Shown: positions 1 through 64,000 of the stretch, piece after piece
Layout: each line of letters opens with the position of its first letter
How positions within the stretch are numbered: position 1 is the stretch's first letter
Assembly (NCBI GenBank): GCA_003009755.1
Contig: PXUB01000032.1
Location: 32,001 to 96,000 of the forward strand
Source of the DNA: Thermoplasmatales archaeon SW_10_69_26
GTDB lineage: Archaea; Thermoplasmatota; SW-10-69-26
Direction: 5' to 3'
DNA length: 64,000 bases
Notes under the pieces: model-generated
Databases searched by the model: none
The model's input: the letters and a program-made list of their open reading frames with translations, nothing else
Told to the model about the DNA's origin: nothing
Made by a program: the position numbers and the translations under genes

Positions 1-1
1 T

Positions 2-418
2 CGACTCCTGCTGGTACTTGCCCTGGAGGAACAGCGCGTGCATCGCGACCTGACGATCGTTCGTCTCCACGTCCCGGTGCTGGCTGTGCAGCTCCCGCAG
101 CTCGCTGTTGCTCCAGGCGTACTCGGACCCCTTGGCGGGCAGGTCGGCGCTGGTGCGGACCTCGACGTTCTTGTTCGTGATCCGCTGCAGCTGCTGGCGG
201 ACGTCCTCGTCGACGCTCGTGCTCGTGTCCCAGTTCGAACCGGGCGAGTGGTCGAGCTCGACGACGAGCTTGCGCTGGCCGGTCAGGTAGGTCTCGTAGT
301 TGCTGCCGGGATCGCCGGCGGGTCCGCCGTTCTGGATGTCCTGGAACGCCTGGGTGCAGCCGCTCAACCCGGCGACGAGGACGAGGATCACGATGGCCTT
401 CGGCAGGAGGCCCTTCAC
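2..418 (-). CDS. Lipoprotein, 5' part only (runs off the window start); function uncertain
   Basis: Not in ORF track. Manual translation from GTG 418: MKGLLPKAIVILVLVAGLSGCTQAFQDIQ..., signal peptide with lipobox LSGC, acidic mature part, frame open to the window edge. Confidence 0.7.
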   Translation of the reverse strand, partial: MKGLLPKAIVILVLVAGLSGCTQAFQDIQNGGPAGDPGSNYETYLTGQRKLVVELDHSPGSNWDTSTSVDEDVRQQLQRITNKNVEVRTSADLPAKGSEYAWSNSELRELHSQHRDVETNDRQVAMHALFLQGKYQQES

Positions 419-504
419 AACCGCTATCAGGCCCGAGCGCCCGAAAAAGCTTGCCGTTTTCGCCCCACGGTCTCCGGGCGCGGAATGCCGAGACCGGCGC
501 GAGG

Positions 505-1647
505 TCAAAAGCGCCAGTAGCCCTCCCGTTCCCACGGGGGGTCGTCCAGTCGGTCGGCGGCGACGTCGCTGGGCCAGTGATCGAGCCGAGCCTGGCGGGC
601 CTCCTCGTCGACGAGCGAGGCCACCCGCACGCCCAGCAACCGCACCGGTCGGTCGACGTCGGCCTCGTCGAACAGCTCGAGCACGACGCGCTCGATCACG
701 TCGCCGTCGTCGGTGGCCGCCGGCAGCGTGCGTTGGCGCGTGAACGTCTCGAAGGAGTGCAGGCGGACCTTGAGCGCGATCGTGCGCCCCTGGTTGTCGG
801 TGTCGGCCAGCCGGCGCGCGGTCTCGGCCGCGATGGCCCCCAACGCGTCCCGCGCCTTCCCCGGCGTGACGTCCTCGGCGAACGTCCGCTCGGCGCCGAC
901 GCTTTTCCGCTCGCGCTCGGCCGTGACTGGCCGCTCGTCGTGGCCGCGCGCCAGCTCGACCATGCGCGGCCCCCAGGCCCCGAACCGGTCCTCCATCGCT
1001 TGGGGATCCTGCTCGGCGAGGTCGGCGACCGTCTGGATGCCCATCGGGTCCAGCGCTTCCCGGGTCTTGGGTCCGACGCCGGGGATCTCGTCGGCGTCCC
1101 GCGGCGCCAGGAAGGCTTCCACCTCCGAGGGCTGGACCACGGTGAGGCCGTCGGGCTTGTCCTCGTCGGCCGCGATCTTGGCCGCGAGCTTGTTGGGCCC
1201 GACCCCGATCGAGCAGGTGAGATCGCGCTCGTCCCGGATGCGGCGCCGCAGGGCCTCGGCCAAGCGCTGGGCGGCCGGCCAGTCCCCGTCGACGCGCTCG
1301 GTGACGTCGGCGTAGGCTTCGTCGATCGACACCGGCTCGAGCACGTCGACCGCGTCCCCGACGATGGCGAACACCTCGCGGCTCTCGGCCTCGTAGGCGT
1401 CGAACCGTGGCCGAAGGTAGACGCCGTGGGGGCAGTTGCGCCACGCCTGCGAGATCGGTTGCGCGCTGTGGACGCCGTAGCGGCGCGCCTCGTAGCTGGC
1501 CGCCGCCACGACGCCCCGCCCGCTGCCCTCCTCGGGGTCGGCGCCCACGATCACCGGCTTGCCTTCCAGGGACGGGTCCTCGCGCTGCTCGATCGAGGCG
1601 TAGAAGGCATCCATGTCCAGGTGGAGCACGATGCGGTCCCGGGTCAC
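505..1647 (-). CDS. dinB: DNA polymerase IV (Y family)
   Basis: HLDMDAFYASIEQ, AASYEARRYGVHSA, SIDEAY, NKLAAKIA..KPDG motifs; little-finger VRLLGV. Confidence 0.95.
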   Translation of the reverse strand: MTRDRIVLHLDMDAFYASIEQREDPSLEGKPVIVGADPEEGSGRGVVAAASYEARRYGVHSAQPISQAWRNCPHGVYLRPRFDAYEAESREVFAIVGDAVDVLEPVSIDEAYADVTERVDGDWPAAQRLAEALRRRIRDERDLTCSIGVGPNKLAAKIAADEDKPDGLTVVQPSEVEAFLAPRDADEIPGVGPKTREALDPMGIQTVADLAEQDPQAMEDRFGAWGPRMVELARGHDERPVTAERERKSVGAERTFAEDVTPGKARDALGAIAAETARRLADTDNQGRTIALKVRLHSFETFTRQRTLPAATDDGDVIERVVLELFDEADVDRPVRLLGVRVASLVDEEARQARLDHWPSDVAADRLDDPPWEREGYWRF

Positions 1648-1686
1648 CGGCGGCCCTCCCGTCGGCCCGTCGCCGAGCGTGCCATT

Positions 1687-3027
1687 CTAGGCCTGCCCGG
1701 CGCGCTCCAGCGCGGCCTCGATGGCGTCCTCGATGCCCGCGGATCGCTCGACCGCGTAGGGGGCCGGATCCTCCAACGTGGCTACCTCGGCCGGCAGCGC
1801 CTCGAGCTGGTCGGCGAACCGCTGGCGGGCCACCTGCGTCGCCTTGGCCGGGTCCCGGTAGGTGAGCGGTTCCAAAAGCGGCTGGCCGTTGCCCTCCTCG
1901 TCGACGCGAGCGATCACGTCGCCGATCATGCGGCCGTCCTCGAAGCGTCGGTACACCTGCTTGGCGGCCGGCAGCGTGCGCTTGCCCTCGCTGGTCTTCA
2001 TGACGGGCTCGCCCTCGTAGGCGGCCAGCTTGTAGGAGAGGTTCAGCGAGGGCGCATCGTCGGAGACGACCATCGAGGTGCCGACGCCGAACCCGTCCAC
2101 CGGCGCCCCCTCGGCGAGGATGCGCGCGATCTCGTGCTCGTCGAGCCCGCCGGACACGAACACGTCCACGTCCGCCAGCCCGGCCTCGTCCAGCCGGGCG
2201 CGAGCGCGCTCGGCCTCGGCGACGAGATCCCCGGAGTCGATGCGGACGCCGCCGATCTCCACGCCCTCGTCGGCGAGGTCCTCGGCCAGCTCGATCACCA
2301 TCTCGGTCGCCTGCTGGATGTCGAAGGTATCGATCAACAGCGTCGTGCCGTCCGGGAACGACCGCGCGAAGGAGGCCAGGGCCTCCCGCTCGTCGCCGAA
2401 GGCCTGCACGTAAGCGTGCGCCATCGTCCCGAAGCAGGGGATCTGCATCTCGCGGGCGGCGGACACGAGCGAGGTGCCGGCGAACCCGGCCACGTAGGCG
2501 GCGCGAGCCGCCGCTCGGCCCGCATCGAGGCCGTGGGCGCGCCGCGCCCCGAAGTCGACCATCGCGGCGGAGGCCTCGGCCTGGTCGAGGGCCAGCTGGC
2601 AGCGAGCCGCCTTCGAGGCGATCACCGTCTGCAGGTGGATCGTGTTCAACACGAGCGTCTCGACGAGCTGGGCCATCACCAGCGGGGCCTCGATCTGGAC
2701 GATCGGCTCGTAGGGGAACACCGCCGTGCCCTCCGGCATCGCCCGCACCCGGCCCTCGAAGGAGAACCCGTCGAGGTAACCGATCAGATCCCCCGACAGG
2801 CCCTGCTCCTCGAGGAAGGCCAGGTCCTCGTCGGTGAACGTGAACCGGTCGAGCCGCCGAGCCAGCGCCTGGGTCCCGCACACCGTCAGGAACCCGCGAT
2901 CGGTGGGGAGACCGCGGACGTGCAGGTCGAACACGGCCTCGCCCGTCTGCCCGTGGTCGAGGTAGGACTGAGCCATCGTGAACTCGTACAGGTCGGTGAA
3001 CGTGCCCAGCGGCTCAGCAGGAGGCAT
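1687..3027 (-). CDS. pncB: Nicotinate phosphoribosyltransferase
   Basis: FTDLYEFTM, DFGARRAH, GTMAH, RIDSGD, FGVGT motifs; start moved to ATG 3027. Confidence 0.93.
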   Translation of the reverse strand: MPPAEPLGTFTDLYEFTMAQSYLDHGQTGEAVFDLHVRGLPTDRGFLTVCGTQALARRLDRFTFTDEDLAFLEEQGLSGDLIGYLDGFSFEGRVRAMPEGTAVFPYEPIVQIEAPLVMAQLVETLVLNTIHLQTVIASKAARCQLALDQAEASAAMVDFGARRAHGLDAGRAAARAAYVAGFAGTSLVSAAREMQIPCFGTMAHAYVQAFGDEREALASFARSFPDGTTLLIDTFDIQQATEMVIELAEDLADEGVEIGGVRIDSGDLVAEAERARARLDEAGLADVDVFVSGGLDEHEIARILAEGAPVDGFGVGTSMVVSDDAPSLNLSYKLAAYEGEPVMKTSEGKRTLPAAKQVYRRFEDGRMIGDVIARVDEEGNGQPLLEPLTYRDPAKATQVARQRFADQLEALPAEVATLEDPAPYAVERSAGIEDAIEAALERAGQA

Positions 3028-3077
3028 CGTGGCCCGGATGCGGTCTCCCTGCCTTGATTTTCGCTGTCCCCCGCCGG

Positions 3078-3093
3078 GTCCCGCCCGTGGGAC
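3078..3093. promoter_or_regulatory. Palindromic candidate operator GTCCCGCCCGTGGGAC in the divergent pncB/aldolase promoter
   Basis: Inverted repeat; same core recurs at 8470 and 12483. Confidence 0.5.
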
Positions 3094-3226
3094 TCGGTGA
3101 AAACCACAACCCCGGACCGCGCCTCGTCCGTGGGCCCCGACGTGATCGCATGCCCGGCCCCCGCTCGCCCACGGCCCCCCGCGAACCACGCCTCTCGACC
3201 GACCCGCCTACCGCGCTCGGTGCACC

Positions 3227-4621
3227 ATGAGCCCGCCCGACCCCTGGTCGAGGTTCCCGGAGGGGGCGCTCGACGCCGTCGAGGTCACCGACGGCCAGGC
3301 CCGCGTCCTCGACGACAAGCGCGTCCGCGAGGACCTGGTCGGTCCGCTGGTCACCGTCGCCACCTTCGCCGCCGGGGAACGCAAGGCCACCGCCCAGGCC
3401 CTGATCCGGTCGTTGGCGCACGAGGTCGGCATCGAGGAGGCCTCGATCCACGAGCTGTACCGCGCCCGGGGACGAGGCGAGGTCGAGGGGTTCACCGTGC
3501 CGGCGATGAACCTCCGCACGATGACCTACGACATGGCCCGAGCTGCCTTCCGCGCCGCCGAGCGCGAGGACGTGGGCGCGCTCGTCTTCGAGATCGCCCG
3601 CAGCGAGATCGGGTACACCGGTCAATCGCCGGCCGAGTACGCCAGCGCCGTCCTCGGCGCCGCGATCCGCGAGGGCCACCGCGGCCCCGTGTTCCTGCAG
3701 GGCGACCACTTCCAGTTCGATCCCGAGGCCGTGGCGGAGGACGCCGACGCCGAGCAGGCTCGCATCGACGACCTCGCCGAGGAGGCGATCGAGGCCGGGT
3801 TCTACAACATCGACGTCGACGCCTCCACGCTCGTCGACCTCGACGAGGCGGACGTGGCCGACCAGCAACGCCCCAACGTCGACCGCACGCTGACCACGCT
3901 GGCCCGGATCCGGTCGCTGGAGCCGGTGACGGTGAGCGTCGGCGGCGAGGTCGGCGAGGTCGGCCTCGAGACGACGACCGAGCCCGAGCTGCGGGTCTTC
4001 CTCGAACAGCTGGACGACGGCTGCCAGCAGCGGGGCCTGGAGGGCATCAGCAAGGCCAGCGTGCAGACGGGCACCCAGCACGGCGGCGTCGTGCTCCCCG
4101 ACGGATCGTTGGCCGAGGCCGACGTCGACGTCGAGGCCGTGCGGCGCCTGTCGCGCCTGGCCCGCGAGCACGGTTTGGCCGGGTGCGTCCAGCACGGCGC
4201 CTCCACGCTGCGGGACGAGCTGTTCGCACGGTTCCCGGAGGCCGGCGCCGCCGAGATCCACCTGGCGACCGCCTTCCTCAACCTCGTCCTCGACCACGAG
4301 GCCTTCCCCGGCGAGCTGACTCGCCGCATCGAGGAGCACCTGGACGAGCATCTCGCCCACCGGCGCACGCCGGAGGCCACCGACGAGCAGTTCGTCTACC
4401 GCCACCGCAAGCGCGCGATGGGAGCCCTCAAGGAGCCGATGTGGCGCGTGGCCGAGGACCGCAAGCAGGCGATCTTCGCCGACCTCGAGGAGCGGTTCTC
4501 GTTCCTCTTCGACGAGCTGGGCGTCACGGGCACCACCGACACGGTCGACACCTACGTCACGCCGGACCCGGTCGAGCCCACCGTCCCCGAAGCGTGGCGA
4601 GCCGACCTCGCGGGCCGGTGA
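3227..4621 (+). CDS. fba: Class II fructose-bisphosphate aldolase family protein (long atypical form)
   Basis: FLQGDH, GGEVGEVG, GTQHGG, QHGAST metal-binding motifs; operon with pfkB. Confidence 0.8.
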   Translation: MSPPDPWSRFPEGALDAVEVTDGQARVLDDKRVREDLVGPLVTVATFAAGERKATAQALIRSLAHEVGIEEASIHELYRARGRGEVEGFTVPAMNLRTMTYDMARAAFRAAEREDVGALVFEIARSEIGYTGQSPAEYASAVLGAAIREGHRGPVFLQGDHFQFDPEAVAEDADAEQARIDDLAEEAIEAGFYNIDVDASTLVDLDEADVADQQRPNVDRTLTTLARIRSLEPVTVSVGGEVGEVGLETTTEPELRVFLEQLDDGCQQRGLEGISKASVQTGTQHGGVVLPDGSLAEADVDVEAVRRLSRLAREHGLAGCVQHGASTLRDELFARFPEAGAAEIHLATAFLNLVLDHEAFPGELTRRIEEHLDEHLAHRRTPEATDEQFVYRHRKRAMGALKEPMWRVAEDRKQAIFADLEERFSFLFDELGVTGTTDTVDTYVTPDPVEPTVPEAWRADLAGR

Positions 4622-4625
4622 TCGC

Positions 4626-5570
4626 GTGCCCGACCGAGAAGAGATCGTCACCCTGACGCTCAACCCGGCCCTCGACCAGGTCTGCTGGGTCGACGAGATC
4701 GAGGAGGAGGTCAAGATCCGCGCCCACGGGTCCTCCTTCGAGCCCGGCGGCGGCGGGATCAACGTCGCTCGCGCGCTGCACCAGCTCGACGTCGAAACCA
4801 CCGCCTACTGGTCCCAGGGCGCCGAGACCGGCCACATGATGGGTCGCCTGCTGGACCAGGAGGGCGTCGACCACCACCCCGTGGACATCGAAGCCACGAC
4901 CCGCGTGAACCTCGCCGTGTTCGCCGACCACAACGGCGACCGCGAGCTGATGTTCAACATGCCCGGCGCCCCCCTCACCGCGGACGAGGTGGACCGTTGG
5001 CTGCACGTCGTCGACGGCATCGACGCCCGGTTCGCCGTCCTCAGCGGCAGCCGCCCGCCCGACAGCGGCCACATCTACGGTCAGATCACGCGCCAGCTCA
5101 CCCGGCGATCGAAGGTCATCCTGGACACCAGTGGCCCGGGCCTCGAGCAAGCCCTCGAGGAGGGGGTGTTCCTCGCCAAGCCCAACCGCGAGGAGCTGAT
5201 CGCCCTCGCCGGCCGGGACGCGGCGACCCCCAGCGGTCTCGAGGCAGCCGCTCGGGACCTGATCGAGACCGGCATGGCCGAGATCGTGGTCGTCTCCCTG
5301 GCCGGCGAGGGGGCCCTGGCGGTGACCGATGGCGGCAGCGTGCGCGTGGATGCCCCGGTCGTCGAAGCCAAGAGCAACGTCGGCGCCGGCGACAGCATGG
5401 TGGCCGGCCTGACGCGCAAGCTCTCGGGCGGGTTCCAAGTCGAGGAGGCGGTCCGCTACGGGGTGGCGGCCGGCGCCGACGCCGCCCGCCGCCCCGGGAC
5501 CGAGCTGTGCACGCGTGACGGCGTGCGAGAGCTACTCGCCGGCACCACGCTGCACCGGTCCCTCCCGTGA
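4626..5570 (+). CDS. pfkB: PfkB-family (1-/6-phosphofructokinase type) hexose-phosphate kinase
   Basis: TLTLNPALD, PGGGGINVAR, LSGS, KPNREEL, VGAGDS. Confidence 0.9.
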   Translation: MPDREEIVTLTLNPALDQVCWVDEIEEEVKIRAHGSSFEPGGGGINVARALHQLDVETTAYWSQGAETGHMMGRLLDQEGVDHHPVDIEATTRVNLAVFADHNGDRELMFNMPGAPLTADEVDRWLHVVDGIDARFAVLSGSRPPDSGHIYGQITRQLTRRSKVILDTSGPGLEQALEEGVFLAKPNREELIALAGRDAATPSGLEAAARDLIETGMAEIVVVSLAGEGALAVTDGGSVRVDAPVVEAKSNVGAGDSMVAGLTRKLSGGFQVEEAVRYGVAAGADAARRPGTELCTRDGVRELLAGTTLHRSLP

Positions 5571-7379
5571 GCGCAACGCCTCGACGGCCGGCAGATCCTC
5601 GCCCGCCAACGCCGACAACAGGGCACCGCCCGCCAAGGAGACGTGATCGAAGCGATCCCGGGGCACGCCCAGCTGGGTTATCGCCTGCACCGTGTGACCG
5701 CCGCCGATGACGCTGTAGGCGTCGGCCTTGCCGGCGGCCGAGAACACCCGGTGGGTGCCCCGGTCGTAGGGCGTCTCCTCGTAGACGCCCATCGGGCCGT
5801 GCACGAGCAGCGTGCCGGCGTCGTTGGCGTGGTCGGCGAAGCTGTCGGCCGTGTCCTTCCCGATGTCGCGGATCCGGCCCCGGGCCGGCAGCTCGTCGAC
5901 GGGGACCTCGAAACGGTCGCCGTTGCGGTGGACCGCCACGTCGGTCGGCAACCGGATCCGGTCGCCGTAGGTGTCGAAAAGCGAGCGGGCCTGGCGGCCG
6001 TGCTCGCGGTAGCCGTGCTCCTCCAGCAGGGCTCGGGTGCCTTGCCCGGTGTTGACGCCGTCGGCTTCGAGGAACGAGGCCGCCAACAGGCCCCCGACGA
6101 GCACCTCGTCGACCCGGTCGCGCGCCAGCTGGTAGGCCATCGCATCCAGGCTCGCGCCCGGCTTGGCGCCGCCGAGCACGGCCACCCGCGGCTCGTCCTG
6201 GCGGCCGACGCGTTCGAGCGCCTCCAGCTCGGCCAACAGCCCCGGCCCGGCGAGGGCAGGCAGCAGTTCGGGGAACCCGACCAGCGAGGCGTGCGAGCGG
6301 TGGCACGCCGGGAACGCCTCGTTCACGAACACGTCCACCCGCGAGGCCACCGCCTGCACCCAATCGCGCCGGGCGTGCCCGCCGGGGCTGATGTCGGACA
6401 TCTCGCCCTCGGCCCGGCGCACGTTGCCCAAAAGCAAGACCTCGCCCGGCGCCACCGATCCGGCGGCCTCGAGCGCCCGATCGTCGTCGATCGCCTCGAC
6501 GTGGTCGACGGGGACCGCCAGCCTCTCGTCCAGGATCGCGGCGTGCTGGCCCAAGTCGAGGAAGTCCTCGCGCCCGGGGCGGCCTTGGTGGGCGAGGACG
6601 ACGACGCCGGCGCCGCGGTCGAGCAGCGTCTGGATCGTGTCCGCGGCCGCTTGCAACCGATCGCGGCCGACGATCCGGCCGTCCTCGACCGGCTCGTTGA
6701 CGTCCACCCGCAACAGGACGCGTCGATCCGTCAGCTCGGCGTCGTCGATCGTCGCCAGCAACCCGCTGGCGGCCTCGACCTCGGTCGGGGTCGGCGTCGG
6801 CACGCGCGCGCTCCGGCCGTCCTCGGCGTCGGTTCGGATCACGTCCAGCACGCGGCGAGCCAACAGCCCCAGCACCGGCTTGACGAAGCCGGTCCACCGG
6901 CTCAGGCGCTGGCGCCCGGTCTCGTCCAGGCCGCGGGCGCGGGCCTCCAGCACGAGCAGGCAGTTGTCCCCGTGGCGTTCGTGGATCGACAAGGACACCA
7001 CGCCCTTGGCGCCCGAGCCGGTGTGGGCCAGGAACCGTTCGGGGGTGAGGCTCTCGACGAGCTCGAGCGGGTTCCAGAACCGGCCCACGAGCCCGACCAC
7101 GATCTCGCGCCCGGGGGCCTCGGCCAGCGGGACGCAGGCGGGGTGGTCGAGCAGGTCGCCGACCGTCGTGTCGGGGGCGATCGGTTCGCGGTCGCCGGAC
7201 TGGAGGAAGGACAGCGCCATCTGCGGGAGCTCGCGCAGCCACGTGGCCGCGGCCAGCAGCTGGTCGTCGCCGATCTGCGCCGGCCGGATCGCCTCGTAGA
7301 CCTCGTCGGCGGGCGCGTCGACGGCGACCGAGCGCACCAGGCGCACGTCGTCGTCGGGGAGGAAACGATCGTTGAGCAT
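5532..7379 (-). CDS. pgk: Phosphoglycerate kinase with an extra ~200-aa N-terminal domain
   Basis: RVLLRVDVNEP, LAHQGRPG, HRSHAS, LGGAK, GPMGVYE, GGGHT, HVSLAGGA; PGK begins at about residue 205. Confidence 0.88.
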   Translation of the reverse strand: MLNDRFLPDDDVRLVRSVAVDAPADEVYEAIRPAQIGDDQLLAAATWLRELPQMALSFLQSGDREPIAPDTTVGDLLDHPACVPLAEAPGREIVVGLVGRFWNPLELVESLTPERFLAHTGSGAKGVVSLSIHERHGDNCLLVLEARARGLDETGRQRLSRWTGFVKPVLGLLARRVLDVIRTDAEDGRSARVPTPTPTEVEAASGLLATIDDAELTDRRVLLRVDVNEPVEDGRIVGRDRLQAAADTIQTLLDRGAGVVVLAHQGRPGREDFLDLGQHAAILDERLAVPVDHVEAIDDDRALEAAGSVAPGEVLLLGNVRRAEGEMSDISPGGHARRDWVQAVASRVDVFVNEAFPACHRSHASLVGFPELLPALAGPGLLAELEALERVGRQDEPRVAVLGGAKPGASLDAMAYQLARDRVDEVLVGGLLAASFLEADGVNTGQGTRALLEEHGYREHGRQARSLFDTYGDRIRLPTDVAVHRNGDRFEVPVDELPARGRIRDIGKDTADSFADHANDAGTLLVHGPMGVYEETPYDRGTHRVFSAAGKADAYSVIGGGHTVQAITQLGVPRDRFDHVSLAGGALLSALAGEDLPAVEALRSREGPVQRGAGE

Positions 7380-7403
7380 GGGAGGCGGAAGGCTTGACGG
7401 TCC

Positions 7404-8426
7404 TCAAGCGGTCTCCTGATCCCACATGTCCATGACGAGATCCGCGGTGCGCACGCTGTAGCCCCACTCGTTGTCGTACCACGAGAGGACCTTGACCATG
7501 CGCTCCTCGCAGACCTTCAGGCTCGGCGCGTCGACGACCGCGCTGTAAGGGGTCGTCTGGTAGTCGACGCTCACCAGCGGCTCGTCCTCGACGCGCAGGA
7601 TCCCCGCCAGCTCCTCGTCGGCGGCCTCGCGGTAGGCGGCGGTGACCTCGTCGGCGCTGGCGGTGTCGTTCATCCGCACGGTGAGGTCCACGACGGAGAC
7701 GTTGGGCACCGGTACCCGGATCGCCATCGCGTCGAGGCGGCCCTCCAGCTCCGGCATGACGGACCCGATCGCCTTGGCCGCCCCCGTCGAGGTGGGGATC
7801 ATCGAGACGGCGGCGGCGCGGGCGCGCCGCAGGTCGTCGTGCTCCCGGTCGAGGAGGACCTGGGAGTTCGTGTAGGCGTGCGCGGTCGTCACGAGGCCGT
7901 GCTGGATCCCGAACCGGTCGTGCAGGACCTTGGCGGTGGGGCCCAGGCAGTTCGTCGTGCACGAGCTGTTCGAGACGAGGCGATCCTCGCCGGGGTCGTA
8001 GGTGTCGCCGTTGACGCCGAGGACGAGCGTGGCGTCGACCTCGTCCTTCGGCGGTGCCGACAGCACGACGCGGTCGGCCCCGTTGTCGAGGTGGGTCTGC
8101 AGATCCGCGCGGTGCCGGAACTGGCCGGTGCACTCGATCACGTAGTCGACGTCGAACTTGTCCCAAGCCAGGTTGCTGGGATCGGGTTCGGAGAGCACGT
8201 GGAAGTGATCCCCGTCGATGACGAGGTCGCCGTCGACGAGCTCGACCTCGCCCTCGTAGGTCCCGTGCAGGCTGTCGTGCTTGAACAGGTGAGCCAGCGT
8301 CTCGTTGTCGGTCAGGTCGTTGATCGCGGCGATGTCGATCGGGTCCTCGTGGTCCAGCAGCGCCCGCAGCGCCAGGCGACCGATGCGTCCGAACCCGTTG
8401 ATCGCGATCCGAGGAGCCCGCGGCAT
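7404..8426 (-). CDS. gap: Type I (bacterial-type) glyceraldehyde-3-phosphate dehydrogenase
   Basis: INGFGRIGR, SNSSCTTNCL, IPTSTGAAKA, SWYDNEWGYS; start moved to ATG 8426. Confidence 0.96.
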   Translation of the reverse strand: MPRAPRIAINGFGRIGRLALRALLDHEDPIDIAAINDLTDNETLAHLFKHDSLHGTYEGEVELVDGDLVIDGDHFHVLSEPDPSNLAWDKFDVDYVIECTGQFRHRADLQTHLDNGADRVVLSAPPKDEVDATLVLGVNGDTYDPGEDRLVSNSSCTTNCLGPTAKVLHDRFGIQHGLVTTAHAYTNSQVLLDREHDDLRRARAAAVSMIPTSTGAAKAIGSVMPELEGRLDAMAIRVPVPNVSVVDLTVRMNDTASADEVTAAYREAADEELAGILRVEDEPLVSVDYQTTPYSAVVDAPSLKVCEERMVKVLSWYDNEWGYSVRTADLVMDMWDQETA

Positions 8427-8469
8427 GGCCCGCCGTTGGCCCTGGCTGGAGATTAAGGCTGGTTGCCAG

Positions 8470-8483
8470 TCCCACGCCTGGGA
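8470..8483. promoter_or_regulatory. Palindromic candidate operator TCCCACGCCTGGGA upstream of gap
   Basis: Perfect TCCCA-N4-TGGGA, 44 nt upstream of the gap ATG and just upstream of a TTAAT box. Confidence 0.55.
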
Positions 8484-8484
8484 G

Positions 8485-10893
8485 CTAGCGGGCCAAGCGG
8501 ACGCTGTCGCCCTCGCCGATCCGGCGCACATCCTGCTCGAGCCCGATCTCCACCGGATCGCGGCCGGCGGCGTGCGAGGTGACGGCCACCTCGTCCTCCC
8601 GGACGCGTGCCTCCAACAGGTGGCCGCGGTACCGCAGCTCGACGGACACCGACTCCAGCGGGTCGGGGAAGGCGGGGTCGAAGGCGAGCACGTCCTCGGC
8701 GACCGACAGACCGGTGTAGCCGCGCTGCACGAGATCGATCGCGCCCGTCATCGAGCCCAAATGGATGCCCTCGTGCGTGGTGCCACCCTGGATATCCTCC
8801 ACGTCGGCGTCCAGGGCCCGCTGGAACAGCTGCCAGGAGCGGTCCGGGTCCAGCTCGGCCAACGCCCAGGCGTGCAGGAAGTAGCTCAGCGTGGATCCAT
8901 GCGAGGTCCGGTCGATGTAGTACTCCACGTTGCGAGGGATGTGGGCCTCCGGATCGAAGCTGTAGCCCAACCGGTCGAAGATGCCGGCCAACCGGTCGGG
9001 GGAGAACAGGTAGAACAGCATCACCACGTCGGGCTGCTTGGACGCCTTGTAGCGGTTCGCGTCGTCGTCCTCGGCCTCGAGGATGCGGTCCAACCGCTGG
9101 ATATCGTCGTAGCGCTCTTCGTAGCCCTCCCAGTCGAACTCCTCCAACCGGTGGTAGCCCTCGAACTGGCTGACGAGCCCGTCGTCGGCGATCGGGACGA
9201 ACAGGTTGCGGCTCACCTCGTCCCAACGATCGAGCTCGTCGTGCGTGAGCCGCAGCTTCTCCACCAGCTCGGCGCTGCGGTCCTTGGGCAGGATGTCGAG
9301 CACGTCCAGCCCCCGCTCGAGGCACCAGGCGGCCATCACGTTCGTGTACGCGTTGTTGTCCAGGCCCGGCTCGTCGCGCCACGGGTAGCGAGTGTGGTAC
9401 TCGTCGGGGCCGACGACACCGGTGATCTCGTAGGCGCCGCGCTCGTGGTCGTACCCGGCGAAGCTCGCCCAGAACCGAGCGATCGACAACAGCATCTCGG
9501 CGCCGTACAGCGCCAGGAACTCCATGTCGCCGGTCACGTGGTAGTGATGCCAGACGCTGTAGGCGATGGAGGCGTTGATGTGCCGTTGCAAGTGCGTCTC
9601 GTCGGGGATCCAGCGCCCCGAGCGCGGGTTGAGGTGCAGCTGTTGGCTCTCCTCCTCGCCGTTGGAGCCGCTTTGCCAGGGGAACATCGCGCCCTCGTAG
9701 CCCTGCCGGCGGGCGCGGCGCCGAGCCTCGTCGAGGCGGCGGAACCGGTAGCGCAGAAGCGAGCGAGCGATCTGCGGCACGTGGAAGTTCAGCGTCGGGA
9801 ACACGAACATCTCGTCCCAGAAGATGTGGCCGCGGTAGGCCTCGCCGTGCCAGCCGCGCGCCGGCACGCCGACATCGAAGTCGGTCGTGTGGAAGCTGGC
9901 GGTCTGCAGCAGGTGCAAGATGTGCAACCGCAAGGTGCGGGCCACACGGGCCTGCTCCACCGAGCCCGAGACGCCGACCTGCAGCCCGAAGCGACCCCAC
10001 AGGTGCCGCCAGTGCGTCGTGTGCCGGGTGTAGAGGTCCAGGAACCGCGGGGCGCGCGCGAGCTCGCGCTCCACCTCGTAGCCCGGCTCGGACGTCGCAG
10101 GGTCCCGCCCGGTGTACATCGAGCAGATCTTCTCGACGCGCACCGGTCGGCCCTCCCCGACGTGGACCGGGAACCGCTGGCGGACGCGGTCCTCCTCGGT
10201 GTCCGTCTGGCGAGCCGGTTGGATCGGGGATCCGTCGCGGTAGGCCTTCGTGCGAGCGGCTTGGGCCACCCGCACCCGGGAGCGATCGGTGTGGGTGAGA
10301 AGCCGCATCGTTTCGGCGTCCGCCATGTCGGTCCCGATCGGGTCCAGGTGCTGGCTCTCGAGATCCTGGTAGCGTTCGACGTTGGCGTTCTCGACCGTGC
10401 CGTCGATGGCGGTCTCGACCTGGATCTGGCCCGACCAGTCGAGCGGTTCGACGACCATCTGCTGCGCGGCGCGGTGGGGGTTGGCCATGCTGACGATGCG
10501 CCGGTTGACGAGCTTCGTCGTCCGGTCCTGGTCGTCGCGGAAGCGCACGCGGCGCGTCAGCATCGCGGTCTCGAGGTCGAGCACCTTCTCGTAGTCGAGG
10601 ACGTCGACCTCCTCGAGCCGGAACCAGGGGCCCCCGGCGGCGCGGAACGTGATCGGCAGCCAGTTCGGCATGTTGACGAGATCCTCGTTCTGGATCTCCT
10701 GGTCGAGCTTGACCGACGTCTGCCGGTCGTAGCCGCCGGCGAGGTACGTGCCCGGGTAGTGGACGTCGTCGGCGCTGGCCTCCGGCTCGGCACCGCGCGT
10801 GCACACGTAGCCGTTGCCGAGCGTCGTGAGCGCCTCGCGCAGCGGTTGCTCGTCGGGCGAGAACCCGCGGTAGCCGAACGTCCACCCGTTCAC
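8485..10893 (-). CDS. Glycoside hydrolase family 65 (trehalose/kojibiose phosphorylase-like)
   Basis: LTTLGNGY, ARGWHGEAYRGHIFWDE, GPDEYH, KQPDV, HGSTLS, EGIHLG; GTG start 10893 overlaps the upstream stop. Confidence 0.92.
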   Translation of the reverse strand: MNGWTFGYRGFSPDEQPLREALTTLGNGYVCTRGAEPEASADDVHYPGTYLAGGYDRQTSVKLDQEIQNEDLVNMPNWLPITFRAAGGPWFRLEEVDVLDYEKVLDLETAMLTRRVRFRDDQDRTTKLVNRRIVSMANPHRAAQQMVVEPLDWSGQIQVETAIDGTVENANVERYQDLESQHLDPIGTDMADAETMRLLTHTDRSRVRVAQAARTKAYRDGSPIQPARQTDTEEDRVRQRFPVHVGEGRPVRVEKICSMYTGRDPATSEPGYEVERELARAPRFLDLYTRHTTHWRHLWGRFGLQVGVSGSVEQARVARTLRLHILHLLQTASFHTTDFDVGVPARGWHGEAYRGHIFWDEMFVFPTLNFHVPQIARSLLRYRFRRLDEARRRARRQGYEGAMFPWQSGSNGEEESQQLHLNPRSGRWIPDETHLQRHINASIAYSVWHHYHVTGDMEFLALYGAEMLLSIARFWASFAGYDHERGAYEITGVVGPDEYHTRYPWRDEPGLDNNAYTNVMAAWCLERGLDVLDILPKDRSAELVEKLRLTHDELDRWDEVSRNLFVPIADDGLVSQFEGYHRLEEFDWEGYEERYDDIQRLDRILEAEDDDANRYKASKQPDVVMLFYLFSPDRLAGIFDRLGYSFDPEAHIPRNVEYYIDRTSHGSTLSYFLHAWALAELDPDRSWQLFQRALDADVEDIQGGTTHEGIHLGSMTGAIDLVQRGYTGLSVAEDVLAFDPAFPDPLESVSVELRYRGHLLEARVREDEVAVTSHAAGRDPVEIGLEQDVRRIGEGDSVRLAR

Positions 10894-12440
10894 GAGGGGC
10901 CCTCCAGCGTCCCCGCGATCGCGTCGAGGAAGGCCCGCACCGCCTCGGGGCCGGCCAAGCCGTAGTCCGCGAACGTCGGGCGGCCCTCGCCGCTCACGAG
11001 CACGCCGATCCCCTGCGGGAGCGCGTGGAAGGCGTCCTCGTCGGTGACGTCGTCGCCGACGTACACGACCGGCGTGTGGCGAGGATCGACGTCGAGCTGG
11101 TCGAGCAGGTGCTCGACGGCGCGGCCCTTGTCCCAGTCGACGTCCGGGCGCAGCTCGCGGACCCGCTTGCCGGGCGCGATCCGCAGCTCGGGGCTCTCGC
11201 CGGCCACGGCTTCCACGGTGCCACGCACGCGCTCGACCTGCCCGTCGGGGACCTGGCGATCGTGCACCGCCAGGGAGAACGGCTTGGGTTCGAGCACGAG
11301 CCCGTCCACGTCGCCCAGCTCGTCCTCGATCCGTTCCCGGGCGGCCTCGAGCGCGGGGACGAGGTCCTCGGCGACCCCGTGACGGGTGCGCTCGCCGCCG
11401 GGTTCGCGGATCTCCAGCCCGTGGCTGCCGGCGTAGATCAGCTCGTCGAGCCCGACGCGCTCGCGGACGTCGTCCAGCCCGCGCCCGCTGACGACCGCCA
11501 CCGGGCACCGCTCGGCCAGGCGAGCCACCGCCGCCCGCATCTCGTCGGAGATCGCGGCCCGATCCGGGTGCTCCACGATCGGCGACAGCGTTCCGTCGAA
11601 GTCGAGGAACACGACCGGGCGGTGCCGATCGACGCGCTCGAGGATCTCGTCCGCCGCGAGCGCGTCCGGCCGATCGGCGGGATCGCGGACGGGCACGTCG
11701 ATCTCGTCGAGGCTCGCGACGACGCGATCGGCCCCGCTGTCGGCCAGCGCCTGGGCGTGCCCGACCCGGTCGACACCGACGACGAGGCCGAACCCGCCGC
11801 GCCGGGCGGCCTCGACACCGGCCGCCGAGTCCTCCAGCACGAGGCAGCGCTCGGGCGCCGCCACCATGCGGCGGGCCGTCTCCAACAGCGTCTGGGGCGA
11901 GGGCTTGCCGGCCAGCCCCTCGTCGGCGGCCACGATCCCTCCGACGACGACGTCGAACCGCTCGCCCAGGCCCGCCGCGGCCAGGACCCGGCGAGCGTTG
12001 CGGCTGGCCGAGAACAGCCCCGCCGGGATCTCGGCCTCCGCCAGGTCGTCGAGCAGGGCCGTGGCGTCCTCGTGGACGGTGACGCCCTCCTCGTCGAGCA
12101 GCTCGTGGAAGCGCTCGTTCTTCGCCTCCGCGATCGCTTCCACCGAAGCCAGCCCCGGCTCGTCGGCCGTCTCCGGCAGCTGGATCCCCCGAGACGCCAG
12201 GAAGTGACGGATGCCACGTCGGCGGGGTTTGCCGTCGACGTGCTCGGGGTAGTCCTCCTCGGTGTCGAAGGGCGCCAGGTCCTCGCCCTCCCGCGCGGCC
12301 CGCTCCTCGAGCACCCGATCGAAGATCTCCTTCCAGGCGAACGCGTGCAGCCGGGCCGTCTGGGTGATCACGCCGTCGAGATCGAACAGGACAGCGTCCG
12401 TCGACGCCGGGTCGACCGCGATCCTCGTATCCCGCGACAC
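10890..12440 (-). CDS. otsB: Fusion of a beta-PGM-like HAD hydrolase and trehalose-6-phosphate phosphatase
   Basis: FDLDGVIT...GKPSP...EDS (HAD 1); FLDFDGTLSPIV, YAGSHG, WDKG, YVGDDVTDEDAF (TPP). Confidence 0.9.
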   Translation of the reverse strand: MSRDTRIAVDPASTDAVLFDLDGVITQTARLHAFAWKEIFDRVLEERAAREGEDLAPFDTEEDYPEHVDGKPRRRGIRHFLASRGIQLPETADEPGLASVEAIAEAKNERFHELLDEEGVTVHEDATALLDDLAEAEIPAGLFSASRNARRVLAAAGLGERFDVVVGGIVAADEGLAGKPSPQTLLETARRMVAAPERCLVLEDSAAGVEAARRGGFGLVVGVDRVGHAQALADSGADRVVASLDEIDVPVRDPADRPDALAADEILERVDRHRPVVFLDFDGTLSPIVEHPDRAAISDEMRAAVARLAERCPVAVVSGRGLDDVRERVGLDELIYAGSHGLEIREPGGERTRHGVAEDLVPALEAARERIEDELGDVDGLVLEPKPFSLAVHDRQVPDGQVERVRGTVEAVAGESPELRIAPGKRVRELRPDVDWDKGRAVEHLLDQLDVDPRHTPVVYVGDDVTDEDAFHALPQGIGVLVSGEGRPTFADYGLAGPEAVRAFLDAIAGTLEGPS

Positions 12441-12482
12441 GATCCCCCGTTGCCCTCGGGGGCACTATGGGCTGACCCCCGT

Positions 12483-12496
12483 TCCCAGTCCTGGGA
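12483..12496. promoter_or_regulatory. Palindromic candidate operator TCCCAGTCCTGGGA in the divergent otsB/wHTH promoter
   Basis: Perfect TCCCA-N4-TGGGA, 43 nt upstream of the otsB start. Confidence 0.55.
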
Positions 12497-12596
12497 CTCG
12501 CCGAGCCCGGCGTCCGTTTCCCCTCCGAAACCGTCGCTTGGCCCCACCAGGCGGGCCTTCGCGACCCCCAAGGGCCGGAGCCAGCCATCCGGGGAC

Positions 12597-12932
12597 GTGT
12601 TCCTCGAGCCGGAGGATCCCGGGGTCGACGAGGAGGCCGTTGGCTCGGCGGTGGCCAACCCCTGCGATCGCCAGATCCTGGCCCTCGCCCAGCGGGGCCC
12701 GGTCGCGGCGAAGACGATCCTCGAACGGACCAGCATCCCGAAGAGCACCCTGTACCGCCGCATCGACCGGCTGCAGGAGCAAGGCCTCCTGGAGGTCGTC
12801 TCCTCCACGATCGAGGACGGCCACCGGATCGACCGGTACCGGTGCCCACTGCAAGGGATCGGCATCCGCATCGAGGACGGGGAGATCCACCTCGAGTGGT
12901 CGGCCCGCCGACCCCAAGCCGAGGACGCTTGA
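12597..12932 (+). CDS. Winged helix-turn-helix transcription regulator (archaeal ArsR-like)
   Basis: C-terminal part of ORF 11025..12932: DRQILALAQRGPVAAKTILERTSIPKSTLYRRIDRLQEQGLL; GTG start inferred. Confidence 0.8.
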   Translation: MFLEPEDPGVDEEAVGSAVANPCDRQILALAQRGPVAAKTILERTSIPKSTLYRRIDRLQEQGLLEVVSSTIEDGHRIDRYRCPLQGIGIRIEDGEIHLEWSARRPQAEDA

Positions 12933-12986
12933 CCAGATGTTCGGCCGACGCAGCCGTTTTCGAGCCTCACCGTCAACGCGGGTACG

Positions 12987-13403
12987 ATGAGCGTCCAGGA
13001 CATCGCCCGAGATCGCGTGGTGACGGCCGACCCCCACACGGCCGCCGAGCAGGTCGCCCGACAGCTCAAGGAGGCCAACGTGGGCTGCGTCGTCGTGACC
13101 GAGGACGGCCAGCCGAGCGGGCTCGTCACCGACCGGGACCTGGTGACGCGGGTCGTGGCCAACCTCGGCGCCGCCAGCGGCCTCACCGCCGGCGACATCA
13201 TGACGCCCGAGGTCGCCACGATCGAGGCCGACCAGGGCATCTTCGAGCTGACCGAGCTGATGCGGCGGCAGGGGATCCGCCGCGTCCCCGTCGTCGACGG
13301 CGGCGACCTCGACGGGATCGTCACCTTGGACGACGTCCACCGGCTGTTGACGACCGAGCTCTCGAACCTCGCCCATGTCATCGAGAAGGAGTCGCCCGCG
13401 TAG
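12987..13403 (+). CDS. Tandem CBS-domain protein (Hrp1/Rv2626c-like)
   Basis: VGCVVV..GLVTDRDLV, IMTPEV, IRRVPVV..GIVTLDD. Confidence 0.9.
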   Translation: MSVQDIARDRVVTADPHTAAEQVARQLKEANVGCVVVTEDGQPSGLVTDRDLVTRVVANLGAASGLTAGDIMTPEVATIEADQGIFELTELMRRQGIRRVPVVDGGDLDGIVTLDDVHRLLTTELSNLAHVIEKESPA

Positions 13404-13404
13404 G

Positions 13405-14337
13405 ATGATCGAGCGAATCCTCGTCGGGACGGAGGGAAGCCAAGCCGCCGACAACGCCGTCTCGACCGCGCTCCGGCTCGCCCGCGCCGCCGACGCCGAG
13501 ATCCGGGCCGTGCACGCCCGCGAGACCCCGGAGGGTGCTCGACGCCGGTCCGCCGCCGGCCGACAGGTCGCCCACCAGCGCGAACGCGCCGGCGAGCGGG
13601 TGCTCGAAGCGGTCACCGAGCGCGCCGGCAAGGTCGACGTGCCCGCCACGACCGTCATCGACGACCGACCGCCGGCCGAGCTGTTGCTCGCGCAGGCCCG
13701 CGAGTGGGGTGCCGACCTGCTCGCGATCGGGGCCCAAGGCGAAAGCGGGTTCGAGCGAGCGATCCGCGGCAGCGTGGCCGACCAGCTGATCCGCGGCTCG
13801 CCGGTGCCCGTCCTCACCGTGCACCAACCGCCCTCGACCGACCCGCTGGACCCGATCGAGCGCCTGGTGGTGCCCTCGGACGGCAGCTCGGCCGCCCTCA
13901 GCGCAGCGCCGGTCGCCCGCGCCCTCGCCCGAGCCACCGGGGCCCGCCTCGACCTGGTGTTCGCTGTCCCGCCCCGGATCGAAGGCGGCGAGCTGCTGGG
14001 CCCGACCGACGACATCGAGCAGGCCGCCGCCACGCTCGCCGACGACGCCCTGGCCCCCCTCGAACGACGCTACCGGGGGACCGAGATCGAACGCGAGCGC
14101 CGTGTCCGCCACGACGCCCCCCACCGGGCGATCGTCCACCACGCCGACGAGAGGGACGCCGACATGATCGTCATGTCCACCCGCGGCCACGGATCGCTGG
14201 AACGAGTCCTCTTGGGTAGCGTCGTGGACAAGGTGCTTCGAACCTCGAACGTCCCCGTCGTCACGGTCAACCCCCCCGGCGAGGACGACCGCGTCGCCAG
14301 CCCGGAGGGCCAAGGGCCACAGGGAGCGCGGACCTAG
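13405..14337 (+). CDS. Universal stress protein (two USP domains)
   Basis: ILVGTEGS / VVPSDGS, GSVADQLIR, MSTRGHGSLERVLLGSVVDKVLR. Confidence 0.9.
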   Translation: MIERILVGTEGSQAADNAVSTALRLARAADAEIRAVHARETPEGARRRSAAGRQVAHQRERAGERVLEAVTERAGKVDVPATTVIDDRPPAELLLAQAREWGADLLAIGAQGESGFERAIRGSVADQLIRGSPVPVLTVHQPPSTDPLDPIERLVVPSDGSSAALSAAPVARALARATGARLDLVFAVPPRIEGGELLGPTDDIEQAAATLADDALAPLERRYRGTEIERERRVRHDAPHRAIVHHADERDADMIVMSTRGHGSLERVLLGSVVDKVLRTSNVPVVTVNPPGEDDRVASPEGQGPQGART

Positions 14338-14361
14338 CCTGCCGGACTCGATGTGCCTAAC
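14335..14361 (+). mobile_element. Isolated IS630-like terminal inverted repeat relic
   Basis: TAGCCTGCCGGACTCGATGTGCCTAAC matches the IS630 left end at 57545 at 22/27 positions. Confidence 0.55.
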
Positions 14362-14509
14362 ATCTCGCGGCGGTCTCGGGAGACCGGCCACGGTCTTCCG
14401 AGAGTACGGGCGCAAGCCCGTGCGAATGAGCGAGTCAAGGTCACGGAGGCCGAAGCAGGAAACCCCCTGCGGGGTTTCGATGCAGGCCGACGATGAGATG
14501 GGGCGCTGA

Positions 14510-15217
14510 GGCCGCCGGGTCCTCTCCGACCTCGCCGCGGAAGCCGACGGGTACGGGGTCCCGATCGAGACGACGCTCGCGGAGGGCCAACCCGCCGACG
14601 TGCTGCTCGACGAGGCCGGGGACTGGCCAGCCGACCTGCTCGCTGTCGGGACCGAAGGCCAGGGGGCGCTAGCGCGGGCGATCGTGGGGAGCGTGGCCGA
14701 CCAGGTCGTCCGCTCGGCCCCTCGACCCGTGCTGACCGTGCGCGGGGACCCCGCCACGCCCTCCACGGCCCCGATCGAACGGGTGGTGGTCCCGACGGAC
14801 GGCAGCGCGGCCTCGCGAGCGGCCGCACCGTTCGCGATCGACCTGGCTGCCTCCACCGGCGCCCGGGTCGATCTCCTCCACGCGATCCCACCCCAGCTCG
14901 AGGACGCCGCTCGCGTGGATCGGCCGGCCGCCCAGACCCGACAGATCCGCGAAGAGGTGGTCGAGGCGGCCCTGACCCCGCTCGTCGAGGATTGCCGGCA
15001 GGCGGGCGTCGACCACGAGCGCGTCGTCCGCCGGGCGCGAGCGCGGGAAGCCATTGCGGACTACGCCGACGAGACGGATGTCGACGTGATCGTGATGGCG
15101 ACCCACGGGCGATCCGGCGTCGAGCGGTTCCTGCTCGGCAGCGTGACCGACAAGGTCATCCGATCGACCGACACGCCGGTCGTGACGATCCGCCCCGGCG
15201 ACGCCGCGTGGGCGTGA
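14510..15217 (+). pseudogene. 5'-truncated tandem universal stress protein
   Basis: USP homology begins right after an in-frame TGA (14507-14509); the N-terminal strand of the first domain is missing; second domain intact (VVVPTDGS, MATHGRSG..LGSVTDKVIR). Confidence 0.7.
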
Positions 15218-15232
15218 GGGTCCCGCCGACCG

Positions 15233-15643
15233 TCACCCGCGCTCGAGGGCCTCGGCCGCCTTGTTCGGGTTCTCGACGGCGAACACGCAGCGAAGGGACT
15301 CCTCCTCGCCGTCCATGGCGACGAAGCTGGCTTCGATGTTGATGCCGGCCTGCCCCAGTTCGCTGGACAACCGGCCCAGCTGACCCGGCAGGTTCGGTAC
15401 CGTGACGACGATCGCTTCCCGCGTCTCCGGCGCGAACCCGTCCTCCTCGAGCACGACCGCGGCCTCGTCGGCGTCGTCGGTGACGAGGTGGACCGTTCCC
15501 GGCTCGGTGCCGCGCGCCACCGCGGCGAACCCGAGGATGTCGATGTCCTCCTTGCCGAGCAGCTGGGCCAGGTTCCCCAACGTGCCCGGGCGGTTGGGGA
15601 TCTCGACGACGAACTCCTTGGTCAACCCCACCTTCCTTGTCAT
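15233..15643 (-). CDS. Tandem ACT-domain protein
   Basis: IPNRPGTLGNLAQLLG..DI and VPNLPGQLGRLS..GINI repeats. Confidence 0.85.
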   Translation of the reverse strand: MTRKVGLTKEFVVEIPNRPGTLGNLAQLLGKEDIDILGFAAVARGTEPGTVHLVTDDADEAAVVLEEDGFAPETREAIVVTVPNLPGQLGRLSSELGQAGINIEASFVAMDGEEESLRCVFAVENPNKAAEALERG

Positions 15644-16031
15644 GTCATCCCACTGTGGAGGTCCACGCGTATCAAGCTTCGCCCCGGGCGAGGCCCGGCT
15701 GTCTCGTTAAGCAGGGGCCGCGAAGGACACGAAGGATCGCCACGGCCACGAACCTGTGACTCGCCGCCGGGCGGCTTTGGCACGGCAGCTGCTCGCCTTT
15801 GTGCCCTGGCGTCCCGTCGCGTACTTGGTGGCCCCCCGTTTCTCCCTTACAGCGCGGGGCGAGGCCCTGCTCGCGAGCTCTCCCGGCGGTGTCGGGCCGC
15901 ACATGTGAGCCCGAGGCTCCGGCGTGGCCCCCGGGCGAGGCACCGATGGGTGTATCCGGGAGGAGGTGGTGGCGAGGGTCGTGTCTGGCGACCGAACCGG
16001 TGCGCTGCGCGAGGAAGCCAGCTCCTGGGCC

Positions 16032-16877
16032 ATGGACTACGTCCAACGCTCGGAGGATCTGTTCGAGCCGGCCGACGCCGACGAGGTCCGCATCGACCTC
16101 GTCACCGACCCCTGGTCGGTGTGGTGTTGGGGCCTGGAACCCGTCGCCCTCGCGATCGAGCACCGGTTCCCCGCGATCACCCTCCGCCCGGTCGTGGGCG
16201 GCATGTTCGAACGCCTGCCCCACCACGACCACCCCGAGTTCAACCTCTCTCGCTTCCTCGCCCGCGTCCAACGCATCACCGGCATGCCCGTCGCCACCGC
16301 CGCCTTCGGCGACGGCGGCCCCGAGAGCACCTACCCGGCCTGCGTCCACGCCCACGCCATGCGGCTGCTGGACGCCGACCGGGCCCTGCTGGGCCTCCGC
16401 AAGCTCCGGGAGACGGCCTGGCTCGACGGCCGCGACATCTCGGACGTCGACGTCGCCACCGGGGCCGCCCGCTCGGCCGGCTACGACCCCGAGGAGTTCC
16501 GGTCGGCCGTCGCCTCCGGCGAACCCGAGCGCGAGTTCCGCCAGCGCCTGAGCGCGCTCGAGCGCCGCGAGCTCTCCGCCTACCCGACGATCGTCGTCCG
16601 CGCCGGCGACACGACCCGCCGCCTGGAAGGCTTCGTGCCGCTGCCGGGCCTGATCGAGGTCGTCGAACAGCTCACCGGCCAGACCCACGTCCAAGCGCCC
16701 GCCCCCGACCCCGCCGAGGTCCTCGAGCCGGGGCATCGGATCGCCACGCGCGAGATCGCCGAGGTCTGCGAGCTGTCGATCGAGGCCGCCGCCGACGAGC
16801 TGGCAGAGCTGGAAGCCGAGGACGGGGTCGAGCGCGAGCGCCACGCGACCGGGGACGTGTGGACGGTGCAGGGCTGA
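16032..16877 (+). CDS. DsbA/FrnE-like thioredoxin-fold protein with SxxC motif
   Basis: TDPWSVWCWG, STYPAC, cis-Pro AYPT; C-terminal wHTH-like tail; start moved to ATG 16032. Confidence 0.75.
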   Translation: MDYVQRSEDLFEPADADEVRIDLVTDPWSVWCWGLEPVALAIEHRFPAITLRPVVGGMFERLPHHDHPEFNLSRFLARVQRITGMPVATAAFGDGGPESTYPACVHAHAMRLLDADRALLGLRKLRETAWLDGRDISDVDVATGAARSAGYDPEEFRSAVASGEPEREFRQRLSALERRELSAYPTIVVRAGDTTRRLEGFVPLPGLIEVVEQLTGQTHVQAPAPDPAEVLEPGHRIATREIAEVCELSIEAAADELAELEAEDGVERERHATGDVWTVQG

Positions 16878-17220
16878 GCTCGGGCCTGAGGCCTCGACCG
16901 CCGAGGGCCGAGCCCCGTCTTCGGCGGGCTCTCGCTCGCGGTTCGCTGTCCCCCGTGGGCGGCGAGCCGTCGTTCGTGTTCCGGCCGGGGTTGTCATCTA
17001 GGGGATCGACGTTCGCGACCAACGCGTGATCGCGGCCATCCTGCTCGTAGTCACCCTCTTCGGGCTCGTCGCCTGTGCGCTGGTCTGGCTGGTCTCCTCC
17101 GCCGGCCACTGCCAGGCCCCCCGGCGAGGATGGAGGGCCTGCCCGCTCCACCTCGTGACCTGTCTGCGGGGAGGGACGGACGGAGGCTTCGAGCCCGAGA
17201 TGAAGTGGCCGTCTCCCGTA

Positions 17221-18246
17221 GGTGCTGAACGGGACCTCTCAATCAAACTCGAACCATTCGCGGACACCACAGGCAAGCACCCCCATCGCCCGACATGAGC
17301 GACGAGGATCTCCCCGGCATCCTCTCCTTTCTGGAACGCTTTCCCGACGAGGACAGCTGCTGGGAACACCTGCGCGATGCCCGCTGGCCGGACGGGTTCA
17401 CCTGCCCGATGTGCGGCGAAGACGAGGACTGGATCTTCCTCGACGAGAGACAGCGCTGGCACTGCTACGCCTGCGGCCACCAACCCAGCATCACCAGCCA
17501 AACGATCCTCGAGAACACGAACCTCGACCTGCAAACCTGGTTCCTGGCCGCCTCCCTCGTGTTCACAACCAAGCAGGGATTTTCCAGCCACGAGCTGGCC
17601 CGCAAACTGGAGGTCCACCAGGAAACCGCCTGGTATGTCCAACAACGCCTAGGCCCTCATCGCCGGCCCCTACGCCCGGCGCTTGTTCGGGCTCGTCGAA
17701 CTCGATGAAACCTACCAGGGCGGGCAACGCGAGATGGGTGACCACGGCCGAAGCACCGCCAAAGCCACCATCATCGGCGCCGTCGAAGACCACGACGACA
17801 CCGCCGGCGAACTCATTCTCCACCACGCCGAGCAGGCCACCAGCCCGGCCGTCGACGCGCTCACCACGGAAGGAATCGACACCGACAACACGGTCGTGAA
17901 GACCGATGCCTGGAAGGCCGACTGGACCTTCGACGAGCGCAACGACGTGGACCAGATCATGATCAAAACCAGCCAGCGGGACGAGGCCGCGCACGCGCTG
18001 TTGCCGTGGATCCACGTGGTCTGGGGGAACCTGAAACGCGTGTTACGAGGCGTGCACACGACGGCCAGCCGGGCGCAACTGCAGGACTACCTGGACCTGT
18101 TCTCCTATCGGTTCAACCACCGAGGCCAGCTTTTGGAGGGCTTGGAGACAGCCTTAGAGGGTCTCGTCCAGGCCGGTCGGGTGACGCGGGAGCAGTTGAA
18201 GGGTGGGGCGGGGGCCTTGTTGTATTGAAAGCCCGCGTTCAGCACT
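17221..18246 (+). mobile_element. IS1595-family insertion sequence
   Basis: Terminal inverted repeats with GTGCTGAACG core; 8-bp direct repeat CTCCCGTA at 17213-17220 and 18247-18254. Confidence 0.9.
17295..18228 (+). pseudogene. IS1595 transposase, frameshifted near 17652
   Basis: RWPDGFTCPMCG...CYACG zinc ribbon and HTH in one frame; VELDETY, KTD, NLK, YLDLFSYRFNHR in another. Confidence 0.85.
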
Positions 18247-18263
18247 CTCCCGTATGGTGGGCC

Positions 18264-19142
18264 ATGTGTCGGTTCGTCGCCTACCAGGGCCCGCCGGTCC
18301 GGCTCCACGAGATGCTCTACGAGCCCGAGCACAGCCTGATCCACCAGAGCTATCACGCCCACGAGCGCGAGGAACCGCTCAACGGCGACGGCTGGGGGGT
18401 CGGCTGGTACGATCCCCGTCTCGAGGACTGGCCCGCGACGTACCGGACGCTGCAACCGGCCTGGTCGGACGAGAACATGCGCCACGTCAGCCCGCTCGTC
18501 GAGACGCCGACCTTCTTCGCCCACGTCCGCGCAGCCTCGCCCGGTCTGCCGGTGCACCGGCTGAACTGCCACCCGTTCCGCGGGGGCCGACACGAGCACG
18601 AGGAGGCCGAGGACCTGGCGGCCGTGGAGGCCGGACGCCGGCGGATGATGTTCATGCACAACGGCGGCATCGAGACCTTCCAAGCGATCAAGCGGGACCT
18701 GCAGGAGCAACTGGCCGACGACGCCTACTTCACGATCGACGGCTCCACCGACACCGAGCACCTCTTCGCCCTCGTCCAACAGGAGCTGGGCGGGGCCGCC
18801 GCCGACCCGACGGTGGCCGACATGGCTCGGGCGCTCGAGGGCGTCCAGGGGGAAACGTCGGCCAACTTCTGCCTGACCGACGGCGAGCGGATGGTCGCCA
18901 CCCGGTACAAGCGACCCACCGACAAGACCCCTGAGAGCCTCCACGTCGGGACCGCGGGCGCCTTCTACTGCGAGGGCGCCGGCTACGGCGTCCAAGACCG
19001 GGGGGCAGAGGATGCGGTGTTGATCACCAGCGAGCGCCTGTGGAACGACGACCGAGCCTGGCGCACGGTCCCCGAGAACCACCTCGTCACCGTCGGTCCC
19101 GATCACGAGGTCACCTTCGAACCGCTGGATCCCGCCGCCTGA
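18264..19142 (+). CDS. Class II glutamine amidotransferase (EgtC/YafJ-like Ntn hydrolase)
   Basis: MCRFVAY N-terminal Cys, NGDGWGVGWY, AHVRAAS, NCHPF, HNG, GSTDTE. Confidence 0.88.
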   Translation: MCRFVAYQGPPVRLHEMLYEPEHSLIHQSYHAHEREEPLNGDGWGVGWYDPRLEDWPATYRTLQPAWSDENMRHVSPLVETPTFFAHVRAASPGLPVHRLNCHPFRGGRHEHEEAEDLAAVEAGRRRMMFMHNGGIETFQAIKRDLQEQLADDAYFTIDGSTDTEHLFALVQQELGGAAADPTVADMARALEGVQGETSANFCLTDGERMVATRYKRPTDKTPESLHVGTAGAFYCEGAGYGVQDRGAEDAVLITSERLWNDDRAWRTVPENHLVTVGPDHEVTFEPLDPAA

Positions 19143-19199
19143 GGCGGCCGATCGCGTGCGCTCGTGGGAAGCCAACCTCGACGCACCACCGCGGCCTCC

Positions 19200-19937
19200 C
19201 TACGGTCGGAAGCCTTCGAAGACCAGGTTGTCGATGTGGGGCTTGGCGGTCTCGTGCTCCGCCGACGAGCGGATCGTCCAACCGAGGACGGGCAAGCCCA
19301 GCCGTCGGGCCACCGCGACCGGCCAGTACGGGAGCCGGTCGTGGCGGTAGGCGACGAAGTCGGGCCGGCTGATCGCGTTGACGAGCAACCGCTCGAGCAC
19401 GAGGGCATTGTACCACTCGACCGGGATGTCGTCCATCGGGCCGGACACCTGGCCGCGCGGGATCGAGCTCGCGTGGCGGTGGAACCACGCCATCGACCGC
19501 GGGTTGAACGACTGCACCGCGACAGGGCCCTCGTAGCCCCTGACAGCCTCGTGAACCGCCTGCTCGAGGCGACCGGGCGCCTCCCAGTTCTTCAGCTCCA
19601 GCAACAGCGGCGCCCGCCCGGCCACCTCGTCCAGCACGGTCTCCAATCGCGGCACGCGCTGCGCCGTGCCGGCCAGCTGCAGGTCCGCCAGCTCCGCCCA
19701 GCGGCGCTCGTCGACCGGGCCCGCCTCCTCCGTCAACCGGTCGACGGTCTCGTCGTGGAACACGATCGGGACCCCGTCGCCGGACAAGCGGACGTCGATC
19801 TCGACGGCGTAGCCCGCTCGGATCGCCGCCTCGATGGCGCGCTCGGAGTTCTCCGGGACCCCGTCGCCGTGCAAGCCACGGTGGGCGATGGGCTGGTCGG
19901 TGATCCAGGCCGGCGCAGACACGGGTCGAGCTCCCAT
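19200..19937 (-). CDS. Glycerophosphodiester phosphodiesterase family protein
   Basis: IAHRGLH, PENS, EIDVRLSGDG..VFHD, ELK, QSFNP, WTIRS. Confidence 0.88.
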   Translation of the reverse strand: MGARPVSAPAWITDQPIAHRGLHGDGVPENSERAIEAAIRAGYAVEIDVRLSGDGVPIVFHDETVDRLTEEAGPVDERRWAELADLQLAGTAQRVPRLETVLDEVAGRAPLLLELKNWEAPGRLEQAVHEAVRGYEGPVAVQSFNPRSMAWFHRHASSIPRGQVSGPMDDIPVEWYNALVLERLLVNAISRPDFVAYRHDRLPYWPVAVARRLGLPVLGWTIRSSAEHETAKPHIDNLVFEGFRP

Positions 19938-19997
19938 CAGGGGATCTCTGCTTAAGCCTGTCTGCGCTCCCCGTCCCCGATCGCCCGCAGCCCCGAG

Positions 19998-20260
19998 CCC
20001 GCCTTCGAGGACGAGACCGTCCCCGTCGTCACCGACGACGCCGACCTCGCCGACGAGCTGGATCCGCCCCGGTTCGTGTCCCTCGCCCTGCCGGCGGGCG
20101 AGGTCGTGGACGAGGCTCTCGACGAGCTCGTGCCCCACCTCGCGGAGGGCCACGTCGTGGCGGATGACGGCAACCCGCTGGCAGGACTCCCTCGAGCGCG
20201 ACCAGCGGCTGCGAGCGGACGGCATCGTGTTCCTCGACGCGGGGACCGTGGGCCCCCCGG
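19998..20260 (+). pseudogene. Fragment of 6-phosphogluconate dehydrogenase (short YqeC type) NAD-binding domain
   Basis: LDPPRFVSLALPAGEVVDEALDELVPHLAEGHVVADDGN, then a frameshift to WQDSLERDQRLRADGIVFLDAGT; no start or C-terminus. Confidence 0.6.
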
Positions 20261-20327
20261 GGCGTGCCGAAGAGCTCGGGATCCCGTTCGCGTGGGCCTT
20301 TTCACGTGAGGGAAGCTAGCCTGCTCG

Positions 20328-21698
20328 ATGTCCGATCACGACGTCCTCGTCCTCGGCGGCGGCAGCGGGCTCACGGCCGCCTACCACGCGGAGGCCGACG
20401 GTCTCGACGTCGCCGTCGTCGAGCCGGGCCCGCTGGGCGGAACGTGCGTCAACCGCGGCTGCATCCCGACCAAGACGCTCATCGAGTCGGCCGACCTCGC
20501 TCGCGAGGTGCAACGCTCGGCCGCCTTCGACGTCGACGCCGGCGACCCCGATGTCGACGTGTCCGCGCTCTTGGCTCGCATGCGCGAGATGCGAGCGGCC
20601 AACGTCTCGCAAAGCGACGACTGGCTCGAGAACAGCGAACAGATCACCCTCTACCGCGAGAAGGCGCGCTTCGTCGACGACCAGACCGTCGAGCTGAGCG
20701 ACAGCGGCGAGAGGCTCGCCGCAAGCCACGTGTTCGTGGCGACCGGCGCCCGCCCGCTGATCCCGCCGATCGACGGCATCGATGACGTGGACGTCCTCAC
20801 CAACCGCACGATCCTCGACGACCTCGAGGACGCTCCCGACTCGCTGACGATCGTCGGCGGCGGCTACATCGGGCTCGAGTTCGGACACTTCTTCTCGGCC
20901 GTCGGCACCGACGTCACCATCGTCGAAGGCGGCGACCGGCTCGCCGAGCCCGAGGACAGCGAGATCGGTCACCGCCTCACCGACGCCGTCAGCGCCTACG
21001 CCGACGTGCACCTCACCACGTACGCTACGCGCCTCACCGAGAAGAGCGACCAGGTCGTCGTCGAAGGCGAAGACCGGGCGGACGGGTCCACGATCGAGGT
21101 GTCCGCCGACGAGGTGCTCGTCGCCGCCGGCCGGCGCCCGAACACCGGGGAACTGAACTTGGCCGCCACCGGCGTCGAGACGACCGATCGCGGCTGGATC
21201 GACGTCGACGAGACCTTCCAGACGACGAACCCGTTCGTGTACGCCTACGGCGACGTGATCGGGCGCGGCATGTTCAAGCACACGAGCAGCTTCGAGGGCG
21301 AGGCCGCCTACCGCAACAGCCAGGGCGGCCACGTCACCGTCGACTACGACGCCAACCCGCACGCGATCTTCACCGAGCCCAAGGTCGCCGGCGTCGGCAT
21401 GACCGAGGACGAGGCCCAGCAGGCCGCCCGCGACGTCGAGGTCGCCAAGGCCGGCTACCCGACCGTCGCCAAGGGCAACATCGTTCAGGCCGAGGACGGC
21501 TTCGCCAAGGCGGTGGTCGACCCCACCACGCGCGAGATCCTGGGCTTCCACGCGATCGGCCCCCAGGCCCCCACGCTCGTGCACGAGGTCGTGGTCGCGA
21601 TGACCGCCGGCGACGGGTCGATCGACAACATCACCGACGCCATCCACGTGCACCCGACGCTATCCGAGCTCGTGCACACCCTGTTCACGCGGTTCTGA
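20328..21698 (+). CDS. Class I pyridine nucleotide-disulfide oxidoreductase (dihydrolipoamide dehydrogenase/mycothione reductase-like)
   Basis: GGGSG, GGTCVNRGCIPTK, GGGYIG, GRRPN, HPTLSE. Confidence 0.88.
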   Translation: MSDHDVLVLGGGSGLTAAYHAEADGLDVAVVEPGPLGGTCVNRGCIPTKTLIESADLAREVQRSAAFDVDAGDPDVDVSALLARMREMRAANVSQSDDWLENSEQITLYREKARFVDDQTVELSDSGERLAASHVFVATGARPLIPPIDGIDDVDVLTNRTILDDLEDAPDSLTIVGGGYIGLEFGHFFSAVGTDVTIVEGGDRLAEPEDSEIGHRLTDAVSAYADVHLTTYATRLTEKSDQVVVEGEDRADGSTIEVSADEVLVAAGRRPNTGELNLAATGVETTDRGWIDVDETFQTTNPFVYAYGDVIGRGMFKHTSSFEGEAAYRNSQGGHVTVDYDANPHAIFTEPKVAGVGMTEDEAQQAARDVEVAKAGYPTVAKGNIVQAEDGFAKAVVDPTTREILGFHAIGPQAPTLVHEVVVAMTAGDGSIDNITDAIHVHPTLSELVHTLFTRF

Positions 21699-21772
21699 CG
21701 CCCTCGAGGTTTCGAGCCGACCCCAACGGGACCCTGCTCGTCTCAGCTCCCGCACGCCGAAGCCGCCGTCGT

Positions 21773-21920
21773 CGTGCCGGCCGGTCCCTCGAGACCTGAG
21801 GCGTGGACGGCAACGTCCCCATCGTCGACGTCGACCAGGCCGACCACCCGTTCTGCGCCGACAACGAAGCCTACGCCTGCCCGCCAGATCCGCTCGAGAA
21901 CCGGCTGGCGGCTCCATCCC
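21773..21920 (+). pseudogene. Degenerate C-terminal fragment resembling DUF1684
   Basis: RAGRSLET*GVDGNVPIVDVDQADHPFCADNEAYACPPDPLENRL resembles the GAGRYL..DFNxAYNPxCAY..YxCPLPPxENxL consensus as recalled. Confidence 0.45.
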
Positions 21921-21990
21921 ACCCGGCGAACGGTTGCCCTGACCAGCGCCGACCCCGGCGTTTTAGACCCACGAACCCTCTGCCCCGCCC

Positions 21991-23367
21991 ATGGCCGACT
22001 GGCGTCAGCGCCTCGAGGACACCACCGACGAGCGCGAGGACGAGCTCACCGAGTTCCTCTCGATCCCGAGCATCAGCACCGAGGCCGCCCACCGCAAGGA
22101 TTGCCGCAAGGCGGCCGAGTGGCTCGAGCAGCACCTGATCGAGATCGGGTTCGACACGGGCCTCCACGAGGTCGACGGCGGCCACCCCCTCCTCGACGCC
22201 GAGCTCGTCGTCGACGAGGGCGCCCCGACGGTCACGATCTACGGCCACTACGACGTCCAACCCCCCGGCGACGAGGCAGCCTGGGAGACCCCCGCCTTCC
22301 AGCCGACGATCCTCGACGATCCCGACAAGGGCCGCGTCGTGCGCGCCCGGGGCGCCACCGACAACAAAGGCCAGCTGATGGCCAACCTCAACGCGGTGAA
22401 GGCCCACGCCGACGCCGGCACCCTGCCCGTCAACGTGCGGTTCCTGATCGAGGGCGAGGAGGAGATCGGCGGCGACTCGCTGCCGACCTACATCCAGCGC
22501 CACGAGGACGATCTGGACTGCGAGGCCGTGCTCGTCTCCGACACCCACCTGTGGGACGCCGACCATCCGGCGATCGTGCACGGCCTGCGCGGCATCGTCA
22601 CGCTCGAAGCCACCGTCGAAGGCCCCGATCGCGACCTGCACAGCGGCCAGTTCGGCGGCGCCGTCCTCAACCCCGCCGAGGCGCTCGTGCGCGCCCTCGC
22701 CACGCTCAAGGACGAGAACCTGCGCGTCGCCGTCGACGGGTTCTACGACGACGTGCTCGAGGTCGACGACGCCCAACGCAAGTACATGGAACAGGTGCCC
22801 TTCGACGACGAGGGCTTCCGCCAGGAGACCGGCGCGCCCGCGCTCGACGGCGAACGCGACCGCGGCCCGCTGGAGCGCATGTGGGCCCGCCCCTCGCTCG
22901 AGATCAACGGGCTCTCGGCCGGGTACGCCGGCGACGGCTTCAAGACGATCTTGCCCGCCTCGGCCACGCTCAAGCTCTCCTGCCGCATCGTCGCCGACCA
23001 GGACCCCGACCGGATCGGCCAGCTGTTGGCCGACCACCTGCGCGAGCAGGTGCCCGACACGGTCGACGTCACGATCGACGTCCTCCAAGCCAGCGACCCC
23101 TGGTACCTCGATCCCCGCAACGACGTGCTCGAGGCCGCCGCCGACAGCCTGGCCTCAGCGTTCGGCGGCGAGACCGTGTTCATCCGCAACGGCGCCTCGA
23201 TCCCGGTCGTGCCCGACCTCGACCGGTTGGCGCCCGTCGCGCTGATGGGCTACGGCATGCGCGACGAACGCCTGCACGCGCCCAACGAGTTCTTCCGGCT
23301 GGAGAGCTTCCACGCCGGTAGCAAGGCGATGGGCCGCATGCTCGAACGCCTGGGCGAGGACGGCTGA
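21991..23367 (+). CDS. M20-family dipeptidase
   Basis: YGHYDVQP, ARGATDNKGQ, EGEEEIG, DLHSG, HAPNE. Confidence 0.92.
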   Translation: MADWRQRLEDTTDEREDELTEFLSIPSISTEAAHRKDCRKAAEWLEQHLIEIGFDTGLHEVDGGHPLLDAELVVDEGAPTVTIYGHYDVQPPGDEAAWETPAFQPTILDDPDKGRVVRARGATDNKGQLMANLNAVKAHADAGTLPVNVRFLIEGEEEIGGDSLPTYIQRHEDDLDCEAVLVSDTHLWDADHPAIVHGLRGIVTLEATVEGPDRDLHSGQFGGAVLNPAEALVRALATLKDENLRVAVDGFYDDVLEVDDAQRKYMEQVPFDDEGFRQETGAPALDGERDRGPLERMWARPSLEINGLSAGYAGDGFKTILPASATLKLSCRIVADQDPDRIGQLLADHLREQVPDTVDVTIDVLQASDPWYLDPRNDVLEAAADSLASAFGGETVFIRNGASIPVVPDLDRLAPVALMGYGMRDERLHAPNEFFRLESFHAGSKAMGRMLERLGEDG

Positions 23368-23429
23368 GGGCCCCGCAGGGCGGCCACAGAGGCGAAGGTT
23401 CAAGCCGACGGCCGGCCTGGCAGGGATCG

Positions 23430-24110
23430 ATGATGCGCGCCCGGTGGGCCGCCTTGGCGGCCTTGATGCTCGTGTTCGCAGGCTGCGCCGGCAACGGCGG
23501 GACCGAGGAGAACCCCCACGCCGTGATCGAGACCAACCACGGCACGATCGAGATCCTGTTGTACGGGAACCTCACCCCGCAAACGGTGCAGAGCTTCGGC
23601 AACCTCACCCAGGAGGGCTACTACGACGACACGCGCTTCCACCGCGTGATCGAGGACTTCGTCATCCAGGGCGGGGACCCGCTCTCCAGCGACCCCAACA
23701 AGAGCGACCGGTGGGGCAGCGGCGGGCCCGGCTACACCATCGTCGACGAGTTCGCCTGCGAGGACGGGAGTGTCTCCAACGAGCTCACCGGCTACCGCTC
23801 CAACCAAGAGCCCTGCGACGACCACGGCGGGCTGGCGCTCAGCCACGACAAGCCCGGCATGGTGTCGATGGCGAACCGCGGCGAGCCCAAGACCGGCGGC
23901 TCGCAGTTCTTCATCACCGTCTCCGAGCAGCCGCGCCTCGACGGGACCCACCCGGTGTTCGGCGAGGTCGTTGACGGCATGGACGTGGTGATGAACATCT
24001 CGCAGGTCCCGACCGGCAACCGCGACCAGCCCCGCGAGGACGTCCTCGTCGAAGACGTCACGATCGAGGGCGAGCTCCCAGGCGTCGAGGTCGAGAAGTT
24101 CGACCGATAG
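23430..24110 (+). CDS. Cyclophilin-type peptidyl-prolyl isomerase, lipoprotein
   Basis: Lipobox FAGC; FHRVIEDFVIQGGDP, SMAN, GSQFFIT, HPVFGEV. Confidence 0.93.
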   Translation: MMRARWAALAALMLVFAGCAGNGGTEENPHAVIETNHGTIEILLYGNLTPQTVQSFGNLTQEGYYDDTRFHRVIEDFVIQGGDPLSSDPNKSDRWGSGGPGYTIVDEFACEDGSVSNELTGYRSNQEPCDDHGGLALSHDKPGMVSMANRGEPKTGGSQFFITVSEQPRLDGTHPVFGEVVDGMDVVMNISQVPTGNRDQPREDVLVEDVTIEGELPGVEVEKFDR

Positions 24111-24700
24111 AGCATTTTTCTTTCAACGGGGCCTTGCCGTCTCCCGAGGGGGGACAAAGAAAAATCCTCGGCAACAAAGAAACCCCCCTCGGGAGCGACG
24201 CAGGCCCCAGCGTCCCTGATCTTGGCGCTGTTGGGTCTTCGCGCAGGGCTATGGTCGCTTGACGGGCAACGGCGAAGCTCGCGGGCTCCGGGCGCCTGGG
24301 GGGCCTCAGGCCAGAGGGGAACGGGGGTTGGGAGCGATGCAGGGCCCATCGGCGTTGATGTTGGCGCTGTTGGATCTTCGCGCAGGGCTATGGTCGCCTG
24401 ACGGGCAACGTGGAAGGTTGCCAGATTATGCGGTACGACGACGGCGGGCCCGGACCCCACCGGCGTAGATCTTGGAGGCTCTGGGGCCCTTCGCGCAGGG
24501 TGATTCCTCCCTGGCAGGCAATCCGCCTCGGCCCCGAAAGAGGGATCGGCGGACCACAGGTAGCCTGACGAATCGACGGCAAGCAACGCCGACAGCCCAG
24601 CCGGCCCGGGACAGGCAGGACCACAGGTTGCCTGACGAGCAACGGTGGAGGGTCGCCCAGCGGTGGAGGCCGCACTTGGCGTCGTCGGCTGAGGGGACTC
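24108..24700. repeat. Dispersed structured non-coding element, copy 1 (5' stem-loop plus 2-3 copies of a ~55-nt core)
   Basis: ATTTTTCTTT/AAAGAAAAAT inverted repeat 24114-24165; core TGATCTTGGCGCTGTTGG(G/A)TCTTCGCGCAGGGCTATGGTCGC(T/C)TGACGGGCAACG at 24217 and 24356; homologous to 41667-41993; right boundary approximate. Confidence 0.75.
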
Positions 24701-24831
24701 CTAGCGCTTGGCTTCCTCTCCTCCGGGGGCCTTCCCTCTGCTTCCCTGCTTCTCTGCGCGTCTCATTTTCGACCGCGAGGGCGGCCCCGCTCGACCCCAC
24801 GGACCCAAGTTCCCCGAGCCGATGGGTCACC

Positions 24832-25425
24832 ATGGCCCTCGCCACGTTCACCACCGACCGCGGCACGATCGAGATCGAGCTCTTCGGCGATCAGGCGCCC
24901 CAGACGGTGCAGAACTTCGCCAACCTGGCCCAGGATGGCTACTACGACGGCATCCGCTTCCACCGCGTCATCGAGGGCTTCATGATCCAGGGCGGGGACC
25001 CGCTCACCAAGGACACCTCGGAGACGGACCGCTGGGGCACCGGCGGGCCCGGCTACGCGATCGTCGACGAGTTCGCCTGCGAGGACGGCACGATCTCCAA
25101 CGACTTCACCGGCTACAACGAGCCCGGCGGACCGTGCGATGACTGTGGCGGGCTGGCGCTCAGCCACGACAAGCCCGGCATGGTGTCGATGGCGAACACC
25201 GGCGAGCCGCGGACCGGTGGCTCGCAATTCTTCATCACGGTCGACGAGCAGCCGCGTCTGGACGGGACCCACCCCGTGTTCGGCGAGGTCGTCGACGGCA
25301 TGGAGGTCGTCCACGAGATCGCCAAACTGCCGACCGACCGCCGCGACCGGCCCAAGGAGGACGTCGTCGTCGAGGAGGTCACGATCGAGGGCCAGCTGCC
25401 CGGCGTCGACGTGGAGACGTTCTGA
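24832..25425 (+). CDS. Cyclophilin-type peptidyl-prolyl isomerase, cytoplasmic paralog
   Basis: FHRVIEGFMIQGGDP, SMANTG, GSQFFIT; no signal peptide; start ATG 24832. Confidence 0.93.
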   Translation: MALATFTTDRGTIEIELFGDQAPQTVQNFANLAQDGYYDGIRFHRVIEGFMIQGGDPLTKDTSETDRWGTGGPGYAIVDEFACEDGTISNDFTGYNEPGGPCDDCGGLALSHDKPGMVSMANTGEPRTGGSQFFITVDEQPRLDGTHPVFGEVVDGMEVVHEIAKLPTDRRDRPKEDVVVEEVTIEGQLPGVDVETF

Positions 25426-25434
25426 GGGGCGGGC

Positions 25435-25716
25435 TCAAGCCCAATCGACGTCGGCCAGCCGGCGGACGACGGACAACGCCAGGGCGGCGACCACGAGGGC
25501 GAAGATCGCCCGCCAGATCGGCACCCAGCGGGGCTGCAGCCAAGTCGAGATCGCGTCGGTGACCGCCTGGAAGGCCACGAACACCGAGACGCCGGCCACC
25601 AGCAGGGCGACGACGATGCCGCCCTTCAGCACCAGCTCCCTGCTCCCGGTGGCCTCGTCGGCGTCCTCGATCGGGGGCTCTCGTTCGGCCGCAACCTCGT
25701 CCGCGCGCTCGTTCAT
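25435..25716 (-). CDS. Small two-TM membrane protein
   Basis: MNERADEV... with two hydrophobic helices; ATGA overlap with the upstream gene. Confidence 0.7.
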   Translation of the reverse strand: MNERADEVAAEREPPIEDADEATGSRELVLKGGIVVALLVAGVSVFVAFQAVTDAISTWLQPRWVPIWRAIFALVVAALALSVVRRLADVDWA

Positions 25717-26681
25717 CGCTCGTTCCTCCATCGCCACGCCACGGCGGCCGCCGCCAGCACGGCCAGGACGGCGGCACCGAGGGCGGGTGTCTCCTGGGCC
25801 TGGGCGTCCGCGACGTCGCGATCGCCCTGGGCCCGCTCTCGGTCCCGATCGTGCTCCTCGCGGAGGAAGTCCTCGACGCTCGGGTCCTTGACCTCGATCG
25901 TCTCGGAAGCGTTGCGGATCGAGGTGGGCGCCAGCTCGACGGTGCCCTGACCCGTCTCGACGGTCAGGTTGTCGTCCCACAGCGCGGCCTCGACCGCGTA
26001 GTTGTGCTCGTCTGGGACGTCGAGCTCGACGCTCTCGATGCGCGTCTGCTGGGGAGGGATGGGACCCAGGTCGGTCCACAGCTCGTCGGCCAGCAGGCCC
26101 GTCTCGACGTCGCGGGCCTTCACCTGGAGCCGCAACGGGCTCGAGTCCCCGTCGCCCTCGTTCGTCAGGTACAACTGGGTCTCGATTCGCACCCGGTCGC
26201 GGCTGACGTTTCGCACCATGAACTCCATCTCGGAGATCGAGACGCTCGTCTCCTGGATCGTCGGTTCCAGGGAAGCCAGGTTCCGGACCGTGACGTGGCT
26301 GCTGTCCACGATGCGCCCGCCCTCGAAGACCTCGATCTCGATCCGGTAGCCGGCCCGCCGGGGGAGCTCGAGCAGGACGCCCACGGTCACGGTCGTGTCC
26401 TCGGTCAGTGTCCGGTTGGCCGTCTCCTCGGTCTCGTCGAGGAACCCCGTCTGGGTGTCGAACGCCTTGACGCGGAGTCGCGTCTCGTCGCTCTCGGAAC
26501 CCCGGTTGTCCAGCGTAGCGTTCACCGCCAGGTCCACGGTGCCGGTCGTCACGTTCGGCGCGGCAACGTCGATCGATCGGAGGTCGACGCGGTTGTGTCT
26601 CTCCCGGTCCTCGAAGTCCCGGATGCAGCCCGTCGCGGGCACGAGCAGCGAGACGACGAGGAGCAGGGCGAGCCAGCGCAT
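25713..26681 (-). CDS. Secreted beta-sandwich repeat protein with PGF-CTERM-like C-terminal anchor
   Basis: Signal peptide (ATGC); two internal repeats (L[DT]NxG..LxVKAxDxxTG); TPALG-TM-WRWR tail. Confidence 0.8.
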   Translation of the reverse strand: MRWLALLLVVSLLVPATGCIRDFEDRERHNRVDLRSIDVAAPNVTTGTVDLAVNATLDNRGSESDETRLRVKAFDTQTGFLDETEETANRTLTEDTTVTVGVLLELPRRAGYRIEIEVFEGGRIVDSSHVTVRNLASLEPTIQETSVSISEMEFMVRNVSRDRVRIETQLYLTNEGDGDSSPLRLQVKARDVETGLLADELWTDLGPIPPQQTRIESVELDVPDEHNYAVEAALWDDNLTVETGQGTVELAPTSIRNASETIEVKDPSVEDFLREEHDRDRERAQGDRDVADAQAQETPALGAAVLAVLAAAAVAWRWRNER

Positions 26682-26747
26682 CGACGACGGATACCCCAGG
26701 CTGAGGATAAAGCCTTCAATGTGGTTCGGCGCGGACCGAACAGCGCG

Positions 26748-27233
26748 TCACTCGATCAGCAGGCGCTCGAGCTCGTCGGTCTCGGCATCCCAGACGCACA
26801 CGCTGGGCGGCGAGGCTCGGTGGACGGCGCCGGGGTTCACCACGCGCGTGTCCCCGATCCGCTCGTCGCGGAACTCGTGCGTGTGGCCGTGGACCACGAG
26901 GTCGAAGGCGCCGGCGTTCACCATGCCCTCGAGCCGGGACTCGTCGTCCCCGTGGATGAGGCCCACCCGCGCCGGGCCGACCTCGATCTGGTGGCGGACG
27001 CCGTAGTCGACGTCGACCGCGTTGTCCTCGATCGCCTGCTGGATGCGCGTGGGGTGGTCGACGTTGCCCTGCGCCAGCCAGACCCGCCAGCCCTCCAGCA
27101 TCGGGACCAGGCGGGCGGTGTTCAGGTCGCCGGCGTGCACGAGGGCCTCGACGTCGGCGTCCCCGAGGAGGCCCAGCGCCTTCCGCGTGCGGTCACGGTT
27201 GTCGTGCGTGTCCGAGATGAGCCCCAACCGCAT
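26748..27233 (-). CDS. YfcE-family metallophosphoesterase
   Basis: ISDTHDN, HAGD, GNVD, HG, HGHTH, NPGA. Confidence 0.9.
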   Translation of the reverse strand: MRLGLISDTHDNRDRTRKALGLLGDADVEALVHAGDLNTARLVPMLEGWRVWLAQGNVDHPTRIQQAIEDNAVDVDYGVRHQIEVGPARVGLIHGDDESRLEGMVNAGAFDLVVHGHTHEFRDERIGDTRVVNPGAVHRASPPSVCVWDAETDELERLLIE

Positions 27234-27374
27234 CGCGTCGGTAACGCCAGACGCCTTCTTTAACGGGCGCCTTTCGGGACGGACGAGCACCGCGGCTGGG
27301 CGGCAGAACAGATCGGAGAAGAGGGGAGGCCGCGCGGGCGCGGCTGGGATAATAACGGAGGGCGGACGCGGTCC

Positions 27375-28376
27375 CTACTCGGGGACCTCGCCCTCTTCCT
27401 CTTCCGTGATCGCCGCGACCAGGGCGCCCTTGGCGTTGGCCGTGAGCGGGTTCTGGGCGCGACGCACGGAAGCGATGTCGAAGGGCAGGTCGGCCTCCTT
27501 GAGCCGCTGTTTGAAGTGCTGGCTGAAGCCCTTCGGCAGCGAGGTTCCGCCGGACACGACGACCGGGACGTCGAGGCCCTCCTCGACGTCGGCCTCGTTG
27601 ATCTCGTCGGCGATCTGCTCGATCACGTAGTCCATGTGCGCCTCGTGGTAGATGGCGAGGGCACCCTGGATGTCGCCGGTGGCGGTCTCGAAGTCCATCT
27701 CGAACTCTTCTTCCTTCTCGCGGGTGACGCGGTCGACCGGGACACCCGTGGAGTTAGCCGCCTGCTTGTCGATCCAGTCGCCACCGCGGGCCACACTGAA
27801 CTGGAGGACCGGGACGGCGTAGTACGACAGGCAGATGTTCGTCATCCCGGCACCGAACGAGACGCCGAGACCGGTGAAGTTGTTGTCCGAGAGCTCGCTG
27901 TAGACGGTGGCCATACCCTCGTTGATCGGGTGCGCGGTGTAGCCCGCGTCCTCGACCAGGGCCTGGACGGTCTTCTGGTGGTACAACGTGTCCAGGTCGG
28001 AGTCGACGGGGTTCGCGGGGCACACGAAGTAGGCGTGCTCCTCACCCTCTTCCTCGGGTTCGCCAAGGATCCGCTCCACCATCATGCGGATCATGGGGAT
28101 GGCCCATTTCTCCTTGCGGGAGAGGATCCCCTCGCTCATGGGGCGACGGGTCTCCTCGTTGAAGATGTTCGCGAAGTTCAGCGCGTCTTCGCCGACGACG
28201 AAGACCTGATCCTCCTTGCGGATGTACAGCACGTCGCTGCGAGAAAGCATCTTCTCGGCGATGTCGCTGTATTCGACCTCCACGAAGGAGTTACGCTGTC
28301 GTTTGAGGACCGTGCGGTCCCCGGAAGGCTTGGCCGACTGGATATTCATCGTGCCGACGTCGATTCCCTTTGCCAA
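27375..28376 (-). CDS. volA: Actin-fold protein, volactin-like
   Basis: GIDVGTMNI phosphate 1, SFGAGMTN phosphate 2, [13 protein letters not shown]; closely resembles haloarchaeal volactin as recalled; TTG start with GGTGA RBS. Confidence 0.85.
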
Positions 28377-28523
28377 TGTAGATCACCACACCTCGCCGCT
28401 CAGTCCTCGCACGCGGCGATTGTACCCTCTGCTCGCCGCGAAGGGGTCCCTAAAGGCTGGGGTTCCCACTCGCGGCACTTCCCCCAACGAACATATAGGG
28501 GGTTACTGGGAGGAACCCCGCGG

Positions 28524-29399
28524 ATGTCATTGGGAGCCGAACGACTCCAGGCCTGGCGGGACCGACTGAACCCTGAAGCCTCGTCCTCGCGCGTGGGTGC
28601 CGGTTTCGGGGCGATCGCCGCCGGCACGCTACTGGCGATCCTGGGCGTGGCCCTCGTCGTGCTCAACGACATGGCCCTGCTCACACGGCCCTCGTGGCTG
28701 CGCGAGCTCGGCTTCGTGGCCGCCGCCTCGGGCCTCCCGCTGTTCTTCCTCGGGGTCACGATCACGCTCCCCTCCTCCATGTACGAGCGGGCGGCGGTCG
28801 GCATCGGCTCCCTAACCGCCGCCGCGGGGGTCATCGCCTTTTCGGTATGGTACCCCCACAACTGGCACCTCACCGTGCAGGCGCCCAACGGGTACGCGAT
28901 CGGGAGCTACCTCGTCGGCGTGACGACGCTCGCCGGCGGCACCTCCTCCTGCCTGGCCCGCCACCTGGTCAACTCCGTCCGACCGGTGCACAAGGAGCAG
29001 GCCGAGACGGAGGAGGATCGCGAATGGACCGACGAGGACGTGCGCGCGGACATCCGCTGGGCCGAGAAGCAAGGCTACACCTGGGGAGGGATCCCCGACT
29101 CCCAGCCCGAGACCGATATCACGCTGGAGAACCAGGTGGAGGCCGTCGAGTTCAAAGGTCGCGGCGACCAGGTGCTCGTCAGCGAGGAGTCCGCCCAGAC
29201 CAGCGAGGAGGGCTCCCAGCGGCTCAAGGCGATGCGCGGCCGCATGGACGAGGACCGCTCGCGCGTCGATCAGGGAACGATGGACGAGCAGGTCGGTCAC
29301 CTCAAGCAGCTCAAGGCGAAGAAGCGCCGAGAGGAGCAGCGCAAGCGCCAGTCGCTGAGCTGGAAGCTGCGCCACCCGCTCCAGTGGCTGCGCGAGTGA
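28524..29399 (+). CDS. Membrane protein (4 TM, DUF7139-like) with acidic/coiled cytoplasmic tail
   Basis: Four hydrophobic helices ending YPHNW; start ATG 28524; divergent from the actin gene. Confidence 0.65.
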   Translation: MSLGAERLQAWRDRLNPEASSSRVGAGFGAIAAGTLLAILGVALVVLNDMALLTRPSWLRELGFVAAASGLPLFFLGVTITLPSSMYERAAVGIGSLTAAAGVIAFSVWYPHNWHLTVQAPNGYAIGSYLVGVTTLAGGTSSCLARHLVNSVRPVHKEQAETEEDREWTDEDVRADIRWAEKQGYTWGGIPDSQPETDITLENQVEAVEFKGRGDQVLVSEESAQTSEEGSQRLKAMRGRMDEDRSRVDQGTMDEQVGHLKQLKAKKRREEQRKRQSLSWKLRHPLQWLRE

Positions 29400-30407
29400 T
29401 CAGGCCAGGTTCACGACGCCGCCGGTCTCCAGCACGAAGACCACGAAGGCTCCGTAGGCAACCAACAGCGCCACCGCCTCCCAGTTCTCCAGCTCGAGAT
29501 CGGTGCGCATGAACGTGAACAACAGCACCGTCGCGAACGTCAACGCGCCGAACATCGGGATGGCGGCGGCGAAGTCGACGACCGTGGCTCCCGCGACGAG
29601 CACGCCGGCCGGGATCGCCACGCACAGGTCGAAGATGTTGGATCCCAACACGTTCGCCAGCGCCTCGATCTCCCGGTCGCGCCGCGCCGCTCGCAGGCTC
29701 ACGAACGCGTCCGGGAGGCTCGTGGCGGCCGCGACCACCGTCAACCCCCACACGTAGCTCGGGGTGCCCGCCAGCTGCCCGAGGTCGATCGCGGCCCGCA
29801 CCAGGCCCTCGACGGAGACGACGATCAACGCCAGGCCCGCCACCAGCAACCCCCACTCCTTCCACGCGCTCTCGCCGGTTGCCCGCTCCCGGCTGCTCTC
29901 GGCGACATCCGACCACTGCACGAACACGTACAGCCCGTACAGCGCCACGGGTACCAGCGCCAAGCTCCGCGTGATGGAGCCGGCCAGACGCTCGCCGGCC
30001 ACCGGCTCGTAGATCACGGCCAGCGAGAACGTGATGACCAGGACGGCCACCGACAGCATGTAGAACAGGCTCTCCTTGAACACGAGATCGCGGTTGGCCT
30101 CCATCGAATCGGCGCTCAACCCGGCCAACGCTGGCACGATCAAGATGTTGAAGATCGCCGACCCGACGATCGCGCCCACGCCGAGATCGAACTCGCCGTG
30201 GAGCAGCGTCGAGATCACGGTCGTCGACAGCTCCGGGAAGCTGGACCCGACGGCGATCACGACCGCGCCCTCGACGACGGGCGGGAGGCCGTACAGCGCG
30301 CTCAGGCGCGCCGTCGACCGCTCGAGCAACCCGCTGCCGAGCCAGACGACGGCCGAGGATGCCACGGCGAGACCGAGCGCGCCGACGAGCGAGGCCACGT
30401 CGGCCAC
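29400..30407 (-). CDS. Sodium:calcium antiporter (CaCA family)
   Basis: Alpha repeats GSSFPEL..GSAIFN and ATSLPD..GSNIFD. Confidence 0.92.
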   Translation of the reverse strand: MADVASLVGALGLAVASSAVVWLGSGLLERSTARLSALYGLPPVVEGAVVIAVGSSFPELSTTVISTLLHGEFDLGVGAIVGSAIFNILIVPALAGLSADSMEANRDLVFKESLFYMLSVAVLVITFSLAVIYEPVAGERLAGSITRSLALVPVALYGLYVFVQWSDVAESSRERATGESAWKEWGLLVAGLALIVVSVEGLVRAAIDLGQLAGTPSYVWGLTVVAAATSLPDAFVSLRAARRDREIEALANVLGSNIFDLCVAIPAGVLVAGATVVDFAAAIPMFGALTFATVLLFTFMRTDLELENWEAVALLVAYGAFVVFVLETGGVVNLA

Positions 30408-30484
30408 ATCGGCTCACGGTAGAAGAACGGTCGGTCCAGACATCGGCGTCGCTGGTGTCTGCCACCATCAGCTGAGCGGCGGTC

Positions 30485-31747
30485 TCAGCGGGGGAGCTCG
30501 TCGGGGCCGCTGTCGATCCGGTCCAACAGCCGCCGCGCCGGCTCGAACCCCGGCCGCAGCTCCAGCGCCTGCTCGAGCGCCGCCCGCGCCTCGTCGGTCT
30601 CCTCCATCATGAGGCGGGCACGAGCCATGTTCAGGTAGGGGAACTCGGGCGACGCGTAACGCTCGGCCTCGAGGGCCTTCTCGAACCACTCGATCGCCTC
30701 GGCGGGCCGACCCTGCTCCAGACGGTAAGCGCCGATGTCGTTGTAGGGGTTGCCCAGCGTCGGGTCCTCGTCGATCGCCTGCCGGCAGTCCTCGATCGCC
30801 TCCGAGAGGCGCTCCTGCTGGCTGCGGACCCACCCGCGGAAGGTGTAGGCCTCGGCGGTCGGGAGCACCTCGACGGAGGCCGTGTAGGCGAGGGCCGCCT
30901 GCTCGAGGTTGCCCAGCGTCTGCTGCACGTAGCCGAGGTGGAAAGCCACCCGGGCGCCGGCGGCGCGTTCGGGGGCCCGACGCACCAAGCCCTGGTCGGC
31001 GAGCGCGCTGGCGATCGTCTCGTCCACGCTGAGGCCGACCTCGCGCGCCAACCCCGAAGGTCGCTCGTCGGTCCACGCGGTGGCCAACAGCGCTTCCTGG
31101 CGGAGGACATCACCTGCTGTGGGGGCCGGACCGCCGGCTGCGGGCGCCAGCTCGGTGAGCGGCATCGTCGTCTGGGCGTCGCCGTGCTGGACCAACCGAG
31201 CCAGCTCGGGCTCGTCGGGGTCCGGACGCGCCACGAGCACGGTGCCGCCCTCGTCCAACCGGCGCGGCAAGCGGCGGGGAGCGCCCGGGCCGGGATCCCA
31301 CGCCACCACGCGGTCGAAACCGTTCTCGATGCCGTCGGCCTCGTCCAGGCGCACCTGCTCGCGCATCCGGAAGGGTCGCACCGAGCGCCAGCGAGCCCGC
31401 AGCGCCTCGTGCTCCTCCTCGATCCGCACGCGACCGCTGCCGTTCAACGCGTCCGCCGCCAGGCCCAGCCAACCGACGGCTCGGCCCTGCACGAGGACAC
31501 GGTCGCCCGGCGAGATGTCGGCGGCCTCCAGCATCAGCCCCGCGGCCGAGGGCGAGGGGCAGGGAGGGGCCGCCTCGACCGGCGGCAGGCACCCGATCGG
31601 GGCGTCCAGCTCGGCCAGCGGTTCGCACACGCCGGGAACGAGGAGCTTGCGAGGGGTCTGGGCCAGGGCCTGGCGAACCTCGTCGCTGGCGGGAGCCCGC
31701 CGACCGGGCTCGGACGCATCGTCGGGCCGCTGGCTGCCCTCGCTCAT
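30485..31747 (-). CDS. TPR protein with degenerate protein-L-isoaspartate methyltransferase-like N-terminal domain
   Basis: C-terminal TAEAYTFRGW, GNPYNDIGAY, FPYLNMAR TPRs; N-terminal ALAQTPRKLLVP..LMLEAADISPGDRVL. Confidence 0.7.
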   Translation of the reverse strand: MSEGSQRPDDASEPGRRAPASDEVRQALAQTPRKLLVPGVCEPLAELDAPIGCLPPVEAAPPCPSPSAAGLMLEAADISPGDRVLVQGRAVGWLGLAADALNGSGRVRIEEEHEALRARWRSVRPFRMREQVRLDEADGIENGFDRVVAWDPGPGAPRRLPRRLDEGGTVLVARPDPDEPELARLVQHGDAQTTMPLTELAPAAGGPAPTAGDVLRQEALLATAWTDERPSGLAREVGLSVDETIASALADQGLVRRAPERAAGARVAFHLGYVQQTLGNLEQAALAYTASVEVLPTAEAYTFRGWVRSQQERLSEAIEDCRQAIDEDPTLGNPYNDIGAYRLEQGRPAEAIEWFEKALEAERYASPEFPYLNMARARLMMEETDEARAALEQALELRPGFEPARRLLDRIDSGPDELPR

Positions 31748-32525
31748 CGCCTCTCCGTAGAGCCCTGGGGTCTTCAGCCTACCGCTCATGCCCAGCCTCA
31801 CCCAGGTGTCGATCCACGGCGGGAGTTGCCGCGGCCAACCGTCCACTGGACGGAACAGAAACGACTTCGAAACACCCTTCAAGGCGTGTGTTGTTCACCC
31901 GTGCGGGTGGGAACGGACGAACCGGGGCGGGGTCGGTCGGCAACGATCCTTGCTTCTCGCCTCCCAACTGCCTCCCATAGCCTTCCGTCGGTCGGCCTCG
32001 CCCAGCCCACCTCCGTCCGCCCGTCCGCTCTCTGGATCCGTCGAGAGGTCGGTTCGAGCGGATCGCGCTGGCGGCGTCGCTGTATCGGGATACCGCGAGG
32101 GCGCGGTTCCACCCGTGTCTCGGTCGAGAGGGAAACCAACGACGACAAGGCTCTCCACCTCGGACGTTTGCTGCTCTCAAGGGTCGTGACGACGCAAGCG
32201 ATGAGGGGCCGGAGATCGCCGCCGGGCCTTGGAGATCGAATGGACCCCGTCTGAGACAGCTGAATAGCCCTGCCGCAGGTGTATCCCTGCTTCGCGCTGC
32301 TTGCCCGCGAGGGCTCAAACCCGCCGCGGTGGACCGGCGAGCTGTCTCGGTCCGATCGGCGGAGGCCGCTCGCGGTCGAGGATCTGGGGTGTGACACGCG
32401 GTCTCTGCCGAACGCACGCCCGACCGGGACCACCGTCGAGGACATGCCGATCCGAAGGCCGGCGACACGGATCGTCGGATCGCAGGGCCCTCGCGCCCGA
32501 CCCGGGGTCCCTGGAAGACGATGGC

Positions 32526-33077
32526 CTAGTCGGCGATGTCGAAGTCGTGGACCGGTTCGCCGGCCTCGGCGGAGAGGATCGACAAGGCGATCGAGGCGCC
32601 GTCGCCGATGCTGTTGGCCGCCTGGACCTTGTGCGGGCGGATGGCCCAACCCCCCGCGAGGACGCCCTCGCGACTGGTGAAGCCCTCCTTGTCGGCCTCG
32701 ATGACGTCGCCGTCCATCGCCAGATCCAGATCCTCGGCCAGCGATCGATCGGTGCCGGTGGCCAGGACGAGCCGGTCGCCGGTCACCGTGTCGCCGTCCT
32801 CGGTCTCGGCGACGAACGAGCCGTTCGTCTCCCCGGCGCCTGTCACGCGCGCCTCGCGAAGGTCGGCTCCGAAGGAGCGTGCCTGCTCGCGGGCTCGCTC
32901 CATGAACGGCGTCCCGTCTTCGTCCTCGATGCCGAGGATGTTCAGCAACCGAGCCTGGTGCATCGGCGTCTCGTCCTCGCCGAGGACGATCGTGTCCTGC
33001 CCGTTCTTCTCGAGCAGGAGGGCGGCGCTCAACCCTGTGGGGCCATCACCGACAATGACGACGTCCGCGTCAGACAT
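32526..33077 (-). CDS. Short FAD-dependent thioredoxin-reductase-like oxidoreductase
   Basis: VVIVGDGPTGLSAA, LVLATG, TSREGVLAGG, GDGA. Confidence 0.85.
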   Translation of the reverse strand: MSDADVVIVGDGPTGLSAALLLEKNGQDTIVLGEDETPMHQARLLNILGIEDEDGTPFMERAREQARSFGADLREARVTGAGETNGSFVAETEDGDTVTGDRLVLATGTDRSLAEDLDLAMDGDVIEADKEGFTSREGVLAGGWAIRPHKVQAANSIGDGASIALSILSAEAGEPVHDFDIAD

Positions 33078-33196
33078 CAACGTCCGAGTCGACCATCCCA
33101 CGAAAAACCTGGCCTCCGACCTGCGGACCCACGAGGGGGACCAGATCCCTACGTCGGTAACGGCTCGGTACCGGATCGCCGTCGAGATCCGCGATC

Positions 33197-33568
33197 CTAG
33201 CCGTGATCCGGCACGAGGTACTCGGCGTTCCGTTTCAGCTTCTGCAGGTTCTCCGTGGACAGCCCCTCGACGTCCTCGCTGCGAAGATCGAGATCGATGA
33301 GATCCTCGATCGACTCGACGCCGTGGGCGTTCAGCTTCTCTGCCGCCGACGGCCCCAGACCGTCGACGAGCGTCAGATCTCCCGTTTCCTGGGCTTCCAG
33401 CAGCCGTCGGGCGTTGTTGCGGAGCTTGTCGACGTGATCGCGGGAGAGGCCGTCGATCGAACGACCACGCATGTCGATCTCGACCAGTTCCTCGACGGTC
33501 TCGATCCCGGTGTCCCGGAGCTTCGTCGCGGCCGAGGCGCCGACCCCTTTGATATCTTCCAGTTCCAT
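33197..33568 (-). CDS. Tandem helix-hairpin-helix protein
   Basis: LEDIKGVGASAATKLRDTGIETVEEL and LTLVDGLGPSAAEKLNAHGVESIEDL duplication. Confidence 0.8.
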   Translation of the reverse strand: MELEDIKGVGASAATKLRDTGIETVEELVEIDMRGRSIDGLSRDHVDKLRNNARRLLEAQETGDLTLVDGLGPSAAEKLNAHGVESIEDLIDLDLRSEDVEGLSTENLQKLKRNAEYLVPDHG

Positions 33569-33673
33569 CTGGCCACCACTAACAGCTCCTCGTTCATAGT
33601 TGTAAACCCGAAGAACCGTCCCGTTCCCGTCGGGTTCCAGGGGTCGGCGTTCACGCCGACCAGGTCTGAGCTG

Positions 33674-33844
33674 TCACTCGATGAACGCGGTGTCGTCGGG
33701 TCTCCCCTTCGCGAGGATGTCGTGGTCGTCGCAGTAGAAGGTGTCGCCCGCGCGCTTGTACGTCTCTCCGCGCGGCCGTTTGATGTAGGTGGGATCCATC
33801 GCCATCCCGCATTCGGGGCACCGCGGTCGCGGTTTGTTCGGCAT
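33674..33844 (-). CDS. Small CPxCG-type zinc-finger protein (56 aa)
   Basis: Not in ORF track. MPNKPRPRCPECGMAMDPTYIKRPRGETYKRAGDTFYCDDHDILAKGRPDDTAFIE. Confidence 0.7.
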   Translation of the reverse strand: MPNKPRPRCPECGMAMDPTYIKRPRGETYKRAGDTFYCDDHDILAKGRPDDTAFIE

Positions 33845-34142
33845 GCCGTCGGCTGAAGATATTCATCCTCGGTTATCTGTTTACCGGTTCGACGAGAGCG
33901 GAGAAAGGCCGTCTTCGCGATCTCGATCGGACCGACCGTGCGGAGCATCGGGAGCCTGTTGCCGGGTCTCGGCGCCTCCGGCCCGGGATGAGCAGCCAGT
34001 CCCCGCAGCCCGACATCGGGGCCCGGACAGCCCGAGAAGGCACCTTGGATCCCTATTGTCCACCGCGGTGAACGTCCGGCCGAGATGTTCGTACGTCCGA
34101 GCAGATACCTGGAGGCCGCCCCTTCCCCCGACTGGGTCCACA

Positions 34143-34631
34143 ATGCCGATGGACAACATGGAAGCGATGTTCACGCACGAGCTCGAAGACATGTACTCGG
34201 CCGAGCACGAGATCCTCGACGCCCTCGACGAGATGGCCGAGGAGACCGAGGACGAGTCGATCGCGGAGGTGTTCCGCGAACACCGCAACGAGACGGAGGG
34301 CCAGATCGACCGTCTCGAGCAGGTCTTCGACGAGCTCGGCCGATCCCCCAACCAGGAGGAGTGCGAAGCCATCGAGGGCCTGATCGCGGAGCACGAGGAG
34401 ATCAAACAGATGGACCCCAACCCCAAGGTCCTGAACGTCGCGAACACGGTGTCGGCCGAGAAGACCGAGCACTACGAGATCGCAGCCTACGGCAACCTCA
34501 CCAAGCTCGCCCAGCAGATGGGCATGGACGAGGCCAGCGACCTCCTCGGCCAGAACCTCGAGGAGGAGAAACGCATGCTCGGCCGGCTCGAGGACCTCTC
34601 CGAGGAGTACGACTACGAGTCCATCGCCTGA
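34143..34631 (+). CDS. Ferritin-like DUF892 (YciF-type) stress protein
   Basis: ELEDMYSAEHEI, HRNETEGQIDRLEQVF, EKTEHYEIAAYG, LEEEK. Confidence 0.9.
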   Translation: MPMDNMEAMFTHELEDMYSAEHEILDALDEMAEETEDESIAEVFREHRNETEGQIDRLEQVFDELGRSPNQEECEAIEGLIAEHEEIKQMDPNPKVLNVANTVSAEKTEHYEIAAYGNLTKLAQQMGMDEASDLLGQNLEEEKRMLGRLEDLSEEYDYESIA

Positions 34632-34750
34632 CCCCGGCGTCCCCGTCGATCCGGTCCCCGGAGATCGCCGGGGGCCGGTCTCCTCTCCTTCTCCGGATCT
34701 CGCGGCTCCGACACCGTTTTGAATGGGGAACGGCTACCGCCGCTGCTACC

Positions 34751-35096
34751 GGGCGGGTAGCCGGGCTTGGATGTTCCTGCGCCCTTCGGGCGTACTCGCT
34801 GGGGACCGGGACGGTCCCTCGCAGGCGACGGCTTTCGGTGCCGAACCGAAGGTTCCATGGCGCCCGTCTCGTTCACACGCCACGCACTCTGGGCGGGTAG
34901 CCTAGCTTGGATATTCGTACGCCCTTCGGGCGTACTCGACCGAGACCGCCTCCGGCGCGCTCGGTCAGGCGACGGCCTTCGGAGCCGACCGAAGGCCGTA
35001 TCAAGGACCACACGATACGCACCTTCACCCTGGGCGACGGCCTTCGGAGCCGACCGAAGGCCGTATCAAGGACCACACGATACGCACCTTCACCCT
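34751..35096 (+). repeat. Tandem degenerate copies of the tRNA-Arg 5' half with hairpin inserts
   Basis: GGGCGGGTAGCC..CTTGGAT at 34751 and 34891; anticodon-arm copies at 34823, 34967 and 35033; exact 65-nt tandem duplication 34968-35097. Confidence 0.85.
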
Positions 35097-35171
35097 GGGC
35101 GGGTAGCCTAGCTTGGATAAGGCGACGGCCTTCGGAGCCGTAGATCAGGGGTTCGAATCCCTTCCCGCCCG
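35097..35171 (+). tRNA. tRNA-Arg (anticodon TCG), intronless, CCA not encoded
   Basis: Cloverleaf: GGGCGGG/CCCGCCC acceptor, GCCT/AGGC D-arm, ACGGC-CTTCGGA-GCCGT anticodon arm, AGGGG-TTCGAAT-CCCTT T-arm. Confidence 0.95.
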
Positions 35172-35525
35172 TACCGCGAAGAGGAAGGGATGAGAACCCC
35201 CTGGGGTTCGTGCTGAGATCCGGTGGAGATCGCTCGGATCTCAGCAGAGTACGAGGCGAGCAGAGCGAGCCTCGTACGGAAATCCCTTCCCGCCCGTACC
35301 GCGAAGAGGAAGGGATGAGAACCCTTGGGTTCGTCCCGAGAGACGATTCAACCGTGCGTCTCTCGGGAGAGGACGGATCTCTGATCCGTCCGGAAATCCC
35401 TTCCCGCCCGTACCGCGAAGAGGAAGGGATGAGAACCCTTGGGTTCGTGCTGAGGCGCGGTGGAGATGGTCGCGTCTCAGGAGACCCCGGATCTCTGATG
35501 CGGGCGGAGGTCCCCTTCCCGCCCG
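35156..35525 (+). repeat. Tandem array of tRNA 3'-end-derived ~115-125-nt units
   Basis: AATCCCTTCCCGCCCGTACCGCGAAGAGGAAGGGATGAGAACCC at 35156, 35281 and 35395; degenerate fourth copy near 35510. Confidence 0.9.
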
Positions 35526-35530
35526 CTTCC

Positions 35531-37447
35531 TCAGCTATCCTCGTCGTCTCGCACGATCGCGCTGACGAGCGTGAGGGCGGACAACGCGGCGAACACGCCG
35601 ACGACCGCCCAGCTCGCCACGCCGAGCTGCAGACCCTCGATCGGCCCGTCGGTGTGGTCCTCACGGTCGTCGGCTTGGGGATCGACGAACCGCGAGGGCT
35701 GGGGGTCTTCCTCGACCGTGAGGACCGAGGACAGGCCGGCCAGCGTGTTGGCCGTCCGGTAGAAGCGGACCGCCGTCGACGGGTTCTCGCTGGTGCTGGC
35801 GAACTCGAACATCGCCACCGGCAGGATCGGCTCGACGTCCAGGCCGCGAGCCTCCTGGATGCTGAGGGCGGCTTGCTGGCGGCTGGCGTTCACCTTCGCG
35901 GGGGAGGGCTCGCCGTTGCGTTGCTCGAGCGTCAGCGAGGCCAGCACCTGGGCCTCGGCTGCCTCGATGATCGCGGCGGCATGGAACCCACGCTCGCGGT
36001 CCTTGTTGGCCTCCTGCAGGGCGTCCTTCGCCGGCTGCGGGTCGCCAGTGTCGCCGCGGACCGAGCTGCTGTAGGCGATCAGTTCGCGCGCCAGGTTCGC
36101 GAACTCGTTGGCCAGGCGCTCGGGATCCTCGGGCAGCGGCGGCTCGTCGCTGAACGGCTGGGACAGATCCAGCCACCAGTGGACGGTGTTGGACCGCTCG
36201 AAGGCCCAGGCCGACTGCAACAGAACCTGATCCACGGAGCCGGTCCCTTGCAGCGCTTCGCGAGCCTGCTGGAGGCGGCGTTCGGCGTCGGAGACGCGCT
36301 CTTGGCCGGCGCCGACCGTGTAGAGGGTGTGCAGACCCTCGACCTCGGCCTCGCTCGCGGTCTCGCGCGCCTCGCGGACGCTCTCGGCGGCGTGCTCGAC
36401 CGTGGCCTCGAGGAAGTCGTCGCTGGCGCCGCGCTCGTAGTAGGTCGCCAGCAGGCGAGCGTGGCGTTCCCGGATCGCCGACTGGAAGGCCTTGCTCGCT
36501 GCGCTGTAGAACCGCTCGTCGGACCACAGCGCCTCGGCCTCCTCGTGCGAGGCGACGGCCGCCTCGATCGCCGACCGGGCGCGCTCCTCGGCGCGGTCCG
36601 GCATCTCGGTGGTGTTCACCTTGTCCCAGGTCTCGTACACGCGCTCGCTGCGGTCGACGATGTCACGCGTTCGCGGGCCCAGGATGTCGGCGTACTGCGC
36701 CGTCGTCGGCGGTTCGCCGAGCTCGGGCTGGGGCAGCTCGCGGTCGGTGGCGACCTCGACCAGCTCCTCGATCGCGGCCACCGATCGGCACGTGATGTTC
36801 AGCTCCTCCTCGCAGAACGAGGGCACGTGGACGGGGGCCTCGCCGTACTCCTCCTGCTCGGGGGGCAGCCGGGGCGTGTAGTTGGCTTCCCCGTCGGGGA
36901 CGAGGAAGATGCTGGCGCCCGCGTCCTCGGCAGCCTTGGCCTTCTCGAGGATGCCGCCCACCGGCCCGATCGAACCGTCGGGGTTGATCGTGCCCGTGGC
37001 CATCACGTCCTCGCGGATCTGCCAGGGATCCTCGCCCTCCGCCAGGTGGGCGTTCTGCATCGCGACCGTCGCCGCCAACGTCATCACGGCGCCCGCCGAG
37101 GGGCCCGAGATGATCGGCGAATCGCTACGCACCGTGTAGAACAGATCGTGGCTGGCCAAGCCCTGCCCGGCGAGCCCGGCGGCCACGCGCGAGGCGATGC
37201 GGGCCGAGCCCTGGAGGTCGGTCCCCGACAGGGGTCGGGTGTCCATGAACACGTGACCCGATCCGTCGGATGAGGCGCGGACCTCGATCGAGGCGTTGGC
37301 GCCGACGAGTTCGCCCGTCTCGTTCAACGACACCGCCAGCGCGGTGACGCGGGCTGGCTGGGTCAGGTTCATCGGCGTGGCGCCCACCGGGGCCGACAGC
37401 GCCGGTCCCAGGAGCACGACCACCGCGAGCAGGCGGGCGACGGACAC
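35531..37447 (-). CDS. Membrane-anchored archaeal Lon-like (S16) serine protease
   Basis: Signal peptide; SGPSAG catalytic Ser; TGTINPDGSIGPVGGILEK Lys; C-terminal TM. Confidence 0.88.
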   Translation of the reverse strand: MSVARLLAVVVLLGPALSAPVGATPMNLTQPARVTALAVSLNETGELVGANASIEVRASSDGSGHVFMDTRPLSGTDLQGSARIASRVAAGLAGQGLASHDLFYTVRSDSPIISGPSAGAVMTLAATVAMQNAHLAEGEDPWQIREDVMATGTINPDGSIGPVGGILEKAKAAEDAGASIFLVPDGEANYTPRLPPEQEEYGEAPVHVPSFCEEELNITCRSVAAIEELVEVATDRELPQPELGEPPTTAQYADILGPRTRDIVDRSERVYETWDKVNTTEMPDRAEERARSAIEAAVASHEEAEALWSDERFYSAASKAFQSAIRERHARLLATYYERGASDDFLEATVEHAAESVREARETASEAEVEGLHTLYTVGAGQERVSDAERRLQQAREALQGTGSVDQVLLQSAWAFERSNTVHWWLDLSQPFSDEPPLPEDPERLANEFANLARELIAYSSSVRGDTGDPQPAKDALQEANKDRERGFHAAAIIEAAEAQVLASLTLEQRNGEPSPAKVNASRQQAALSIQEARGLDVEPILPVAMFEFASTSENPSTAVRFYRTANTLAGLSSVLTVEEDPQPSRFVDPQADDREDHTDGPIEGLQLGVASWAVVGVFAALSALTLVSAIVRDDEDS

Positions 37448-37602
37448 GCGAGGCGAACCCCCGAGGTGGGAAAGAAGCTTGCGGCTGGCCGGGATCCGCC
37501 GGCCGGCACGTCAGGTCGTGCCGCGAACCCTCCCCGCTTATATACGACCTCTGTTATCGCGTAGCGATTCTGTCGGCAGCCGTACAGCTTTGGTGACCTC
37601 AC

Positions 37603-39816
<2,214 letters not shown>

Positions 39817-39822
39817 TCGCGC

Positions 39823-40536
39823 ATGTATTGGCTTGCTGAGATCGAGGACACGGTCCGCATCCCGCCCGACGAGCTCTCCGAGGACCCGGACGACGTCGTC
39901 CAAGAGCTCGTGTGGCGGACCTTCGAGGGACGCCTCTCGAAGGAACGCGGCTTCCTCGTCATGGCGACCGACGTCGAGCGTCTGGGCCCCGGACGAGTGA
40001 TCCACGGCGACGGAGGCGTCTACCAGCGCGTCCGCTTCAAGGCGCTCACGTTCAAACCGGAGGTCAGCGAACTCGTCGAAGGCAAGGTCTGCGAGGTCGC
40101 CGAGTTCGGCGCCTTCCTGCGCTTCGGCCCGCTCGACGGCCTGCTGCACATGTCCCAGATTCTGAACGACTACCTCAACGTCGACATGGGCAACCAGCGG
40201 CTGGTCGGCAAGGAGTCCGACCGCACGCTCGGCGTCGGCGACAAGGTCCGCGCCCGCCTGGTGACCGTCAGCCTCAACGAGTCCAGCCCGCGCGAGAGCC
40301 GGATCGGGCTCACGATGCGCCAAGACGGCCTGGGTAAGTTCGAGTGGCTCGAGGAGGAGATCGGGGCCCCCATCGATCGCCCGGTCGGCAAGACCGAGAT
40401 CGAGGACGAGCTGGACTACGCCGAGCCCGAGGACGACGAGTCCGACGAGGCGGACGCCGAGGAGGAGGCCGACGAAGAGACCGAGGCCGAGGACGAGGAG
40501 GAAGCCGAGGCCGCAGCCGGGGAGGCCCAAGCGTGA
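39823..40536 (+). CDS. rpoE1: RNA polymerase subunit E' (Rpo7) with long acidic C-terminal tail
   Basis: EDTVRIPP, GDGGVY, FGAFLRFGPLDGLLHMSQI, IGLTMRQDGLGKFEW. Confidence 0.95.
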   Translation: MYWLAEIEDTVRIPPDELSEDPDDVVQELVWRTFEGRLSKERGFLVMATDVERLGPGRVIHGDGGVYQRVRFKALTFKPEVSELVEGKVCEVAEFGAFLRFGPLDGLLHMSQILNDYLNVDMGNQRLVGKESDRTLGVGDKVRARLVTVSLNESSPRESRIGLTMRQDGLGKFEWLEEEIGAPIDRPVGKTEIEDELDYAEPEDDESDEADAEEEADEETEAEDEEEAEAAAGEAQA

Positions 40537-40727
40537 GCCGCAAGAAGGAGAAGGCCTGCCGCGAGTGCCACTCGATCACGACCGAGGACGAGTGCCAGGT
40601 CTGCCACAGCAACGACGTCTCCACCGACTACCTCGGCTACGTCATCGTGATGGACCCGGAGACGTCGATCATCGCCCGCAAGATGCAGATCGACCGCGCG
40701 GGCAAGTACGCGCTCAAGGTGCGCTGA
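40533..40727 (+). CDS. spt4: Transcription elongation factor Spt4 (RpoE'')
   Basis: ACRECH..CQVC..GKYALKVR; GTG start overlaps the rpoE1 stop. Confidence 0.93.
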   Translation: MSRKKEKACRECHSITTEDECQVCHSNDVSTDYLGYVIVMDPETSIIARKMQIDRAGKYALKVR

Positions 40728-41215
40728 TGTACGTCTTGCCTGAGTCCCTCCGCGAGGAGCTCAAGGACCCGTTCGGTCCCGTCGTATCCGATGCTCTGAG
40801 CGGACACTTGGGCGATGGTCCGATCGCTACCGTCGGCGACGTCGTGACGTCGGAGGCCCTCGACGAGGGCATCCTGCCGCAACTGATGGTCGTCGACGGC
40901 CATACCAAGCGCACCGAGGATCCCGGGGTCCCGGACTTCCCCGACGAGGTCAACGAGATCCCCGTCGAGAACGACGCCGGGGAGATCACCGACGAGCTCT
41001 GGCAGGCGGTCGCCACCGCCTACGCCGGCTCGAGCTGTACGCTCATCCGCATCGACGGCGAGGAGGATCTGGCTGCTCTCCCCGCCATCGTTCACGCTCC
41101 GAAAGGCGCCAACGTCGTCTACGGTCAACCCGACGATGGCGCCGTCATCGTTACCGTCGATCAGACCACCCGAGAGCGAGCCCTGGATATCCTCGCTCGG
41201 ATGGAGGTCGTCTGA
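40727..41215 (+). CDS. GTP-dependent dephospho-CoA kinase (DUF359)
   Basis: [33 protein letters not shown]; conserved operon position. Confidence 0.9.
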
Positions 41216-41217
41216 TT

Positions 41218-41517
41218 ATGGATATGGAAACCGTCGCGAAACGAGAGAACCCGCTCATGCGTCGGGTGGAACTGGAGTTCGAGATCCACCACCCCGGCGA
41301 AGAGACGCCCGAGCGGGACAGCGTCCGTGCCCTCGCTGCCGACCAGATCGGCGGCGAGAAGGCCAGCACCGTGATCGACCACCTCGACACCGATTTCGGG
41401 CGCGCCTCGACGAAGGGCTACGCCAAGATCTACGACTCCCAGGCGGCCGCGCGCCAGGCCGAGCCCGAGCACCTGCTCGAGCGGAACGACCTCGCCGTCG
41501 CCGAGGAGGGATCGTGA
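41218..41517 (+). CDS. rps24e: 30S ribosomal protein S24e
   Basis: [22 protein letters not shown]. Confidence 0.95.
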
Positions 41518-41669
41518 TGACGACGAAGCGCGATCTCTACGAGGTCGATGGCGACGAGCTCGTCCGCAAGCGCAAGCCTTGCCCGAAGTGCGGCGACGGC
41601 GTGTTCCTCGCCGAACACGACGACCGCCTGGCTTGCGGCAACTGCGGCTACACCGAGTTCAACGAGTAG
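41517..41669 (+). CDS. rps27ae: 30S ribosomal protein S27ae
   Basis: [27 protein letters not shown]. Confidence 0.95.
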
Positions 41670-41993
41670 AACATTTTCTTTCTCAGAGGGGCCTCGACCC
41701 CTCCCGACCCCCGGAAAAAGAAAATCTTCGGCAAGAAGATGCGAGGGTTCGCCTGGCGGCAGGAACCCTCGCAATCCGGCCGAAGCGGAGCTTCGGCCTC
41801 TCCGGAGACCGAACGGTGTCGCCGGTCTCCGGAAGAAAACGGGGGTCGGGAGCGTCCGAAGGCGCCGGTGCCGACCGTCTGGCGCCTCCGGAGAGGACGG
41901 ATCTTCCATCCGTCCGAAACGCAGGCCCCCTCGGCGCTGATCTTGGGCGCGGTTGGATCTTCGCGTTGGGCTATCTTTGCTTGACGGGCAGCG
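41667..41993. repeat. Dispersed structured non-coding element, copy 2, with internal hairpin cluster
   Basis: ATTTTCTTT/AAAGAAAAT stem 41673-41725; hairpins 41741-41915; core at 41938-41993 homologous to 24217. Confidence 0.75.
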
Positions 41994-42358
41994 ACGCGTT
42001 CGTGGTGTGGCTGCAGGTCCGGTCGGCACCGCCGGCGGGGCCGGTGGGCAACGCGGCGTCTCCGCAGACCACGCCGGAGGTCACGCAAGCGCCTGTTGCT
42101 CTCCTTGGAACCCGTGCAGGCAGCGTGCAGAGTCCGTCCTCGTCCTCCTCGTCTCTGACCGTCCTTGGGTCTCCTGACATCGCTTCTCTCCCCTCTGTGC
42201 CCCCGTGCCTCTGTGGCTCTGTGTGATCACCGCCAACCGCGCTCGCGGCCCCGCCGATGCGACAGCATCGCACATTTCGACGCTTGTTGAAAGCTTCGAG
42301 AGCTCTGAGAAATCCTTCAAGTCCCTCGCGGCGAACGGTGGCGGTGGTGAGACAGACG

Positions 42359-43414
42359 ATGCGACCCGCGATCGCCGTGCTGATGACCTGTGCCCTGATG
42401 CTCGCTCCCGCGAGCGCCATCGCCCAAAGCGAAGCCGACGACCGTTCCTACGATCTCACGGTCTCGGACGACCGGGCCGAGATCCAGATGCCGCACAAGG
42501 TCGACGACCGAGCCGCGGAGACCGGGGTCGTCTTCGACACGAGGGAAGGCCAACTGAGCGGCTCCTTCGCGTTCGCCGAGGCGGACGCGAGCGAGGAGCG
42601 CCTCGACGTCCTCCTGCACCAGCTCGTCGAGTTCGAGGACACCAACGACGACGACGCGCTGGACGACGAGGACGAGGTCCGCTCCGCCTGGCGGCTGTCC
42701 AACGCGTCCCGCAACGTCACGATGGAAGCCAACGACACCGTCGAGTGGCGCTCCATGGAGACGGTGAACGTCACCTCCGACGACGGCGTCGACGGCACGA
42801 CGGTGCAGGCCGTCGCCGAGTTCCCCGAGCAGGACCCCGTCGCAGGCGTGCTCGGCGAGCTCGGTCAGGGCGAGAACCGCACGGTCACGTTCAACGTGAC
42901 CGTGTTCGACGAGTCGGCCGAGATCGACGGGACCCAGGTCCCCGCCTCCCACGCCCACGTCGACTGGACGGTCGACAACTTCCCGTACACGGCCGAGGAC
43001 ACCCAGCTGGCGCTCGTCGCCGGCGCCCTCGGCACCGGCGAGCTCCAGGTCGCCGACGGTGACAACACCACCGAGATCGCCAACCGTGCCGCCGTGGACG
43101 GCTACGGCATCGGCGTGGCCGCCCAAATCGCCGACCAGGCGACCGTCGACGACGAGGCCTCCGACGTGAACGCCTCCGCGGTCGAGACCGACGAGGCCGC
43201 CGAGGACGCCGAGGAGGGCGAGCAGGTGCTCGCGCTGAGCTACGAGCGCGGTGACACCGTCGAGCACGAGCTCGTGCTCGGCGCCAGCGCCGCGTCGACC
43301 GACGACGGGCTCGTCGACGCGGCCGACGACGAGGTCTCCGCCGTCCCGTCCGTCGGCGCCGTCGCCGCCCTCGGCCTGCTGGCGACCGCCGCCCTCATGA
43401 CCAAGCGGCGCTGA
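42359..43414 (+). CDS. Secreted acidic surface protein with PGF-CTERM-like anchor
   Basis: Signal peptide MRPAIAVLM..ASAIA; several N-x-S/T sequons; VPSVG-TM-KRR tail. Confidence 0.8.
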   Translation: MRPAIAVLMTCALMLAPASAIAQSEADDRSYDLTVSDDRAEIQMPHKVDDRAAETGVVFDTREGQLSGSFAFAEADASEERLDVLLHQLVEFEDTNDDDALDDEDEVRSAWRLSNASRNVTMEANDTVEWRSMETVNVTSDDGVDGTTVQAVAEFPEQDPVAGVLGELGQGENRTVTFNVTVFDESAEIDGTQVPASHAHVDWTVDNFPYTAEDTQLALVAGALGTGELQVADGDNTTEIANRAAVDGYGIGVAAQIADQATVDDEASDVNASAVETDEAAEDAEEGEQVLALSYERGDTVEHELVLGASAASTDDGLVDAADDEVSAVPSVGAVAALGLLATAALMTKRR

Positions 43415-43499
43415 TCGCCGCCCACGTCGACACCGTGCCCCGCCGGATCCGCCGGCGGGGCCTTCCTCTTCTCCCTTGTCTGCTCGCGTCGGGTCCGCG

Positions 43500-44471
43500 T
43501 CAGATGACGCGGAACCGCCGCAGCGTCTTCTCGTCGTCGCCGAGCAGCGCGTCGACCACGCGAGCCGTGTACTCGTAGCGGGCGTTCGTCGTCCGCTCGT
43601 CGTAGGCGGCCAGGTGCGGGGTCAGCATGACGCGGTCGTGCCCTGAGAACAGCTCGAGATCGGGCGGGTCGGGTTCGCCGGGCAGCACGTCGGCGGCGTA
43701 GCCGGCGAGCTGCTCCTCCCCGAGCGCATCCGCCACCGCTTGCTGGTCGACGATGCCGCCCCGAGCCGTGTTCACGAGCACGGCTCCCTCGGGCAGCTTG
43801 TTCAGCTCCCGCTCGCCGATCAACTCCTCCGTCGTCTCGTCCAGCGGGACGTGCACCGTGAGGACGTCGCTGTCCCGCAGCAGGTCCTCGAGGCCGTCGG
43901 CGTACGCGAACCCCGGGCGCTGCTCGAGCGAGGAGTCGGGATCGATGTCGTGGCCCCGGACCCGTGCCCCGAACGTGGACAGGATCTCGACCACGCGAGA
44001 GCCGATCTTGCCGGTCCCGAGCACGCCGATCGTGGCGTCCTGGAGGTGACGGTTCATCAACGTCGACCGGTCCCACCCGGCGTCCTCGTCGAGGGTCATC
44101 GCCATCCCCTCCGGCACGCGCCGGAGCGAGGCGAGGATGAACGTCATCGCGTGGTGGGCCACGCTCTCGGTGGCGTAGTCGTCCAGGTGGAAGCCCTGCA
44201 CGTCGTTGGATCGCATCCACTCGCTGGGCAGGTGGTCGTAGCCGTCCGAGCGCGTCACGATCGCGTCCAGGTCCTCGAAGATCTCCAACGTCTCGACGGT
44301 GACCGGGTCGTGGATCATCGGGCTGAGGATGGACACCTCGGCGTGCTCGCGGGCGAGCTCGGGCGACAGCTCGCGGCGCTCGATCCGTGCACCGTCCAGG
44401 TGGTCGCGGGCGAAGGACCGCTCCTGTTCGGGCACGCTCGTCAACAGGGCATCGTCCCGGGGATCGGACAC
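43500..44471 (-). CDS. D-isomer-specific 2-hydroxyacid dehydrogenase (D-LDH-like)
   Basis: TRSDGYDH, ESVAHH, GTGKIG, HVPL, VNTARG, ADV..EP, TPHLA; start uncertain (GTG 44471 or 44558). Confidence 0.88.
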   Translation of the reverse strand: MSDPRDDALLTSVPEQERSFARDHLDGARIERRELSPELAREHAEVSILSPMIHDPVTVETLEIFEDLDAIVTRSDGYDHLPSEWMRSNDVQGFHLDDYATESVAHHAMTFILASLRRVPEGMAMTLDEDAGWDRSTLMNRHLQDATIGVLGTGKIGSRVVEILSTFGARVRGHDIDPDSSLEQRPGFAYADGLEDLLRDSDVLTVHVPLDETTEELIGERELNKLPEGAVLVNTARGGIVDQQAVADALGEEQLAGYAADVLPGEPDPPDLELFSGHDRVMLTPHLAAYDERTTNARYEYTARVVDALLGDDEKTLRRFRVI

Positions 44472-44607
44472 ACAGGCCGAACACGAGGCCCCAGCAAAGG
44501 CCTTCTGGCTTCGAGAGCCCCGATCCAACGCCGGCTCGTCGTCGGAGAGGTTGGCCACCGCGGTCTCGATCGCTTCCTCGTCGCCCGGCGATCCCTTTTC
44601 CCTTGGC

Positions 44608-45309
44608 CTACCGCTCGTCAGCGCGGATCAGCGATCCCTCGTCCAGCTCGGGCACGACGGCGTACCGATCGTAGGCCAGACACACATCCACGTCGTCCCC
44701 CTTTCCGGCCTCGCGCAGCTTGCGGGCCGAGGTCGATCGCTCCAGCTCCTCGGCCGTCGACGCCGGATCCGGGTTGCCGCCGGTGCAAAGCTCCGCCAGG
44801 AACGTGCAGCAGACGTCGTCGTCCTCCGCGCGGGCCCCCTGCCAGCCTGCCGCGACCAACGCCACGTCCTCCCCAGCCACGGCTCGGCGGAGCGCCTCGG
44901 CGTTGGCCATGCAGCCGACCAGCACGCGGCCGGCACCTTGCGAGGCGAGCAGGGCGCGGGTCCCGTTCGTCGTCGTGAGGACGACCGGGCGCCCGTCCAC
45001 GTCCTCGCGGGCGACCTGAGCCGGCGAGTTGTCGACGAACCCGTCCAGCGACCCCCGGGCACGCTCGCCGACGAGGACCGGGTCCTCGAACCGCTGAGCC
45101 ACCTCGCGCGCTTGGTCGGGGGTCTCGACCGGCACGACCTCGCGGGCGCCGCCGGCGACCGCGACCGTGATCGTCGTCGAGGCGCGCAACACGTCCACCA
45201 CGATCGCCGTCTCGTCCTCCGCCAACTGCTCGGCCTCGCTGGCCTGCAGCGTCCTCAGGTTCGCGACCGTCGCATCGTCGGCTGTCCCACCGCTCACATC
45301 CCAGCCCAA
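44608..45309 (-). CDS. comB: 2-phosphosulfolactate phosphatase family protein
   Basis: VVDVLRASTTI, GER, NSP, TTTNGT, EDDxC. Confidence 0.88.
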   Translation of the reverse strand: MGWDVSGGTADDATVANLRTLQASEAEQLAEDETAIVVDVLRASTTITVAVAGGAREVVPVETPDQAREVAQRFEDPVLVGERARGSLDGFVDNSPAQVAREDVDGRPVVLTTTNGTRALLASQGAGRVLVGCMANAEALRRAVAGEDVALVAAGWQGARAEDDDVCCTFLAELCTGGNPDPASTAEELERSTSARKLREAGKGDDVDVCLAYDRYAVVPELDEGSLIRADER

Positions 45310-45378
45310 CCGGTCGCCGCCGGGAAAACCTGACCCTCGGGACCTCCCCGAGGGTACCCCGCAAACCCCTTATGCAGC

Positions 45379-48087
45379 ATGCCGCGTAGCTCCGTGTTCG
45401 TGACCGGGGACACCGGCGAGGGCCGTATCCGTGAAGCGACGGCGGCCAGCGAAGAGGAGATCCGAGAGATCCTCGAACCCGAGGTCGCCGACTGGTTCAC
45501 CGACCGGTTCGACAGCTTCACCCCACCCCAGCGGTACGCGCTCCAACACCTTCACGACCGGCACAACGTGCTCGTCTCCAGCCCCACCGGCACCGGCAAG
45601 ACGCTGTCCGCGTTCCTGGCCGGGATCAACGAGCTCGTGCACGAAGCCAAGGACGGCGGGCTGGAGGACCGCGTCTACATCCTGTACGTCTCCCCGCTGA
45701 AGGCGCTGAACAACGACATCGAGCGCAACCTCGAGGCCCCGCTCGATGGCGTGGCCGACAAGCTGGCCGAGGCCGGCCACCCCGACCCCGGCATCCGCGT
45801 GGGCGTCCGCACCGGGGACACGCCCAAAAGCGAGCGGCAGAAGATGACCCGCACGCCGCCACACATCCTGATCACGACGCCCGAGAGCCTCGGCATCCTG
45901 CTCAACTCGCCGACGTTCAGCGACCACCTGACCGAGACCGGCTGGGTCATCGTCGACGAGGTCCACTCCCTGGCCGAGGGCAAACGCGGCACGCACCTCA
46001 TGCTCTCCCTCGAACGGCTCGAGGCGATGATCGAACGCGAGGCCGACGAGCAGGCCGGCCAGCGACCCGAGCCCCCACCCCAGCGACCGCCGGCCGAGCG
46101 CGGGCCCGTGCGCATCGGTCTCTCGGCCACGATCCACCCGCTGGACGAGATCGCCGGCTTCCTCGTCGGCCGCGACGCGGAGGGGCGCTCGCGGCCCTGC
46201 CAGGTCGTCGACGTGACCTACGCCAAGGACGTCGAGGTCGACGTCTTCTGCCCGACCGACGACATCCTGGCCACCGGCCGGGCCGAGGTCACCGACGAGC
46301 TGTACGAGACCCTCGACGAGCAGATCCGCCAACACGACACCACCCTTGTCTTCACGAACACCCGCGCCGGGACCGAGCGCGTCGTGCACCGCTTGATCGA
46401 ACGCGACCCCGGCCGCTTTGAGGGCACGATCGGCGCCCACCACGGCTCCCTCTCCAAGCAGCGCCGCCACGAGGTCGAGGACGCGCTCCGCGAGGGCGAG
46501 ATGGACGCCGTCGTCACGAGCACGAGCCTCGAGCTCGGCATCGACATCGGCTCGATCGACCTCGTCGTGCTGTTGTCCTCGCCGCGTGGCGTCTCCCGGG
46601 CTCTGCAACGCATCGGCCGCTCCGGGCACAAGCTGGGCGCCAAGAGCCAGGGCCTGCTCGTCGCGCTCGACCACGACGACCTCGTCGAGTGCACCGTGAT
46701 CGCCGAGAACGCCCGCGAGGGCAAGCTCGACCCCCTCTCGATCCCCGATAAGCCCCTGGACGTCCTCTGCCAGCACGTCGTCGGCATGGCCCTCACCCGC
46801 GTGTGGGACACCGACGAAGCCCTGCAACGCATCCGCCAGGCCTACCCCTACCGCGATCTCTCGCGCGAGGACTACGAGGCCTGCCTGGCGTACCTGGAGG
46901 GCCCCGACGAGCTCGAGGACCAACGCGTCTACGGCAAGATCTGGTGGGACGAGGAGGACCAGACCTTCGGACGGCGCGGCAAGAAGACCCGCCCGATCTA
47001 CTACACGAACATCGGCACGATCCCCGACAGCACCCAGCTGTCCGTGCGCTTCGACGACGAGACCGTCGGCACGGTCGACGAGGAGTTCGTCGAGACCCTG
47101 TCCAAGGGCGACGTGTTCGTGCTCGGCGGCAACGCCTGGGAGTACCGCGGTGCCAGCCCCGTCAAGGCCCGCGTCTCGCCCGCCCGAACCCAGCGTCCGA
47201 CCGTGCCTCGGTGGGTGTCCGAGACGCTGCCCTTGTCCTTCGAGATGGCCCAACGCGTGGCCCGGTTCCGCAAGGACCTGGCGACCACGATCCGTCAGGA
47301 CGGCGTCCAGGCGGCCCGCCGCGTGCTCGAGACCGAGCACGAGCTGGCCCCCGAGGCCGCCGAGAGCCTCGCCACGTTCCTGCGCGACCAGGCGCTGTAC
47401 GCCGGCGTCCCCGGGCCCGACGAGGCCCTCGTCGAGGAGCACTCCACCCAGGAGGGCCGCACCCGCATGGTGTTCCACACGCCGATCGGGCGGCGAGGCT
47501 GCGAGGGACTGGCCCGGGCCTTCGCCCACCGCGTCGAGGCCACGAAGGACTGCTCGGTGTCGTGGATGAACAACGACTACGGGTTCGTGCTCACGCTGCC
47601 CGAGCACCGCAAGGTCACCCGGCAAGAGCTGCGGTCGCTTTTCCTCATCGACCTCGACGACGTGCTCTACGAGGCGATCGACGACGCCGAGCTGCTGCGC
47701 CGGCGCTTCCGCTACGTCGCCGGGCGCGCGCTGATGATCTTGCGCAACTACCTCGGCACCGACATCAGCGTCGGCCGCCAGAACGCGAAGGCCCGCCGCC
47801 TGCTGCGCCACCTGCAACGCGAGCGCCCGAACTCGCCCGTGCTCGCGGAGACCTACCGCGAGATCCTGACCGACGCGCTGGACTACCCGAACGCCGAGGA
47901 CTACCTGTTCCGGTTCGTGTCCCGGCAGGCCTCGGTCCGCTTCGAACGCGACCTCCCGGGGCCGAGCCCGCTGGCGTTCAACCTCGTCGCCGCCACGAGC
48001 GCCGCCGGCGTCCTCAACGAGGACGCCAGCTCGCGGCTCGAGCGCTTCCACGAGGACGTGCAGGACGCGATCGCGGCCTCGCCGTGA
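45379..48087 (+). CDS. lhr: Lhr-family ATP-dependent helicase
   Basis: SPTGTGKT, SPLKALNND, TTPES, DEVH, SAT, HHGS, SLELGID, QRIGRSGH, NIGTIPD. Confidence 0.93.
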   Translation: MPRSSVFVTGDTGEGRIREATAASEEEIREILEPEVADWFTDRFDSFTPPQRYALQHLHDRHNVLVSSPTGTGKTLSAFLAGINELVHEAKDGGLEDRVYILYVSPLKALNNDIERNLEAPLDGVADKLAEAGHPDPGIRVGVRTGDTPKSERQKMTRTPPHILITTPESLGILLNSPTFSDHLTETGWVIVDEVHSLAEGKRGTHLMLSLERLEAMIEREADEQAGQRPEPPPQRPPAERGPVRIGLSATIHPLDEIAGFLVGRDAEGRSRPCQVVDVTYAKDVEVDVFCPTDDILATGRAEVTDELYETLDEQIRQHDTTLVFTNTRAGTERVVHRLIERDPGRFEGTIGAHHGSLSKQRRHEVEDALREGEMDAVVTSTSLELGIDIGSIDLVVLLSSPRGVSRALQRIGRSGHKLGAKSQGLLVALDHDDLVECTVIAENAREGKLDPLSIPDKPLDVLCQHVVGMALTRVWDTDEALQRIRQAYPYRDLSREDYEACLAYLEGPDELEDQRVYGKIWWDEEDQTFGRRGKKTRPIYYTNIGTIPDSTQLSVRFDDETVGTVDEEFVETLSKGDVFVLGGNAWEYRGASPVKARVSPARTQRPTVPRWVSETLPLSFEMAQRVARFRKDLATTIRQDGVQAARRVLETEHELAPEAAESLATFLRDQALYAGVPGPDEALVEEHSTQEGRTRMVFHTPIGRRGCEGLARAFAHRVEATKDCSVSWMNNDYGFVLTLPEHRKVTRQELRSLFLIDLDDVLYEAIDDAELLRRRFRYVAGRALMILRNYLGTDISVGRQNAKARRLLRHLQRERPNSPVLAETYREILTDALDYPNAEDYLFRFVSRQASVRFERDLPGPSPLAFNLVAATSAAGVLNEDASSRLERFHEDVQDAIAASP

Positions 48088-48090
48088 GGC

Positions 48091-48624
48091 TCACGTCTCG
48101 ACCTGCCAGACGACGAGATCGAGCCGGTACTCGATCTGGGGGTGATCGCATCCGGGCGCCAGCGCGAAGGGCAGGCAGATCGTGGAGCCCTGCTCGGCCT
48201 CGACCGTGACCGTGTAGTTGCCGGTCGGGACGTCGGGAGCGAGCAAGGTCACGTGCCCGTCGTCGCATCCGTCGTAGACCCGCTCGAAGCCGGGCCCGTC
48301 GATCCGCAGATCGAGGTCGTTGGCCTTCGGGCACGGCCCGGTCGATGCGACCGGTCCCGTGTTGTAGCGCAGATCGATCTCCAACCGGTTGGACGCCGGC
48401 TCCACGGGGACCTCGTACGCCTTGAACGTCCCCGCGTCGACGTCCTGCCCCAGTAGGGTCTGGTCCACGCGAGCGTCGACGACGCCGCTGGGGTCGCCGA
48501 CGAACAGCGCGTCCTCGTCTTGGACGTTCACCGTCGTCCGGTCGGCGACGGCAGGGATCGAGGCGGCCACGAGAACCATCGCGGCAGCGATGGGAAGCCA
48601 CGTCGAACGGCTACCCCAGAGCAT
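48091..48624 (-). CDS. Secreted protein with PPC-like beta-sandwich domain
   Basis: Signal peptide; NDLDLRIDGP..PTGNYTVTV pattern; Cys pairs; start ATG 48624. Confidence 0.65.
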   Translation of the reverse strand: MLWGSRSTWLPIAAAMVLVAASIPAVADRTTVNVQDEDALFVGDPSGVVDARVDQTLLGQDVDAGTFKAYEVPVEPASNRLEIDLRYNTGPVASTGPCPKANDLDLRIDGPGFERVYDGCDDGHVTLLAPDVPTGNYTVTVEAEQGSTICLPFALAPGCDHPQIEYRLDLVVWQVET

Positions 48625-48710
48625 GCTACCGTCAGTAGCACGCTGGGCCTTCAAACGTGTGTAGCCACCGAGGGAGACAACAGCCCGTCGGCCGAGCTCG
48701 AAGCAGGCCG

Positions 48711-48917
48711 TCAGTCGAGCTCGAAGGCGACCTTGACCTTGACCTGGTACTCCCTGACGTTGCCGTCGGAGACCGAGCCGCGCTCCTCCTCGACCTCGAA
48801 CCACGAGAGGTCGTTGAGGGTCTGGTCGGCGCGAGCGATCGCGTTGTCCACGGCGTCGGAGAAGGACTCCTCCGAGATCCCGACGAGCTCGATGATCTTG
48901 TACGTACGGTCGGCCAT
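48711..48917 (-). CDS. Dodecin (flavin-binding)
   Basis: TYKIIELVGIS..A..TL..LSWFEV..RG..EYQVKVKVAFEL. Confidence 0.93.
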   Translation of the reverse strand: MADRTYKIIELVGISEESFSDAVDNAIARADQTLNDLSWFEVEEERGSVSDGNVREYQVKVKVAFELD

Positions 48918-49065
48918 ACACGTTCAGACGCCCGACGGCCTCAAAGGGCTTACGTTGAAGGGCCGGTCGGAGCTGCCGCTCGCGGCGACCTCGGGCCAGC
49001 AGCGGCCGAGGAAGCAGACGCGCCTGTGGGGCGCGATCCCGGCTCCGAGCGTCCACCGCGCTGGG

Positions 49066-50045
49066 CTACCCCACCGGCCGCCACTTCAACCCGTAGCGGG
49101 TCTGGCCCTCCATCGAGAACAGGCGGCGCAGCACCGGCCGCACGCGGTCGCCGATCGACAGCTCGCCCTCGAGGGCCGCCTGCCCGATCTCGCGGCCGCC
49201 CTCGTCGAGGCTCACGATGACGACGTCGTAGGGGCCATCGGCGTCGTGCTGGCGGGCGAACTCGCCCGGCGGCCCGGCCTCGATCGTCGTCGTCGCGGCG
49301 ACCTCGCCCCCGCCGCGGGCTCGGGCCCCGTAGCGGCGCTCGGGGTCGGCATCGTAGACCTCGCGGGACACGTAGGCTCCCTGCGAGGCCTCGCTCCACG
49401 GCTCGGCCTCGGCCTGCTCGCGGCGCCGGTAGATGTCCACGGTCAGCTCCTCGGCCGGGGTGGCCAGGCCGTCGACGGCGATCGCGGGGCCCTCGAGGCG
49501 GACGACGTGGGCCTGCCCGTCGCCGACGTCCCCGACCAGGACCGGGCCCTCGGCCTCGGTCGACCGCTCGAGGATCTCCAGGCCCGCGCCCGCCGGCCCG
49601 GCGCGGCCCACGGACCACCCAACGGCGCCCTCGCTGGCCGTCGAAGCGGTTGCCGGCGGGGCCAGCCGGGGCACGGTCTCGTCGGGGTCGAGCTCGGCGA
49701 AGGCCCGCTGGAGGGCCGCCTCGTCCCCGCCGCCGAGCGGGGCCGCCTCGACGCTGGCCGCGCCCGTGAGGCAGGCGCCCTCGTCGGGGCTCACGCGAAC
49801 GGCGACCCCGGCGCCGCCAAGCCGACCTGCTCGCTGGGGTCCTCGAGGAAGACGCGGATCCGGTCCAGGCCTTCGAGGGCCTCGTCGGGGAGATGGAGGC
49901 CGGCCTCGACCGCCATCGTGAGCCCGTCCTCGTCCCATCCCGGGACGCGCAGCGCCTCGAACCCGCGGGCGAGACCGGCTTGCCGGGCGCGCTTGCCCTC
50001 GATCCGGTGCACGGGCAGGTGGACACCGCCAGCGGTGATCGCCAC
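49066..50045 (-). pseudogene. HMG-CoA-synthase-like N-terminus plus DUF35 OB-fold thiolase partner, frameshifted near 49815
   Basis: WDEDGLTMAVEA in frame 49791..50045; GAYVS..PPGEF..GDRVRPVLRRLF..RYGLKW in frame 49066..49938. Confidence 0.7.
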
Positions 50046-50046
50046 C

Positions 50047-51210
50047 TCAGGTCCCCCCTCGCTCGAGCACGTGCACCGCGCACGTCGCCCCCGAGCCGCC
50101 GACGTTGTGCGTCAGCCCGGTCTCGGCGTCCGCGATCTGGCGGTCGCCGGCGCGAGAGAGCAACTGGTCGTGGATCTCGGCCACCTGGGCGACGCCGGTC
50201 GCGCCCAGCGGGTGGCCTTTGCCCTTGAGGCCGCCGCTGGGGTTGACCACGCAGGCCCCGCCGCGATCGGTGCGGCCCTCCGCCGTCGCGGGTCCGCCCT
50301 CGCCCTTGCCGGCCAGGCCCAGATCCTCGATCGCCAGGATCTCGGCGATCGTGAAGCAATCGTGCACCTCGGCCAGGTCGACCTCCTCGATCGAGCGCCC
50401 CGCCTCCCTCAGGGCCTCCTCGCCGGCGGTCCGCGTGGCGGAGAGCTCGGTCAGGCTCGGCCGTTCGTGCAGCGCCAGGTGGTCGCTGGCGGCGCCCGCT
50501 CCGGTGATCGTGGTGGCTTCGGCATCGATCTGGTCGGCCCTCGCGGCCGAGGTGAGCACGAGCGCGGCGGCTCCATCCGTGGTGCCGCAGCAGTCGAACA
50601 GGCGCAGGGGGTCGGCCACGGTCGGCGAATCCATCACCCGCTCGAGGCCGACCTCCTTGCTGAACTGGGCGTTGGGGTTGTCGGCGGCGAAGCGGTGGTT
50701 CTTCACCGCGACCTGGGCCAGCTGCTCGCGCGTGGTGCCGTGTTCGTGGGCGTGGCGGGAGGCCATCAGGCCGTAGACGCCGGGGAACGTGGTGCCGGCC
50801 ATGCGCTCCCAGGGCGTCTCGCCGGAGACGCCCAGCCAGTACCCGCTGCGGTGGCTGGGCTGGTCGTTCATGCGCTCGAACCCGACGACGAGCGCCACCT
50901 CGCATCGACCCGCCTCGATCGCTTGCAGCGCCGAGCGGACCGCATAGCCGCCGCTTGCGCAGGCGTTCTCGACCCGGTGGGCGGCTACGCCCTGCAGGCC
51001 CTCGATCCCGTTGACCAGAGCGGCCGGGTTGCCCAACTGGCCGCCGCCGAACGCCAGCGAGGCCCACCAGGCCTCGTCGACGTCCTCGGCCGCCAACCCT
51101 GCATCTCGCAACGCATCGTCGACGACGGACTCGACGCGAGGGAACGCATCGCCGCTGTACGCACCGAAGTTCGACATCCCGCAGCCGACCACGGCCACCT
51201 CGGGGCTCAT
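50047..51210 (-). CDS. Archaeal/SCP-x-type thiolase (acetyl-CoA acetyltransferase)
   Basis: VENACASG, AVKNH, TDGAAA, EVHDCF, NPSGGLKGKGHPLGATG, HNVGG. Confidence 0.93.
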   Translation of the reverse strand: MSPEVAVVGCGMSNFGAYSGDAFPRVESVVDDALRDAGLAAEDVDEAWWASLAFGGGQLGNPAALVNGIEGLQGVAAHRVENACASGGYAVRSALQAIEAGRCEVALVVGFERMNDQPSHRSGYWLGVSGETPWERMAGTTFPGVYGLMASRHAHEHGTTREQLAQVAVKNHRFAADNPNAQFSKEVGLERVMDSPTVADPLRLFDCCGTTDGAAALVLTSAARADQIDAEATTITGAGAASDHLALHERPSLTELSATRTAGEEALREAGRSIEEVDLAEVHDCFTIAEILAIEDLGLAGKGEGGPATAEGRTDRGGACVVNPSGGLKGKGHPLGATGVAQVAEIHDQLLSRAGDRQIADAETGLTHNVGGSGATCAVHVLERGGT

Positions 51211-51238
51211 CTCGGCCGACCATGCGGGACGGGGCCCT

Positions 51239-51667
51239 TAGACTGCCGGTCTTGTTTTGCTTACGCTCTCGCGCCGGCCTCCCGAGAGGACGAGCCCGGA
51301 AGCTCGTGCGAGGGAGCGTGGCAAAATCGCGGAGCCTGAGGAACGCAACCCTCGGGCGTGATCTCCGGGCACGACAACGAGGGGGCCCGCCTTAGACCGG
51401 CGCACCAGAACATTTCCGGTCCCACGGTCTCCCCCTACAAGCGGTTGGCCAGGAGAAGTTCACCGGATCGAGGGGGAGCGGTCTCCGTGACCCCCCTCAC
51501 GGCGAGGCCGCCCTCAGGCCGGTGACGACGCGAGGTCCCCACGTCCGCGGGTTGCAAGCGTTGTCGCCGTCGACCTCGAAAGGCCTGTGGGCCTTCCGTC
51601 GTCTCGGCTCCGCGCTTTCACCGCCTGAGGGCGGCGAGAGCCTAACCCAAGCATCGCCGGCAGTCTA
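51239..51667. mobile_element. Non-autonomous MITE with IS630-type ends (~430 bp)
   Basis: TAGACTGCCGG...CCGGCAGTCTA, identical to the terminal 11 nt of the IS630 at 57545-58676; TA on both sides; no transposase ORF. Confidence 0.8.
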
Positions 51668-51693
51668 GCTTGACGGCCCGGCGGAAGACGCGA

Positions 51694-52380
51694 TCAGCGT
51701 CGGCGCAAGGCGACGGCGCCGGCCACGAGGGCAAGCGGAGCGACCCAGGGACCGAACGGGATGCCGTTGCCGTCCCCGCCGCCGTCCTCGCCACCGTCGG
51801 TGGTGCCGTTGCCGCCGCTGCTGCCCCCGGTCGTCTCGTCGCCATCCGTGGCACCGCCGTCGGTGGTGCCGGCGTCGCTGGAGGCGACCGTGACGGGCAG
51901 GCTCGTCGTTCCCTCGGCGGAGGGGAACTCGCCGTTGCAGCTTCCCTCGGGCGGGCCGTAGTTGCCGCCGGGGAAGGTGCCCGTGACCGTGACCTCGCGG
52001 TCGCCGCCGGAAGCGGTGTTGGCGGCCTGCACGGTGACGGTGGTCTCCTGGGAGTTGTTGTAGCCGCCGGCCGCCGTCCCCGAGTTGTGGATCCCTTGCG
52101 TGTCCGAGAACACGAGCTCGGAGGGATCGGCCAGACCGGTGACGCCGTTCGGGTTGGAGACGCTCACGTTGACCGGGAGCTCCTCGTTCTCGGCGCAACT
52201 GAAGTTGTCACCCGTCAACCGGACCAGCACCGTGACGTCCTTGGACTCGCCCGGCGACAGCTCGCCGGCTTCGTCTTGCGGTTCGAGCTCCACCGAGAAA
52301 GAGGGCTGCTGAGCAGCCGCCAGGCCAGCGATGGCAAGCAGCGCGGCGACCGTCAAAGCCCCGATCGTTCGTGAACCCAC
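51694..52380 (-). CDS. Secreted surface protein with G/T/D linker and PGF-CTERM-like anchor
   Basis: Signal peptide; Ig-like core with Cys pair; IPFGP-TM-RRR tail; GTG start 52380 inferred. Confidence 0.78.
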   Translation of the reverse strand: MGSRTIGALTVAALLAIAGLAAAQQPSFSVELEPQDEAGELSPGESKDVTVLVRLTGDNFSCAENEELPVNVSVSNPNGVTGLADPSELVFSDTQGIHNSGTAAGGYNNSQETTVTVQAANTASGGDREVTVTGTFPGGNYGPPEGSCNGEFPSAEGTTSLPVTVASSDAGTTDGGATDGDETTGGSSGGNGTTDGGEDGGGDGNGIPFGPWVAPLALVAGAVALRRR

Positions 52381-52621
52381 GGAGTCACACCCACGCTGGT
52401 GGACGAGGTTCCGGCCCTTGACGATTGTGGATTCGGCCTCGAACACTCTCACCCACGGGTGTGGTCTGGGCCCCGGCCGACGTCCGGCCCCTCATCCCCC
52501 GCAAGGTCGCCAACCACGACCGTGACGTTGCTCTCTGCGATCGCTCGCGGCCTCGTCCGCCAGCGCCGGGTCAGGCAGCTGCTCGAGGCCCAGGACGATC
52601 CCGGCGACCTCGAACGCGGCT

Positions 52622-52990
52622 TCACGCCGGCTGGGACCGCTCGAGCTGGATCTGAGCAGCCCCCATCGTCCCGCTGATCGGTGGGTTGGGCTTGCGGACG
52701 CGGACGACGCACCGCCGCCAGTGCAGGCCCTCGAGCGCGTCGAGGATCTCCTCGGCCAGTCCCTCCAACAGCGGGTGCTCGTCCTCCGAGATGACGCGGT
52801 CGATGCGATCGTGGACCTCGCGGTAGTCGATCGTGCGATCCAACGAGTGAACCGAGCCCTCACCCATGGGGATCTCCAAGTCCACGTCCACCTCGACGTG
52901 CGTGCCGACGGTGCGTTCCTCCTCGGTGTGGCCGATGCGGCCGAAGAAGCGCATCTCGTCGAGGCTCATCAGCGCGACGTCGTCGCTCAT
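52622..52990 (-). CDS. folB: Dihydroneopterin aldolase
   Basis: FFGRIGHTEEER, VDVDL, TIDY, LLEGLAEEI, VRKPNPPI. Confidence 0.88.
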   Translation of the reverse strand: MSDDVALMSLDEMRFFGRIGHTEEERTVGTHVEVDVDLEIPMGEGSVHSLDRTIDYREVHDRIDRVISEDEHPLLEGLAEEILDALEGLHWRRCVVRVRKPNPPISGTMGAAQIQLERSQPA

Positions 52991-53814
52991 CGTGGATCCA
53001 ACGCCTCCGCCGTCCGCACCGCGTCCAGGGTCTCGGGTACATCGTGCACCCGAACGATGGCGGCCCCGTCGCGGGCCGCCAACGTCGCCACGGCCAGCGA
53101 GCCGGGCAACCGCTCGTCCACCTCGCGGTCCAGCAGGTCGGCGAACATCGACTTGCGGGACACGCCGACGAGGAGGGGGTAACCGAGACCGGCCAGCGAG
53201 GAGGTGGCGCGCAACAGCTCGAGGTTGTGCGCGAGCCGCTTGCCGAACCCGATCCCTGGATCGAGCGTGATCGCATCCCGCTCGATGCCGGCCGCTCGCG
53301 CGGCCTCGGCTCGCTCCAGCAGGAACGCGGCGACCTCGGCGCGCACGTTCTCGTAGGAGGGATCGGCCTGCATGACGTCGGGCGTGCCCTGCCGATGCAT
53401 GAGCACGATGTCGGCCCCGTGGTCGGCGACCACGTCGAACATGCGCTCGTCGTCGCGCCCGGCGCTGACGTCGTTCACGATCGCCGCCCCGGCCTCCAGG
53501 GCGCGATCGGCCACCGCGGCCCGGCGGGTGTCGACGCTGATCGGCACGTCGACCACGTCGTCGATCGCCTCGACGGCGGGCACGACGCGCTCGAGCTCGT
53601 CCCTCTCGGGAACCGGATCGGCGCCCGGTCGGGTGCTTTCGCCGCCGACGTCGAGCACGTCGGCGCCCTGCTCGGCCATCCGGCGGGCCCGCCGGACGGC
53701 GTCCTCGGCCTCGGGGGCGCGGCTGTCGGCGTAGAAGCTGTCGGGGGTGACGTTCACGACGCCCATGACGAGCGGGCGCCCGGCCTGCGCGAACCGGTCG
53801 CGGATCGGGCCCAT
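52987..53814 (-). CDS. folP: Dihydropteroate synthase
   Basis: MGVVNVTPDSF, GGESTRPG, NDVSA, DPGIGFGK, SRKS, RVHDV. Confidence 0.96.
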   Translation of the reverse strand: MGPIRDRFAQAGRPLVMGVVNVTPDSFYADSRAPEAEDAVRRARRMAEQGADVLDVGGESTRPGADPVPERDELERVVPAVEAIDDVVDVPISVDTRRAAVADRALEAGAAIVNDVSAGRDDERMFDVVADHGADIVLMHRQGTPDVMQADPSYENVRAEVAAFLLERAEAARAAGIERDAITLDPGIGFGKRLAHNLELLRATSSLAGLGYPLLVGVSRKSMFADLLDREVDERLPGSLAVATLAARDGAAIVRVHDVPETLDAVRTAEALDPR

Positions 53815-53815
53815 C

Positions 53816-55105
53816 TCAGCCGACCAGGTCCGGCGCGATGTCGAGCACGCGGCCGGCGAGATAGAAGGAACCGAACACGACCACGGCGTCCTCCGGGTTG
53901 GCGGTGCCGAGCATCGTCTTCAGCGCCGTGTGGATGTTGTGGACGGTGCGAACCCGCGAGCAGTGGCGCTCGGCCTCGCCGGCCAGCGCCTTCGCGTTCA
54001 GGCCGCGGTCGCCGCTTCCGGGCGGCTTGGTGACGAACACCTCGCGGCTCTCCGGCGCCATGATCTCCATCATGGAGCCGTAGTCCTTGTCGCGAAGCGC
54101 GCCGAACATGATGAAGTAGCGCTCGAACTCCCTCTCCTGCAGGAAGGACCGCAGCGTCTTCACCGCGTCCGGGTTGTGGGCACCGTCGATGATGAACGCC
54201 GGCTCCTTCTGCGCGACGTCCATGCGGCCCGGCAGATCGGTGGCTTCGATCCCGGCGGGCACGCCGGCGTCCTCGGCCTCGAGATCCGTCTCCTCCCGCA
54301 GCAGCTGGAAGGTGTGCGCGGCGAGGGCGGCGTTCTCGGCCATGTGCTCGCCCGGCATCGAGGAATGCAGTTCCCCCCAGGGCGAGTCGGGGATGGTGAA
54401 CCGGACGCCGTCGAGGTCGTTGGCCTGGATCTGCGGGGAGCCCAGCGAGCGAAGCACCTTCAGCGGCGCGCGTCGCTTCGCGGCCTCGCTCCACACGGAC
54501 TTGAGTGCGAGCCCGTCGGCGCCGGTGACGACCGGCACACCTTTGCGCAGGATGCCGGCCTTCTCGCGGGCGATCTGCTCGTCGCTGGAGCCCAGGTGCT
54601 CGGCGTGCTCGATCCCGACGTTCGTGATGACGGTCGCCTCGGGGTCCCGGAGAACGTTCGTGGCGTCCTTCCTGCCGCCGAGCCCGACCTCGATCACGGC
54701 GTAGTCCACGTCGGCCTCGGCGAAGTGCACCAGCGCCATGGCCGTCAGGGTCTCGAAGAACGTCGGCTCGAGGCCGGCGTCCTCGGCCTGATCCATGACG
54801 CGCTGGGCGACGTCGGCGAACGTGTCCTCGTCGACGTTCTCCTCGTCGACGCGGATCCGTTCGGTGACGGTGTGGACGTGCGGGCTGGCGTACGTGCCGA
54901 CGCGCTGCCCGGCCGAGACGAGCATGTTCGAGAGGAACGCGCACACCGACCCCTTGCCGTTGGTGCCGGCCACGTGCACCGACTCGAACTGGTCCTGGGG
55001 GTTGCCCAGCGCGTCCAGCAGGTTCTCGATCGTGTCGAGCTCGAGGTTGATCTCTCGCTCGCGCAGGGCCTCCAGCCGTTCCATCGTGGACTCTGCCTCA
55101 GCCAT
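53816..55105 (-). CDS. folC: Folylpolyglutamate/dihydrofolate synthase
   Basis: HVAGTNGKGS, SPH, TFFE, EVGLGG..DATN, PGR, DGAHN, FGSFYL; start ATG 55105. Confidence 0.95.
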   Translation of the reverse strand: MAEAESTMERLEALREREINLELDTIENLLDALGNPQDQFESVHVAGTNGKGSVCAFLSNMLVSAGQRVGTYASPHVHTVTERIRVDEENVDEDTFADVAQRVMDQAEDAGLEPTFFETLTAMALVHFAEADVDYAVIEVGLGGRKDATNVLRDPEATVITNVGIEHAEHLGSSDEQIAREKAGILRKGVPVVTGADGLALKSVWSEAAKRRAPLKVLRSLGSPQIQANDLDGVRFTIPDSPWGELHSSMPGEHMAENAALAAHTFQLLREETDLEAEDAGVPAGIEATDLPGRMDVAQKEPAFIIDGAHNPDAVKTLRSFLQEREFERYFIMFGALRDKDYGSMMEIMAPESREVFVTKPPGSGDRGLNAKALAGEAERHCSRVRTVHNIHTALKTMLGTANPEDAVVVFGSFYLAGRVLDIAPDLVG

Positions 55106-55751
55106 CGTCAGCCACCTCCGGTACGATCCTCCCCTCGATGTCGACGTCTCCCTTGATGTGCACCCGTCCGTCCTCGATCGACAGCCGCCCCTCGGCGAAC
55201 AGGCGGACGCTGGCGGGCAGGATCTCGTGCTCGGTCGCGAGGATCCGCTGGCTGAGCTGCTCCCGATCGTCGTCGGGGCGTACCGGGACCGCCGACTGGA
55301 GGATGATCGGGCCCGCGTCCACCTCTTCGGTGACGAAATGCGTCGTCGCACCAGCGACGCGGACGCCGGCGTCGAGGGCCTGGTGTTGGGCGTCCGTGCC
55401 GCGGAAGGAAGGCAAAAGCGCCGGGTGGATGTTGATCACGCGTTGCGGGAACGCAGAGAGGAACGTGGACGTGAGAATCCGCATGAAGCCGGCCAAGACC
55501 ACGAGGTCGACATCGCGGTCCTCGAGCGCGTCGGCCAGCTCGGCGTCGTAGGCCTCGCGGTCCCTGCCGTCGGGGTCGAGGACCATCGTTTCCACGTCGA
55601 AGTGTCGCGCTCGCTCGAGCGCTCGAGCGTCGTCCTGATCGGAGACGACCACCTCGATGGACGCCGGCCCCAACCGGTCCCCCTGCTCGGCTTCGAGCAG
55701 GGCTCGGAGGTTGGTTCCGCGTCCGGAGGCGAGCACGGCGACGGAGAGCAT
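55098..55751 (-). CDS. purN: Phosphoribosylglycinamide formyltransferase
   Basis: ASGRGTN, LAGFMRIL, NIHPALLP, DAGPII, EH. Confidence 0.96.
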   Translation of the reverse strand: MLSVAVLASGRGTNLRALLEAEQGDRLGPASIEVVVSDQDDARALERARHFDVETMVLDPDGRDREAYDAELADALEDRDVDLVVLAGFMRILTSTFLSAFPQRVINIHPALLPSFRGTDAQHQALDAGVRVAGATTHFVTEEVDAGPIILQSAVPVRPDDDREQLSQRILATEHEILPASVRLFAEGRLSIEDGRVHIKGDVDIEGRIVPEVADDG

Positions 55752-55957
55752 CGTGGATAGACCTTCCTCAGTACGTGCCTTAGGCTTGGCGGGTGGTTAT
55801 ACATTTCCCTCCGAGGGCGCGCAGGCGACCGCTATCCGTGGTAGGACGTGCCTAGGGACGTTCTCGGCGACCGGGAGCCTGGCATGGGTCTCCGGGGCGA
55901 GCGCGTTCGCGGTTCCTGGTGCAAGGGTTATACGGAACCGTCGGGCTCCCAGGCCGC

Positions 55958-57547
55958 GTGGGTCACGACCAGGTCGACCTCGACACGTTCCTGGAGGAGG
56001 GCATCCCCGAGCCCGCGGACCCGGGCGCGACCGGTGAGCCTTCCTACGTCAGCCACCCGATGGTGGAGCCCGAGACGCTCGAGGAGCGCCCCTACCAGAC
56101 CGAGCTGGCCGAGCAGGCCCACGGCCGTCGAACGCTGGTCGTGCTCCCGACCGGGCTCGGCAAGACGATGGTGGCGGCGTTGCTGGCCGCCGAGGTCCTG
56201 CAGAACCGCGAGGGCAAGGTCGTGTTCCTCGCCCCGACCCGGCCGCTGGTCCAACAGCACGAGGAGACCTTCGAGGAGCTGTTGCGCGCCCGGGACCAGG
56301 TCGCGCTCAGCGGCTCGGTCCCCGCCCAGCGTCGGGCCGAGCTCTTCGCGGAGAACCGGGTCATCTTCTCCACGCCCCAGGGCCTGCGCAACGATCTCGA
56401 GGCTGGGCTCGTCGACATCGACGACGTCGGCCTGCTGGTCTTCGACGAGGCCCACCGCGCCGTCGGCGACTACGCCTACGTCGACATCGGGCAACGCTAC
56501 CGCTACGCCTGTCCCGAGGGCACCGTCCTCGGTCTCACCGCCTCCCCCGGCGGCGACGAGGAGCGCATCCAGGAGGTCGTCGACAACCTCGGCATCCACG
56601 AGATCCTCAGTCGCGACGCCGAGGACCCCAGCGTCAAGCCCTACGTCAAGGAGACGAAGGTCCGCTGGGTCAAGCTGCAGCTCACGCCTGTGATGGAGGC
56701 CGTGCAAGCCCGGCTGCAGAACGTCGTCGACGAGCGTGCCAAGCCCCTGAAAGAGGCCCGCTACCTCGAGCCCAAGCCCTACGTCTCCCGGACCGACGCG
56801 ATCGAGGCCGGCAAGAAGATCCGGGCCGAGCTCGACGACGCCGAGAACAAGGGGCCGCTGTTCGGCATGTTGTTAAACCAGGGCGTCGTCATGCAGGCCC
56901 TGCACTGCCTCGAGCTCGTCGAGACGCAGGGTGTCGAGCCGTTGCAGACGTACCTCGCCCGCCTCATGCAGGACGAGGATCCCTCCCGCAGCGCGGAGGC
57001 CTTCGCCAAGGACCCCCAGGTCACGGACGTCTGGGCCCGCATCCAGGACTGGCCCCACCCCAGCCATCCCAAGATCGAGGCCTTGATCGAGACGTTGACC
57101 CGCGAGCTGGCCGACAACCCCGATGGCCTCGTCATCGTGTTCGCCCAGTACCGGGACACGATCAACTCGATCCTCGAAGCCCTCGAGGACGAGGGCATCG
57201 ACGCCGAGAAGTTCGTCGGCCAGTCCGACCGCGACGGCGACGAGGGCATGAGTCAGGACGAGCAAAAGGAGGTGCTCGACCGCATGCGCGCCGGCGAGTT
57301 CCGCGTGCTCGTCGCCTCCAGCGTCGCCGAGGAGGGGCTGGACATCCCCAGCGTGGACCTCGTCGTGTTCTACGAGCCCGTGCCCAGCGAGATCCGGCTC
57401 ATCCAGCGCCGCGGCCGCACCGGCCGCCAAAGCGTGGGCCGCATGGTCGTCCTCATCACCGAGGACACCCGCGACGAAGCCTTCATGCACGCCGCCATGA
57501 GCCGGGAGAAGAAGATGCGCCGCCTGGTCAAGGATCTGGGCGACTAG
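55958..57547 (+). CDS. Hef/FANCM-type DEAH helicase, helicase domain only
   Basis: ERPYQ, LPTGLGKT, DEAHRAVGDYAY, LTASPG, HPK, VAEEGLDIP, YEPVPSEIRLIQRRGRTGR; TTATA about 27 nt upstream of GTG 55958. Confidence 0.9.
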   Translation: MGHDQVDLDTFLEEGIPEPADPGATGEPSYVSHPMVEPETLEERPYQTELAEQAHGRRTLVVLPTGLGKTMVAALLAAEVLQNREGKVVFLAPTRPLVQQHEETFEELLRARDQVALSGSVPAQRRAELFAENRVIFSTPQGLRNDLEAGLVDIDDVGLLVFDEAHRAVGDYAYVDIGQRYRYACPEGTVLGLTASPGGDEERIQEVVDNLGIHEILSRDAEDPSVKPYVKETKVRWVKLQLTPVMEAVQARLQNVVDERAKPLKEARYLEPKPYVSRTDAIEAGKKIRAELDDAENKGPLFGMLLNQGVVMQALHCLELVETQGVEPLQTYLARLMQDEDPSRSAEAFAKDPQVTDVWARIQDWPHPSHPKIEALIETLTRELADNPDGLVIVFAQYRDTINSILEALEDEGIDAEKFVGQSDRDGDEGMSQDEQKEVLDRMRAGEFRVLVASSVAEEGLDIPSVDLVVFYEPVPSEIRLIQRRGRTGRQSVGRMVVLITEDTRDEAFMHAAMSREKKMRRLVKDLGD

Positions 57548-58676
57548 ACTGCCGGACAGAATGTGCGTAACTTATCGTGGCGTCCGATACTAACTCAAAT
57601 AGGGGTGGGATGCCCTGTCAGCCTTGACGCTGACCCCGACCAAAAGGAACAACGACGCCTCGCCGCAGGCCAAGATCTACTGGACGGCAAACGCCAAGCC
57701 GACATCGCCGAAGGCTACGGCGCCACCCGCACCACCGCCCACCGCTGGGCGCACACCGTCGGAACCGAAGGCCTCGACGGCCTGAAAAGCACACGCACCA
57801 ACGCCGGACGACCCCCGAAACTCGACGCCGAGAACAAACAACGCCTCGCCGAACTTCTCCAACGAGGCGCCCAAGCCCACGGCTGGGACACCGATCTGTG
57901 GACCCGCAAACGTGTGGCCCAGCTGATCGACCGGGCGTTCGACGTCGACTACTCTCCCCGACACTGCTCGCGGATTCTGCACGAGATCGGGTTCCGCCCG
58001 GTCAAACCCAAGCGCGTGGCCAACGAAAAGGACGAGGCCGAAAAACAGCGCTGGCTGGCCGAGGAGGCTGGAGAGCTGAAAAAAACCTAGCCGACGGTGC
58101 AACCGTCCTGTTCCCGGACGAGAGCACCTACCGCTTCACCCCCGTCCGCCAGCGCGGCTGGGCGCCCTACGGACAGCGACCGACCGTCGAGCACACCTAC
58201 GGGGACTGGTGGACGGTGAGCGCGATCAGCGCCTTGGCGATCTGGATCGAGCCCGATGGCTCGTTAGGCACGAAGGTCTTCTTCCGGTTGTACCCGAAGG
58301 AGAGCGTGAACAGTCGACACCTCCGGGATTTCCTGCACCAGGTTCGCTACCAGCGCGAGGGCGAGATCAGCGTGGTGTGGGATCGCGCCAGCCATCACCG
58401 CGCCCGGCGGGTGCAGCGGTTCTTCGCTTCCTACGAGCGGTTCAGCTCGGTGTTGTTGCCGGCATATTGTCCAGAGTTGAACTCGGACGAGGGGGTGTGG
58501 AATTGGTCGAAGACCAAGGATCTGGCCAACGCCTGTCCGAAGGATGTGGATGCCCTGGTGTCGGGGGTTCGAGGGCCCTTGCGTCGGCTCCAGCATCGAC
58601 CGAGTGCGCAGTGGTGGTGTGTGCACGACTCCGAGTTCCCGATCGAAGAGTTACTCACATAATGACCGGCAGTCTA
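57545..58676 (+). mobile_element. IS630-family insertion sequence
   Basis: TIRs TAGACTGCCGG(A/T)CA..ATGTG.GTAAC; TA duplication; two-ORF transposase. Confidence 0.92.
57563..58662 (+). CDS. IS630 transposase (OrfA wHTH 57563-58090 plus DDE OrfB via -1 frameshift at the A7 run 58079-58085)
   Basis: GRPPKL, WTRKRV; FPDES, WDRASHH, PAYCPELNSDEGVW; the A7C motif joins the frames. Confidence 0.85.
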
Positions 58677-60455
58677 ACCGCTTTCGGTGGCGACCGAGAG
58701 GTCGCGGTCGAGCATCGCCCCCCACACCCCCCGCGGTGTCCGGCTGCAATCCGTGCACGCGAGATCGGGATCCTCGTACCGGTCACCGGTCCCGTCCCCG
58801 TCGACCAGCAACCCGTTCTCGCCGTTCCAGTCACCGTGCATGCAGGGGTCATCGCAGGCGAGGTCCTCCCCCACGGCGGCCCGGTAGGCGTCCACGCCCC
58901 CGAGGTCCACCAGCGAGGACCCCCAGCCGGCGGTCGCTCCACCGTTGGTCCCCCAAACGCCCGGGTAGGTCTCGCAGCGGGCTTGGCACAGCGCGTGGAC
59001 GTCGACGCCGGCCTCGTAGACGTCATCGCCGCCGGCGTCCACCAGGCGTCCGACACCGAGGTGCCCTCCCCCGTTGGCCCCATGCCCTCCGGCGATGCTC
59101 AGGCATCGGCTGAGATGGGAGGCGTCGCCCAGACACTCGGTCGTGGCGTTCGTCCCGGCCTGGTACACGTCGTCGCCGTCCGAGGAGACGAGACTGCCCG
59201 AGCCGGAATAGCCGCCGCCGTTCACGCCTAGGCCTCCGGCCACCGCCGAGCACTTGGACCCCTCGCAGGTGACCGATGCGTTGACGCCGGCGAGGAACGC
59301 GTCCTCGCCCCCGCCGTCGATCAGCGAACCAACGCCGACGTGGGCGCCGCCGTTGACGCCTGCGCTGCCGGCGCGGGCCACACAGAACTCCGCCTCGCAC
59401 CGCTCCTCCGCCTCGTGCCCGGCGAGGTAGCGGTCGGTTCCCTCGCCTGCGTCGACGAGTAAGCCGATCCCGTTGTCCGCTCCGCCGTTGACGCCGCGTG
59501 CGTTCGCGTGGTAGGTGTCGTTGCCGGTGGCGTCCACGAGCACGCCCGTGCCCTCGAACCCGCCGCCGTTGACGCCACAGCACCGCGGATCGCTTGGCTG
59601 GCCGTACGTGTCGTCGCCGCCGAGGTCCACGACCGCCGCGGCGGGGAACGTTGCGCCGGTGCCGCCGGCGTTGTTCTCGTACTCGTCGTCGCCTCCGAAG
59701 CTCACGATGAGCGCGCAGTCGTTCGCAAACGTGCGGCTCTCGTCACTGGTGTCGAGGGCGACGGCAGGGCATGCGTCGACGGCCGGACGAGCCGCGGAGG
59801 TCGAAGATTCCGCTACCATGGCCAAGTTCTCCACCGCATTCAGGAAAGCGGACCGAGCGGCGAAGACGTCGGCGAGTTCGCCGCCCTCGACGTGGGGGAA
59901 GGGATCGAGGCCCCCGTCGAAACCAGGAACCGCCCCCGTCCCGGCAGCTGGTGAAAGGCGAGCAGGGGAGGCTTGGTCGTCGGTGAGCTTTTTGGCCACG
60001 CTGGTATCCGACACGGCCTCGAGCCGGAGGAACGTCGTGACGAGGTCGGCAAGCGCGTCCGCGAGACCCGGGGACCGTTGCTCGACGATCTGGGCGGCGA
60101 GGCGATCCCCGAGGTCGAGGATCGTCGCGTGGCGGTGGGTCAGGGATTCGAGGGCCGCGAACAAGGACGACGCCGAGCCCGTTGTCGGAGGTTCGTCCGA
60201 CGGGATGCCGAGATCCCCGCTCTGCTGACGAGCCACGGCCTCGGCCACGTCCAGCGATGCAACAGCTGGAATCTCATCTTCGGTATCCGACGCGCCCTCG
60301 TCCGCGATCCCGGCTCCGTGGGCGTCGCTCACCCTTTCCGGAACGAGGGTACCGGCCGCACTCGCCGCGGGAGCGAGGATCATCACAACAGCGAGGGCGA
60401 CCGAAACGCCCCTCAGCCGCCGAGCACGTTGGCCGAAAGAGAGGATATCCGTCAC
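58674..60455 (-). CDS. Secreted Gly/Asp-rich repeat protein with Cys-pair loops
   Basis: Signal peptide; six or more GxNGG..GxGxLVDxGGxDxY repeats. Confidence 0.8.
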   Translation of the reverse strand: MTDILSFGQRARRLRGVSVALAVVMILAPAASAAGTLVPERVSDAHGAGIADEGASDTEDEIPAVASLDVAEAVARQQSGDLGIPSDEPPTTGSASSLFAALESLTHRHATILDLGDRLAAQIVEQRSPGLADALADLVTTFLRLEAVSDTSVAKKLTDDQASPARLSPAAGTGAVPGFDGGLDPFPHVEGGELADVFAARSAFLNAVENLAMVAESSTSAARPAVDACPAVALDTSDESRTFANDCALIVSFGGDDEYENNAGGTGATFPAAAVVDLGGDDTYGQPSDPRCCGVNGGGFEGTGVLVDATGNDTYHANARGVNGGADNGIGLLVDAGEGTDRYLAGHEAEERCEAEFCVARAGSAGVNGGAHVGVGSLIDGGGEDAFLAGVNASVTCEGSKCSAVAGGLGVNGGGYSGSGSLVSSDGDDVYQAGTNATTECLGDASHLSRCLSIAGGHGANGGGHLGVGRLVDAGGDDVYEAGVDVHALCQARCETYPGVWGTNGGATAGWGSSLVDLGGVDAYRAAVGEDLACDDPCMHGDWNGENGLLVDGDGTGDRYEDPDLACTDCSRTPRGVWGAMLDRDLSVATESG

Positions 60456-60726
60456 GTCACCCAGCCTCGTTGCGGTGGTTGGGATGCAGCCCTTTCAAGG
60501 CTTCGTTGTCACAGCCCGAGGGGGAATCGCGTGCCGTCATCGAATGCGCTGGCGCACCCGCCATCCGGGCAGGGACGGTTCCGGGACGGCGTGTCCGCCG
60601 CCGACCAAGGCCGGGACAGCGGGGGCGATCATCAACAGGCCAACCAGGACGGCGCGGACCCTGACGAACATCGAGCAAGAAGGCTTAGCCGGACCCTATC
60701 AGGGTTCTCCGAGTGCGCCTAAACCG

Positions 60727-62094
60727 TCACTCTTCTCGTCCCTCGCCGCCGGGCACGTCCTCGGGCCCGATACCCAACAACCGCGGCAATGGATCGAACA
60801 GCGCCCGCTCAACCGTCGCCTGATCCACGGCCGCCTCCGAGGAACTACGCGTCCCGTTGTCCCGATGATCGTTGACCCCGTAGACACGGTACTCGTCATC
60901 CCCCGTGAGCTCGAAGCTCGTCCGCCAGGACGTCACACTCGGGTCCAGGTGCGCCACGGGTTGCCACGGGCTCGGGGCCTCGAACGTCGCGTTGGACCGG
61001 CGTTCGACCACGTACCCCGTCAACACCGAATACGAGGTGGGTTTGGGCGGATCCCACGTGACCTCCGTGCTGAACGCATCGCCCTCGCGAACCGGTTCGA
61101 CATCCAAATCTCGGGGCGCGTTCGGCTCCAACGAGTAATGCACGATCTCCGCCAAATCCCCCCGCTCGAACGCCTGGGACCCGCCAAGCAGGATCGCTTG
61201 CCGGCCGGTCCACACGGCGGTCGCCTGGTCACGACCCGTGGGCAACCGGCTATCCATGAACCGGATCTCCTCCTCCCCCGGATCGACCCGCAGGATCGAG
61301 GCCTTGCTCACCCCGTCGTTGATCCCCCCAAGCACGAACGCGTGATGCCCATCCCACACGGCGCTCGGGGCCCGCAACGAAACGTTGAGCTTCACGTCCT
61401 GCAACTGAAGGGTGTCTGTATCGGGGTCGAAGCGCCAGATATCATCGCACTCGCCCGGGCAGCCAGTCCCCCCGAACAGGTAGGCCTCCTCGCCCGTCCA
61501 CACCGACGCCATCCTTTCACGCGGACCGGGGAAGCTCTCCTCCAGCTTCGTTACCGTATCGTTCACCGGATCATAGCGCAAAATCTGGTCCAGGGGAGTG
61601 AACGCGTCCCGGCCACCGAAGATGTAGGCGCGATCGCCGGTCCAGACCGTCGTCGCATCTATCGGATCGTTCGGTAGCGTGGCGTTCATTTCCTCGACCG
61701 TGTCCGTGGACGGGTCATACCGGGTCACGGTGTCCGTCCAGAACACGTACGCACAACCCTCGGGACAGCCTGCCTCCGGCCGCGAGCGATCATCCCACAC
61801 CGCGGTCGCACTCGATCCCGTCCAGGGCAACCGGGCATCCATCACCGTCGCGTTGCCCGTATCCGGTTCGTAGCGAACGATCTCGTCACTGAAATCGCTG
61901 GACCCACCAGTCCGGTTCAAACCCCCGAACACGTACACCGCCTCTCCCGTCCACACGGACGACGGGTTCTTCAACCCCTGCGGCAACTCGGCTTCGACGC
62001 TGGCCGTGTCCGCGCTCGCCGACGGCGCGATGAGGGCGACCACGGCCACGGCAGCCAACAAACCGACGCCGCCAGCGATCCAGGCACCTCCCAT
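60727..62094 (-). CDS. Secreted Kelch beta-propeller protein with fibronectin type III domain
   Basis: Repeated VWTG..Y.FGG..I.RYDP; PNAPRDL..VTWDPP..GYVVER..YRVYGVN; start 62094 or 62112. Confidence 0.85.
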   Translation of the reverse strand: MGGAWIAGGVGLLAAVAVVALIAPSASADTASVEAELPQGLKNPSSVWTGEAVYVFGGLNRTGGSSDFSDEIVRYEPDTGNATVMDARLPWTGSSATAVWDDRSRPEAGCPEGCAYVFWTDTVTRYDPSTDTVEEMNATLPNDPIDATTVWTGDRAYIFGGRDAFTPLDQILRYDPVNDTVTKLEESFPGPRERMASVWTGEEAYLFGGTGCPGECDDIWRFDPDTDTLQLQDVKLNVSLRAPSAVWDGHHAFVLGGINDGVSKASILRVDPGEEEIRFMDSRLPTGRDQATAVWTGRQAILLGGSQAFERGDLAEIVHYSLEPNAPRDLDVEPVREGDAFSTEVTWDPPKPTSYSVLTGYVVERRSNATFEAPSPWQPVAHLDPSVTSWRTSFELTGDDEYRVYGVNDHRDNGTRSSSEAAVDQATVERALFDPLPRLLGIGPEDVPGGEGREE

Positions 62095-62256
62095 CGGTTC
62101 TCCCTCGAACATCGGCCAGGAGCCGCATAGACCCCCGCCTGTCACGTCCAATCGTAACACCGCCCTTGGCCAAAGGCATTCTCCAAGCGCGTGTGAACCG
62201 TCATCGAAGCCAAACCAAGCCCGAAGACAACTTATCACCAACTCAATTGGTCAATC

Positions 62257-63348
62257 GGGCTTGCACATAAACTCAGTTCTGACCTGACCGAGCGTCCCAT
62301 CAATCCAACAACCGAACGTTGTGCACGATCTCCCGCGCCAACACCGTGTTCCGCCGACTGGTCCGCAGCCGGCAGCGGAGACGATCGCCGAACAGCAGCT
62401 TGACCGTGGCAAACCGGGACTCCGCGGTCACCCGGCGACGGTACACGTCCTGAAACCGATTGGGGAAGTTGAGCGCGTATCGGGTCTTCTTCTCGAACGG
62501 ATCGGAAGGGAACCGCCACCAGCGAGCGTTGCTCTTCGGCTTGAAGTAGGGCTGCAACCCGGCGTCTTTGACGAGCTGGCAGTTGTCCCGGGTCCAATAC
62601 GCCTTGTCGCCCAACACGGCGTGGACGGCTGCTTCGTCAGGCACCTCGTCGATCAGCTCGGGCAGCTCTTGGCTGTCGTGCCGGTGCCCGGGCGTCAACG
62701 AGACAGCCAACGTGGCCCGGGTCTTGACGCCGTTGAGCACGTGCGTTTTGGCGTACTGGCGAGGCTCAGCGTCGTGTTCTCGCGCATGCCAGGCACCTTG
62801 TCCGGTGAGCACGAGACCCGAGGCATCCACGCTGGCGTTCTCTTCGAGGCTCCAGAAGGGCTGAGCGGTCTCCGCCAGCACTCGCTGAAGCGTGTTCGTG
62901 ATCCCCGTTCTTGGTTGTACTGGCACAGCGTGTTGAAATGGGGCACGTGCTCGATGTCCAGATGGGGCTTGAGCAGGTAAAGCAGGCCTTCGGTGCGGCG
63001 GAAGCTGAGATCGAAGTACGCCCGGACCAGCAAGCCCAAGATGACGGTGCGGCGCGGGATCCGGGGCCGGCCGGTGTTGTAGGACCAGTTGTGGATGCAG
63101 CTGGCATCCACGAGGTCTCGGAGACGGTGCACCACGCGCACCATCTCGCGGGCTTGCCACGTGTTGTATGTGCTCCAGTCGAAGCCGTTGTCGGTGGGTT
63201 CAAGCGTGTGCTGTTCTTCTGTTGTCACTCGGGCATCCATCCCAGCTCGATGGCTCTCGAGCGGGCTTCTCAGGGATGCCCCGTTTTGTCAACGGCAGTG
63301 GTTTGTATCGCGTCAGCTGGGCTCGTAGCCCACTTTATGTGCGAGCCC
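62257..63348 (-). mobile_element. IS5-family insertion sequence
   Basis: 15-bp TIR GGGCT(T/C)GCACATAAA at both ends; no target duplication visible. Confidence 0.8.
62300..63240 (-). pseudogene. IS5-family DDE transposase, frameshifted near 62905
   Basis: DWSTYN, GRPR, SFRRTEG, PHFNTL in one frame; VDASG, HDS, GDKAY, YRRRVTAESRFATVK in another. Confidence 0.82.
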
Positions 63349-63365
63349 CGGCCGAAGGCTGAGTT

Positions 63366-63995
63366 TCAGGGATCGAACCCGACGGTGTAGCCCTTCTGTT
63401 CCAAGATCTCCATCGCTTCGCTGGCGAGTTCTCGAGCCTCTTGCTCGTTTGGGACACCGTCGGCAAGCTGGGCATCCCATTCTTCTTGGACGCGCTCCCA
63501 GGAGATCAGGCCTTGGTCGAGAAGCGTCTGGAGATCCTCGATGTCGCGGTCGGGGGTATCCCGCCAGCGGCCGGTCACGCTCTTGAGCAAGAACACGGCG
63601 TTGGCTGGGGCTAGCTCGACGGTCAGGTTGCCCTCGGTGAACCACTCGTCTGTTGCCTCCGCCATGCGCTGGGAGAACTGCAGGCAACCGAAGATCCGTC
63701 CGGGCGGGAACAGATCCATGCTCATCACGTTCTCGCGCTCGCAGTAGATCCACATGTCGAAGGAATCGGTTAGCGGGATCTCCTCGGCCGGCTGGTAACC
63801 CACCCGACCTAGCTCTTCGATGAGGGTGTGGATGGCCCGGTCGTGGTCGACGACGGCGTCCACGTCCTTGGTGGTGTCCTTGATGCCGCGGGCACTCATG
63901 CAGCAGCCGCCGAAGAGGATGAACCGCGTCGGTGCCTGGATGACCTCGCCGATCCGTTCGAGCTCGGTGCGGATCGTGGCGCGGTCAACGGGCAA
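63366..63995 (-). CDS. DUF6036-like nucleotidyltransferase (possible toxin); 5' end may lie outside the window
   Basis: LFGGCCMS..KDTTKDVD, MDLF, LLKSVTGR..DRDIED. Confidence 0.75.
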   Translation of the reverse strand: MPVDRATIRTELERIGEVIQAPTRFILFGGCCMSARGIKDTTKDVDAVVDHDRAIHTLIEELGRVGYQPAEEIPLTDSFDMWIYCERENVMSMDLFPPGRIFGCLQFSQRMAEATDEWFTEGNLTVELAPANAVFLLKSVTGRWRDTPDRDIEDLQTLLDQGLISWERVQEEWDAQLADGVPNEQEARELASEAMEILEQKGYTVGFDP

Positions 63996-64000
63996 GGCTG

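Follow-up and report, generated by a model that had tools for sequence, protein, structure and literature searches.

Gene content of a trehalose, glycolysis and stress-protein island in a salt-rock archaeon, and its comparison with the DevR/DosR regulon

Does a cluster of NAD-salvage, sugar-phosphate and stress-protein genes in an archaeon represent a dormancy program similar to the DosR (DevR) regulon of Mycobacterium tuberculosis, or can its enzymes be explained by a single metabolic route? The cluster occupies 14 kb in the genome of an uncultured salt-rock archaeon, Thermoplasmatales archaeon SW_10_69_26. It was found in a 64,000-nucleotide stretch of contig PXUB01000032.1, which we refer to in full as the window. 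An earlier note had interpreted the cluster as a low-oxygen module, acquired from bacteria or convergently assembled. We assign the host to archaea because the window also contains genes for Rpb7/RpoE' (39823-40536), Volactin and DUF7490.

Gene content and layout of the island

Profile searches of the open reading frames (ORFs) confirmed every gene named in the earlier note, in operon-like order, at window positions 1687-15643:

1687-3027, minus strand: pncB, nicotinate phosphoribosyltransferase (NF006696, 525 bits against a cut-off of 503)
3227-4621, plus strand: long-form (464 aa) class II aldolase-superfamily enzyme (PF01116, 43 bits; PF08013, 28 bits)
4626-5570, plus strand: PfkB-family hexose-phosphate kinase (TIGR03168, 261 bits against a cut-off of 216)
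5532-7379, minus strand: phosphoglycerate kinase (PGK) with an extra N-terminal domain (PF00162 over residues 211-594)
7404-8426, minus strand: gap, type I (bacterial-type) glyceraldehyde-3-phosphate dehydrogenase, GAPDH (TIGR01534, 416 bits against 367)
8485-10893, minus strand: GH65 glycoside phosphorylase, trehalose-6-phosphate-phosphorylase-like (PF03636, PF03632 and PF03633 all match)
10890-12440, minus strand: two-domain HAD protein (HAD-TPP), beta-phosphoglucomutase (beta-PGM)-like plus trehalose-6-phosphate phosphatase, TPP (TIGR00685, 170 bits against 68)
12597-12932, plus strand: small winged-helix regulator (wHTH), about 111 aa, start uncertain (HTH_20, 36 bits; MarR_2; TrmB)
12987-13403, plus strand: stand-alone CBS-pair protein (PF00571, two stretches)
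13375-14337, plus strand: tandem universal stress protein, USP (PF00582, two stretches, 187 bits)
14333-14517, no strand assigned: dispersed MITE-like repeat of about 185 bp, in place of the 5' end of the second USP gene (BLASTN)
14510-15217, plus strand: 5'-truncated tandem USP gene (first in-frame start, GTG at 14600)
15233-15643, minus strand: ACT-pair small-ligand-binding protein (PF01842, two stretches; PF19571)

The genes are packed tightly in alternating operons, the aldolase-like gene being followed by pfkB after 4 nt and gap by pgk after 24 nt, and the reading frame of each listed gene is backed by a GC3 of 0.85-0.95. The ORFs of pncB and gap are open to 3189 and 8531, respectively, with likely true starts at the ATG codons at 3027 and 8426; the first USP gene may alternatively start from the ATG at 13405. 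The dinB gene (505-1647) lies 40 nt downstream of pncB on the same strand. In four runs of another halite-metagenome study, contigs with about 98-99% identity span the junctions pncB/aldolase/pfkB, pfkB/pgk, GH65/HAD-TPP, HAD-TPP/wHTH/CBS/USP1 and USP2/ACT, and thus the layout is not an assembly chimera.

Four of the initial gene assignments were refined. The HAD-OtsB and GH65 domains are encoded by two separate genes, the GTG start of GH65 running into the TGA stop of HAD-TPP in a GTGA overlap. The aldolase belongs to the class II superfamily, in a long form whose exact reaction is uncertain. PGK has about 200 additional residues at its N-terminus. Both tandem-USP genes are present, and the second was cut by the dispersed repeat and is without the first ~55 residues of its first domain. 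The repeat has 53 other matches in the genome, with up to 94% identity (BLASTN), and a raised depth in the metagenome contigs. That one USP gene is broken speaks against the reading as a catabolic and stress island given below.

Shared families with the DevR/DosR regulon and distribution in relatives

The DevR regulon comprises about 48 genes, five of which are matched by the island. As the earlier note had recognized, the five common families are PncB (Rv0573c, pncB2), PfkB (Rv2029c), the OtsB1 domains (Rv2006), a CBS pair (Rv2626c) and tandem USPs (Rv2623, Rv2005c, Rv2028c). All five are listed in the DevR regulon table of PMC3177182, as are the P-type ATPase, LuxR-type response regulator and RtcB families. 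The HAD-TPP/GH65 pair of bacteria is sporadically yet recurrently found next to genes for PfkB, PncB, USP, CBS and P-type ATPase proteins, and the 80 bacterial loci anchored on GH65 include P-type ATPases in 11 and LuxR-type response regulators in five; an RtcB gene also occurs once at the bacterial loci of the pair. The three domains themselves are widely spread in bacteria and archaea. An actinobacterial source of the GH65 gene is consistent with the phylogeny, in which an Actinomycetota MAG is the sister of the window protein in the careful tree (99/83) and placement with Actinomycetota is not rejected by the AU test (p 0.78).

These observations would fit a hypoxia or dormancy regulon of the DosR type, switched by low oxygen and either acquired from actinobacteria or convergently assembled. 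However, the regulatory components of such a system are missing: there is no DosR/DosS/DosT-type gene or oxygen- or redox-sensing domain near the island, and, in agreement with the earlier note, no two-component gene among the annotated ORFs in window positions 1-31.9 kb and the 20 kb upstream. Other hallmark families of the regulon (Hsp20, nitroreductase, ferredoxin and Tgs) were likewise not seen in the annotated ORFs. In the earlier note, the CBS protein and the USPs had been set beside Hrp1 (Rv2626c) and the tandem USPs of the regulon; the family assignments hold, whereas a specific kinship is not supported, since the matches to Rv2626c (46.7 bits) and Rv2623 (47 bits, aligned over its full length) are generic and neither is the best match. 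The PDB matches of the CBS-pair protein are generic as well. In addition, 60 of the 80 bacterial loci lack all five families, and the island parts differ in phyletic pattern and nearest relatives. The DevR regulon genes are scattered in M. tuberculosis, whereas the genes described here form a single 14-kb cluster. In this cluster the OtsB1 domains are divided between two genes, the further members are an aldolase-like enzyme, GAPDH, PGK, an ACT protein and a wHTH regulator, and regulation can only be proposed. None of the observations ties the island to low oxygen or dormancy. We conclude that the island is not a DosR regulon, and consider a low-oxygen switch of this type very unlikely. The families in common would be explained if a widespread bacterial gene neighbourhood centred on OtsB1 is the common source of both gene sets.

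Among the 21 species genomes of the class, type I GAPDH is present in four, GH65 in two and PfkB in one, and the host has no second copy of PfkB, PncB, type I GAPDH or GH65. In contrast, PncB, the wHTH protein and USPs occur in same-family relatives; pncB homologues with 54-58% identity are found in four of five same-family genomes. The island genes therefore did not move as one block. Thus, the proposed acquisition from bacteria is retained for several parts that look bacterial in origin, and a single-block transfer is not. The aldolase-like protein is nearest to proteins named from Anaerolineae/Chloroflexi. Synteny in related MAGs, which had been suggested as a check, was not observed: no relative has the island parts clustered, and none of the 80 GH65-anchored or 80 aldolase-anchored loci reproduces the full set. 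Because pncB is both the sole genome copy and conserved in the family, its position in the island may be incidental.

Candidate operator and local regulator

Three palindromic sites with the pattern TCCC-N5-TGGGA (five strand-matches) were identified in the window, all of them 43-65 nt upstream of start codons of island operons and beside AT-rich boxes:

3079-3092, no strand assigned: TCCCGCCCGTGGGA, candidate operator, 52-65 nt before the pncB ATG and 135 nt before the ATG of the aldolase-like gene
8470-8483, no strand assigned: TCCCACGCCTGGGA, in the spacer between GH65 and gap, 44-57 nt before the gap ATG, with an AT-rich TTAATC box just downstream
12483-12496, no strand assigned: TCCCAGTCCTGGGA, perfect palindrome between the divergent HAD-TPP and wHTH genes, 43-56 nt before the HAD-TPP GTG and 100 nt before the start of the wHTH gene

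The pattern occurs nowhere else in the window. Shuffled sequences had a mean of 0.75 matches, and five or more were obtained in none of 100 shuffles. Genome-wide there are 23 sites in 2.8 Mb, a rate at which 0.11 copies are expected per 14 kb; as the palindrome was found by inspecting these same upstream regions, all of these statistics are post hoc. In the relatives with readable upstream DNA (G005, G012 and G004), no conserved copy of the palindrome precedes pncB or HAD-TPP; the G002 contig ends at pncB, and G001 has just a looser TCCC-N6-GGGA.

The proposal that an archaeal one-component regulator runs the island is borne out as far as the presence of the small wHTH gene; the control itself we propose from the motif positions. 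The profile matches of this protein and the palindromes near the TATA boxes of the sugar operons are reminiscent of the TrmB/MarR-like archaeal sugar regulators with palindromic operators. The island protein differs in its small size and in having no recognizable sugar-binding domain, and its operator is a candidate only.

The post hoc motif and its lack of conservation in relatives would also fit a cluster that is no functional unit, in which sugar genes were acquired and happened to insert between resident housekeeping and stress genes, flanked by pncB-dinB and by wHTH-CBS-USP, and in which the palindrome is shared by coincidence. The differing distributions of the parts agree with this, as do the common occurrence of USP and CBS genes (paralogues lie on contigs C26, C17 and C14), the weak enrichment of single families near GH65 (Fisher p 0.03 to 0.44), and the mobile repeats and IS1595 remnant on the right flank. 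Nevertheless, the enzymes line up as successive steps of a single pathway, the motif stands at matching promoter positions in all three copies, and the links of pncB with the wHTH gene (44% identical homologue, adjacent in G002) and with a USP gene (adjacent in G005) recur in two relatives. The gene arrangement exceeds chance, and we regard a purely accidental cluster as quite unlikely.

Predicted direction of the sugar pathway

The GH65 protein carries a phosphorylase signature in its sequence. The phosphorylase residues of CsKP correspond in the alignment to R346, Y353, E498, K619, Q620, S667-T668 and H711, and the catalytic acid and phosphate-site residues named in a GH65 review are kept. 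Its best solved match is 9lb6, annotated as 'trehalose-6-phosphate hydrolase' (425 bits), compared to 340 bits for kojibiose phosphorylase. In the HAD-TPP protein, the beta-PGM-like domain scores 151 bits against a cut-off of 153 (TIGR02009), and both nucleophile motifs (DLDGV and DFDGT) are intact. PfkB appears most like 6-phosphofructokinase II (E. coli Pfk-2, 187 bits; fructose-1-phosphate kinase, 126 bits). The predicted model of the aldolase-like protein (pLDDT 91) is nearer in fold to tagatose 4-epimerase 9kcs (Z 32.9) and GatZ 2fiq (Z 31.0) than to the short class II FBP/TBP aldolases (Z 24-28), and its metal-site motifs are invariant in alignment A2. The protein may be either a ketose-bisphosphate aldolase or a C4 epimerase, and because of this fold similarity a pathway built on the island may lack an aldolase of its own. 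The ~200-aa extension of PGK is coding (GC3 0.93-1.0) and has no Pfam match; in the Atlas search it resembled 200-aa bacterial hypothetical proteins (TM 0.84), with DUF2867/Polyketide_cyc2 just remote. The domain looks SRPBCC-like. A second PGK (47% identity) is encoded on contig C2.

Trehalose-to-glycolysis catabolism would explain these enzymes more simply than a low-oxygen or dormancy module. To a composite catabolic and stress island, with its enzymes forming one route from a trehalose pool to ATP-yielding lower glycolysis, we give an about even chance. [quoted passage not shown] Fructose-6-phosphate would come from the PGI/PMI-type isomerase of the host, triose phosphates from PfkB and the aldolase-like enzyme, and NADH and ATP from the bacterial-type GAPDH and the domain-fused PGK, with PncB maintaining the NAD pool. 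We propose that the wHTH protein of the island binds the shared palindrome upstream of three operons, and that the CBS pair, USPs, ACT pair and extra PGK domain are ligand or energy-state sensors. The island may also have a link to stress, desiccation or low oxygen.

In Lactococcus lactis, a trehalose-6-phosphate phosphorylase and beta-phosphoglucomutase yield glucose-6-phosphate, according to PMC11442529 and PMC7608592. The island likewise pairs a GH65 phosphorylase with a beta-PGM-family HAD enzyme to feed, as predicted, glucose-6-phosphate into glycolysis. It differs in that the beta-PGM-like domain shares a polypeptide with a TPP domain, that no sugar phosphotransferase uptake system is present, that PfkB, GAPDH and PGK genes lie in the same cluster, and that the GH65 substrate is a prediction.

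The TPP domain has no place in a purely catabolic pathway, and a review passage describes the three-domain M. tuberculosis protein (HAD-TPP-GH65) as having no known function. The domain would have a place in the biosynthetic direction, where the pair would make trehalose without nucleotide sugars: glucose-6-phosphate to beta-glucose-1-phosphate, reverse phosphorolysis to trehalose-6-phosphate, and dephosphorylation by TPP. This is the sole reading in which the beta-PGM-like, TPP and phosphorylase domains each have a step, and both HAD nucleophile motifs are intact. GH65 phosphorylases are described in PMC11442529 as reversible and as making trehalose-6-phosphate from beta-glucose-1-phosphate and glucose-6-phosphate. 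The gene most often found directly next to the bacterial pair is OtsA (GT20; 8 of 131 scanned neighbour ORFs). If true, the host would have a cheap protectant route in salt or drying stress, and the role of the neighbouring genes would be limited to the supply of hexose phosphates. However, the island also encodes PfkB, an essentially one-way glycolytic kinase, as well as GAPDH and PGK, and OtsA-OtsB and a gluconeogenic FBP aldolase/phosphatase are already present in the host. We consider this direction unlikely.

Haloferax volcanii has separate glycolytic (bacterial-type GapI) and gluconeogenic (GapII) GAPDHs. The salt-rock host similarly combines an acquired type I GAPDH with its own type-II-like enzyme (124 bits, under its cut-off), encoded next to triose-phosphate isomerase (TIM), although it belongs to another, small class and carries its type I gene within a larger island. 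As judged from its gene complement, the host has gluconeogenic enzymes (FBP aldolase/phosphatase, 579 bits; the type-II-like GAPDH; the second PGK) and OtsA-OtsB outside the island, with OtsA adjoining TPP on contig C17. Since the host would otherwise be gluconeogenic and make trehalose via OtsA-OtsB, the catabolic route proposed for the island would therefore supply the missing downhill direction.

Gene content and genomic setting

Because the GC content of the window is about 70%, frames were chosen by third-position GC, and the products were then named with Pfam and NCBIfam. The genes that the earlier note had placed at window 1687-15643 are present and were identified by these models, with corrections at the HAD-TPP/GH65 split, the second USP gene and the PGK extension.

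Genes of the island and the neighbouring dinB (window coordinates, strand, product, model scores)
505-1647, minus: dinB
1687-3189, minus: pncB, likely start ATG at 3027 (NF006696, 525 bits against a cut-off of 503)
3227-4621, plus: class II aldolase-like gene, 464 aa (PF01116)
4626-5570, plus: pfkB (TIGR03168)
5532-7379, minus: pgk
7404-8531, minus: type I GAPDH gene (gap), likely start ATG at 8426 (TIGR01534, 416 bits against 367)
8485-10893, minus: GH65, glycoside phosphorylase family (all three GH65 domains)
10890-12440, minus: two-domain HAD protein, HAD-TPP (TIGR00685 trehalose-phosphatase, 170 bits against 68)
~12597-12932, plus: small wHTH gene (HTH_20, MarR_2 and TrmB matches)
12987-13403, plus: CBS pair
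13375-14337, plus: tandem USP
14510/14600-15217, plus: second USP gene
15233-15643, minus: ACT pair

The pncB product has a second equivalog match (NF009131, 494 bits, cut-off 330), and HAD-TPP scores 151 bits with the beta-phosphoglucomutase-family model TIGR02009 (cut-off 153). As read at their junction, the TGA stop of HAD-TPP overlaps the GTG start of GH65 (GTGA). The second USP gene is missing the first ~55 residues of its first domain. A dispersed repeat of ~185 bp lies at window 14333-14517, exactly where the 5' end of this gene is expected; it has 53 other matches in the genome (up to 94% identity) and contains several short hairpins. The PGK carries an N-terminal extension of ~200 aa, for which the frame check gave GC3 values of 0.93-1.0 and no Pfam match was found. 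Residues 1-200 resemble stand-alone bacterial hypothetical proteins of 200 aa, most frequent in Actinomycetota (feature score 0.93, TM 0.84), with a more remote likeness to DUF2867/Polyketide_cyc2, and a Myxococcota cluster of 609-aa proteins may represent the same fusion.

The host is an archaeon, as the window encodes an Rpb7/RpoE' subunit, Volactin and DUF7490. The MAG comprises 49 contigs with a total of 2.82 Mb, is 95% complete and comes from a class of just 21 species-level genomes. The stretch occurs in halite-metagenome runs, namely the probable source run and four runs of another study, whose low-depth contigs are ~98-99% identical and span window 2763-5070, 5171-7019, 9501-11176, 12086-14364 and 14548-15702. 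Since these contigs bridge junctions, the gene order of the island exists in nature. No RNA run was found among the runs listed for window 3201-13200.

The 20 kb to the left of the island contain ordinary genes (e.g., CysRS, PolB and XseA), and on the right-hand side a dispersed repeat is followed by a DsbA-like gene and an IS1595 transposase split between frames. The repeat (~165 bp, window 15694-15856, between the ACT and DsbA-like genes) has 47 other BLASTN matches genome-wide at 79-96% identity and a word depth of 70-345 in halite metagenome contigs, compared with ~10 nearby; no Rfam family matched it. The IS1595-family transposase occupies two frames (Zn-ribbon part 17295-17708, DDE part 17683-18228), with 1-base differences at 17651-17652 in contigs from other runs. 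No integrase was found beside the island in a flank scan that included 20 kb upstream, and neither a tRNA nor an Rfam family scoring at the gathering level was found in window 1-20000; a sub-threshold sX6 match there (11.5 bits) was disregarded. Island GC is ~0.72, and values elsewhere are 0.63-0.72. Farther to the right, we observed a tandem pair of cyclophilin-type peptidyl-prolyl isomerase genes (23430-25425), the second with an N-terminal extension of ~120 aa, an ORF in which a region similar to protein-L-isoaspartate O-methyltransferase is joined to TPR repeats at the C-terminus (30485-31882), and the gene of a membrane H+-pyrophosphatase (847 bits), which immediately precedes that of Rpb7/RpoE' (37603-40536).

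The GH65 and HAD-TPP pair and its metabolic context

The GH65 protein scores 227, 426 and 38 bits with PF03636, PF03632 and PF03633, respectively. Its best solved match is 9lb6 (425 bits), deposited as a trehalose-6-phosphate hydrolase, and the kojibiose phosphorylase CsKP (3wiq) reaches 340 bits. When aligned with 3wiq, residues R346, Y353, E498, S667-T668 and H711 correspond to K330, Y337, E483, S631-S632 and H675 of CsKP, so that both the acid catalyst (E498) and the residues of the phosphate site (R346, Y353, S667-T668 and H711) are kept; the second Ser of this site is Thr (T668), as it is in the aligned 9lb6 chain. In the GH65 phosphorylases described in PMC11442529, a catalytic acid Glu is accompanied by a phosphate site in place of the catalytic base. 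Because the residues of both are retained, the island protein looks like a phosphorylase rather than a hydrolase. The name of the best solved match suggests trehalose-6-phosphate as its predicted substrate. Trehalose-6-phosphate phosphorylase converts trehalose-6-phosphate and phosphate to beta-glucose-1-phosphate and glucose-6-phosphate (PMC11442529), and the N-terminal HAD domain of the adjacent HAD-TPP is similar to beta-phosphoglucomutase, the partner enzyme of this route.

The domain order is the same as in mycobacterial OtsB1 (Rv2006), but OtsB1 is one HAD-TPP-GH65 polypeptide, whereas the island version is split after TPP at the GTGA overlap. Among the best 120 of at least 8000 GH65 homologues we found eight full HAD-TPP-GH65 fusions and one HAD-GH65 fusion. 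A fused frame of 1279 aa is also present in another archaeon of this phylum, which has a small genome (G038, contig C7, 14090-17827, locus L006), with the other genes of the island absent nearby. Another arrangement, which looks like Rv2005c-Rv2006, was observed in Rhodococcus sp. IEGM 1379 (locus L080, 6390-13794), where the GH65 gene is immediately preceded by a TPP-like stretch and stands between USP genes; a second HAD gene in the opposite orientation also flanks this GH65, and a DinB homologue is located ~5 kb away.

The PfkB protein belongs to the hexose-kinase subfamily by TIGR03168 (261 bits, cut-off 216) and falls below the equivalog cut-offs of NF007632 (231 against 353) and TIGR03828 (236 against 292); among solved structures it is closest to E. 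coli Pfk-2 (187 bits), with a fructose-1-phosphate kinase at 126 bits. The aldolase-like protein matches the class II FBP aldolase family PF01116 (43 bits against 25.5) and a GatZ/KbaZ-like family (28 bits), and scores 24 with TIGR01859, for which the cut-off is 343. By fold, its confident structural model (pLDDT 91) is most similar to an archaeal tagatose 4-epimerase (Z 32.9, rmsd 2.5 over 348 aligned residues), followed by GatZ (Z 31.0) and UxaE (Z 29.7), and the short class II FBP/TBP aldolases rank lower (Z 24-28). The GDH, GT.HGG and QHGAS motifs, which we take to be the metal and catalytic sites, do not vary among 14 sequences of this family. For the 464-aa enzyme, either an aldolase or a C4 epimerase function is possible. 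According to a published abstract, class II aldolases are capable of both reactions.

Elsewhere in the source genome, OtsA directly adjoins a stand-alone TPP (contig C17). We also identified a PGI/PMI-type isomerase (neither the PF00342 nor the cupin type of PGI was found in the genome), TIM with a type-II-like GAPDH beside it (124 bits, below the cut-off of 185), a bifunctional FBP aldolase/phosphatase (579 bits) and another PGK (47% identity). PfkB, type I GAPDH, GH65 and PncB were each found in a single copy in this genome, that of the island. Given these enzymes, the host can build sugars and trehalose, and the island would add enzymes that run the other way and yield energy. With about even confidence, we propose that the island mobilises trehalose-6-phosphate or trehalose into substrate-level ATP, with NAD salvage, ligand-binding modulators and a local regulator added. 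The same pair could instead serve a trehalose synthesis route free of nucleotide sugars, a reading that we consider unlikely.

Distribution and origins of the island genes

Among the 21 genomes of the class, the source genome included, GH65 was found in two (the source genome and G004, of the same family), PfkB in the source genome only and type I GAPDH in four. The aldolase-like protein and PncB were each found in seven genomes, the former with 40-49% identity and none in the same family, the latter in four of the five same-family genomes with 54-58% identity. Two relatives show parts of the arrangement: in G002, a 44%-identical wHTH gene adjoins pncB, and in G005, a USP gene does so. Conserved synteny of the cluster in related MAGs, to which the earlier note had looked, was not found, as no relative carried the island genes together in the regions examined.

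The named relatives are Anaerolineae/Chloroflexi for the aldolase-like protein (~50-53%) and Planctomycetota, Gemmatimonadota and Nitrospirota for PfkB (43-46%). The GH65 family is very large and mostly bacterial (all of its at least 8000 candidates have E <= 1e-30); the best homologue is 70% identical, and the others of the best 120 are at 52-56%. Metagenomes also encode relatives of the aldolase-like, PfkB and GH65 proteins with 58-98% identity (P0003, P0122-P0125 and P0242-P0246), and a metagenome scan for related loci gave 42-54% identity among the matches listed.

In the GH65 trees, the window protein pairs with that of G004 (support 99-100). Archaeal rows occupy at least three places of the mostly bacterial tree: G038 lies by the main Actinomycetota group; Desulfohalobiaceae are joined by Argoarchaeum, Ethanoperedens and an uncultured archaeon. 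The bacterial sister of the window GH65 is unstable, being an Actinomycetota MAG in the careful 50-row tree (99/83). An AU test did not reject a clade of the GH65 with Actinomycetota (p 0.78), and the constrained tree scores above the quick free tree; the placement with Kineobactrum and Gemmatimonadaceae in the quick tree (support 38) was dropped, as a better tree emerged from the constrained search.

Since its parts differ in distribution and relatives, we interpret the island as a mosaic and not as a single transferred block, with seemingly resident pncB, wHTH and USP genes joined by apparently acquired GH65/HAD-TPP, PfkB and aldolase genes, and probably an acquired gap. The suggestion that the module was acquired from bacteria would hold for a part of it: patchy occurrence favours it for GH65, PfkB and gap, whereas pncB, wHTH and USP look resident. 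The repeats and the IS1595 remnant on the right also speak for acquisition; the small difference in GC and the failure to find a tRNA or integrase in the intervals scanned speak against it.

Candidate operator, the DosR regulon and the meaning of the island

By comparing the island's own intergenic stretches, we derived one shared upstream motif, the palindrome TCCC-N5-TGGGA. The 64-kb window contains exactly three sites (3079-3092, 8470-8483 and 12483-12496), giving five strand-matches, a number reached in 0 of 100 shuffles (mean 0.75), and there are 23 sites in the 2.8-Mb genome. In all three cases, the site precedes the start codon of a minus-strand unit (pncB, gap-pgk and HAD-TPP-GH65) by 43-65 nt, and an AT-rich box follows 13-17 nt past it, ~28-34 nt before the start, a spacing expected for leaderless archaeal promoters. 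Two of the three sites also fall in divergent regions, one shared with the aldolase-pfkB unit and the other with the wHTH-CBS-USP unit, and the wHTH protein would be the binder of all three palindromes. The five other genome sites examined adjoin unrelated genes (MiaB-like radical SAM, VWA, GluRS, Pcc1 and an ORF without a family). In the relatives with readable upstream DNA (G005, G012 and G004), the motif is not conserved upstream of pncB or HAD-TPP, and G001 has a looser TCCC-N6-GGGA. Two loci of genus g2 (L199 of G001 and L205 of G004) share another conserved promoter-like region ~100 nt upstream of pncB; it includes a strong TATA element, GTAGTATATAAGCGG, and is absent from the window.

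The earlier note had compared the island with the DosR (DevR) regulon of Mycobacterium tuberculosis, and the overlap of families is real as far as the regulon table of PMC3177182 goes. That table contains Rv0574c-Rv0573c, Rv1996 (USP), Rv1997 ctpF, Rv2005c (USP), Rv2006 otsB, the hspX-Rv2030c-Rv2029c-Rv2028c operon, Rv2623 and Rv2626c, and several of these match island families. In content, the island is thus similar to the metabolic part of the regulon, but the regulators that define the regulon were not found near it. Neither a DosR-type regulator (REC and LuxR/GerE) nor DosS/DosT kinases were found among the annotated ORFs of window 1-31.9 kb and 20 kb upstream, in agreement with the earlier statement that no two-component system is present here. 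A genuine hypoxia/dormancy programme is the least likely of the readings considered: the family overlap speaks for it, but a response regulator and a sensor kinase are missing from this interval and the CBS and USP similarities are generic, Rv2626c ranking about eighth among the solved structures matched by the CBS protein (46.7 bits) and Rv2623 second or third among those matched by USP1 (47 bits). No description of a DosR-like gene set in archaea was found in the literature searched.

We surveyed 80 GH65-anchored loci from named genomes for families within ~10 kb (E <= 1e-3). HAD-TPP was present in 76 loci, PfkB in six (three from Pontibacter), CBS in six, USP in five, PncB in four and gap in four, while 60 loci had none of the last five families. 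Flanking ORFs formed clusters of P-type ATPases (11 loci), OtsA (10 loci), PEP-utilising enzymes (9 loci), Fpg (6 loci) and LuxR-type response regulators (5 loci). A census of the nearest genes (at most two per locus within 1.5 kb; 143 ORFs from 76 loci, of which 131 from 75 loci were scanned) counted GT20 8 times, P-type ATPases 5-6, PEP-utilisers 4-5, Usp 4 and PfkB 3 times; in 143 genes of these loci at distances of 5.5 kb or more, each family appeared at most twice and none of these five was listed.

As a rough outside control, 80 aldolase-anchored loci gave PfkB 0, PncB 0, gap 1, CBS 2 and USP 2, and none of the island partners was found near the aldolase gene in five class-mate regions. 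Enrichment near GH65 is weak for single families (Fisher p 0.03 for pfkB, 0.12 for pncB, 0.37 for gap, 0.28 for CBS and 0.44 for USP). Any of the five was present in 20 of 80 GH65 loci against 5 of 80 control loci (p 0.002), for sets of 1.37 and 0.94 Mb that differ in taxa and include non-independent kin (the three Pontibacter loci). Chance juxtaposition of the island genes, on which these counts also bear, we likewise regard as unlikely. From these co-occurrence counts, the OtsB1-type pair has a loose, recurrent neighbourhood that overlaps with regulon content, which is a lead and not proof of a shared programme.

A broader reading, speculative and improbable, is that the OtsB1-type genes, PfkB, PncB, USPs and CBS form a recurrent guild in Bacteria and Archaea that allows survival of energy, oxygen or water shortage on stored trehalose, and that the halite archaeon has gathered its fullest known version, rewired under its own small wHTH activator and a private operator. 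If so, the island would reveal the function of OtsB1 and the reason why the DosR regulon holds its metabolic genes; should the link to stress not hold, the island would be an ordinary acquired one for sugar use.

We interpret the island itself as a probably acquired and locally regulated sugar-use island, the main value of which is functional context for the uncharacterised OtsB1 family. The three-domain OtsB1, long known as a member of the tuberculosis dormancy regulon, is described in a 2024 review as having a function "yet unknown" (PMC11046441). Its split counterpart here shares an operon with the GAPDH and PGK genes, has a PfkB kinase gene nearby and shows a clear phosphorylase signature. 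This operon context and signature, together with a host that has OtsA-OtsB and otherwise only uphill sugar enzymes, yield a testable hypothesis, namely that phosphorolysis of trehalose-6-phosphate or trehalose feeds glycolysis. The island would also show how a salt-rock archaeon built a bacterial-style glycolytic branch from genes of mixed origin under one candidate operator.
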